From Chiloscyllium plagiosum (taxonomy: Eukaryota): DNA of 54,667 nucleotides. The stretch covers positions 7,550,443 to 7,605,109 of the forward strand of contig NC_057756.1 of assembly GCF_004010195.1 (NCBI RefSeq). Direction: 5' to 3'. The notes under the pieces were generated by a model. The model ran no database searches. It saw only the letters and a list, made by a program, of their open reading frames with translations, and was not told where the DNA came from. The translations under genes and the position numbers were made by a program. Below are positions 1 through 54,667 of the stretch, in pieces; the first letter of the stretch is position 1, and every line of letters starts with the position of its first letter.

Positions 1-630
1 ACACACTGGACAAAAACTGATCCATCTATAGTACTCGTACTATAGTGTTCCCAGCAAAGAGGTGCTTCTGCAGCTGTACAGGGCCCTGGTGAGACCACAC
101 CTGGAGTAGTGTGTGCAGTTCTGGTCTCCAAATTTGAGAAGACATTCTGGCTATTGAGGGAGTGCAGCATAGGTTCACGAGATCAATTCCTGGAATGGCA
201 GGATTACCTTACACTGAAAGACTAAAGTGACTAGGCTTGTATACCCTTGAGTTTCGAAGATTGAGAGGGGATCTGATTGAGACGGATAAGATTATGAAAG
301 GATTGGACACTCTGGCAGTAGGAAACATATTTCCACTGAACCAGAGGACACGAACCAGAGGACACCTCAGGAAAACCTCTTCACCCAGAGAGTGGTGGCT
401 GTTTGGAATGCTCTGCCCCAGAGGGCAGTGGAGGCCCACTCTCTGGATTCATTTAAGAAAGAGTTGGATAGAGCTCTCAAAGATAGTAGAATCAAGGGTT
501 ATGGAGATAAGGCAGGAACAGGATACTGATTATGAATGATCAGTCATGATTATATTGAATAGCGGTTCAGGCTTGAAGGGCTGAATGGCCTACTCCTGCA
601 CCTATTGTCTATTGTCTATTGTCTATTGTC
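1..630 (+). mobile_element. CR1-clade LINE, degenerate 3' end (RT C-terminus, 3' UTR, (CTATTGT)n tail)
   Basis: ORF 237-539 contains EFRRLRGDLIETDKIMKGLD, typical of the CR1 ORF2 C-terminus; ends in about 4 CTATTGT units at 602-629. Confidence 0.85.
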
Positions 631-1129
631 AGTTCTGGTCGTCTCATCATAGGAAAGATCTGGAAGCTTTCGAGAGGGTGCAGAGGAGATTTATTAGGAT
701 GCTGCCTGGACTACAGGGTATGTCTTATGAAAAAAGGTTATGGCAGCTCGGGCTTTTCTCATTGGATTGAAGAAGATTGAGAGGTGCACAGGATGTGGAG
801 AAGCAGTGGATAGGCAGAGACCATCTCCCATGGCAGAAACGTCTATCATAATGAGGCATAATTTTAAGGTATTTGAAGGAATGTTTAGGGCAGATATTAG
901 AGGTCAGTTCTTTACACAGAAAGTGGTGGGTGTGTGGAATGCATTGCCAGCAGTAGTAGTGGAATCAGATACATGAGGGACATTTAAGCAATTCTTGGAT
1001 AGGCATATGGGACATTGTACAATGAAGTGTATGGAGGTTAGTCAGATCTTAGAGCAGGATGAAAGGCTGGCACAACATTAAGCGCCCAAGGGCCTGTACT
1101 GTGCTGGATTGTTCTGTGTTCTATGTTCT
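631..1129 (+). mobile_element. CR1/HER1-like LINE 3' end
   Basis: FWS..RKDLEAFERVQRRFIRMLPGL and FFTQKVVGVWNALP peptides; TGTTCT(A/G)-type tail; homologous to about 36890-37350. Confidence 0.85.
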
Positions 1130-2500
1130 CAGCTGAAGCCCAACGGAAACTCAAACAGGCACTACAACTGGAAAATGTGGAAAGTGGACCATTGAGTTTC
1201 AGGGTATGCTGACAAAAGTGGACACCCTCACCAAGCTGACTGAGCTTGGGGAACACCACTTGAGTGAAGGTATTTGCATAGCCTCACTCAGGAGATATCC
1301 TGAAAAGAAGGACTTCTGGTCAGCCCACAGCAAAATCCTGAAAATATGCCTAGTCTGCCAAATTTTCTGAACAATCCAAGCCAGCAGGCCATTGTAGTTG
1401 CAGCTGGTGTGCAAACTTGAGATAGTAAAAGATTCCCGCTCTGCCTAAATTAAATAAGAGAGCTCACGCGCCGGTATCCAGGACCGTGCACACCCTGGAA
1501 AGCCCACAGGCAGCTGGTTTTGAACAGTCAAACTGACTTGCACAACCAAACCATAACCAAATAAAATAAATGGTGGGCTAAATGGACGCAAGTTCTAATG
1601 GAGGTTGAGACTAATGCGTTATTTTCAGTGGTTGCGGAAGCAGTCTTGAAAAAAATTCACTCTGGATTCGAATCATTATCATAAGAACTTGGCCAGACTG
1701 TGAGCCTATGCTGGGAAACCTTTACAGATGAAGGGGACAACTTCAGTTAAGGTCTGTTATGAGAAGCAGGTGGTTCAGGTAAAACTGGTTGGTAAAAGTA
1801 TAGGGTCCAAGCCTGATGGGGTGAAATTGAGAAATTTTCAACTGAATTGACTCAACATTTTTCGACTGGAAAATGGCTGGCAGAGTGAAGTCTTTATTAA
1901 ATACCCAGAAGGTTTTCAGGAAAGTCGAGGGACTATCAAACGGGCATAGGTCACGTTACAAGTTGACCAAGAAGCAATGCCATAATTCTGCAAGTCCCAC
2001 CCTGTGCCATTTGCCTTACGGGAAAAGGAGAGGTAGAAATCAGGAGGTTGGAAGGGGAAGGAAGATTGAACCAGTACAGCTTGCAGAGTGGGCAGCACTG
2101 GACCTACTGATTGTGAAGCCCGAAGGATGGTTTTGTGTTTGGGGGGTTTCGAGCAAATGGAAAACTGCTTTTCACAGCTGGCTGAATACCAGGCTTATGT
2201 TCAAAATTGGCAAGAAGGAGTTCCTTCACGAATTTGGATGAGCCATGTGTACAAGCAGTTAGATGATGAATCTCAGGAGTATGCTATAGTTAATGCCCAT
2301 AAGGGTTTGTACTAATATACAGGACTAACATCAGCCTGTACTGTTTTCCAATGAACAAGGGGGAGCATTTTACAAGATGTACCCTAGACCACCATTTATC
2401 TAGGTAATGTGCCAAGAACTAGGAAAACCAATAAAGTGCACCTGGAGAACTTGGAAACAATGCTTAAGCATTTCTCCACAGTGGGTGTACATTTTTGGTA
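1130..2500 (+). mobile_element. Degenerate Ty3/Gypsy LTR-retrotransposon gag-pol remnant
   Basis: Frameshifted RT motifs IEPVQLAEWAA..IVKPEG and QLDDESQEYAIVNAHKGLY; homologs at about 16905 and 37365. Confidence 0.75.
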
Positions 2501-2890
2501 GGAAGTAATCCGCATAAACAACATCCATTGACTTATCTCTGTCTACTACTTTGTCACCTCTTAAAATGAGCTTTGCCAGGCATGACCTACCCTCCATGAA
2601 TCCATGCTGACTCTCTGATTAGCTGACTTTTTTTGATAGATTGTTACCCTGTCCTTTATTACATATTTTAACAATGTCCCCATCACAGATGTAAGGCTAC
2701 CTCATTTGAAATTCCTTGGTTTCCCTCTGTCTCCCTTCTCAAAGAGCGAAGCGACATGAGCAAGTTTGCAAATCCAGAGTACAACTCCTAAATCCAGAGA
2801 ATTCTGAAAGATTATGGTGAGGGCATTGGCAACGCGCACAGATGGAGGCCATCAGGTCCTGGGGGTTTGTCACTCTTCAATTCCATTCAT
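2501..2890 (-). mobile_element. CR1 LINE RT fragment
   Basis: Minus ORF GRSCLAKL..KVVDRDKSMDVVY; same junction at 17484 and about 38170. Confidence 0.7.
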
Positions 2891-2892
2891 TT

Positions 2893-3087
2893 CATAGAAG
2901 ATCATAGAATCTCTCCAGTGTGGAAACAGGCCTTTCCGCTCAACAGGTATACACTGACCTTCTGAAGAGTACCTGACAAAGACTCACTCCCCCACCCTTT
3001 TACTCTGCATTTACCCTTGATTAATGCACCTAACCTACACATCACTGAATATTATGGGCCATTTAGTGTGGCCAATTCACTGAACCA
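2893..3087 (-). mobile_element. HE1-like SINE, 3' part
   Basis: cagtgtggaaacaggcc...gtgtggccaattcac matches the reverse complement of the HE1 3' half; fuller homolog at 17893-18232. Confidence 0.65.
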
Positions 3088-3121
3088 GCGGAAAAAAACT
3101 TGACAGACAAAATGTAAAGTG

Positions 3122-3437
3122 CTGGAAATGTGTTGCTGGAAAAGCACAGCAGGTCAGGCAGCATCCAGGGAACAGGAGAATCGACGTTTCGGGCATAAGC
3201 CCTTCTTCAGGAATGGGGAAAGTTTGTCCAGCAGGCTAAGATAAAAGGTAGGGAGGAGGGACTTGGGGGAGGGGCGTCGGAAATGTGATAGGTGGAAAGA
3301 GGTCAAGGTGAGGGTGATAGGTCAGACTGGGGTGGGGGCGGAGAGGTAGGGAAGAAGATCTCAGGTTAGGAAGGCGGTGCTGAATTTGATGGATTTGACT
3401 GAGACAGGGTGGGGGAGGGGAAATGAGGAAACTGGTG
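3122..3437 (-). mobile_element. Penelope-like element terminal fragment with hammerhead motif, inserted in a CR1 remnant
   Basis: Same family as 6392 and 23052; absent at the homologous site near 20190; AGTG at both junctions. Confidence 0.6.
3179..3214 (-). ncRNA. Minimal type I hammerhead ribozyme motif
   Basis: Minus strand reads ATTC-CTGAAGA-A-GGGC TTAT GCCC-GAAAC-GTC-GATT; stem I has one mismatch. Confidence 0.6.
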
Positions 3438-3651
3438 AGTGGGCAAGTGTGAGGTTGCACATTTAGTCAGGAAGAATAGGTCAGTTGAAAATGATTTAAA
3501 AAGGAGCAAGATCAAATAAATCTTTAGGAGAGAGAAATGTGTGGGTCCTAGTGAATGAATAACAAAAATGTGTCAGAGATTCATTGAGTCATAGAGATAT
3601 CAAGCACACAAATAGACCCCTTGCTCCAAGCCGACCAGATATCCTAAATTT

Positions 3652-3790
3652 GGAGAAAATGAGGACTGCAGATTTGGAGATCAGAGTCAAGATGTTGCCC
3701 TGGAAAAGCACAGCCGGTCTGGCAGTATCCAAGGAGTAGGAGAATCAACGTTTTGGGAATAAGACTTCCATAATTCCTGATAATGTCATT
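3652..3790 (-). mobile_element. Older degenerate copy of the Penelope-like terminal repeat
   Basis: ggagaaaatgaggactgcagatttggagatcagagtc...; hammerhead core decayed; homolog at 20405-20545. Confidence 0.55.
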
Positions 3791-3954
3791 CATAATGACA
3801 AGTAACAAAATCTAACCTGAAATCTAGATGTTGAAAGAAACCTGACTGTGATAGGATGCATCAAGACCCCGCCATGATGAAATGAAATTCACGACCCGAG
3901 TAGCAAATGTTTCAATGCAACTTAGAAGGTGTCCGGTGGAGCGGGATCAACGCT

Positions 3955-4388
3955 TGGTAAGGCAACCGCTCTGCTCAAGACTCCAAGAAATCACAGACAG
4001 CTGCGAACACACCCAAAACCGTCATACAAACCAGGCTTCTTTTGAGCTGCAGGAAAGCAGCCAGCATCATTAAAGATCCCCCCACAAACCCAACCTCCCC
4101 CACCGAACCACCACCCTACTACCCCGGTGATACTCTCTTCGTCGTCTTCTTCCATCTGGCAAAAGATACAACAGTTTAGACACGCATTAAGGGATTCAAG
4201 AACAGCTTCTTCCCTGTTGTTATCAGGCGAATGAATGGACGTCTTATATTTTAGAATTGATCTTTCTCTGCACCTTCTTTGTAGCTGTAACACTAAATTC
4301 TGCAATTACCCTGATGTACTTATGTAAGGTATGATTTATCTGTATCTCGGTGCATGTGATGATATTAAATCAAATGAAATCAAATCCA
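3955..4388 (+). mobile_element. Rex1/Babar-like LINE 3' end
   Basis: Encodes remnants of KAASIIKDP..LPSG..NSFFP; AAATC-type tail; homolog at 21015. Confidence 0.7.
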
Positions 4389-4739
4389 ATGTAGTAGAAT
4401 AATGAACGGTCTGGACTTCAAATATTTCGAAGAAAGAATTGAATTTTTATCAACCTAAAGCGAATAAAGGATATCTGCAGAAAGCTGGGAGCAGGGTGCT
4501 GGTTTCTATGATCAGCCGTGATAATATAGAACGGGGACATAGGTTTGAAGAATCGAATGGCCTAACCCCACTCGTATATTCTATGTCTCTGTGCTTGATT
4601 GAAATGCCTCCATAGAAGGAGCAGCCCCTTGTTAGCTTGAGCTGCTGTATTACTTTGGTTGTGTAGCTTAGGTTGCTGGATCTGTCAAACACAAATATTG
4701 GTTTCAGTCTCAGTTGGAGTTTGGGATTCTGCATTGATT

Positions 4740-4995
4740 TATGAACCTGAGGGACAACTTGTTCATGAAAATGGTGATGTTTGTATGGAACGAGATGCCC
4801 GATGATGTGATGGAGACTGGTCCCATTGTAACACAGAAAAGGCATCTGGATGCGGAGATGAACAGGAAGTATTTCGAGGGATATGGCCAACCGTTGGCAA
4901 ATGAGACGAGGTCAGATTGGGAGGTCTGGTCAGCGTGGACGAGTTTGAGTGAAGGGACTGTTTTCGTGCTGTACAACTCTATGACTCTATGATTT
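4740..4995 (+). mobile_element. HER1/CR1 LINE 3' end
   Basis: LRDNLF..VWNEMP peptide followed by 3' UTR and (ACTCTATG)-type tail; present upstream of all three genes. Confidence 0.75.
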
Positions 4996-5164
4996 CTGCA
5001 ATTCATTTCTCACAGGGATTGGTCTACCAATGAGTCACTAAAGTTGTAAACCTTCTGATTGGCGTTTTCCTATGAAGTCACAGCTGAATAATTTGAATGC
5101 AACAGGGACTTAATATCTCAGTGGTGATATATTTTCCCAAATAGAACAATGATGCAGTTTTAAC

Positions 5165-5193
5165 ATTCCCTTAGGAATCGGAACGAGTATAAA
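5165..5193 (+). promoter_or_regulatory. Putative core promoter of GPCR copy 1: O/E (EBF)-like palindrome plus TATA box
   Basis: ATTCCCTTAGGAAT at 5165-5178 (1 mismatch to ATTCCCNNGGGAAT) and TATAAA at 5188-5193, about 80 nt upstream of the ATG; position conserved in the paralogs. Confidence 0.5.
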
Positions 5194-5274
5194 CTGGTTT
5201 CTGAACATAGTAATATTATGTTTAACTCGAAGCTTTTGGCTTCATCACCCAGTAACAGAACCTTCATACACAAA

Positions 5275-5341
5275 ATGTTGCAGTTGTTCACCATTGTTGA
5301 TAAAGTATATTACATCACTATTGCTGCTATTGGCGTCCCTG
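5275..5341 (+). CDS. GPR139/GPR142-like class A GPCR copy 1, coding exon 1 (MLQLFTIVDKVYYITIAAIGVP, phase 1)
   Basis: AAAATG start, G|gtaagt donor, conserved in all three units; splicing to 8428 restores the TM1 GVPVN motif. Confidence 0.9.
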
Positions 5342-5360
5342 GTAAGTTCTTGTTTTAATA

Positions 5361-5695
5361 TTCATTCATGAGCTGTGAACATTGCTGGCTATGCCAGCAT
5401 TGATGGCCCAGAGGGCAGTTTAAGAGTCAGCCACATTGCTATGGGTCTGGAGTCACATGTCAGCCAGACCAGGTCAGGATAGCAGTTTATTTCCCTAAAG
5501 GACATTAGTCAACCAGATGGATTTCACCACCAATCAACAATGGATTCATGGTTATCAGAAAACTCTTAATTCCAGACTTTTGTTTCCATTGACTTCAAAT
5601 TCTATCATTTGCCATGAGGATTCAAACCTGGGTCCCCAGTACATTCCGGGGGTCTCTGGATTAATAGTCCAGTGGTAACGACACTGGGCCATTCC
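5361..5695 (-). mobile_element. tRNA-derived SINE (family not named) in intron 1
   Basis: Minus strand has a B-box-like GGTTTGAATCC; its 3' end resembles the terminus of the minus-strand LINE at 14965; shared by all three introns. Confidence 0.6.
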
Positions 5696-5962
5696 CTTCC
5701 CTGAGCAGAACTTAGAAAGTTGCATCGATCTGTGCAGTGGAATACCATGCCACCATGCTTGTATTTTATTCGAAGTATTTGTCATTTGGGTTCACTGTGG
5801 GTGAGTTAGCACTGCCATCATCGCACATGCATTATCGCGGTTGTTGCAATGTTTGTTTTGGGCTCAATAACAAAAGAATCCCTCTGAGCTGTAGATTGCA
5901 GAGATCAGGGATTCCTAGAGTAAAACAGCACAGAAACACAGCCTTCAGACAAACCAGATATT

Positions 5963-6355
5963 AAGATGGTAGCAGGGTAAGATACTACAGTCGGAGCCAC
6001 TGTCTCTCCAGTTCCTTTTCCTTGTCCTTTCTTTCCTCTTCTCCCCTTTGCAGTATTTTTTCTTCAATCCTCTCCCCAAACCTTTAACCTACCCCTAACT
6101 GGGGAATGGAGATGAGTCACGACCGGAGACAGGGCAGAAGCTGAGCACAGGAGCTGTGCCCCACAGCAGCAGCAGAGTGAGAGGGGCCGAGACAGGGATT
6201 GAATCCCGGAGTGACGACAGCAGGGAAATCCCCTGCTTTTTTCACTTTATAACTTTTGTACTTGTATCAAGGTGGCACCATTATATGGCAACAATTGTGA
6301 ACACTTTCCACTGTACTCCTGTACTTCTGTACTGGAAGACAAGTGACAACAAAGG
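5963..6355 (+). repeat. Unclassified interspersed repeat in intron 1 (internally deleted copy)
   Basis: Homologous to 23573-24240 and 44770-45395; Rex1-like 3' end (ttccactgtac...gtgacaacaaa). Confidence 0.4.
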
Positions 6356-6391
6356 ATATTCATTAGGGATGGTTGCGTTGAATTGATTATG

Positions 6392-6612
6392 GAGGAGAAA
6401 GTGAGGTCTGCAGATGCTGGAGATCAAAGTTGAAACTTTATTGCTGGAACAGCACAGCAGGTCAGGCAGCATCCAGGGAACAGGAGATTCGACGTTTCGG
6501 GCACAGGCCCTTCTTCAGGAATGCAAGAATGGCCTGTGCCCGAAACGTCGAATCTCCTGTTCCCTGGATGCTGCCTGACCTGCTGTGCTGTTCCAGCAAT
6601 AAAGTTTCAACT
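6392..6612. mobile_element. Penelope-like element remnant in inverted (hairpin) arrangement with 14-bp TSD
   Basis: Perfect 86-bp inverted repeat at 6424-6509 and 6531-6616; TTGAATTGATTATG duplicated at 6378-6391 and 6613-6626; absent from the paralogous introns. Confidence 0.7.
6487..6522 (-). ncRNA. Minimal type I hammerhead ribozyme motif (intact)
   Basis: Minus strand reads ATTC-CTGAAGA-A-GGGC CTGT GCCC-GAAAC-GTC^GAAT: stem I ATTC/GAAT, stem II, palindromic ACGT stem III. Confidence 0.7.
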
Positions 6613-6844
6613 TTGAATTGATTATGTACAAGGAAGCCATTCCTTGCTTAACAAATCCAATTCCCCATTATTTTGTTGAACAATGACGGTTTTTCTTTTA
6701 AAGAATAGTTGAGAGGAAGAAGCTCTAATATTTCCTATTCCCAAGGAAGTGCATGAATGGAAAGTAGTGATAACAGTTAACTAACATATCACCAGTACTA
6801 AGTAGGTGTTTCAAGTCTTCAACAATCACAAATTATAGTGATTC

Positions 6845-7590
6845 GAAATGTAGTTCCAGAAATTGAGACAAATGTGAGGTGCTAACTTTCAGAAACGTGA
6901 ATCACAGCAGGACTTGTACACTTAATGGTAGGGACCTAGGGACTGGTGCCAAACAAAGAGACCCTGGAATGCAGGTTCATAGTTCCTTGAAAGTGGAATC
7001 ACAGGTAGGCAGGACACAAAGAAGGTGTTTAGTACACTTGACGTTATTGGGCAGCGCATTGACAATTGGACTTCAATGCCATGTTGTGGCTGTACATGAC
7101 ATTGGTTAGACCAAGTCTAGAAAACTGCCTTCAATTCTGGTCCCCCATTAAAGGAAAAATGCTGTTAAATTTGAAAGTGTGCAGAAAAGATTTACAAGAA
7201 TGTCATGGGGGATGGAAGGTCTGAGCAATAGGAGCAGGCTGCCCAGGCTGGGGCTGTGCTTCCTGAAGCATTGACGGCTGAGGGGCATGGATAGGCAAGT
7301 GAGTAAAAACATTGTTTTAAGTTGAGAGGAGAAAGATTTAAAAGCAGTCTAAATGGAAACTTCTTCATGCAGAGGGTGATACGCGTATGAAATGAAATGT
7401 CAGAAGACGTGGTGAAGGCTGGTACAATTGCAAGATTTAAAAGGTATTTGGGTAGGTATATGAATAAGAAGTGTTTAGAGGGATATTGGGTACATGCTGG
7501 CAAATAAGACTTGATTAATTTCGGATATCTGGTTAGCATGGAGGAGATGGAATGAAGGGACTGCTTCCGTCTTGTACACGACTATGACTT
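6845..7590 (+). mobile_element. HER1/CR1 LINE 3' portion in intron 1
   Basis: gacaaatgtgaggtg...RT C-terminus and 3' UTR; homologs at 24500-24970 and 45650-46410. Confidence 0.8.
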
Positions 7591-8427
7591 TAAGTGACTG
7601 AAAGTAATTGTTGAGTTGTTGAAGTGCAGCATAGACAGCTAGTTGTGTACACACAGAGAGCAAACCATTTGCAAGAACAAGTCCAAATATATAGTTTTTT
7701 ACATGAAAAATTCTTCATTTTGTCTCATCCTCTGTGAAACTGCTGGATCAATTGACAGATCCGTTTGGTTAGCTTGATGTTCGTCAATGGTTTCGTTTTT
7801 CAATGGATATACCCTTTCCATCATGTGTCCAATTCCCAACTCCAGGTCCACTTGTTGATAAGGTGTTGATTTCCTATTGTTGGTGCCGATGTTCACAAAT
7901 TCTTGGAACATTGTTTAAGAATGAATCTGTCCCATAATGCAGGATTACGGAATGCAATGTTGTCAAATCCATGATTCTGGGCACTATATTTTTATTATAG
8001 ATGCCATTCCATGTCAGCTTTCATTGTGACCATGTTAAAATGTGTCCTTACAATATTTAAGTCCATAGCTCCTTGGCTGGGAGAGCAGAAAGAAAATGGA
8101 CAGTTTGCGGCTCTGATCATGATTGGGTTTTTTTTTCATTAACAGAATGATGTCAATGAAGCCAATACAACTTGTTCAATCTGATTCTGTAAACAACAGT
8201 AAGGTATTCAACTGAACATTTTATGACAGCATAGATATTTTGCAGTACTTCATGTTCAATACCACACACCCTTTGTTCATTAGGTGCAGCTTTATATGGG
8301 ATGGAATTGGGATTAAAATTCATTTTACAGATTAATATTCTTCCTGACCACTCTAATGTCATCTCGACTCAAATAGAAGAATGTGCGATTACATTTTTTG
8401 AATTAATTTCAGTTCTTCCTTTTACAG

Positions 8428-9338
8428 TTAATGCAGTGGCAATTGTTATCCTGTCCCGAGGGAAATGTGGACTTTCTAAATGCACCACTCATTATCTGGT
8501 GGCCATGGCAACAGCGGATCTGATGGTGATCGTCACTGACGTTGTATTGTATCAGCTGGTTCATTACTTTTACCAGAGATCATTCCTACACCTCACACCT
8601 GCATGCATTGTGATTGGCTTTTTGCTTTTAGTGAGTTCAGACTGTTCTGTCTGGTTCACTGTCACGTTCTCTGCTGATCGGTTTATTACCATTTGTTGCC
8701 GGAAACTGAAACTGAAATATTGTACAGTGAAAACAGCAGCTGTTATTCTTTCAACAACCTGCACTCTTTTCTGTCTAAAAAACATTCCCATTTTCATTAC
8801 ACGGGAACCGGTAATTGTGATTGACAATGTATATTGGTCTTGTCAAATTAAGGCCAGCTACTACACTGAATTTGGGTGGATGGTTTATGACTGGTTTGAT
8901 AAGGTTTTAACACCATTACTCCCATTCAGTTTAGTTTTGCTCTTTAATGCTTTGACAGTCAGATACGTGTTAGTGGCGAATCAGATTCGTAAAGGATTGA
9001 GGAGTCAGAACACGGAAGAGAAGCGCAGTGATCCTGAGATGGAGAGCAGAAGGAAGTCAATGATTTTACTGTTCACCATATCGAGTAGCTTCGTATTGCT
9101 GTGGTCACCCTATGTAATAAATTTCTTATACTATCGAATTGCAGCAATTGATCCCAAATCTTACAATAACAGTTTGCTTGTATTTGAAAGAATAGGATAT
9201 ATGCTGCTGAGTTTGAGTTGCTGCACAAATACGTTTATTTATGGAGTAACTCAGTCGAAGTTCAGGGAACAGTTCATTAGCGCTGTAAAATACCCAGTGA
9301 CTGCGATAAACAGAGTCATTACTTTTAGAATGAATTGA
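8428..9338 (+). CDS. GPR139/GPR142-like class A GPCR copy 1, coding exon 2 (full protein 325 aa; probable G-protein coupled receptor 139-like)
   Basis: Pyrimidine tract and tttacag acceptor; rhodopsin-family motifs MATADL (TM2), DRF (TM3), LLWSP (TM6), TNTFIY (TM7), SKFR (helix 8), TM3/ECL2 cysteines. Confidence 0.93.
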
Positions 9339-10936
9339 TGGCAATCTATAAGACAGTAACGTATACAGCTGAGTGCATAATTGGGTCATAAACATTCACC
9401 AACTGGTTTGTATCAAAAATGCTAATTTGTATGAAAATATGAACAGGAGTGGAAGCTTCCCTTCGGTTGGCTGTGAATTTATTTTGGATTGCCATAATAT
9501 TGAGACAAGATTTTTAATCGTCACCTGAAATAAATGAAATGAATCATACGAGCAATGAATCATCGTTACAGCATCCACAGACATATAGTAAAATGCCCAA
9601 GCATTCGCCAGAAAGTTATGAATCAGAGAGACTGCATTCCAACAAATAGCAACAATTTTAACAACTGGGCTACTCGTTACTGTTGGGAGCGAATTGTAAA
9701 CGAGTTCACGCACATTTTGTCTGCCTAATTTCAGTTTTGTCTTGCAATAACCTTTCCTTTCATTTCATTTACCTCCGAAATGATGTTGTTATAGGACAGC
9801 TCCGATTGGACACAGACATCAGGATTGCTGGTTCATCTTTATTTCATTTCTCATTTCATGTGGTTGCTTTTCAGTGAAAGCAAGTGTGCAACTCTGCATA
9901 TTTGTCATTCGTAATGAAAAGGGGCATAATTAAAGGAAATGAAAATAATGATAAAAGTATCTGAGCTCTTCACATATAAAACAGTTTGGAAGTTTCCAAA
10001 GGGCATGGCAAACTATCATCCCATCTGTCTTTACATGGGGCGAATGAGAGAGTTCCATTCTGTTCATCATTAATTGCTATGACTTAGCTGCTTCTTTCAC
10101 TTCCTGTTAATGGGAGTTTGTTAGACTTTCCCTTGATTATTACATAACTGAATATTCTTATCATCAAAAGATCCTATCTGATTTATAATCAAAGATTTCT
10201 GGCCTTGAATTTTCACATGAATATACAATTACAGGAGGATAACATGTTTTTCTGGAGGAGAATATGTTCCAAAACCTACCCTCTTCCAGTCTCTGTAAAA
10301 TGCCCCAAACTTGGGTTTTCATTACACAACAAAATCTTTATACTTCAAAACCAAAAACAGGTCAAGGGTTGCCTTTGCTGATCATAAAACCCTCACAATA
10401 CAAATTATCTCATAATATTTCTCCAGTACCACCCCAATTATCTGCTTTCTGGCCCATGATGGTTTGAATTGTTGGCTCCAGAAAGATTAAGATATTACTT
10501 ATTACAACAAAGATTAAAACCAACATCTCACCAGTTCAAAAACTGAATGATAAAGTACATTACATTCTAGCAACATAAATTGCTTTCCTTATATCATACT
10601 CCAGATGTCAAATGATACCAGGTTATAGTCCAACAGGATTATTTGAAATCACACACAGTTGGAACACTGCTGCTTCAACAGGTGAAGTGTCGTGTGAATT
10701 CTGACTGTGCCCATTTCACTCCAATACCAGCACCTCCATCATTGATATTATTTCACTCACATTTTATTTTCGAAATTTCTGAGTTCTGAATATTCTGATA
10801 ATAGATCATTTTCTCATATTTTATTGGGTTTTTGATGCTATTTTATTGATTTGTTTGCTTTATGCATGTTACTTTTCAAATATGCTTCAAGATGATACAT
10901 TTGTCTCTCTGTCCGAAACTATACAATAAAAAAATG

Positions 10937-11114
10937 ACCCTCTGACTAGAAAGTTACAAACATAAGTTAAAGGTTTTCAGCAACAACTGAATCTGGAACA
11001 TTGGTGACTCCTCAAATGTTAAAGGTGTATGTCTCACAACTCTCGCTTTCTATCTCACTTTTGCGACTATGTTCAAGGTTGACTTTTGATTATCTATCAT
11101 GTTATTTCTGCATA
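10937..11114 (+). repeat. 178-bp dispersed direct duplication of 12174-12351
   Basis: Four mismatches by manual comparison; single copy in units 2 and 3. Confidence 0.9.
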
Positions 11115-12808
11115 GGGTACTATATAATGAATTTCAATGTTTGTAAAATCTCATTTGGTTCACTCATGTCATTTGAGGATGGAAAGTGCCATCCTTATTT
11201 GTTCTGACCTACTTGTGACACCAGCCCCACAGCAATGTGGTGACTCTTAGCTGACGTTATGCGATCATCAATGGGTAAAAATGTTTTCAGTAGCAACACC
11301 CACGTGCAATGAATGCATTATAATAAAACCAGATCATATTTAGGTCTCTGGCTGTCATTGTCTGTGTTTGAAATAAAGGATCTTAATTTTCACTTGTGAC
11401 TGTTGTCTCACATTTCATAACCATAAAATAATAGTTGAAAAGTATCCCTGATTACTTTCAGTCGCTTTCCCACTCTCTCTTCCAAAGTTAATGACTCAAA
11501 CCCTGCTTGGTTACAAGTCTCTGGCTGATCTGATCTGTTCGCATGCATCAACAGGAAAGTGGTTGCCAAACTCTGAACCATTGATCACTCTCCGTCCTGC
11601 CGCTAGTCATTGGTTGCTGAAACTCACGTGGATAGCCTTGCTACCTTTAATGAGACAATTCCTATGTATTCTGAACACTGTCTGATATTTCATCACAATC
11701 AAACTCAGCTAAGAAAGAATACAAGTGAATTTAAGCTGCTTCATATCTGATTTCAAATCATTCCCATTCACCATGACCCTTGCACTCCAGTGGATCTTAC
11801 TTCAACCCTCAGTTAGCTTTGAAATTCACAATGTTGCTGCCAAATCCCATCATGTCCTCTGTCCTCTATCACAGTGCCACCTTCTGTATCGCCATAAGAA
11901 GGTCATTCTCTGACTATTCCATTCCTTCATATATCGACTGACATTTTAATGCCATCCAGTATTATGAAAGGTATAAACATACATCTGACCTGATGCCTCA
12001 GTAGGAGTAGGTCACCTGAAATCTAAAGGCTGCACCGACATTGAATAAGCCCAAGGCTGATAAGATTATGACTTTAATTCGGCATTGTAACCTACCACAG
12101 ATACTTCGAACATCTCTTCGCCCGGCATCAGGTTGCATGTGTCTCGTGATTATTATATGACTCTGTCTCCATCACCCTCTGACTAGAAAGTTACAAGCAT
12201 AAGTTAAAGGTTTTCAGCAACAACTGAATCTGGAACATTGATGACTCCTCAAATGTTAAAGGTGTATGTCTCACAACTCTCACTTTCAATCTCACTTTTG
12301 CGACTATGTTCAAGGTTGACTTTTGATTATCTATCATGTTATTTCTGCATATTCCTTTTTCTTTGAGGGAAGGTAATATCACAATGATAGGGGGAATGCA
12401 GGTAGGAAGGCCAAGGTAGGTACACTCTCACTCTCTGATATCACAGCAAAATGGAATTGTTTTACCTTGTTCTGATATGGTCAATTAGACACTTTATGTC
12501 AATTGAGGACAAACAGCTCAAATGACCAGCTCTCTTTAATGAATTTATTTTGAAGAAAATACATTTATTTGATGAAGAAACAGACAGGTCGAGTGTAGTG
12601 ATTGGAATAAGGTCAGCCAGGTGGACCTCAGAGAATAGGAATTCCCTGATCGGGGCTCTTAATCAGGTCAAAACAGGGGGCTCTGACTGACTGGCATAAA
12701 TAGGAGTGTCAAGGCCTCTGTTCACTAGAGGAGCTGCTATTGATCTGGCTGGGACAGTGGCATGTACAATAACAGGAGACTGGATTCTCTGGAGCTGTGA
12801 CTGACTGC

Positions 12809-12997
12809 ATGTGTGTGTCTTTGTACGTAAGTGTGTGTGTGTGTGCGCGCATACGCGCTTGTGTATGTTTGTGTTAGATAGAGAGACAGAGAGAGTGTGT
12901 GCCTGTGTGCATGTTTGTGCGAGATAGAGACAGAGAGAGAATGCGTGTGTGTGAGACAGAGAAAGAGAGTTTTGTGCACGCGCGTGTGTGTGTGTGT
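12809..12997. repeat. Compound (TG)n/(AG)n microsatellite
   Basis: Direct inspection. Confidence 0.9.
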
Positions 12998-13094
12998 AAG
13001 ATATCCAGTCCCCAGCAGAGGGAAATCATACTGTGACTACCTGTGTCCTGTGTGTGTGTGTTGGTGATGATTCAGTCAGTTACTGATGATTCAA

Positions 13095-14310
13095 TGCATG
13101 AATAGCAAGATTTAGAGGGACATGGACCAAATGTGGGCAAACAGCTCTACATTAATTTAGCATATCTGTTTGGCATAGATGAGTTGGACTAAAGGATTTC
13201 TTTCTGCACAGTACAACTCCATGCTTTTTTTTTGTAGTTCATTAGATAATAATTGCTTTTTCGTCAATATTCTAATATTCAGAACTAAATCTGGAAAGGT
13301 TCAACGAGATTGCAAAGGAGTAGATATAGTCCTTCTATTGCAGAAGGAAAGGTTCCGGTAAGCAGGACGTGTTGCTCAGTTATCCTGGTGACTGTTATGG
13401 GAAGTAGTTAGAATTGATCCTGTAGGAGAACCTCATTGGAAAAATTGGGAATAGTCAGCTGGAATGTTTTAAATGGAGATTATTTTTAGTTAATTACTTA
13501 GAATTCTTTGAATGAGTAATGCATGCTATTGATAAAGGGGAGCCCATTGATGTGTTGCGTTTGAATTTCGGGAGTCATTTGACAAGATGCTACATGAAAG
13601 GTTATTGCAAACATTAGAGTTGATCCTGTAGGGGATCATATCTTCGGTAATGTCTGTGCCTTTGTTCTCCTGAAAGGAAGGATGTCAAGGTATTGGAGGT
13701 AGTTCCGTGAGTATTTAGTTGATTGATATCTGGCATGAATGAGTTACCTTGTGAATAACAATTTTACAGGCAGCTCTTGTTTTTTGCTGGAGGGGGAGTG
13801 ACTCAATGAAGTATGTAAAATCCTGGGTGGGCTTGACAAGCTAAATGTGGAAAGGACGTTTCAGCTTACATGTAAACCCAGAGCTCGGGGACACTGCTTT
13901 GTAATTAGAGGTAGCCCTTCCAGGATAGAGGGACAATGTTTCTTTTTCTCAGAATGTTGGGTGATATTGAAATATTCTGTCTCAGAAGGTGGCAGAAGTG
14001 CAATCATTAAACAATTTTAAGATGGGCCTGATAGATTGGGCAAGGGAGTTAAAGATTCTGAGGGTCAGGTGGAATTCTGGAATTCAGAATACAGGAAGGT
14101 TAGTCATGATCTTAGATTATTTCCTCATCAGCCTATTCAGAGACGTTATTACACTCCTTTGAAGCAGGTGGGACTTGAGCCCAGGTCTCCTAGTTCAGAT
14201 TGAGGGACACTACCAACAAATCAATTGCGCCCTCCTTTATGATCTTATTGAATGGTTGGGGTTAAGCTCAAGGGGCAAAATGACTTACCACCATTCCCAA
14301 ATAGTCTGTT
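13095..14310 (+). mobile_element. Fragmented old CR1-clade LINE pieces
   Basis: 3' UTR piece plus RT remnants (gataaaggggagcccattgatgtg); homologs at 29870-31080 and 51725-52320. Confidence 0.65.
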
Positions 14311-14964
14311 TAGCTCAGTCAATTAGTTGTTATTCATTTATTTGGCATTGGTTCAATCAGTTGGTGCTGATGTAGCCATGGTGCCCCAGTTCCCACAATT
14401 CCATTGGGCTGACAAAGGCCCTAATTGCACCATGGGAAAATCCTTTTGCCAACACACAGTTCCTCAACATGATATGAATCACAGCTTTTATGCATTTTTC
14501 TCAGCTTCCAGCCAGCGAGACTTTCTCTTCCTTCAATTTTGATCAAAAAACCAATGTTGCCTTCATTGGTGGCGGTGATTCTGAATTAGTACAATGGATG
14601 TCAGCATTGGTCCATGATATAACACCAATATGGCTGCCACCTCATGGGACAGGCCCAAATTCATAATGGAGCAGAGAGGCCAGAAGAGCAAGAGCTGACT
14701 GACCCTCATGTCTGTTTTAACTCTTTCTCCTGCAGGTTAAATACGATGTGTCATTTTGAACTCACACACCCAAGGGAAAATATCCTTGTCATTAGCCTTA
14801 TCCATGCCCCTCAGATTTTATACCCCTCTATAATGTCAACCTTCAGCCTCCTACTTTCCAGTGAACAAACTCCCAAGCTATCCAGCCTCTCGTTACAATT
14901 CAGACCCTCCATTACTGGCAACATCCAGGTAAATCTCTTCAGAACTCGGTTCAATTCAATTTTA

Positions 14965-15790
14965 AAAAATCTTTGTGGGGATGTGGGCGTCGCTGACTGG
15001 GCCAGCATTGAATGTCCATCCCTAGTTGCCCCTTCGGAAGGTAATGGTGAGCTGCTTTCTTGAACTGCTGCAGTTCACCTGCTGTAGGTTGACCCACAAT
15101 GTCATTGGGGAGGGAATTCAGGATTTTGACTGAAAGACATAGAAGGAATGGCAGTATATTTCAGTATATTTCAGTATACTCCAAAGTATATGCTGCCCTA
15201 TTCCTTCTGGATGGAAGTGACTGTGGATTTGGAAGATATTGTCGAAGGATCTTTGATGAATTTCTGCACTGCAACTTGTAGATGGTATGCACTGCTGCTA
15301 ATGAGTGTTGGTGGTGGAGAGATAAGATCCTTGTGGATGTGGTGCTAATCAATCGGGGGCTACTTTGCCTTTTGTACATTGTTGGAGCTGCACCCAACCA
15401 GGCAAGTGGGGAGTATTTCAACTCACTCGTGATTTGTGTTTTGTAGATGACGGACAGGCTTTGTGGAGTCAGGAGGCGATCTCCTCCCTGCAGCATTCCT
15501 AGCCTCTGACCTGCGCTTCTAGCCACTGTTTGTTTGGTGAGTCTAGTTGAGTTGCTGGTTAATGATAACTCTGGGGATTTTGATTGTGTGGGAATCAGTG
15601 AGGGTAACATCATTGAATGTCAAGGGGTGGTGGTTAGACTGTCCATTATTGAAGATGGTCATAGCATGGCATTTGTGTGGCATGAATGTTACTTGCCACT
15701 TCCCAGCCCAAGCCTGGGCATTGTCCAGATCTTTTCCATTTGATCATGGACTGCTTCTGTATTTGTGGAGTCATGAATAGTGAATACAAC
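14965..15790 (-). mobile_element. Non-LTR retrotransposon (CR1/L2 group) 3' part
   Basis: Minus ORF 15161-15613 AGQRLGML..LLTPQSLSVIYKTQITSELKYSPLAW; homologs at 31770 and 52470. Confidence 0.8.
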
Positions 15791-15792
15791 AT

Positions 15793-16888
15793 GGGGAGAC
15801 ATGGGAATGAGGGTGATTTAACGGTTTGAATTAGAAATTGGCTAGCTGAAAGAAGACGGAGGGTGGTGGTTGATGGGAAACATTCATCCTGGAGTTCAGT
15901 TACTAGTAGGGTACTGCAAGGATCTGTTTTCGGTCCACTGCAGTTGGTCATTTTTATAAATGACCTGGATGAGGGCAGAGAACGATGGGTTAGTAAATTT
16001 ATGGATGACACCCAGGTCAGTAGAGTTGTGGATAGTGACAAAAGATGTTGTGAGTTACAGAGGGACATGGATAAGTTGCAGAGCTGGGCTAAGAAGTGGC
16101 AAATGGAGTTTAATGCAGAAAAGTGTGAGGTGATTCATTTTGGAAGGAGTAACAGGAATGCAGAGTACTGGGCTAATGGCAAGATTCTTAGTAATGTAAA
16201 TGAGCAGAGAGATCTCGGTATACAGGTACATAGATCCTTGAAAGTTGCCACCCAGGATGATAGGGTTGTTAAGAGGCATATGGTGTGTTAGCTTTTATTG
16301 GTAGGTTGAGTTTCAGAACCATGCGGTAATGCTGCACCTGTACAAACCTTTGCTGTGGCTGCACTGAGAATATTCCATACCGTTCTGGTCAAGGCATTAT
16401 AGGAAGGATGTGGAAGCTTTTGAACAGGTTCAGAGGAGATTTACGGGCATGTTGCCAGGTCTGGAGGGAAGATCTCACAAAGAAAGGCTGAGGGATTTGA
16501 GGCTGTTTTCCTTCGAGAGAAAAAGGTTAAGGGGTGAATTAATTGAGACATATAAGATGATCAGAGGGTTAAATAGGTTGAACAGTGGGAGCCTTTTTCC
16601 TCAGATGGCAACGGCTAGCATGAGGGTACATAGCTTTAAATTGAGTGGTGATAGATGTAGAACAGATGTCAGAGGTAGTTTCTTTACTCAGAGAGTAGTA
16701 GGGATGTGGAAAGCACTACCTGAAACAATAGTATACTCACCAATGTTAAGGGCATTTAAATGGCCATTGGATGTGTATATAGATGAGAGTGGAATAGTTT
16801 AGGTTAGATGGGCTTCAGATTGTTTCACGGGTTGGCACAACATCGAGGGCTGAGGGGCCTGTACTGAGCTGTAATGTTCTATGTTCTA
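15793..16888 (+). mobile_element. CR1 LINE, 5'-truncated (RT domain to 3' tail)
   Basis: ORFs 15863 (VLQGSVFGP..FINDLD..KFMDDT) and 16410; TGTTCTA tail. Confidence 0.9.
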
Positions 16889-16904
16889 ATATTCCATGTT
16901 CTAT

Positions 16905-17480
16905 GACAGTCAAAATGGTATAGGCCATCTTACATGTTGACCATGGAGCAATTCCACGATTTTGCAAGGCCCACCCAGTGCCATTTGACTTAGGGGCCAA
17001 AGGAGAGGCAGAAATCCGGAGGCAGGAAAGTGAAGGAATCATCAAACCAGTGCAGTTTGCAGAATGGCAGCACTGGTCGTACTGATTGTGAAGCCCAAAG
17101 GGTTGGTTCATCTTTGTGGGGATGTTGAGCAAATGGTAAATCGCCTTTCACAGCTGGATATATGCCCTGTCCCTTGCATACAGGGCTCATATGCAAAACT
17201 GGCAAGAGGGAGTTCCTTCACGAAGCTGGACGAGCCATGTGTACTTGTGGTTTTATGAGGAATTCCGGAAATACGTTACAATTAATACCCATGGGGGTTT
17301 GTACTTATATACGAGATTGCCTTTTGGGGTATCATCTGCTTGTGCCATTTTCCAGCGGACAATGGAGAACATTTTACAAGGGCTACCCCAGTTCGCCATT
17401 AATCTGGGTAATGAGCCAAGAACTGGGAAGATCAATAAAGACCATCCAGAGAACTTGGAAACAATGGTAAACATTAGGAA
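16905..17480 (+). mobile_element. Degenerate Ty3/Gypsy RT remnant (unit 2)
   Basis: ORF 17191 YVTINTHGGLYLYTRLPFGVSSACAIFQRTMENILQGLP. Confidence 0.85.
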
Positions 17481-17483
17481 AGA

Positions 17484-17890
17484 ATAATCCGTATAAACGG
17501 CATCCATCAACTTACCTCGATCCACCATCTTTGTCAACGCTTTAAAAATGAGCTTTTCCAAGCAAGAAGTACCCTCATGAATCCATGCTGACTCCCTCCA
17601 ATTAGCTGAATCTTTTGAGGTGATTTGTTGCCCTATCCTTGATGATAGATTCTAACAATGTCCCCATCACAGTTATCAGGCTGACTCATCTGTAATTCCC
17701 TGGTTTCCCTTCTCAAAGAGTGAAGCGACATTAGCAAATTCCTGACCTAGATGTACAACTCCTGACTACAGGGAATTCTGAAAATTGATGTTCAGTAGAT
17801 CAGCAAAATGTTCTCCTACCTCCTTTAACGCCCATTGATGGAAGTTTTCAGGTCCTGGGATTTGTCACTCTTCAATTCCACTCATTTCAT
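17484..17890 (-). mobile_element. CR1 LINE RT fragment
   Basis: TKMVDRGKLMDAVYTDY; homolog of 2501-2890. Confidence 0.7.
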
Positions 17891-17892
17891 TG

Positions 17893-18232
17893 AACATAAT
17901 AGAATCTCTCCAGTGTGGAAACAGGCCTATTGGTTCAACAAGTCCACATCGACTCTCCAAAAAGTAACCCACCCAGACCCATTCCTCTGCCCTTTTATTC
18001 TGCGTTTACCCCTGATTAATGCACCGAACGTTAACATCACTGAATACTATGGGCAATTTAGTGTGGCTAATTCACTAACCTGACCATTTTTGGATTGTGG
18101 AAGGAAACCAGACCACCCAGACCCGGGGGAAGAATATGCAAACTTGATACAAGCAGTTGCCTGAGGCTGGAATCGAACCCGGGTCCCCAGCGCTGTGAGG
18201 ATGCAGTGCTAACCACTGAACCATCATGCTGC
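17893..18232 (-). mobile_element. HE1-like SINE (older copy)
   Basis: tRNA-like head (reverse complement of gtgctaaccactgaacca, ggaatcgaacccggg) plus HE1 core and tail. Confidence 0.8.
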
Positions 18233-18819
18233 ACCATTTATGTATTACTGACAATTTATTTTTGCTGATTTTATTTAGATATTGGCCTGATCCTCAGTTA
18301 GTTTCTGTGGAACTTTCAGCAAACTACCTCCTTGTCTGCTTTCAATACCGAAACATGTCTGCTATTTCAACACAATCATTGACAATATCCCCACTCTTAG
18401 CCTTCAGCGAGGACCAGCATTAATCTAAGCAGCTGCTTTCCCTTTCTATAACCAGAAAATCATTTCTTACTGTATTTTACATTCCGTGAATGTTTCCTTT
18501 CATCATCCTTTTTAGCTAATCTGATAAGCTGCTTTTTTGCCTCCCATGTTCATCCTTGTCTTTGTCACTTGCTGTGGAATGTGTGATGGTTCTATGTATT
18601 TTCTTTCATTTTATGCTGCTCCTGATGTCTTTGGATTTGGAAAGGTTAGTGCACTGCAGAAATGATGGAACTGTTGCTAAACAGATGAATGGTGAATGGA
18701 GATGTTCTTTCTAAATATTCATTGCAATTCTCCCAGTGTTGTCTTTTTTTTAGTACTTGCTATGCACAATATTTATCTTTGAAAGATGTTACCATTCTGC
18801 ATGTTGTTTTAATCACTGT

Positions 18820-20330
18820 TGTACCAGGATGTTGCCTCGGCTGAAACTTATCAGTTATAAGAGAGATTGGGTATAGTGCTGCTGTTTTCGTCAAGTCGAG
18901 GAGATTGAGAGGATATGATCGGAATGAATAAAACTATAAGGGGCATAGACAGGGTTAGTAGAAAGAAACCTTTCCCCTTGATGGCGGGATCAAGGAGCAG
19001 GGGCGTAGACTTAAGGTAAGGGGCAAAGTTTACAGAGGAGAGGTGAGGAAAAGACATTTTCACATTGAGGTTAGATGGAATTTATAAGGATGTTATCAAC
19101 ACTGGACGGCTTGAGAATTAAGGAGAGGCAGGTTCAGAGTCATAGGGAGAGGCAGGTTCAGAGTCATAGGGAGAGGCAGGTTCAGAGCTTGGAAGCACGG
19201 GATCTTTTTCCCTAGAACGTTGGATGCTGAGGGGTGACACTACAGAGTTTCATAAACACATGAGGGCCATGGATAAGTTGAATAGGCAAGGCCTTTTCCC
19301 CAGGGTAAGGGATGTTAAAGCTAGAGGGTATAGGCTTAAGGTGAGACTGGAAAGATTTAAAAGAGACCGAATGGTTAACTTTTTCAAACAAGGGGTGGTG
19401 CATGTATGGAATGATCTGCCAGAGGAAGTGGTGGAGGCTGATACAGTTACAACATTTTAAAGGCATATGGATTGGTATATGTATAGGAAGGGTTTAGAGG
19501 GATATGGGTTAATTGCTGCAAAACAGGTCGAGATTAATTTAAGATATCTGGTCTTCATGGACGAGTTGGACCGAAGGGTCTGTTTCTGTGCTGTAGAGTT
19601 CCATTACTCCTTGCAAAGGAAACTGATGATGTGGGACCCTAATTCAAAATGGGAGAGAGGGAAATACAGGTAATTATTGGTCAGTTCGCTTGACATACCT
19701 AATTGGGAATATGATGAAGTCTATTGTAAAAGATGAAACACGAGTATTTTGGAACATGTTTTACAATCAGAGTGAACATTGCGTCATGAAAGGGAAATGA
19801 TACCTGAAAATGGAGTGCAGTTCTTTGAGGAAACAACAAACAGGGTAGAGGAAGTGGAACAACTGGTTGTATAGTTTTGGAATTTCAATGAGGTGTCACA
19901 CATAACACTACTTTGCACGATAGAAATCATTAGCACTGGGCGTAGAACATGCCCATGGATAGAGGACTTGCTAACTAATAGGAAGCAGTGGCTTTTATGG
20001 AGGGAAAATTATAGAATGATGACTCATTCAAGCCACAAATGTTGACAATATGTCTTAGTTATGTGAATGACAGAAATGAACGTTCTGTCATCATTTACAC
20101 GTAGGTGGGAAGGCAAAGGATAAGGGTGGCCCACAGTGTTACAGACAGGGGAAGGAAGTTGGAAACAAATCTTGACTGACAAAATGTAAAATGGGAAACT
20201 GGGAGGTTGCACATTTAGTCAGGAAGAATAAGAGAGCTGAAAATTATTTACAATGGCGAAGGATCAGACAAATCTTTAGGAGAGAGAAATTCATGAGTCT
20301 TAGTGCATGAATCCCAAAAAAGGTCTCGTA
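18820..20330 (+). mobile_element. Stacked CR1/HER1 LINE fragments
   Basis: LRGD..VVHVWNDLPEEVVEA peptides; homologous to 39090-40505. Confidence 0.7.
19122..19187. repeat. 24-bp minisatellite (GGAGAGGCAGGTTCAGAGTCATAG) x about 2.75
   Basis: Direct inspection. Confidence 0.9.
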
Positions 20331-20555
20331 GAGTCACAGAGACGTACAGCATACAAATAGACCCTTCAGTCCAACTCGTCTGGACCAACCAGATATCCTA
20401 AATTCGCAGAAAGTGAGGGCTGCAGATGTTGGAGATCAGAGTTCAAAAGTGTGGCTCTGGAAAAGCATAGAAGGTCTAGCAGCATCCGAGGAGCAGGAGA
20501 ATTGTCATTTTGGGAATAACCCCTTCATTATTCCTGATAATGTCATTAATAACAT

Positions 20556-20854
20556 GGGCAGCATGGTGACTCAATGGTTAGTACTGTTGCCTCACAGCGC
20601 CAGGGACCTAGATTCAATTCCAGCTTTGGGCGACTGTCTGTGTGGAGTTTGCACATTTTCCTCGTTCTGCGTGGGTTTCCTCCAGGTGTTCCAGTTTCCT
20701 CTTACAATCCAAAGATGTACAGATCGGATGAATTGGCCATTCGAAATTGCCTATAGTGTTCGGTGCATTAGTCAGAAGGAAATGGGTCTGGGTGGGTTAC
20801 TCTTTGGAGGGTCAGTGTGGATCTGTTGGTCCACACAATAAGGAATCTAATCTA
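20556..20854 (+). mobile_element. HE1-like SINE, unit-2 specific
   Basis: gggcagcatggtgactcaatggttag head, V-SINE core tgtggagtttgcac, AATCT tail; empty site near 3790. Confidence 0.8.
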
Positions 20855-21014
20855 TTTACAATGATAAACGGAAAAATCTAACCTGAAATTTACATGTTAA
20901 AAGACATCTGACTGTAATAGGATACATCAAGTCCCCACCATGATGAAATGAAATTCACAACCCGAGTAGCAAACATTTCAATGCAGCTTAGAAGGCATCC
21001 GATCCAGATGTATC

Positions 21015-21445
21015 AACACTTGGTATGGCAACTGCTCTGTTCAAGACCACAAGAAATCACAGAGAGTTGTGAACACAGCCAAGCCTGTCATCCAAACCAG
21101 CCTTCCTTTGAGCTGTGAGAAAGCAGCCAACATCATCAAACACCACTCCAACACTGGTGATACTCTCTTTCACCCTCTTCCATCAGGCAAAAGAAACAAC
21201 AGCTTGAAAACACGGACCAACAGTTTCGAGAACAGCTTCTTCCCTGTTCTTATCAGATGATGAATGGACCTCTTGTACATTCGAGTTGATCTTTCTCTGC
21301 CCTTCTCTGTAGCTGTAACTCGATATTCTGCTTTCAGTTCAATTACCCTGATGTACTTATGTAAGGTATGATTTATTTGGATAGCAAGCAACACTTTCAC
21401 TGCATCTCGGTGCATGTGACAATACTAAATCAAATAAAATCCAAT
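21015..21445 (+). mobile_element. Rex1/Babar-like LINE 3' end
   Basis: ORF 21069 KAANIIKHH..LFHPLPSGKR..NSFENSFFP. Confidence 0.75.
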
Positions 21446-22079
21446 CTGTTGTAGTAGAATATTAAGTGGTCTGAACTTCAAATATTTTCAAGCAAGCAAC
21501 TGATATTTTTTATCAAGCTAAAGAGACTAAAGGATGTCAGGAGAATGCAGGGAACAGGGCCCTGAGTTGGATAATCATTAACATTGGGTAGTGAAGTAGG
21601 TGTGAAGGACCGATTGGCCTAACCCTACTCGTACATTCTATGTCTCTATGTTTGATTGGGATGCCTCTGTAGAAGCCGCAGCACCTTATCAGCTTGAGCT
21701 GCTGTATTGTTTGGTTTGTTTAGCTCAGGTCACCGAATCTGTCAAACAGAAGTGCTGGTTTCAGACTGTTGGAGTCTGATTTATGAACCTGAGGGGCAAC
21801 TTGTTTATGCAAATGTGTGTGTATGGAATGATGAGGTGATGGAGGCTGGTACAATTATGGCACAGAAAAGGCCATCTGGATGGGTAGATGAGCAGGAAGT
21901 ATTTAGAGGGCGAACTGTTGGCAAATGAGACGAGGTCAGATTGGGAGGCCTGGTCAGCTTGGACCAACTTGACTGAAGGGTCTCTTTCTGTTCTGTATAA
22001 CTCTACGACTCTATGGTTTCTGCAATCCATTGCTCACAGAGATTGTCCTATTACTAAGCCATTAAGGCTATAAGCCAAA

Positions 22080-22396
22080 TTAGATTAGATTAGATTACTT
22101 ACAGTGTGGAAACAGGCCCTTCGGCCCAACAAGTTCACACCGACCCGCTGAAGCGCAACCCACCCATTTCCCTACATTTACCCCTAATCTAACACTACGG
22201 GTAATTTAGTATGGCCAATTCACCTAACCTGCACATCTTTGGACTGTGGGAGGAAACCGGAGCACCCGGAGGAAACCCACGCAGACACGGGGAGAACGTG
22301 CAAACTCCACACAGTCAGTCGCCTGAGTCGGGAATTGAACCCAGGTCTCTGGCGCTGTGAGGCAGCAGTGCTAACCACTGTGCCACCGTGCCGCCC
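22080..22396 (-). mobile_element. Full-length young HE1 SINE
   Basis: Reverse complement has tRNA head GGGCGGCACGGTGGCACAGTGGTTAGC, V-domain core and (TAATC)n tail. Confidence 0.92.
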
Positions 22397-22406
22397 AAAC
22401 CTGCCT

Positions 22407-22475
22407 CCAGCCTCCATCACCTCATCATTCCATACACACACATTTGCATAAACAAGTTGCCCCTCAGGTTCATAA
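22407..22475 (-). repeat. 69-bp perfect inverted copy of 21781-21849
   Basis: Exact reverse complement by manual comparison. Confidence 0.9.
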
Positions 22476-22599
22476 GCCTTCTCTTTGATATTTTCCTATG
22501 AAGTCAGAACTGAATAATTTGAATGCAACAGGGACTTTATATCTCGATGGTAATATATTTTCCATAACAGATCAGAGATAGCAATGATGCAACTTTAAC

Positions 22600-22629
22600 A
22601 TTCCCTTGGGAATTCAAAAGAGTATAAAA
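22600..22629 (+). promoter_or_regulatory. Putative core promoter of GPCR copy 2: perfect O/E (EBF) palindrome plus TATA box
   Basis: ATTCCCTTGGGAAT at 22600-22613; TATAAAA at 22623-22629. Confidence 0.55.
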
Positions 22630-22707
22630 TAGTTTGTGAGTACAGTAATACTATGTTCAACTCGAAGATTTGGCTTCATCACCCAGGAACAGAACCTTCA
22701 TCACAAA

Positions 22708-22774
22708 ATGCTGCAGTTGTTCACCATCGTTGATAAAGTATATTACATCACTATTGCTGCTATTGGTGTTCCTG
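22708..22774 (+). CDS. GPR139/GPR142-like GPCR copy 2, coding exon 1
   Basis: MLQLFTIVDKVYYITIAAIGVP followed by G|gtaagt donor. Confidence 0.9.
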
Positions 22775-23051
22775 GTAAGTTTATTTTAATATTCATTCAT
22801 GGGATGTGGGCATCACTGGAGAGGCCAGCATTAATGGTCCAGAGGGCATTTTAAGAGTCAGCCGCATTGCTGCCAGTCTGAAGTGACATATCAGTCAGTC
22901 CAGGTAAGGATGGCAGTTTCCTTCCCTAAATGACATTAGTGAAACAGATGGACTTTTCCAACAATCCACAGTTTTAATTAAACTCTTAATTACAGATTTT
23001 GTTTTCATTCAATTCAAATTTCACCATCCACCATGGGTGTTCAAACCTGGG

Positions 23052-23227
23052 GAGAAAGTGAGGTCTGCAGATACTGGAGATCAGAGCTGAAAATGTGTTG
23101 CTTGAAAAGCGCAGCAGGTCAGGCAGCATCCAGGGAACAGGAGAATCGAGGTTTCGGGCATAAGCCCTTCTTCAGGAATGAAGGGCTGAAGAAGGGCTTA
23201 TGCCCGAAACGTCGATTCTCCTGTTCT
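23052..23227. mobile_element. Penelope-like element remnant in inverted arrangement with 15-bp TSD
   Basis: GTGTTCAAACCTGGG at 23037-23051 and 23228-23242; 41-bp inverted repeat at 23135-23175 and 23186-23226 (1 mismatch) made of hammerhead cores. Confidence 0.7.
23186..23217 (+). ncRNA. Hammerhead ribozyme core (sense strand; stem I 5' arm missing)
   Basis: CTGAAGA-A-GGGC TTAT GCCC-GAAAC-GTC-GATT. Confidence 0.5.
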
Positions 23228-24499
23228 GTGTTCAAACCTGGGTCCAGAGTACATTACCAAGGTCTCTGCACTAATAGTCCAGTGGTAATCCCACTCAGCC
23301 ATTCCCTTTCCTGAGTAGAACTTTGAAAGTTGCATCAATCCGTGCAATGGCATACCATGCCACCGTGCTTATATTTTGCTTAAAGTATTTGCCACTTGAA
23401 TTCACTGTAGGTCAGTTAGCACTGCGATCATCGGATATGCATTATCAGGATTGTTGTAAGTATTAATTGGGACTCAATAATACGGGAATCCCTGTGAGCA
23501 GTAGATTGCAGAGATCAGAGACTCATAGAGTTATACACCACAGAAACACAGCCTCAGGACAAATCCGATATTAAGACGGTAAGACAGTCCAGTCAGAGCT
23601 CCTGTCTCTCCAGTTCCTTTTCCTTTTCCTTTCATTTCTCTTCTCCTCTTTGCAAAATTTTTTTTCTTCCTCCCTCCCCGAAACTATTAACTGCCCCAAC
23701 CTGGGGAATGTAGACGAGTCGTCAACGGAGACAGGGCGTGAGCTGAGCACACGGGCTGTACCCCAAAGCAGCAGCAGAGTGAGCAGGGGCCGAGATAGGG
23801 ACTGAATCTCGGGGTTATGGCAGTAGGGAAATTCCGTGTCCTGGAATGGCATGTGGGGAATCCCACGTTCTGGAGCAGCACGAGGTGAAGCATAACTGAA
23901 CTTGTTGCTGCTGAGTGCCGGTGAGGGAATGGTCTGGACGCTGGAGGGATGGGGGACACTTGTTGGACTTGGGCCCTGGTACCATGTGCTGAGCTGCTGC
24001 TGTTGTAATTCTTTACCAGACTGGAATGTAAATAACTACCTCTTTCCTATCCCATTCTCAGACACTGTCAGTAATGTTACTGCTTTCCTCATGATCCTCT
24101 TTTGCATAACAGCATTATATTTTTATTAACTCTGTAAGATTTGTACTTGGACCGAAGGTGGTGCCATTAAAAGGCAGCCATTGTAAACACTTCCCACTGT
24201 ACTCCTGTACTTCCATACTTCATAAGAAGTGACAACAGAGAATATTCAACATGAACGGTTACATTTAGTCGATGATGGGCAAGGAAATCTTTCTTTGCTT
24301 TATAAATCTAGTTCTCCCCCACCCTTTTTTTTGTTGAACACTTCCGGTTTTTCTTTCAAAGAATAGTTTAGAGGAAGAAGCGCTGATATTTCCTAATCTC
24401 AGGGAGTTCCACGAATGGAAAGCAGTGATAACCATTCACTAACACATCACCAGTACTGAGTACATAATTCCAGTCTTCAACATAACTAATGATTCGAAA

Positions 24500-24971
24500 C
24501 GTAATTTCCAGAAATTTAGACAAATGTGAGGTGCTAAATGTTGGAAAGGCAAATCAGTGCAGGGTTTCTACTCTTAATGGTAGGGTCCTGGGGACCGTTG
24601 CAAAGCAAGGAGGACTTGGAGTGCAGGGCCCTTGAAAGTGGAGTCGCACATAGACAGGGTAGTAAAGAAGGACTTTAGTACACTTGCCTTTATTAGTCAG
24701 TGCATTAAGTATGTGATGTGGCTGTACAGGACATTGGTTTAGCCACTTCTGGAAAACTACCTTCATGTCCGGCCACCCTGCTATAGGAAAGATGCTGCTA
24801 ATCTTGAAAGTGATCAGCACAGATTTACAAGGATGTCGCCGGGGACGGAAAGTATAAGCTATAGGAGACACTGGGCAGGCTGGGGCTGTGTTCCCTGGAG
24901 TATTAAAGGCTGAGGGGCATGGATAGAGTGAATGCTCAACGTCTTCTCCCCAGGGTAAGTGAGTCCAAAAC
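24500..24971 (+). mobile_element. HER1/CR1 LINE fragment in intron 1 (3' end deleted)
   Basis: Homolog of 6845-7590 and 45650-46410. Confidence 0.75.
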
Positions 24972-25264
24972 CAACAGAATGATGTCTGTGAAGCCTGTAC
25001 AATAGACAACAAGAACATATTCAGTTTGATTCTGTACACAACAGTAACGTAGTCAATTGACCATTTTCCATCTCCATTTTGCAGAACTTCATGTTCAACA
25101 CCATATGCCCACACCCTTCGTTCATTGGGCACATCATAACGTGGGATGGAATCGGGGTTAAAATGCTTTTTACATTTTAATATTTTCCTTGACAGCCCTA
25201 ATGCCATCTCAACTCAAATGGAAGGCTACAATTTCTGAACTAATTCGACTTTTCCCTCTTACAG

Positions 25265-26175
25265 TTAATGCACTAGCAATTGTGATTTTATCGCTTGGAA
25301 AATGCGGACTCTCCAAATGCACCACTCATTATCTGGTGGCCATGGCAACAGCAGATCTGATGGTCATCATAACTGACGTCATATTATATCAGCTAAATCA
25401 TTACTTTTACCAGGGGTCATTCCTGCACCTCACGCCTGCATGCATTGTGATTGCCTTCCTGCTTTTAGTGAGTTCGGACTGTTCGGTCTGGTTCACTGTC
25501 ACTTTCTCCGCTGATCGGTTTGTCACCATATGTTGCCGGAAACTGAAACTGAAATATTGCACTGTCAAAGCAGCAGCTGTTATTCTTTCAACAACCTTCA
25601 CTCTATTCGTTCTAAAAAATGCTCCAATTTTTATTACACGGGAACCTATGATTGTGGTTGACAATGTACAGTGGTCCTGTCAAATTAAAGACAGCTATTA
25701 CACTGAACTTGGGTGGGTGGTATATGACTGGGTTGATAAAGTGTTAACACCATTACTCCCATTCAGTTTGGTTTTGCTCTTCAATGCATTGACAGTCAGA
25801 TACGTTTTAGTGGCGAATCGGATCCGTAAAGGATTGAGGAGTCAGAACACGGAAGAGAAGCGCAGTGATCCTGAGATGGAGAGCAGAAGGAAGTCAATGA
25901 TTTTACTGTTCACTATATCGAGTAGCTTTATATTGTTGTGGTCACCCTATGTAATAAATTTCTTATATTATCGAATTGCAGCAATTGATCCCAAATCTTA
26001 CAACGAAAGTTTGCTTGTATTTGAAAGGATTGGATATATGCTGCTGAGCTTGAGTTGCTGCACAAATACGTTTATTTATGGAGTAACTCAATCGAAGTTC
26101 AGGGAGCAGTTCATTAGCGCTGTAAAATATCCAGTGACTGCGATAAACAGAGACATTACTTTTAGAACGAATTGA
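25265..26175 (+). CDS. GPR139/GPR142-like class A GPCR copy 2, coding exon 2 (full protein 325 aa)
   Basis: ttccctcttacag acceptor; open frame; 24 aa differences from copy 1 by manual count; same 7TM motifs. Confidence 0.93.
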
Positions 26176-29100
26176 GGAAAATCTCTAAGGCAGTCCCATA
26201 TGCATGTTTTCCAGAGTGCAGCATTGAGTAGTAAATGTCCATCAAATGATTTGTATCAAACCTGTTAGCTTGTATGAAAATACAAACAGCAGTGTAGGCT
26301 TAACGTTGATTGGGTGGTGTTTTATTTTGGATTGACATAATATTGAGACAAGATTTTTAATCTTCACCTGAATTCAACGTAATGAATAATTTGTTCAAGA
26401 AAACTGCACCATTGCAGCAGCCAAAGACATAAAGGAAAACCCACAAGAAATCGACAGAAAAAACTGAATTAGGGAAATTGCTTTCCATCAAATAGGTAGC
26501 ACCGAATCTAACCATTGGGTCACTACTTAGAGTTGGCAATAAATTGCAAATGAGTCCATTCACATTGTATCTGCCTCATTTCAGTTTGTTTTGGCAAAAA
26601 CTTTCCTCTCATTTCATTTATCGCAGGAATGATATGTTATGGTCCCAAATGATGTTAAAATTGGACAGTTCAGGTTGGAAATAGAAATCAGGATTCCTGG
26701 TTCATCTTTATTTCATTTCTCATTTCACGTGGTAACCTTTCAGAGAAGGATAAGCCTGGAACTCTGCACATTTCGTTTTAACAATGAAAATGGTCATGAT
26801 TAAAGGAATGAAAATAATGAGAAAGTATCTGTGCTCTTCACATGTAAAACGGTTTGACAGTTTTCAAAGTACATGGCAAAAATATCCTGTCATCCAACTT
26901 TACTGTACTCGAATGAGAGTTTCATTCTGTGTAACATCTATAGCTGTGACTGAGCTGCTTCTTTCACTTTCTGTTCTTGGTAGTTTGTTAGTCTTTCCCT
27001 TGTTTATTCACACAAAAGAATATGCTTAGCATCAAAGGACGCTATCTGATTTATAACCAAAGATTTCTGGCTCGGAGATTTCATATTAATACATTTGCAG
27101 TAGGATAACAGTTTCAAACTGTTCTGAATTAACTCCTTTCTGAGGGTTAACCTATAACTATCCTCTTCCAGTCTCTGCAAAATGCCCCAAATGCCTCATT
27201 ACTTCGGTTTTTATTTCACAAGACAATATTTATTCTTCAAACCAAAAGCAAGTCAAAGGTCGCCATTGCTGATCGTAAAACCCCTGCAATACAAATCATC
27301 TCACAATATCTCTCCAGTGTCAACCCGCTTACCTGCTTTCTGACCCATGATGTTTTGAGTTCATTACTCCCAAATGGTTAACACATTACTTATTACCCTT
27401 CATGCATGCAGATTAAAATTCACATCTGAGCAGGTGAAAAACTGAACGCAAAGGTACATTACATTCTCGCAACATAAACCATCCCCCTAATATCATATTC
27501 CTATGTTTGCATAATATTGCCAGAAGTCAAATGACACCAAGTTATAGTCCAACAGGTTTATTTGAAATCACACACATTTGGAGCACTGCTGCTTCACCAG
27601 ATGGAGTGCTGAATGATTTCTGACTTTGTCCACCCCAACCCAACACCAGCACCTCCATCATTGATATTGTTACACTCACGCTTTATTTTCGAAACTTGCA
27701 GATTCTGAATATTATAATAGTAGATGATTTTCTTAATTTGTATTAGCTTTTTTTGGCGCTATTTGCTGAGTTATTTGCTTTTCACATATTCACATGCAAA
27801 CATGCCTCAAGAGGAATAGAACTCTCAGTCTGTTCTAAACTATATAATAAAAAGACACTAATGAGTGCCATAGAATAACTTTCGATGTTTGTAAAATTTT
27901 GTTTAGTTCACTCACATCCTTTGAGGAAGGAAAGGGCTATCCTTACTTGATCTGACCACCATGTGACTCCAGACTGAAAGCAATGTGGTGACTCTTAGCT
28001 GACCGATGTGCAATTACCGATGGGCAATAAATTTTGGCTTCAGTGGCAACACACACATCCAATGAATGAATTAAAATAAAACCAGATGATATTTAGGTCT
28101 CTGGCTGTCATCTTCTGTTTGTGAAATAAAAAATCTTGATTTTAACTGGTGACTGTGGTCTCACATTTCAGGTACAATAAAATCATAGTAGAAAAAAATA
28201 CTGAGTACTTTGAGTCACTTTCCCACTCTCTTCCAAAGTTAATTACTCAAACCTTTCTTGGTTACAAGTCTCTGAGGCAGACCTTTTCTGTTCGCATGCA
28301 GCAACAGGAAAGTGGCTTCCAACTCTGAACCATTGATCTCTCTCCGTAGTCATTGGTTGCTGAACGTCACATGGACAGTCTTGCTATCTTAAAAGTGACC
28401 ATTCCTCTGAATTCTGGACAGTATCTGATATTTCATCGCCATCAAATCCAATTAAGAAAGAATACAAGGGAATTTAAGACGCTCTAATTCCGACTTCAAA
28501 CCGTTTCCATTCACCGTGACCCTTGTACTGCAATGGATCCTACGTCAACTATGGGTCAACTTTGAAACTCACCCTGTTGCTCCCAAATCCCAACATGTCC
28601 TCTGTTCTCCATCATAGTGTCACCTTTTGTATCTCTGCAAGAAGTTCGTTGTCTGACTATTTCATTCCTCCGCATATTGACTGATGTTTTAAAGCCATCC
28701 AGTATTATGAAAGATATAAACATGCATATGCCCTTATGCCTCAGTAGGAGTAGGTCATCTGAAATCTAAAGGCTGCATTGACACTGAATAAGTCCAAGGC
28801 TGATCAGATTATGACTATAATTCCACATTGTAACCTACCACTGATGCATCTCCACAACCTCTTCACCCCGCATCAGATTGCATGTGTCTCGTGAATATTA
28901 TATGACTGTCTCCGCCACACTCTGGTTAGAAAGTTACAAAGATAACTTTCAGCAAGATGATTTTCAGCAAGAACTGAATCTACAACATTGCTGACTCCTC
29001 AATCATTAAAAGTTTATTTCACACAATTCTCTTTTTCAATCTCACTTTTGGGACTATGTTGAAGGTTGAATTTTGATCATCTACCATATTATTTCTGCAT

Positions 29101-29869
29101 AGGGATCAGCGTCACTGTTTTAGGGTGAATCCTACTATGAAATACTTCTGGATTTTCGTAAATCCTAGTTCTTCATAAACATGTTTCTTTTGTGACTGAC
29201 ATATATTATTCTTTAACAATCATTTTGTTTGCATTTCAAGATCATTTTGTGTGCTGACTCCATTTAGTTGCTTTTTCTCTGAATGAAAGTAATCTTATAA
29301 CGATAGTGGGATTGCAGGAGGAAAGCATCCTGTTTGTCTCATTGAGAAAAGTACGCTCTCACTTTCTGATACCACAGCAAAATGTAATTGTTTTATCTTG
29401 TTCTGATTTGGTCAATTGGACACTTTTGCTATGTCAGATTGAGGACAAAGAGCTCAATTAAGCAGCTCACTTTAATGGCGTCTTTTTTCAACAAAACAAC
29501 AGTTATTTGATGAAGAGAGACATGCCGAGTGTAGTGATTGGAGCAAGGTCAACCAAGTGGACCTCAGAGAATAGGAATTCCCTGATAGGAGCTGTTAATC
29601 TGGTCCAATCAGAGAGCCCTGACTGACTGGCATAAACAGAAGTGTCAGAGGCTCTGCTCACACTATGTCGATGGCTCTGAGCTAGCTGGGTCAGTGACAT
29701 GTACAATAATAGGATACTAGCCTTTCTGGAGCTGTGATTGACTGGGGGTATTTGCATATAACATGTACAGTCCCCAGCAGAGAGGAATCATGCTGTGACT
29801 GCCTGTGTGTGAGTCGGTGATGATTCAGTCAAAGTCATAGACAATTAGAAATTGGAGCTCTAATTAAGA

Positions 29870-31080
29870 AATAGAACTTCTTTAAAAAAAGCATTGAAAA
29901 GGTATCTGGGTGCGTGCATGAACTGGAAGGGTTATATGGATATGGACCGAATTCTGGCAAACAGGACTAGATTAATTTAGGATATCTGGTCAGCACATGT
30001 GAGTTGGACCAAAGGGATCTATTTCCGTGCTGTACAAATATGTGACTCTGTGTTTCTAAGTGGCTCATGAGATAATAGATGTGTTGGTGTCAATATTCCA
30101 AAATTCAGAACCAAATGTGGGAAGGTTTGATGATGTTGCAAAGTAGCTGATATAGTCCGTCTATTGAAGAAGGAAAGGGTACGGAAAGCAAGAAATGCAG
30201 GTTAGTTAGCCTTGTGACTGTAATGGAGAAGTTGTTTGATTCAATCCTGAAGGAGAATGTTATTGGAAAAATTGGGAAGAATCAGCCTGATGTTTTGAAA
30301 TGGAGAACATTTTTAGTCAGCTACTCGGAATTCTTTGAAGGAGAGCCCATTGATGTATTGTATTTGGATTTCAGGAGTCGTTTGATAAGATGCTACATGA
30401 AAGATTATTGCAGAATATTGGAGTTGATTCTGCAGGGGATCACATCTCAGATACTGTCTGCGGTTTTGTTCTCCTGAAAGGAAGGATGACAATGCATTGG
30501 AGGTGGTACAAGGAGTGTTCAGTTAATTGATATCTGGGATAGGTGAGTTATCTTATGAAAAATAATTTTGCAATTATTGGAGGTGGGAGTGATTCAACTG
30601 GTGTGTAAAATCCAGGGTGGGCTTTACCAGCTAAATGTGGAAAGGATACTTCTGCTTATATGTCAACACCGAGCTAGGGGATATTGCTTTGTAATTAGAG
30701 GTAGCCTTTGCAGAATAGAGGGGCAATTCTTCTTTGTCTCAGAATGTTGTGTGATCTTGAAATCCTCTGTCTCAGAAGGTGGCAGAAGTGCGATGATTAA
30801 ACATTTTTAAGACAGGCTTGATAGATTGGGCGAGGGAGTTAAAGATTCTTAGGATCAGGTGAAAAATATGGAATTCAGAACACAGAAAAATTCACCATGA
30901 TCTTAGATTATTTCCTTATCAATCTATTTTGAAATGTTACTACACTCTTCTGGAGCAGGCAGAACTTGAACCCAGGTCTTCAGGCTCAGAGATAGGGACA
31001 ATACTAACACTCCACGTGAATACTACCTCATGATCTTATTCAATGGTGGGGGTGAAGTGGCTAAATGGCCTACTTCAGTT
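29870..31080 (+). mobile_element. Fragmented old CR1 LINE pieces (unit 2)
   Basis: EFFEGEPIDVLYLDF; homolog of 13095-14310. Confidence 0.65.
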
Positions 31081-31769
31081 CCTAAGTAGTCTGTTCAGCT
31101 CAGTCAGTTGTATGTAATTCACTTATTTACATGTTTTCAACCAGTTGGTGCTAATGCAGCCATGGTGGCCATTGTACCCACAATTCCCCTGGGCTGAAAA
31201 AGGCCCTATTTCTCAAAATTTGAAAATTGCACTAAGAAAAAAGCTCTTTGCTTACAAACAGTTCCTCAGCTTGACTCAAATCACAGGTTTTATGGGTTTT
31301 TTTTTCACAGAAACCAATCAGCGAGTCCTCCTCTTCCATCAATTGTGATCGATAAACCAAAGTTGCATCCGTTTGTCAACTGTTGATGGTGATTCAGATG
31401 GATGTCAGAGGTGGTCCATGACATAACACCAATATGGCTGCCACCTGATGGGATAGACCCAATTTCATCAACAAGCAGGGAGGTCAGAAGAGCAAGAGAT
31501 GACCGCCTGTCATATCTATTTTAAGTATTTTTCCAGTCAACTTCCAAACGACCCTTAGTTTTGAACTCTCACATTAGGGAAAAGACCCTTGTCATGCACC
31601 TTATCTTTGCTTTTTATGATTTTTTTAACCTCTATAAGGTCACCCTTCCACCTCCAACAGTCCAATGAACAAACTCCAAATCTATTCAGCCTCTCATTAT
31701 AACTTCACTTCTGACAACATCCTGGTAAATTTCTTCTGACCTCTGAGTCCAGTATTTAAAAAAAAAAAT

Positions 31770-33150
31770 TGTGGGGACGTTGACGTCCCTGTCTGGGCCA
31801 GCATTTATTTCCCAACCTTAGTTTCCCCTTGAAAAGGTGGTAGTGAGTTAATCTTGTGAACCGCTGCAGTTCACCTGCTGTAGGTAGACCCACAATGCCA
31901 TTAGGGAGGGAATTCGAGGGTTTTTACCCCGTGACAGTGAAGGAACAGCAGTATATTTACAAGTCAAGGTGATGAATGGGTTGGAGGGGAACTAAAAGCA
32001 ACTTTATTCCTATGTATCTGCTGCCCTAGTCCTTCTAGATGGAAGTGGTCGTGGGTTTGAAGGGTGCTGTCCAATGATCTTTGGTGAATTTCTACAGTGC
32101 AGCTTTTTGATGGTACACACTGCTGCTACAGAGCGCCGGTGGGGGAGAGATTGGATGCTTGTGGATGTGGTGTCAATCAAGCAGGGGCTGCTTTGCCTTT
32201 AGAGTGCTGTTGGAGCTGCACCCAGCCAGGCAAGTGGGGAGTATTCCATCACACTCCTGACTTGTGCCTTATAGATGGTGGGCAGACTTTGTGGAGTCAG
32301 GTGGTGAGTTACTCACTCGCTGCAGCATTCTTAACCTCTGACCTGCTCTTGTAGACTGCATTTATATGGTGTGTCCAGCTGAGTTGTTAGTCAACAATAT
32401 CCCTCAGGATGTTGATAGTGGGGAATTCAGTGATGGTAACACCATTGAATGTCAAGGGGCGGTGCTTAGAGTGTCTCTTATTGGAGATGGTCATAGCCTG
32501 GCATTTATGTGGCATAAATATCACTTGCTACTTTTCAGCCCAAGCCTGGATATTGTCCAGATCCTGGTCCATTTGATAATGGACTACTTCTGTGTGTGTG
32601 GAGTGTGAATAGTGCTGAACATTTGTGTAATCATCAGCAAACATGCCCACTCCTAATGTTTTGTTGGAGGAAAGGTCATTGATGAACTAGCTGGAGATGA
32701 TTGGGCCTAGGATAGTGCCCTGAGGTGCTCTGCAGAGATGTCCTAAAGCTTAGACGACTGACCTCCCACAATTACAGCCATCTTCCTGTGTGCCAGCTAT
32801 GACTCTAACCACTGGAGTGTTTGTCCCCTTATAAATGTTGAGTCCAGTTTTGCTCAGGCTCCTTGATGCCACATTCGGTCGAATGCAGCTTTGATCTCAT
32901 GGGCTGCCTCTCCCACCTCCCCTCTGGAATTCATCTCATTTGTCCATGTTTGAACCAAGGCTGTAATGGGGTCAGGAGCTGAGTGGCCCTAACGGAAAAC
33001 AAACTGGGTGTCACTGAGCAAGTTATTGCTGAGCATCTGCTGCTTGAAAGCACAATTTGTGACACCTTCCATCACATTACTGATGCTTGAGTATAGACTG
33101 ATGGAGCAGTAATTGCCTGATTTGGATTTGTCCTGCTTTTTATGTGCAGG
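31770..33150 (-). mobile_element. Non-LTR retrotransposon (CR1/L2 group) RT to 3' end
   Basis: Longer homolog of 14965-15790. Confidence 0.8.
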
Positions 33151-33489
33151 GTGTCCTTACGATAGCAGGTGACAAGAATTTCAATCGTTACTCCAGAAAA
33201 GAGCTCATTCACCACCAATGGGACTTCCATGGTCTTAACCTTTCCTGCCTTTGGCATCTTATGGAATCAAACTGTCATTGATGTCTCATTCTTCTTCACC
33301 CAACCAATTGGATTGTTTCTTACTTTCTGTTCTTTCCAAGTGCCTCACAATTTTCAACAAGCTTATTAATATTCCTCTCTGTTTTCCCAAACAGTTCAAG
33401 TGTCTCCAATTATTTTTTTTAGGAAAAGTTCCTTCACCCTGGAACTATTTGCAATGATCCTGTTTGCAGTCTCCCTCATGCCTTTAGAA

Positions 33490-34010
33490 GGCTAAGGAAA
33501 TTCGGCACGCCCACAATGACTCTTACCACCTTTTATAGATGCACCATAGAAAGCATCCTTTCCAAATGCATCACAGCTTGGTATGACAACTGTTCTGTCT
33601 AACACCACAAGAAATTGCAGAGCGTTGTGAACACAGCCCAGGCCATCACGCAAACCAGCTTTCCTTCCACTGACCCCGTCTACACTGCCCACTGCCTTGG
33701 GAAAGTAGCCAACATAATCAATGACCCTTCCCACCCCAGTTATACTCTCTTTAATCAGGCAGAAGGTACAAATATCTGAAAGCACGTATCAACAGATTCA
33801 AGAACAGCTTCTTCCCAACTGTTATCAGACTTGTGAGTGGATCCTTCATATATTAGAGTTGATCTTTCTCTGCACTTTCTCTGTGATTGTAACACTGTAT
33901 TCTGTATTCTATTCCATTACCCTGATGTACGTATGTGAGGTATGATTTGTCTGGATAGCCAAAAGCAATACTTCTCACTGTATCTCAGTACGTGACCATA
34001 TCAAATCAAG
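33490..34010 (+). mobile_element. Rex1/Babar-like LINE 3' end
   Basis: Encodes LRKFG..FYRCTIESIL..CITAWY..LQSVVNTAQ..NSFFP. Confidence 0.8.
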
Positions 34011-34549
34011 AATTCCCTATCCTTCATTAACTGCTCTCACACCCCCTGTCTTGTTACTGAATTACCAAATTCTTCCTGCACCTATAATCCTTTTGGAATC
34101 ACTTACTTTGATCTGTCTCTCTGTTGTCTTCCAGTCAAATTGAATCACTTCCTATTTCCCCACATTGAATTCCATCTGCTGATTGTGCACTCATTCCATC
34201 ACCCTTCCTATGTCCTTTTGAGGGTTGACACTGTCCTCCTTGAGCATCTGTAGCTCAGTTGGCTGGACAGCTGATTGACTCACACCTTTGGACTGTGGGA
34301 GGAAACTGGTGCACCTGGAGGAAACTCACTCAGATACCGACAGAATGTGCAAACTCCACAAGCCAGCTGCTTGACAGTGGGATGGAACCTTCTATTGCAC
34401 TAAAAAGATTGTAGATTTTCACTTATTTCTTCATTAGTCTGCTTGTGTAATTAAGGTTTTGCACCTCAGTACTTCGTACCTAAGATAGTCTGGTGTGCTT
34501 ATACTGTATACTTTTCACTGCAATTTTGTACCTCTAAATTTAAATCTAA

Positions 34550-37352
34550 AGTGTGACTGGTGATCGCACGCAGTTCTCTGTGGATTTCAGTAGTGCTGAG
34601 GTTGGGAATTAACAATGTAACCATGCAAAAACACCTCCATGCACCTAAATAAGTACACTATTTTGGATATTCAATCGTGAGAGGAAAAGACAGCAGATTC
34701 TGTGCTCACAAGCGAGACTCCCGGATGCTATGTTGTCTCCCGGGTGCCAGGGTCAGGGCTGTCTCAGATCGAGTCCACAGGAATCTTGAGAGGGAGGGAG
34801 GAAGAGCTTCCAGAAGTCAATATACACATCAGTACCAATGACATCACCAGGAAAAGGGATTACAACCTGAAAAGTGATTATAGGGAGTTAGGCGTGAAGC
34901 TACAAGTCAGGGCAAGCAGAGTAGATATCTCAGTATTGCTACCAGTGTCACGTGCTAGTGAGGCTAGGAATAGAGAGCGAGTATATATGAACACGTAGTT
35001 TCATGGCTGGTGTAGGAGGGAAGACTTCAGATATGAGGATCATTGCGATATCTTCTGAGGAAGGTGGAACCTGTGCAAGGAGGACAGATTGCACCTGAAC
35101 AGGAGGGACACCAATATCCTCTCTGCGGGGTTTGAAACGAGATTGGCTAGGGGGTGGGATCCTGAGCTATGGATCAGATGATGGAGTCGGTACTAAACAG
35201 CAGAAAGTCTATGATGAGGGATAGGCACTTAATAGGACAAAGTCAGTATGATGGAATGAAGTGTGTCTATTTCAATGTAAGAAGTATCAGGAATGAGGGT
35301 GATGAACTCAGACCATGGATCATTACTTGAAACTCTGATGTTTTAGCCATTATGTCGACTTGGCTATCACAGAGGCAGGAATGGTTGTTGGATGTACCAG
35401 AGTTTAGATGTTTCAAAAGGAACAGTGGGAGAGGTAAAAGAGGTGGAGGAGTGGCATTGCTAATCAGGGATAGTATCGCAGTTGCAGAAAGGGAGGTCGT
35501 CAATGAGGGTTTGTCCACACAGTCAGTATGGTGCAAGTCAGAAACAAGGAAGGAGCAGTCACTTTATTGGGAGTTTTCACAGGCCCCCACAATAGCAACA
35601 GAGAGACGGAGAAGCAGATAGGGAGACAGAATTTGGAAAGATGCAGAAGTAACAGTGTAGTTGTCATTGGTGACTTAACTTCCCTCATATTGATTGGAAC
35701 CTCCTTAGATCAATTAGTTTGGATGGAACAATTTTTGTCACGTCTGTCCAAGAACCGTTAGGCGTTCTACTCTTATGTGAGGAACAAGGCGATGGCCAAA
35801 GTGAGGGGAGGGCCAATCAGAAATAGTGGAGGGGACTTGTGCCTGGAGTCGGAGGAAGTTGAGGAGATCCATAATGAATACTTTGCTTCAGTATTCATTA
35901 CTGAGAGGGACCTGATGGTTCTGAGGACAGTGCAAAACAGACTGATATGCTAGAGTAGGTTGATCTTAAGAAGAAGGATGTGTTGAAAATTTTGAAAAAC
36001 AAAAGGTAAGTCCTCTGGGCCAGACGGGATTTATCCTTGGTTGATACAGGAAGTAAGAGAAGAGATTGCACTGCCTTTGGCAAAGATCTTTGCGTCCTCT
36101 CTTTTCACTGGAGTAGTGCCAGATGATTGAAGAGTTGCAAATGTTATTCCATTGTTCAAGAAAGGGAACAGGGATAATCCTGGGGATTACAGACCAGTCA
36201 GTCTTACACCTGTGGTTGGCAAAGTATTGGAGAGGATTCTGAGAGACTGGGTATAGGGTATATGATCACTTGGAAAACCATAGCTTGATCAGCGATAGTC
36301 AGCATGGCTTTGTGGAGGGGCAGGTCATGCCTCACAAACGTGATTGAATTCTTTGAGGATGTGACAAAACACATTAGTGAAGGTAGAACAATGGATGTGG
36401 TGTACATGAATTTTAGCAAGGCATTTGATAAAGTTCCCATGATAAGCTCATTCAGAAAATGAGGAGTTATCAGACACAGGGAAATTTGGCTCTCTGGATA
36501 TAGAATTGGCTGGCCCATGGATGACAGAGGGTGGCAGTGGATGGAAAGCTTTCAGCCTGGAGATCATTGACCAGCAATGTTTCACCGGGATTGCTTCTGG
36601 AACCTGTTGTTTGTGATTTTACAAATGACTTGTATGAGGAAGTAGAAGGGTGGATTAGTAAGTTTGCCAATGACACAAAGTTTGGTGAAGTTCTGGAGAG
36701 TGTGGAGGGCTGTTGTAGTTTGCAATGAGACATTGAGAGGATGTAGAGCTGGGCTGACAAGTGGTAGATAGAGTTCAACCTGGAAAAGTTTGAAGTGATT
36801 CACTTTGGAAGTTTGATTTCAAATGCAGAATACCGTGTGGTTATGCTACAGATCTATAGCGGCCTGGTTAGACCACACTTGGAATATTGTATTCAATTCT
36901 GTTCATCACATTAAACAAAAGCATTTGGATTGGATTGGAGAGCATGTCTTATGAAGTACAGTTGAGGTAGTTAGTCCTTTTCTCATTGAAGGGAAGAAGG
37001 GTGAGAGGTGACTTGATAGATGTGTACAAGATTTTGAGATGCATACATAGAGTGGATATCCAGGGACTTTTCTCCCTTGGCAGAAATTGCTATCATGAGG
37101 GGGCATAATTCTAAGCTGTTTGAAGGAAGGTTTAGGTGAGATGTCAAAGGTAGGTTCTTTACATAGAGAGTGATGGATGAGTGGAATGCACTGCCAGCAG
37201 TGGCACTAGACACAGATATATATTTGGGACATTTAAGCAACTCTTGGAACGTAGTTGAATGAAGGGTATGTAGGTCTGATCTTAGAGTGGGCCAAAAGGC
37301 TGGCACAACATCGTTGGGCAATGGGCCTGTACTGTGTCCTACTGTTCTATGT
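34550..37352 (+). mobile_element. Long degenerate CR1/HER1 LINE: ORF1 SGNH-esterase remnant, APE endonuclease, RT, 3' UTR
   Basis: HISTNDI..LKSDYRELG..ISVLLPV (ORF1); KCVYFNVRSIRN and KRGGGVALLIRD (endonuclease); DWRVANVIPLFKKG..YRPVSLT and KFANDTK (RT). Confidence 0.9.
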
Positions 37353-37364
37353 TCCATCTTCTTA

Positions 37365-38170
37365 GTTGAAGCCCAACGAGATCTCAAACAGGCACTACAA
37401 CTGGAAAATGTGGCAAGTGGACCATTTGAGTTCCAGGGTTTTCTGACGGAAGTGGACACCCTCAGCAGCCGATTGAGCTTGGGGAACACCACTTGAGTGA
37501 AGGTATTTGCATAGCGTCACTCAGGAGATATCCTGAACAGAGGGTCACCAGGTCAGCCCACAGCAAATCCCTGAAATAATGCAAAGACCTGATTGAATTG
37601 TTTACATTTTCTCAAGGAGCTGGGCCAGCAGGCCATTGTAGTTGCTGCCAGTTAGTGGACTCGAGACAGCAAAAGATTCCCGCTCTGATGGATTAAACAA
37701 CAGAGCTCATGGGCTGGTGTACAGGACAGTGCACACCCTGGGAAGTCCACTTACAGCTGGTAGAGAAACATTGAATTGCTCAACAACAACCAAATCAGAA
37801 CCAAACAAAGTAAACTTCCTGTTTAATGGTCACCGGTTCTCAGGGAGATGGCTGAATCAGTGATTGCAAAACCAGTCTTGAACAAAATTCACTCTGGAAG
37901 GTTTAAGTGCTGTCATACGGATGTAGGTCACGTCACATGTTGACCTGGAAACAATTCCACGATTCTGCAAGGCCCACCAGTGCCATTTGCCTTATGGGCA
38001 AAAGGAGAGGCAGAAATCAGAAGGTGGGAAAGTGAAGGAATACCAAGCCAGGTGCAGTTTGAAGAATGGGCAGCACTAGGCTTACTTATTGTGAATCCCA
38101 AAGGGTTATACCGCCTTTATGGAGGATGTTGAGCAATTGGTAAACTGCCTTTCATGGCTGGATACACACC
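37365..38170 (+). mobile_element. Degenerate Ty3/Gypsy remnant (unit 3)
   Basis: Homolog of 1130-2190. Confidence 0.7.
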
Positions 38171-39089
38171 CTTCATGAATCCATGATGACTCTCTCTGAT
38201 TAACTGACATTTGTTTTGAGGTGATTGTTACCCTGTCCTTTATTACAGATTCTAACAACTTCCCCATCACAGGTGTCAGGCTGACTCATCTGTAATCCTC
38301 TGGTTTCTCGATTTCCCTTTTCAAAGAGTGAAGCAAAATGAGCAGATTTCTGATCCAGAGGTAAAACCCTTGAGTTCAGGGAATTATGAAAGATTATAAT
38401 GAGGGCATCTGCAAAATATTCTCTGACCTACTTTAACATCAGTAGATGGAAGCCATCAGGTCCTGATTATTTGCCACACTTCAGTTCCATTCATTTCCCC
38501 ATTACTGATGATTTATTGTTGCTAATTTTATTTGGACCTTGCCCTGATCCTCTGTTAATTTCTGTGTAACTTCCAGCAACCGACCTTCCTTGTCTGCTCT
38601 CAATACAGAAACAAACTACTCATTTAGCATGTCTGCTATTTCAACACGGTCATTGACGATATCCCCACTCTCAGCCTTCAGTGGGGGCCAGCAGTACTCC
38701 AAGCAGCTGCATTCCCTTTCTATAACCAGAAAATCATTTCTTACTGTCTTTTACATTCCATGAATGTTTCCTTTCATAATCCTTTTCAGCTGTCCTGATA
38801 AGTTGCTTTGTGGGCCCCTATATCAAGCCTTATCTTTGTCCCTTTCTATGGCATCTGTTCTTTGTGTTTTTATAAGAACTTTCTTTTCATTTTATGCTGC
38901 TACTGACTTCCTTGGATCTGATGGGGTGACTGCACTGTAGAATGGTAGAACAGTTGGTAAACAGACAAATGATGAATGATAATGTTCTTTCTAAATATTA
39001 ATTGCAATTCTCCCACTTTTAGTACTTGCTTCACACAACATGTTATCTTTGAAAAACGTTACAATTCTGCATTTTATTTTAATTATTCT

Positions 39090-40505
39090 TTTACCAGGAT
39101 GTTGCCTCGGCTGGAACTTCTCAGTTATTGAGAGAGAGATTGGGCATAGTTCAGTTGTTTTCTTTAGAGTAGAGGAGATTTAGAGAGGATAAGCAAAATG
39201 TAAAATTCTAAGTGTCGCACACTTAGAGTAGGCAGGAATGAACATTTTCCCGTCTTGGTGGGATCTATGAAAAGGAACATAGATTAACGGTAAGGGGCAC
39301 AGGTTATAGAGGAGATGTGAGGAAAAGACTTTTTCACATTGAGGTGAGATGGAATATATAAGGATGTTACCAAGACTCGACAGCTTGAGTTATAAGGAGA
39401 GGCTGGGTAGAGTCAGAGTCAGAGTCATACAGCATGGAAACATGGAGCATTTTGTCCCTGTAGTATAGGAGGCTGAGGAGTGACCCTGTACAGATTCATA
39501 AAATCATAAGTGACATGCATAAGTTGAATAGGCAAGGTCTTCTCCCCAGGGTACAGCGTGATCAAAACTAGAGGGTATAGGTTTAAGGTGCGATAGGAAA
39601 GTTTTAAAAGGCACCTGAAGGTTAATTTCTTTTTCATGCAGAGGGTAGTGTGCATATGGAATGAGCTGTCAGAGGAAGAGGTGGAGGTGGTACAATTACA
39701 ACATGTGAAAGGCACTTGGATGAGTATACGTATCGGAAGAGTTTAGGGGGATGCTGGCAAATGGGAGTAGATAACCTGGTTGGCATGGACAGGTTAGACC
39801 AAAGGGTCTGTGTCTATGCTGTTGAGTTCCATGACTCTATGAACAGGAAACTGCTGATGTGACCCCCCAACTCAAAATGAGAGACAGGGAACTATAGTTA
39901 CATTAGCTTAACCTCTCTTTTGAGGAAAATGCTGGATTCTGTTATAAAAGGTGAAATCAGAATATTTTGAAACATGTGATATCATCAAGCAGAGTGAGCA
40001 TTGGTTCATGACAGGGAACTGAAAATGAGGAAGCAACAAGCAGGGTAGATGAAGGGGGTCAAGTAGTTGTAAAGTATTAGAATTTCAACAAGGTGTCACA
40101 CATCAGGTTACTTTGTAGGATAGGAACAAATGGCATAAGGTGCACAACATGATCATGGATAGAGGATTTGCTCATTGGAAATAGCTCGTTGGTATATATG
40201 ATCATTCAGGCCACAAATATTAACAACATATTTTAGTGATGTGGATGACGAAAATGAGTGTTCTATCATCATTTTATGGATGATGTACACATAGGTGAGA
40301 AGGTAAGGGATAAGGATGTCTCAGGGTGTCCACAAAGTAGCACGGACGGGTTAAGCCATTTGGAAAAAAAAACTTGACTGAAAAAATGTAAAGTGCGAAA
40401 ATCTTGTCAGGAAGAATAGGAGAGTTGAAAATAATTTAAAATAGGGAAAGTTCGTCGAAATCTTCAATAGAGAGAAACTTGTCAGTTGGTCGAGTGCATG
40501 AATCA
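39090..40505 (+). mobile_element. Stacked CR1/HER1 LINE fragments (unit 3)
   Basis: Homolog of 18820-20330. Confidence 0.7.
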
Positions 40506-40514
40506 CAAAAAGGT

Positions 40515-40890
40515 GTCATGGAGATGTACAACACAGAAACAGACCCTTTGGTTCAACTTGTCCATGCCAAGCAGATATCCTACATTAATCTAGTCCCATT
40601 TGTGAACACTTAACCCATATCCCTCTGAACTCTTCCTATTCATATACGCTCCAAGATGCCTTTTAAATTTTGCAAATGTAACAGATTCCGCCATTTCCAC
40701 TGGTAACTCATTCCATACAGGCACTAACATCGGTGTGAGAAAGTTGCCCCTTAGGTCCCTTTTAAATCTTTCCCCTCTCACCTTAAACCTACGCCCTCTA
40801 CGTCTGTACTCCACTACATTGGGAAAAGACCTTGTCTATTTCCCCTGTCTATGTCACTCATGGTTTTATAAACCTCTATAAGATCATCCA
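40515..40890 (-). mobile_element. HER1/CR1 LINE 3' end
   Basis: Minus ORF RFKVRGERFKRDLRGNF..VWNELP. Confidence 0.85.
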
Positions 40891-41359
40891 AATCAACAAG
40901 TAACAGCAATGCTGGCTTTCATTCTAAAGAAAGCGGAACATAAAAACAGTGAGTAGTTGCTAAATCTAAAGACAGCACTGGTCAGACCGTCCTGAAATAC
41001 TGTGATCATTTCTGGTCCCCTCATCTAAGGCAAGATATTGGAGGCAGTTCAGAACAGATTCTTTCATTTGATTCCAGGTTATGGACGAATTTTCATTGGT
41101 GGAAAGGTTGTACAGAATTGGCTTCGAATCACTGAATTTTTGGAAAATATGAGGAGTCTGGATGTCTTTGTGTTATGGGGTTTAATTTATTAATAATGAC
41201 AACTAACTGGAGGTAAATCTAACCTGAAATCCATATGTTGAAAGAAGTCTGACTTTGATAGGATGAGTCAAGACTTGACCATAATGAAATGAAATTCTTG
41301 ATTCAAGTAGCAAACTTTTAGGTGCACCTTGGATAGCATCCAATCCAGATGGATCACAA

Positions 41360-41765
41360 TTTGGTAAGACAACTACTCTACTTAAGACCGCAAGAAATTT
41401 GAGAAAGTTATGAACACTACCTAATTCATCTCAAAACCAGCCTTCCTTCCATTGACTCTGTCTATATTTCCCACTGCCTCAGGGAAGCAGCCAAGATCAT
41501 CAAAGACCCCGACCACCTCGGTTAAATTCTCTTCCACTCTCTTCCATTGGGCAGAAGATACAACAGTTTGAAAACAAGTACCAACAGACTGAAGAACAGC
41601 TTCTTCCCTGCTGTTATCAGACTAATGAATTGGTCTCCTTTCCTCCATTACAGACATTAACACCACAGGGTGCATCCGCAAGGCTAACAGCATTCAGTCT
41701 CTCACAGTCAGACACTGCAACAGTTTCTTCCCACAAGCCATTAGGCTCCTTAACACTGTATAATC
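41360..41765 (+). mobile_element. Rex1/Babar-like LINE 3' fragments
   Basis: Two NSFFP-encoding segments. Confidence 0.65.
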
Positions 41766-42007
41766 ATACTGTATTCCATTTGTAGTTTTTGGATAATTTT
41801 TTGAATTGCTGCTAAAACAATGATTTATTAATGATCATTCATTGTTACACTGTTACAGTGTTACATAAGGCTGGAATCTTTGCGATACTGGTCAGTTCTA
41901 TTGCAATGGAAAAATTTTCATAATATCCAATGCCATAGTTCATTGGATGGTGGTGGTGATGATAATACAATGTGACAAAAACAACGTTAAATGATATATT
42001 TCAAAAT

Positions 42008-42180
42008 CCAAAGATGTGCAGATTAGGTGAATTTGCTATGCTAAATTGTTAGGTGCATTAGTCAGGGATAAATGTAGGGTTGGGGAGTGGGTCTGGGTGA
42101 GTTGCTTTTCGGAGGGTCGGTGTGGACTTGTTGGGTCAAAGGACCTGTTTCCATACTGTAGGTAATCTAATCTAATCTAA
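42008..42180 (+). mobile_element. HE1-like SINE 3' half
   Basis: ccaaagatgtgcag...gtttccatactgtag followed by (TAATC)3. Confidence 0.75.
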
Positions 42181-43378
42181 AAAAACTGAAATGTCTTACA
42201 TGAAAACATACAAATTATAAGCATGTGATAGGACAGGCTAAGAGGAAAACTGGACGTGCACAGACAGTCAAATGCCTTGGCAGTTAATTTGAAAGGGAAT
42301 CCAAAAATTCTTTCATGATATCAAGATAGTGGGGATGCAATAGGAAGCATTATAGGCTCACTGAGGGTCAAAGTGTGAGATTTATTCTCAGAAAGTCAGG
42401 AACAGTATAGAACTGTGAGGATTACTTTACGATCATGTTTACTAATGAAGGGATGCTGATAATATCGATAGAAGTGGAGACAGCAAATTTAATGTGGTGT
42501 GAAATTTGTTTGAAAGGAGGCTTCGAGTGGAATTAATTCTGACTCAATTGGGATTACAGCTTTGAAAGGGAGCAAAGTTGTTATCTTCATTCAGATTCTA
42601 GAAAAAGGAAAATTTACCAAAGGACTTGGGAGCAGTAAATTTGATGAGCTTAGCTCAGAACAAACAGAGAGATTTTAAATGGCAGTTTAAAATTTCCAGG
42701 ATTCTAGTGTAGCTATTTTTAAATGACTGATGGACAAACAGCACGCATTGGATGAAAACATTAAAACAAATGTCCTTGGGTTAATTGATTTTGAGGTAAT
42801 TGTAAATACAAGAAGACTGTTCTCAATGATTGGTCCATCCAGAACCACGGTTTACAGGATAAGAAATAAATCTTTGAGTGCAAAAATAGCACAAAAACCT
42901 CTTCATCCACAGCGTGGTGATCCCATGGAATTCTCTGCCATAGCATTGAATATTTTCAAGAAAGCAATCTTTATTTTTGGATAAAGGGATTAAAGGATGT
43001 CAGGAGAAAGCTGGGAGCAGGGGCCTATGTTGGATGATAGGCCATCATTAGTGTTGGGGGGTGAAGTAGGTTTGAAGGACCGAATGGGCTCACCCTACTC
43101 GTATATTCTATGTCTCTGTGTTTGATTGAGATGCCTCCTTGGAAGCAGCAGCACCTTATTAGCTTGAGCTGCTGTATTATTTGGTTGTTCAATTCAGGTC
43201 GCTGGACCTGTCAAACACAAGTACTGATTACAGTCTCTGAAGGAGTTTGGGAGGCTGTATTGATTTATGAACCTGAGGGACAACCTTTCCATGCAGAAGG
43301 TGGTGCATGTATGGAACGAGCTTACAGATGAGGAGATAGAGACTGGTTCAATTATAGCATTGAAAAGGCACCTGGATA

Positions 43379-43682
43379 GGCACGGTGGCACAGTGGTTAG
43401 CACGGCTGCCTCACAGCGCCAGAGACCCGGGTTCACTTCCCGCCTCAGGCGACTGACTGTGTGGAGTTTGCATGCTCTCCCCGTGTCTGCGTGGGTTTCC
43501 TCCGGTTTCCTCCCACAGTCCAAAGATGTGCAGGTCAGGTGAATTGGCCATGCTAAATTGCCCGTAGTGTTAGGTAAGGGGTACATGTAGGGGTATGGGT
43601 GGGTTGCGCTTCGGCGGGGCGGTGTGGACTTGTTGGGCCAAAGGGCCTGTTTCCACACTGTAAGTAATCTAATCTAATCTAA
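43379..43682 (+). mobile_element. Young HE1 SINE inserted in the HER1 remnant upstream of GPCR copy 3
   Basis: GGCACGGTGGCACAGTGGTTAGC head, core, (TAATC)n tail; splits the LINE piece at 43265-43812. Confidence 0.92.
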
Positions 43683-43995
43683 ACAGAAATGATTTAGAGG
43701 GATATGGGCAAACTGCTGGCAAATGGGACCAAGTCAGATTGGAATGTCTGGCCAGCGCGGACACATTTAACCTAGGGTCTGTTTCCATGCTGTATAACTC
43801 TATGATTCTATGATTTCTGCAATTCATTTCTCACAGGGATTGTTCTACCAATGAGTCATGAAAGCTGTAAGCCGTCTCTTTGATATTTTCTTATGAAGTC
43901 AGAACTAAATAATTTGAATGCAACAAGGATTTAATATCTCGGTGGTGACATATTTTCCCTAACAGAGATAAAAATAGCAATGATGCAACTTTAAC

Positions 43996-44025
43996 ATTTC
44001 CTTGGGAATCCGAAAGAGAATAAAA
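43996..44025 (+). promoter_or_regulatory. Degenerate promoter of copy 3: O/E-like site, TATA mutated
   Basis: ATTTCCTTGGGAAT at 43996-44009; AATAAAA at 44019-44025 where the paralogs have TATAAA. Confidence 0.4.
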
Positions 44026-44104
44026 TAGTTTCTGAACATAGTAATACAGTGTTCAATTCAAAGGTTTTGGCTTCATCACCCGGGGCAGAACCTTCATACA
44101 CAAA

Positions 44105-44171
44105 ATGCTGCAGTTGTTCACCATTGTTGATAAAGTATATTACATCACTATTGCTGTTATTGGCATCCCTG
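44105..44171 (+). pseudogene. GPR139/GPR142-like GPCR copy 3, exon 1 (intact exon of a probable pseudogene)
   Basis: MLQLFTIVDKVYYITIAVIGIP followed by G|gtaagt. Confidence 0.85.
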
Positions 44172-44194
44172 GTAAGTTTCTTTTTAAAATATTG

Positions 44195-44525
44195 ATTCAT
44201 GGGATGTGGGCATCGCTGGCTAGGCCAGCATTGATGGCTCAGAGGGAAGTTTAAGTGTCAACAACTTTGCTGTGCGTCTGGAATCATATGTCAGCGCGAC
44301 CAGGTCAGGATCACAATTTAATTCCCGAAAGGAATTTAGTGAAGCAATTGGATTTTTCCAACAATCTACATTTGATTTACCATTATCATTAAATTCCTTA
44401 TTCCAGATTTTTGTCTTCATTGAATTCAAATTCCACCATCTGCCCTGGGGATTCAAACCTGGATCCCCAGTACATTGCCGGGGTCTCTGGATTAACAGTC
44501 CAGTGATAATGCCACAAGGCCATTC
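44195..44525 (-). mobile_element. tRNA-derived SINE in intron 1
   Basis: Homolog of 5361-5695. Confidence 0.6.
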
Positions 44526-45649
44526 CCATTCCTGAACAGAACTTTGAAAGTTCAGTGGAAGGCCATGCCACCGCGCTCATATTTTGCTCGAAGTATTTGC
44601 CATTTGGGTCAGTCAGCACTGCCATCATCGGGTGTGCATTATCAGGGTTGTTGTAAATTTTGTTCGGGACTCAATAATACGAGAATCCCTGTGAGCAGTA
44701 GATTACAGAGATCATAGACTCATAGAATTATACAGCAGGGAAACACAGCCTCTGGACAAATCAGATACGAAGACGGTCGCAGGGTAAGACACTCCAGTCG
44801 GAGCTCCTGTCTCTCCCGTTCCTTTTCCTTTCTTTTAATTTTCTCCACTTTGCAGTTTTTGTTTCTTCATCCACCCTCCCCGAATCTTTCACCTACCCCG
44901 ACCTGAGGAATGGAGATGATTCTCGACCAGAGTCAGGGTGGGAGCTGAGCACACGGGCCGTGTCCCACAGAGGCAGCAGAGCGAGACCCCCACGGACTGA
45001 ATTCCCGAGTTATGGGAGCAGGGAAATCCCATGTTCCAGAGTGGCACGGGATGAAGTGTGACTGACCTTGTTGCTGCTAAGTGCCAGTGAGGGAGTAGTC
45101 TGGAGGCTGGAGCGATGGCAGACACTTGTTGAACTTGGGCCCTGGCCCCATGTGTTGAGCTGCTGCTGTTGTAATTCTTTACCTGGCTGGACTGTAAATT
45201 ACTATCTCATTCCTAACTCATTCTCAGACACTATCAGTACTGTTACTGCTTTCCTCATGATGCTGTTTTGTATAGCTGCACTATTTTTTTTAACCCTGTA
45301 AGATTTGTACTGGTACCTAAGATGGCACTATTAAAAGGCAGCCATTGTAAATGATTTCCACTGTACTCCTGTACTGAAGGACAAGGGACAACAAATGACC
45401 TTCAATGTCGATCATTACGATGTGCTGGTGATGAGCAAGGAAGTCTTTTCTTGCGAAACAAATCTAATGCCCCTTTTTGTGTTGAACAATTAAGGTTTTT
45501 CTTTCAAAGAATAGTTTACAGGAAGAAGCGCTGAGATTTCCTAATCCCAACGAGCTTCATGAATGGAAAGCAGTGATAACCGTTCACTAACATATGGCCA
45601 GTACTAAGTATGTTTTTCCAGTCTTCAACACAATTAGTGATTCGAAATG

Positions 45650-46410
45650 TAGCTTCCAGAAATTGAGACAAATGTGAGGTGCTAAATTTCAGAAAGGCAA
45701 ATCAGTGAAGGGCTTGGACACTTAATGGTAGGGTCCTGGGGACTGGTGCCAAGCAAACAGACCTTGGAATGCAGGTTCACAGTTCCTTGAAAGTGAGTTG
45801 GCAGATACGCAGAATGGTAAAGAAGGTATTTTGTACACTTGCCTTTACTGGGTAGTGCTTTGAGTATCAGAGTTGGGATGTCAGGATGTGGCTGTACAGG
45901 ACATTAGTTAGGCCACTTCTGGAAAACTGCCTTCATTTCCAGTCTCCCTGTAATAGGAAAGATGCTGTCAAATTTTAAAGTGATTAGAAAAGATTTACAA
46001 GGATGTCGTCGGAGATGGAAAGTCTAAACCATATGGAGAGGCTGGATAGGCTGGGGCTGTGTTCCCTGGAGCCTTAAAGGCTGAGGGACATGGATAGAGT
46101 AAATACTAAAGGTCTTCTCCCTAGGATAAGGGATCCCAAAACTAGAGGGCATTGGTTCAAGGTGAGAGGGGAAAGATTTAAAAGGGAGCTAAGAGGCAGC
46201 TTTTCCAAGCAGAGGGTGAAGTGTGTATGGAATGAGCTGCCAGAGGAAGTGGTGGAGGCTGGTACAATTACAACACTAAAAGGCATCTGGATGGGTATAT
46301 GAAAAGGAAGGGTTTAGAAGGATATTGGCTCAATACTGGCAAATGGGACTAGATTAATTTCGGATACCTGGTCAGCATGGATGAGTGGTCTGAAGGGTCT
46401 ATTTCTGAGC
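45650..46410 (+). mobile_element. HER1/CR1 LINE 3' portion in intron 1
   Basis: ORF 46090 KTRGHWFKVRGERFKRELRG..VWNELPEEVVEAG. Confidence 0.85.
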
Positions 46411-47294
46411 TGGGCTCTAAGTGATTGAAAACAATTGTTGAGGTACAGCATAGATAGCTGGCTGTCTTCACGGAGGGAGGAAACCAATTACAAGAATGAG
46501 TTCTAATATATACTTTCTCACATGAAAGAACTCTTCGTTTTGTATTTTCCTTTGTTGAACTGCAGGATCAATTGACAGCACCGGTTGGTTATCTTGATGT
46601 TCATTGATGGCTTTATTTATCTTACAGCACATTTCAGGTTCTCAATGGTTATCACCTGTCTGTCATGTCTTCAATCCCTAACTCATGATCCACTTGCTGA
46701 TATGGTGTGGATATGTTCTCCTATCATGTGTGCCGCTGTTCCCATATTCTTCCAGAATAATGTTTAAGAATGTGTCTGTCCTGTAAGGTGGGATTATGTA
46801 ATGTAATGGTGTCAAATACATGATTCGGGTCAGTTTATTTTTAATATGATATCATTCTATGTCAGCTTGCATTGTGACCGTGCTAAAATGAGGCCTTACA
46901 ACATTTAAATCCTTAGCTAGGTGATCAACTTGGATAATTGTTGGGAACACAGAAGAAAATGGACAGGTTACAACACTCCTCATTTTTTTTTGTTTCCATT
47001 AACAGAATAATGTCAGTGAAGCCAATAGAACATGTTCAGTCTGATTCTATATGCAACAGTAACATACAGAACTGAACATTTTCCACCTCCAAAGCAACTT
47101 TGCAGTTTTTAATGTTCAACACCACACACCCATTCCCTTTGTTCATTCGGTACAGATTAATGTGGGATGGAATCAGGATTAAAATTCTTTTTACCTTTTG
47201 ATATTCTTCCTGACTCCCCTAATGTCATCTTGTCTCAAATGGAAGGCTTTTTGAACTACAATTTCTAAACTAATTTCACTTCTCCCTCTTACAG

Positions 47295-48206
47295 TTAATG
47301 CACTGGCAATTGCGATTCTGTCCCAAGGAAAATGCGGCCTCTCCAGATGCACTACTCATTACCTGGTGGCTATGGCAACAGCGGACCTGATGGTCATCAT
47401 CACTGATGTTATATTGTATCAACTGAATCACTACTTTTACCAAGGATCATTCCTGCACCTCACACCTGCATGCATTGGGATTCAGTTCCTGCTTTTAATG
47501 AGTTCAGACTGTTCTGTCTGGTTCACTGTCACTTTCTCCGCTCATCGGTTTGTGACCATTTGTTGCCGGAAACTGAAACTGAAATATTGCACAGTGAAAA
47601 CAGCAGCTGTTATTCTTTCAACAACCTTCACTCTTTCCTTTTGAAAGAATGTTCCCATTTTCATTACACGGGAACCTCTGACTGTAGTTGACAATGTGCA
47701 CTGGTCTTGTCAAATGAAGGCCTGCTATTTTACTGAACTTGGGTGGGTGATATATGACTGGTTTGGTAAAGTGTTAACACCATTACTCCCATTCAGTTTA
47801 GTTTTGCTCTTCAATGCTTTGACAGTCAGATATGTTTTAGTGGTGAATCGGATCCGTAAAGGATTGAGGAGTCAGAACACGGAAGAGAAGCGCAGTGATC
47901 CTGAGATGGAGAGCAGAAGGAAGTCAATGATTTTACTGTTCACCATATCGAGTAGCTTCATATTGTTGTGGTCACCCTATGTAATAAATTTCTTATATTA
48001 TCGAATTGCAGCAATTGATCCCAAATCTTATAATGACAGTTTGCATATATTTGAAAGAATTGGATATGTGCTGCTGAGCTTGAGTTGCTGCACAAATACG
48101 TTTATTTATGGAGTAACTCAGTCGAAGTTCAGGGAACAGTTCATTAATGCTGTAAAATACCCACCTGATTTCAATCAGCAGAGTCTTTACTTTCAGAATG
48201 AATTGA
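47295..48206 (+). pseudogene. GPR139/GPR142-like GPCR copy 3, exon 2, disrupted
   Basis: Acceptor intact; in-frame TGA at 47642-47644; DRF->HRF; +1 insertion near 48164 bypasses the ancestral stop at 48204-48206 (frame runs to 48271). Confidence 0.85.
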
Positions 48207-51200
48207 TGGCAATCTATAAGACAGTACCATATATGACTTTGTTTTCCCAGAACGCAGCATTGAGTAGATAAAATCCATCAAATGATTTGTGTCAAAGCTG
48301 TTAGTTTGTTTGAAAATACAAACAGTAGTGTAGGTTTACCTTCAATTGGATGTTAATATATTTTGAATTGCCATAATATTGAGACAAGATTTTTTTAAAC
48401 TTCACCTGAAGTAAACATAATGAATAATTCACCCAAGGAAGCCTCACCATTGCAGTGTTCACAGACATAAATTAAAATCCACAAGAAATCGACAGGAAGA
48501 ACTCAACTAGGGAGATTGCATTCCATCAAATAGGCACCACCAAATCTAACTACTGGGCCATTCGTTTGTGTTGGCAGTGAATTGCAAACGAGTCCACTCA
48601 CATTTTGTATGCCTCATTTCAGTTTTATTTGACAAAAAAACCTTTCCGCTCATTTCATTTATCTCAGGAATCATCTGTTATGGTCCCAAATGATTTGAAA
48701 ATTGGACAGATCAGACTGGAAACAGAAATCAGGATTCCTAGTTCATCCTTATTTCATTTATCATTTCACGTGGTAGCCTTTCAGTGAAAGATAAATCTGT
48801 AACTCTGCACACTTGGTTTAACAATGAAAAGGGTCATGATTAAAGGAATGAAAATAATGAGAAACTATCTGTGCTGTTCATATGTAAAACGGTTTGACAG
48901 TTTTCAAAGCAAATGGCAAAAATATCCTGCCATCTAACTTTACTGTACTTGAATGAGAGAGTTTCATTCTGTGTAACATCTATAGCCGTGACTGAGCTGC
49001 TTCTTTCACTTCTTGTTCTTGGGAGTGTGTTCGTCTTTCCCTTGTTTATTCACACAACTGAATATACTTAGCATCAAAGGACCCTATCTGATTTATAACC
49101 CAAGATTTCTGGCTGTGAATTTTCCAATTAATACACTTGCAGTAGGATAAAATTTCAAACTGTTCTGAATTAACTCCTTTTTGGGGGCTAACATATAACT
49201 ACCCTCTTCTGGTCTCTGCAAAATGCCCCAAATAGCTCATTAGTTAGATTTTCATTTCACAAGACAATATTTATTCTTCAAACCCAAAAGCAGGTCAAAG
49301 GTCGCCATTGCTGATCATAAAACCCTTGCAATACAAATGATGTGACAATATCTCTCCAGTATCAACCCGAATACCTGCTTTCTGACCCATGATGGTTTGA
49401 GTTTATGGCTCCAGAAAGGCTAACACATTTCTTATTACCTTTCATGCACACAAATTCAAACTCACATCTCAACAGATCAAAAGGTGAACACAAAAGTACA
49501 TTACAGTCTTGCAACATAAATCACGTCCCTTATTTCATGTTTGCATATTATTGCCACAATTCAAACGACACCAGGTTATTATAGTCCAACAGGTTTATTT
49601 GAAATCAATCAGCTTTGGAACACTACTGCTTCATCAGGTGATGTGCCATGTGACTTCTGACTGCGTCCACCCCAACCCGACACCAGCACCTCCATCATTT
49701 ATATTATTACACTCACGTTTTATTTTTGAAACTTCCAGGTTCTGAATTTTCTGATAATAGATGATTTTCTTAATTTGAATTGGCCTTTTTGGCTCTATTT
49801 GCTGAGTTATTTGCTTTACACATGTTAACTTGCGAATATGCCTCAAGAGGAATAGCTCTCTTCATGTGTTCTAAACTATACAATAATAAGTGACACTAAT
49901 GGGTGCCACAGGATGACTTTGTATTTGTAAAATCTCATTCGGTTCACTCATATCCTTTGAGGAAGGCAACTGCTATCCTTATTTGATCTGACCTCCATGT
50001 GACTCCAGACCCACAGCAATGTGGTGACTCTTAGCTGACCGATGTGCAGTTACTGATGGGCAATAAATTTTGGCTTCAGTGGCAACACCCACTTCAATGA
50101 ATGAATTAAAATAAAACCAGATCATATTTAGGCCTCTGGATGTCATCTTCTGTACTTGACAAAAATAATCTTTATTTTAACTGGTGCCTGTGGTCCCACA
50201 TTTCAGGTACCATAAAATGATAGTAGAAAAAATTCCCTGATTACTTCCCACTCTCTCTTCTAAAGTTAATGACTCAAACCTTTCTTGGTGACAAGTCTCT
50301 GCGGCTGATCTGATCTGTTCACATGTATCAACAGGAAAGTGGCCTCCAAACGCTGAACCATTGATCACTCTCCCGTCCTGCCTCCAGTCATTGGTTGCTG
50401 AAAGTCACATGGACAGCCTTGCTACCTTAAATGTGACCATTGCTCTGAAGTCTGGACAATATCTGATATTTCATCACCATCAAACCCAACTAAGAAAGAA
50501 TACAAGTGAATTTAAGCTACTCCAATTCTGACTTCAAACCGCTTCCATTCACCATGTACTCCAACAGATCCTACTTTCACTAGGGGTCAACTTTGAAGTT
50601 CATGTTGTTGCTTCCAAATCCCATTATGTCCTCTGTCATCCATCACAGTGCCAACTTCTGTATCTCTACAGCAACGTGGCTCTTCGGCTATTCCATTCCT
50701 CTGCCTACCAACTGATGTATTAAAGCCATCCAACATTATGAAAGATAAAGACATACATCTCACCTTATGAGTCGGTAGAAGTAGGTAATCTGAAATCTAA
50801 AGGCTGCACCAACATTAAATAAGCCCAAGGCTTATGACTTTAATTCCACATTGTAACCTACCAATGATACCTCGTCCACCTCTTCACCTTGCATCAGATT
50901 GCATGTGCCTCGTGAACATTATATGACTGTCTCCATCACTCTCTGGTTAGAAAGTTACAAAGGTGCACTTTGTGTTCATGATTTTCAGCAAGAACTGAAT
51001 CTACAACATTGCTGACTCCTCATTCGTTAAAAGCTTATTTCACACAACTCACTTTTACAATATCACTTTTGGGAGTATGTTGATGGTTGACTTTTGATCA
51101 TCCTCATAATATTTCTGCATTGGGTTCAGTGTCATGGTTTCAGGGTGAATCTTACTATGAAATGCTTCTGGACTTTCGTAAATCCTAATTCTTTCTAAGC

Positions 51201-51724
51201 ATGTTTCTTTTGTTACTGACGTAGTATATTCTTTAACAATTGTTTTGCTTGTATTTCTAGATTATTTTGTGTTCTGACTCCATTCAGTTGCTTTTTCTCT
51301 GAGTGAAGGTAATCTTATAATGATAGTGGGAATGCAGGTAGGAAAGCACACTCTCACTTTCAGTTACCACAGCAAACTGTAATTGTTTTATCTTGTTCTG
51401 ATCTGGTCAATTGGATGCTTTTGCTATGTCTGATTGAGGACAAAGAGCTCAACTAACCAGCTTTCGTTAACAAAGTCTTTTTTTCAACAAAACAACAGTT
51501 ATTCAATGAAGAGAGACATGCCAAGTGTAATCATTGGGGCAAGGTCAGCCTGGTCTATGGAGCGGTGACTTTCTGTGTATGTGTATGTGTGCATAGCATG
51601 TACAGTCCCTATCAGAGGGGAATCATGCTGTGACTGTCTGCGAGTTGGTGATGATTCCGTCCATCAGTAAGGATTCAGTCAAATTTATTGACCAGTAGAA
51701 ATTGTAGCCCTAATTAAGCAATAA

Positions 51725-52320
51725 CACTTCTTAAAAGAACATTGAAAAGGCATCTGAATACGTGCATGAATAGGAAGGGTTTAGAGGGATATGGGCCGAA
51801 TGTTGGCAAACAGGACTAGATAAATTTAGGATCTCTGGTCGGCAAGGGTGAGTTGGACCAAAGGGATCTGTTTCATTTGCTGTATAACTGTGTGACTCTG
51901 TGATTCTAAATGGGTCATAAGGTAATAGATGTATTGGTGTCAATATTCTAAAATTCAGAACCAAATCTGGAAAGGCTCAATGAGATTGCATAGTAGCTGA
52001 TATAGTCCCTCTCCTGAAGAAGGAAAGGGTACTGAAAGCAGGAAATGTAGGTCAGTTAGTCTGTTGACTGTTATGGAGAAAGTGTTAGAATCAATCTTGA
52101 AGGAGAATCTCATTGGAAAAATTGGGAAGAGTCATTTTTAGTCAATTACCTGGAGTTAATTGAATGAGTAATGTGTGCTATTAATAAAGGTGAGCCCATT
52201 GATATATTGTATTTGAATTCCAGGAGTCATTTGACAGGGTGCCACATGAAAGATTATTGCAGAACATTGGAATTATGGAATTCGGAGCACAGAAAGATTC
52301 TCCATGATCTTAGATTATTT
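51725..52320 (+). mobile_element. Fragmented old CR1 LINE pieces (unit 3)
   Basis: INKGEPIDILYLN; homolog of 13095 and 29870. Confidence 0.65.
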
Positions 52321-52469
52321 CCTCATCAACCTAATCTCTACAAGGTTCCCCTTCTTCCTCCCACATTCCAGAGAACAAAATACTAGCTTATCCAGACTCT
52401 CATTTTAACTCAAACCTTTCATTACTGGCAACATCTGTGGAAATCTTGTCTGAACTCTGATCTTTTTTT

Positions 52470-53570
52470 AATTTCGTTGTGGGGCTGTGGGCATCGCTGA
52501 CTGGGCCAGCAGTTATTGCCCGCCCCTAGTTGCCCCTTCAGAACATGGTGGTTAATTGCATTCTTCAACCACTGCAGCTCACCTGTTGGAGGTAGACCAG
52601 CAATGCCCTTAGGGAGGGAATTCGAGGGTTTTGACCCCATGACAGTGAAGGAACGGCAGTATATTTGCAAGTCTGAATGGTGAGTGGCTTGGAGGGGAGT
52701 GTTGTATTCCTCTATATCTGCTGCCCTAGTGAAGTGGTCATACGTTTGGAAGGTCCTGTCCAAGGACCTTTGGAGAATTTCTACAATGCAGCTTGTAGGT
52801 GTAACGCATTGCTGCTACTGAATATCAGTGGGGGAGGGATTAGATGCTTGTGAATGTGGAGCCAATCAAGTGGGGGCTGCTTTGCCTTTTGAGTGCTGTT
52901 GGAGCTGCACCCAACCAGGCAAATGGGGAGTATTCCATCACACTCCTGATTTGTGCCTTGTAGATGGTGGACAGGCTTTGTGGAGTCAGGAGGTACATTA
53001 CTCGCTGCAGCATTCCTAAGTTCTGACCTGCTCATGTAGACACTGCATTTATATGGCAAATCCAATTGAGTTGTTGGTCAACGATAACCCTTAGGATGTT
53101 GATAGTGGGCTATTCAGTGAAGGTAACACCATTGAATGTAAAGGGGCAGTGGTTAGACTGTCCCTTATTGGAGATGGTCATAGCCTGGCATTTGTGTAGC
53201 ATGAATGTTACTTACCACTTCTCAGCCCAAGCCTGAATATTGTCCAGATCTTGTTCCATTTGAACATGGACTGCTTCTGCATGTGTGGAGTCATGAATAG
53301 TGAATACAACATTGGGTAATCATCAGCGAACATTGTCACTACTGACCTTATGATAGAGGGAAGGTCGTTGTTGAACCAGCTGAAGATGTTTGGACCTAGG
53401 ACACTAACCTGTGGAACTCCTGCAGAGATGTTCTGGAGCTGAGATGAATGACCTCCAACATTTACAGCCAACTTCCTATGTATCAGCTATGACTCTAACC
53501 ACTGGAGTGTTTGCCCCCTTATACCCATTGATTCCAGTTTTGTTAGTGCTCCTTGATGCACACTTGGTCG
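52470..53570 (-). mobile_element. Non-LTR retrotransposon (CR1/L2 group) RT to 3' end
   Basis: Minus ORF 53208 SAGVPQVSVLGPNIFSWFNNDLPS..MFADD. Confidence 0.85.
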
Positions 53571-53821
53571 AACGCAGACACAGGCAGAATGTACAAACTC
53601 CACGAAGACAGTTGTCCGAGGATGGGATCGATCCCTTACTTTTACGTGAAGAAGAATGTACATTTTAACTTTTTTCTTCATTATTCTGATCTGTAGTAAG
53701 ATTTTTTACCTCAATACTTCGTACCTGAGATATTATGGTGTGTGGCTGTATGGTATACACATCACTGCACTTTTGCACTTTTCTTGAATAGCTGTGACAA
53801 TAAAACCTAAATCTAAATCTA

Positions 53822-54320
53822 AAGTGTGACTTGCTGATGGCATACAGGCCTCAGTGGATTTCAGCAGTGATGAGAGTGGGATTAATGATGTAACCGTGCA
53901 AAAGCACCACCTTGCACCTCAGTAAGTATACTATTTTGGATACTGCTGGGGGGGGGGAAATGACTTACCAGGGGAAAGCCACAGTGGCCAGGTCGTTGGC
54001 ACTGAGTCTGGCTCTGTGGCTCAGAAGGGAAGTGGGGAAAATAGGAGAGCTATTGTGATAATGGATTATATCGTGCGAGGAACAGACAGGAGATTCTGTG
54101 ATCATGAGCGAGAATCCCAGATGGTATGTTACCTCCCCAGTGCCGGGGTCAGGGATGTCCTGGACCATGGTTACCAAATTCTTATGAGGGAATGAGAGCA
54201 GCCAGAAGTTGCTGTATACACCGGTACCAATAACATGGCTAGGAAAAGGGATTATGACCTGAAAATTGATTATAGGGAGTTAGGTGTGAAGCTAAAAGGC
54301 TGGACGAACAATAAAGTAAT
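53822..54320 (+). mobile_element. CR1/HER1 ORF1 (SGNH esterase) remnant, start of the next unit's LINE
   Basis: Homologous to 34550-34920; RAIVIMDYIVRGTDRRFC..MVCYLP. Confidence 0.75.
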
Positions 54321-54534
54321 AGAACATAGAACATAGAAGAATACAGCGCAGTACAGGCCCTTTGGCCCTCAGTTGCTGTATACACCGGTACCAATAACAT
54401 GGCTAGGAAAAGGGATTATGACCTGAAAATTGATTATAGGGAGTTAGGTGTGAAGCTAAAAGGCTGGACGAACAATAAAGTAATAGAACATAGAACATAG
54501 AAGAATACAGCGCAGTACAGGCCCTTTGGCCCTC
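54207..54534. repeat. Perfect 164-bp tandem duplication
   Basis: 54207-54370 is identical to 54371-54534. Confidence 0.9.
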
Positions 54535-54667
54535 AATGTTGCGCCGATCCAAGCCCACCTAACCTACACTAGCCCACTATCCTCCATATGCCTATCCAAT
54601 GCACGTTTAAATGCCCATAATGAAGGAGAGTCCACCACTGCTACTGGCAAGGCATTCCATGAACTCA
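54485..54667 (-). mobile_element. CR1 LINE 3' end
   Basis: (AGAACAT)n tail followed by the reverse complement of the 3' UTR (gtacaggccctttggccc). Confidence 0.8.

Follow-up and report, generated by a model that had tools for sequence, protein, structure and literature searches.

A shark and ray receptor family varying most at its target-binding region may be an unrecognised set of chemical sensors

Three neighbouring genes, G1 to G3, in the window (the whole 54,667-nucleotide stretch of DNA analysed here) form one tandem array. They belong to a large family of orphan class A G-protein-coupled receptors (GPCRs) of cartilaginous fishes. The family has almost certainly expanded and diversified in its binding pocket. 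Because its shark and ray members vary most at the target-binding region, they may represent chemical sensors that have so far escaped notice.

Results

A tandem array of two intact receptors and a pseudogene

The three paralogues lie head to tail on the + strand, with two exons each. G1 (exon 1, 5275..5341; exon 2, 8428..9338) and G2 (22708..22774; 25265..26175) are intact and encode 325 amino acids each, and G3 (44105..44171; 47295..48206) is a pseudogene, as a prior sequence-only reading had described. G3 is interrupted by a TGA at codon 139 (position 47642) and by the insertion of 1 nt near 48164; it also has the substitutions D3.49>H in the DRF motif (47543) and D5.42>G. The identical gene layout noted in that reading was also confirmed. 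Exon 1, spanning in G1 the ATG, the N-terminus, the first half of TM1 and a phase-1 donor, is 67 bp in all three genes; exon 2, from TM1 to the stop, is 911, 911 and 912 bp; the phase-1, GT-AG intron falls inside TM1, just before N1.50. The human GPR139 gene probably carries an intron at this position too. ATG-to-ATG distances of 17,433 bp (G1–G2) and 21,397 bp (G2–G3) reproduce the reported 17.4 and 21.4 kb spacing. N1.50 is residue 24 of the window proteins, so the N-terminus is very short, again as read; no N-glycosylation sequon was found in the first 12 residues of 93 family proteins of 315–335 aa with the TM1 motif (0/93).

Whole units of 17–21 kb were duplicated head to tail on the + strand, including their LINE/SINE load. 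In promoter register, unit 1 (5047..22472) is collinear through intron, 3' flank and old repeats; it is followed by unit 2 (22473..43867) and by unit 3 (43868..54667), which ends at the window edge, still collinear with unit 2 to ~54300. Identity among the three copies is 90–91% in coding sequence and 78–86% in the flanks. G2 is 98% identical over 311 residues to the Chiloscyllium punctatum protein P0003.

Such duplication of repeat-rich segments could point to mostly neutral growth by unequal crossing-over, yielding receptors that largely duplicate one another, respond to one or a few endogenous ligands and vary in the pocket under relaxed constraint, a reading that we consider unlikely. It would accommodate the near-identical pair of G2-like proteins in C. 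punctatum (P0003 and P0004), the dead G3, the G3-like C. punctatum protein P0006, which lacks R3.50, and a dN/dS that exceeded 1 in no region of the three sequences compared. Against it, dN/dS between the intact copies G1 and G2 was 0.10 overall, rising to 0.29–0.41 across TM4, ECL2 and the top of TM5. A copy is thus either maintained by purifying selection or lost to decay. Variation had been described as focused on ECL2. That loop (26 of 311 residues) is indeed enriched, with 9 of the 42 variable sites (p=0.007), but TM4 adds another 6, so the focus is TM4 plus ECL2. The three window copies differ at few pocket sites, G1 and G2 at 2.64 and 3.29, so there may be much redundancy among the most recent duplicates.

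Synonymous divergence was uneven, with dS of 0.14–0.23 over codons 184–311 and 0.40–0.52 over codons 23–183 (Fisher p 0.003–0.011), and 0.16–0.26 in the flanks. Gene conversion was considered for the more alike 3' part and is not shown, because 3' dS is close to flank level; it is the 5' part whose dS is high.

Placement near GPR139 and GPR142

The window genes are class A (rhodopsin-like) GPCRs. G1 and G2 matched only 7tm_1 in Pfam (73 and 76 bits, cut-off 30.5), and the predicted model (pLDDT 70) has seven long helices and class A fold matches. The class A landmarks N24, D53, D106-R107, W248, N290, Y294, C82 and C161 are invariant or nearly so: N1.50, D2.50, DRx, W6.48, N7.49/Y7.53 and the TM3–ECL2 cysteines are kept, and P7.50 is replaced by T. 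By sequence the family does not belong with the OR, TAAR, V1R or V2R receptors: none of these stood among the matches listed, Pfam gave 7tm_1 alone, and D3.32 was present in 0 of 199 proteins.

With P0001 as query, human GPR139 scored 39.7 bits. An amphibian orphan scored 128 and a coelacanth orphan 106; an amphioxus-like protein reached 80 bits and the Aplysia sex peptide receptor 73. A family profile likewise gave GPR139 60 bits, against 75–177 for other orphan clades. Among solved structures GPR139 ranked first with this profile (60 bits, next 37), as it did for the amphibian and coelacanth orphans. By sequence score, then, GPR139 is the nearest characterised vertebrate receptor of the family. 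The assignment to a GPR139-like family holds as far as the GPR139/GPR142 neighbourhood goes; the genes are not GPR139 or GPR142 themselves. Orthology to GPR139 was rejected on the higher scores of other orphans, one of four ligand residues kept, and three copies in 55 kb. In phylogeny, separate orphan clades are the nearest bony-vertebrate relatives of the expanded clade; of the two trees, neither of which included true GPR139 or GPR142 sequences, one was a quick version and the other a FastTree tree with a long-branch warning at the root.

The GPR139 site for Trp/Phe comprises F3x33, H5x43, W6x48 and N7x38 (PMC5430874). The corresponding residues of G1 and G2 are L90, D180, W248 and Y280, so only W6.48 is kept. 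Across the wider family all four were found in 1 of 128 proteins and at least three in 26 of 128, and a single one survives in 64 of the 71 close relatives. The suggestion of L-Trp or L-Phe as ligands thus does not extend to the window genes, though some other subfamilies keep three of the four residues. These subfamilies, and the rank of GPR139 as nearest solved structure by sequence, are what would favour amino-acid sensing in the GPR139 manner, in which aromatic amino acids, or others, would be detected either in food as odours or internally in gut or brain. We regard this as improbable for the family, given the residues lost from the window genes and most close relatives and the greater closeness to other orphans than to GPR139.

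Family size and taxonomic range

The sequence search returned 1,910 matches out of 2,583 candidates. The best 120 of these 1,910 were all from sharks or rays (120/120), 72 of them from the horn shark, and 116 of the 120 matches listed carried the automatic name GPR139. Pooling three listings gave at least 92 horn-shark proteins, which formed at least 91 clusters at 95% identity and at least 85 at 90%; these counts are lower bounds and not genome-wide. The copy number, for which a small count would have spoken against an expansion, is therefore large. Together with the tandem units and the dead G3, it upholds the earlier picture of a lineage-expanded, birth-and-death repertoire. In a DNA run, exon-2 word depth was 107–2,077, compared with roughly 8–44 in unique flanks; this is not a copy number, but it fits many similar loci.

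Among the matches listed, the family ranged over sharks, rays and skates, with one Callorhinchus protein. Shark and batoid labels required at least seven changes on starred branches of the FastTree tree, so several subfamilies predate the shark–batoid split. Such persistence of many subfamilies across sharks and rays speaks against neutral growth. Searches naming the receptor, over titles and abstract starts, found no description of a cartilaginous-fish expansion, and the term GPR139 was absent from the readable supplements of PMC7677710 and PMC10115646.

A variable binding pocket on a conserved intracellular face

Mean entropy across 71 proteins was 1.48 bits at pocket positions and 0.62 bits at other TM positions (p=1e-5). 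A non-overlapping set of 128 proteins gave 2.19 and 1.22 bits (p=9e-6). In the latter set, pocket positions also exceeded non-pocket positions in the extracellular half of the TM bundle (1.61 bits, p=0.004), so that variation sits in pocket-facing positions specifically, contrary to what neutral growth would predict. ICL1 and ICL2 were the least variable regions. A signature of 12 pocket sites, picked after inspection of the 71-sequence alignment, took 123 states among 128 shark and ray proteins, and differed by at most two letters among nine frog, salamander, caecilian, sturgeon and bichir proteins. This variable pocket on a conserved intracellular face fits what would be expected of a ligand-diversified receptor repertoire.

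The pocket bears a net negative charge in 62 proteins of the set of 71 and in 95 of the set of 128. In the window subfamily the pocket is acidic (D3.37, D5.39, D5.42) and conserved from bamboo shark to horn shark, a further point against relaxed constraint. From this acidity, cationic ligands (amines or basic peptides) appear more likely than L-Trp or L-Phe for the window subfamily. D5.42 occurs in 47 of 128 proteins and is not family-wide; Asp5.42 is an amine anchor in teleost TAARs (PMC4695389).

The same features allow another, less favoured reading, namely that the receptors are immune or barrier sensors on leukocytes, mast-like cells or somatosensory neurons, detecting microbial or tissue cationic peptides and metabolites in the manner of rodent FPRs and MRGPRs. 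Those families share the clustering, pseudogenes, short N-terminus and variable acidic pocket. The predicted ECL2 is a beta-hairpin and the best fold matches are peptide receptors, weak evidence at pLDDT 70; C3.25 is kept in 118 of 127 proteins and the ECL2 cysteine in 119 of 127. Chemokine receptors, however, reached at most 34 bits against the family profile, compared with 60 for GPR139, and the family does not group with them. We hold an immune or barrier role to be possible but doubtful.

Promoter sites and expression

Putative O/E (EBF)-like sites lie on the + strand upstream of each start. At G2 (22602..22628) the site is a perfect TCCCNNGGGA (22602-22611) with TATAAA at 22623-22628; at G1 (5167..5193) it has one mismatch (5167-5176) and TATAAA at 5188-5193; at G3 (43998..44024) it has one mismatch and AATAAA at the TATA position. 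The O/E-type promoter site of the sequence-only reading is thus present, and perfect at G2 alone of the three starts, but its frequency in the whole window is not above chance: two perfect matches against 0.73±0.81 expected (two or more in 19 of 100 shuffles), and 20 one-mismatch matches against 17.6 expected. The three copies were inherited by duplication and are not independent. As evidence for a chemosensory role the site is weak. EBF1 also acts in B cells, binding the same motif, which would also suit immune sensors. A search for promoters of distant paralogues, using the exon-1 donor pattern in metagenome contigs, yielded 12 loci with a family-like exon at none (0/12).

Two RNA runs were sampled at ~2/100 and 6/100 of reads (target 5000–11000), with signal mostly repeat-derived. 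The single-cell run, of unstated tissue, gave exon-2 depth below 0.4, nothing over exon 1 and no splice junction listed; one exon-2 read bore three G2/G3-type letters. No reads were placed from the second run. In the catshark, expression of OR genes extends to sites other than the nose (PMC11979771), and a repertoire of receptors may therefore serve functions other than smell.

Discussion

We propose that a single conserved orphan receptor from the neighbourhood of GPR139/142 gave rise to the family; amphibians, sturgeon and bichir still have roughly one such gene per species. Whole 17–21 kb units have duplicated head to tail, and across the family the intracellular face is near fixed and the pocket and ECL2 have diversified. 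All members would feed one common G-protein pathway, each subfamily binding different small external ligands, and would act in scattered cells of the olfactory, oral, gill or skin epithelium. We judge the chances of such a chemosensory role to be even. A stronger version appears rather unlikely: that no chemoreceptor family of cartilaginous fishes is larger and that this one is an independent olfactory- or taste-type system co-opted from one orphan receptor, with one or a few receptors per cell, at least twice as numerous as V2Rs and offsetting near-absent ORs and TAARs. It would have been overlooked because annotation names every copy 'probable GPR139'.

Sharks are thought to smell with ~35–40 V2Rs and a handful of other receptors (PMC6368271, PMC11979771). 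Set against the 35–40 V2Rs of the catshark, the at least 85 distinct horn-shark proteins, whose pocket is diversified, would make the candidate repertoire more than twice as large. Should the role be immune or somatosensory, the family would still be an extensive GPCR radiation, hitherto undescribed, in a lineage that branched early among jawed vertebrates.

Comparison with known systems

The sister clade of the shark family is the orphan annotated 'probable GPR139' (XP_069092602.1 and its relatives), found as 20 amphibian entries from 20 species and one sturgeon among 25 matches, plus one bichir; the node uniting the two clades has SH 99. It has the same ICL1, ICL2 and ICL3 motifs. Unlike the expanded shark family, it forms about one protein cluster per species, with a near-invariant, basic pocket (R2.61, K6.51, K6.55, R7.35), and this conserved gene could help to trace what the ancestral receptor bound. 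Coelacanth and teleost orphans (XP_005988539.1) are the next relatives (106 and 101 bits), sister to the shark and amphibian clades at SH 90, and sequence searches gave no sign of their expansion. They are probably the GPR210A/B of Rinne et al. 2019 (PMC6504862), a text that does not mention sharks.

GPR139 and GPR142, class A orphans that respond to L-Trp and L-Phe, have W6.48 and the TM1–TM3 motif pattern in common with the family; GPR139 is 25% identical to the window protein by structural alignment. C3.25 and a longer ECL2 set the shark family apart, both missing from the human GPR139 chain in the alignment, and the family runs to dozens of copies per genome, whereas mammalian GPR139 is single copy. 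Invertebrate MIP/sex-peptide, FMRFamide and Srw-type receptors score 73–105 bits, form the outgroup in the tree and have longer N-termini; Atlas neighbours of the family include FMRFamide-receptor-like and Srw-bearing clusters.

Compared with ORs and TAARs, the shark family differs in sequence membership, in its intron inside TM1 and in D3.32 (0/199). What it shares with OR, TAAR, V1R (ORA), V2R, FPR and MRGPR families is their manner of growth and variation: tandem clusters, pseudogenes, a short N-terminus, and a variable pocket on a fixed intracellular face. TAARs and FPRs derive from endogenous-ligand receptors, and the shark family, if chemosensory, would be a further case of an orphan receptor turned sensor array.

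Results and Discussion

Three GPCR-like frames were recovered on the + strand by a six-frame scan, in agreement with the head-to-tail paralogues described in the sequence-only reading. The genes G1 (5275–5341 and 8428–9338), G2 (22708–22774 and 25265–26175) and G3 (44105–44171 and 47295–48206) have the common two-exon layout it had proposed (67-bp exon 1, 911–912 bp exon 2), with a phase-1, GT-AG intron of 2.5–3.1 kb inside TM1, and its ATG-to-ATG spacings (17,433 bp, then 21,397 bp) were reproduced. Its 325-aa products held for G1 and G2 but not for G3, which carries a stop at codon 139. G3 is the single pseudogene expected, with a further 1-nt insertion near 48164 and D3.49 replaced by H. 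Self-comparison of the window indicated that entire units were duplicated, introns, flanks and old repeats included (75–85% identity). The first 5 kb were collinear with the G2–G3 spacer (left end, 707–5052, of which 707–4851 matched 36931–43377) and the last 10 kb with sequence after G2 (right end, 52332–54298, matching 31626–34906). As both ends are collinear with inter-gene spacers, the array may extend past them.

The G2 product shared 98% identity with a protein of Chiloscyllium punctatum, suggesting a bamboo shark or near relative as the source of the window. G3 was equally close (89%) to the two C. punctatum proteins P0003 and P0006. P0006 keeps an open frame, but has W in place of R3.50, and G3 combines H at 3.49 with its stop; these are possibly independent decays of one lineage. 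The G1 and G2 introns (6394–6616 and 23051–23226; self-comparison) each contain a short interspersed repeat as two adjoining partial copies in opposite orientation, the G1 pair showing very high depth in DNA and RNA reads alike. Spacer fragments at 15830–16799 and 35331–37898 (six-frame scan) are decayed and presumably LINE-like reverse-transcriptase/endonuclease. Close to the window end, a perfect 164-bp tandem duplication (54207–54535) is either a recent event or an assembly artefact.

The dN/dS ratio of G1 versus G2 was 0.10, and both copies are therefore under purifying selection. Across the three G1–G3 pairs it reached 0.29–0.41 from TM4 through ECL2 to the top of TM5, and no region in the G1–G3 comparison exceeded 1. 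The suggested focus of variation on ECL2 was partly borne out, with 9 of 42 variable sites in this loop (311 codons; p=0.007) and 6 more in TM4. The locus has undergone tandem duplication, purifying selection and loss of one copy; a mostly neutral amplification appears improbable. Exon 2 dS among G1–G3 was 0.40–0.52 for codons 23–183, 0.14–0.23 for codons 184–311 and 0.16–0.26 in the flanks, a 5'/3' contrast that could stem from mosaic exchange with more divergent paralogues.

An O/E-type promoter site had also been proposed. A palindrome was present ~105 bp before each ATG, and 11–12 bp before TATAAA in G1 and G2, but was perfect in G2 only, with window-wide counts at chance; the G1–G3 palindromes share descent. 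In a single-cell RNA run of unstated tissue, exon 2 depth was <0.4 and no splice junction was listed; a second RNA run placed no reads on the G1 region. In catshark, OR gene expression extends beyond the nose (PMC11979771), so gene-family shape cannot tell the expressing organ. An immune or somatosensory repertoire resembling FPR/MRGPR receptors, which would share that shape, is a less probable reading.

Pfam assigned 7tm_1 alone to the window proteins. The earlier GPR139-like assignment stood insofar as human GPR139 was the best solved-structure match by sequence (39.7 bits), but orphans from salamander (128 bits) and coelacanth (106), an amphioxus-like protein (80) and the Aplysia sex peptide receptor (73) scored higher. 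The family profile kept this order (GPR139 60 bits, others 75–177). On sequence comparison, the window receptors are related to GPR139 but distinct from it. With the salamander orphan as query, the 25 matches were 20 amphibian proteins, each from a different species, together with 4 from elasmobranchs and 1 from sturgeon. In two quick trees without true GPR139 sequences, cartilaginous-fish proteins (SH 84–86) formed the sister group of an amphibian–sturgeon–bichir clade (SH 99); the coelacanth/teleost orphan branched outside this grouping in both. The sister orphan (P0224, P0276–P0295, P0372) is represented by roughly one protein in each species, among frogs, salamanders, a caecilian, sturgeon and bichir, and its pocket is basic and near-invariant; the listed matches of the salamander-query and basal-profile searches included no amniote or teleost member. 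This low-copy clade in bony vertebrates is part of what the analysis adds on the expansion. Rinne et al. placed unnamed orphan sets (GPR210A/B) beside GPR139/142 in fishes and coelacanth, and the portions of that paper available to us make no mention of sharks (PMC6504862).

The G1 exon 2 query matched 1,910 proteins among 2,583 candidates. All 120 matches listed came from sharks and rays, 116 of them named 'probable/putative GPR139' and 72 from horn shark, spread over many contigs of different lengths. Of the best 120 of 142 matches to a basal-member profile, 112 were elasmobranch; the rest were 4 unnamed proteins, 3 from bony vertebrates and 1 from Callorhinchus. Pooling three match listings gave, as a lower bound, at least 92 horn-shark family proteins (91 clusters at 95% identity, 85 at 90%), and the lineage expansion anticipated earlier is supported. 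Catshark has 35 V2R and 5 V2R-like genes and 8 ORs (PMC6368271). Shark and batoid proteins were interleaved (the starred branches require 7 or more changes of label) and a Callorhinchus protein was nested within the cartilaginous-fish clade with modest support, indicating a radiation both old and ongoing. Automatic names of some members (P0064, P0067, P0180, P0371, P0378, P0404, P0412) are misleading (capa receptor, CCR1, vasopressin V2, tachykinin, GPR15, ACKR3, SIFamide receptor-like), and name-based counts of the shark/ray family consequently come out too low. The GPCR radiation of cartilaginous fishes is real and large, and apparently undescribed so far. Receptor-named and broader searches of openly accessible papers found no literature on it in the text available, nor is it described in the accessible parts of PMC12294341, PMC10620051, PMC7270403 and bioRxiv 10.1101/2024.09.09.611499.

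Among 71 close relatives, mean entropy was 1.48 bits at 30 standard pocket positions, compared to 0.62 at 122 other TM positions (p=1e-5), 0.84 at 58 extracellular-half ones (p=0.002) and 0.43–0.46 in ICL1 and ICL2. A non-overlapping set of 128 proteins, 4 of them unnamed matches, repeated the pattern (pocket 2.19, other TM 1.22, extracellular-half 1.61). A 12-site pocket signature, its sites chosen from the 71-protein set, took 123 states among the 128 proteins; 9 amphibian, sturgeon and bichir proteins were at most two letters apart. The family combines a conserved intracellular face and a diversified pocket with a conserved low-copy sister gene and, as judged from protein alignments, bears the signature of a ligand-diversified repertoire. 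Its members would feed one common G-protein pathway. GPR139 couples to Gq/11, and the same coupling is proposed here by analogy. Many ligand specificities would be read out by that pathway in sparse sensory cells, an arrangement to which we give an even chance.

The pocket was net acidic in 62/71 close relatives and 95/128 wider-family proteins. D5.42, the amine anchor of teleost TAARs (PMC4695389), was present in 57/71 and 47/128, and D3.32 in none of the 199 (71 + 128). A predicted model (pLDDT 70, pTM 0.65) had seven helices and a beta-hairpin ECL2; its fold matches, generic peptide-type class A receptors, do not discriminate.

Activation of GPR139 requires F3x33, H5x43, W6x48 and N7x38, according to Nohr et al. 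(PMC5430874). The G1 equivalents are L90, D180, W248 and Y280, with one of four kept (alignment with human GPR139), and amino-acid sensing in the GPR139 manner is very unlikely. The window subfamily's pocket is nearly fixed from bamboo shark to horn shark, except at 3.29, 3.33 and K/R at 5.43. This near-fixity argues against a simple reading of the pocket, as does the comparison of the wider family with GPR139, at least three of whose four activation residues are retained in 26 of the 128 proteins.
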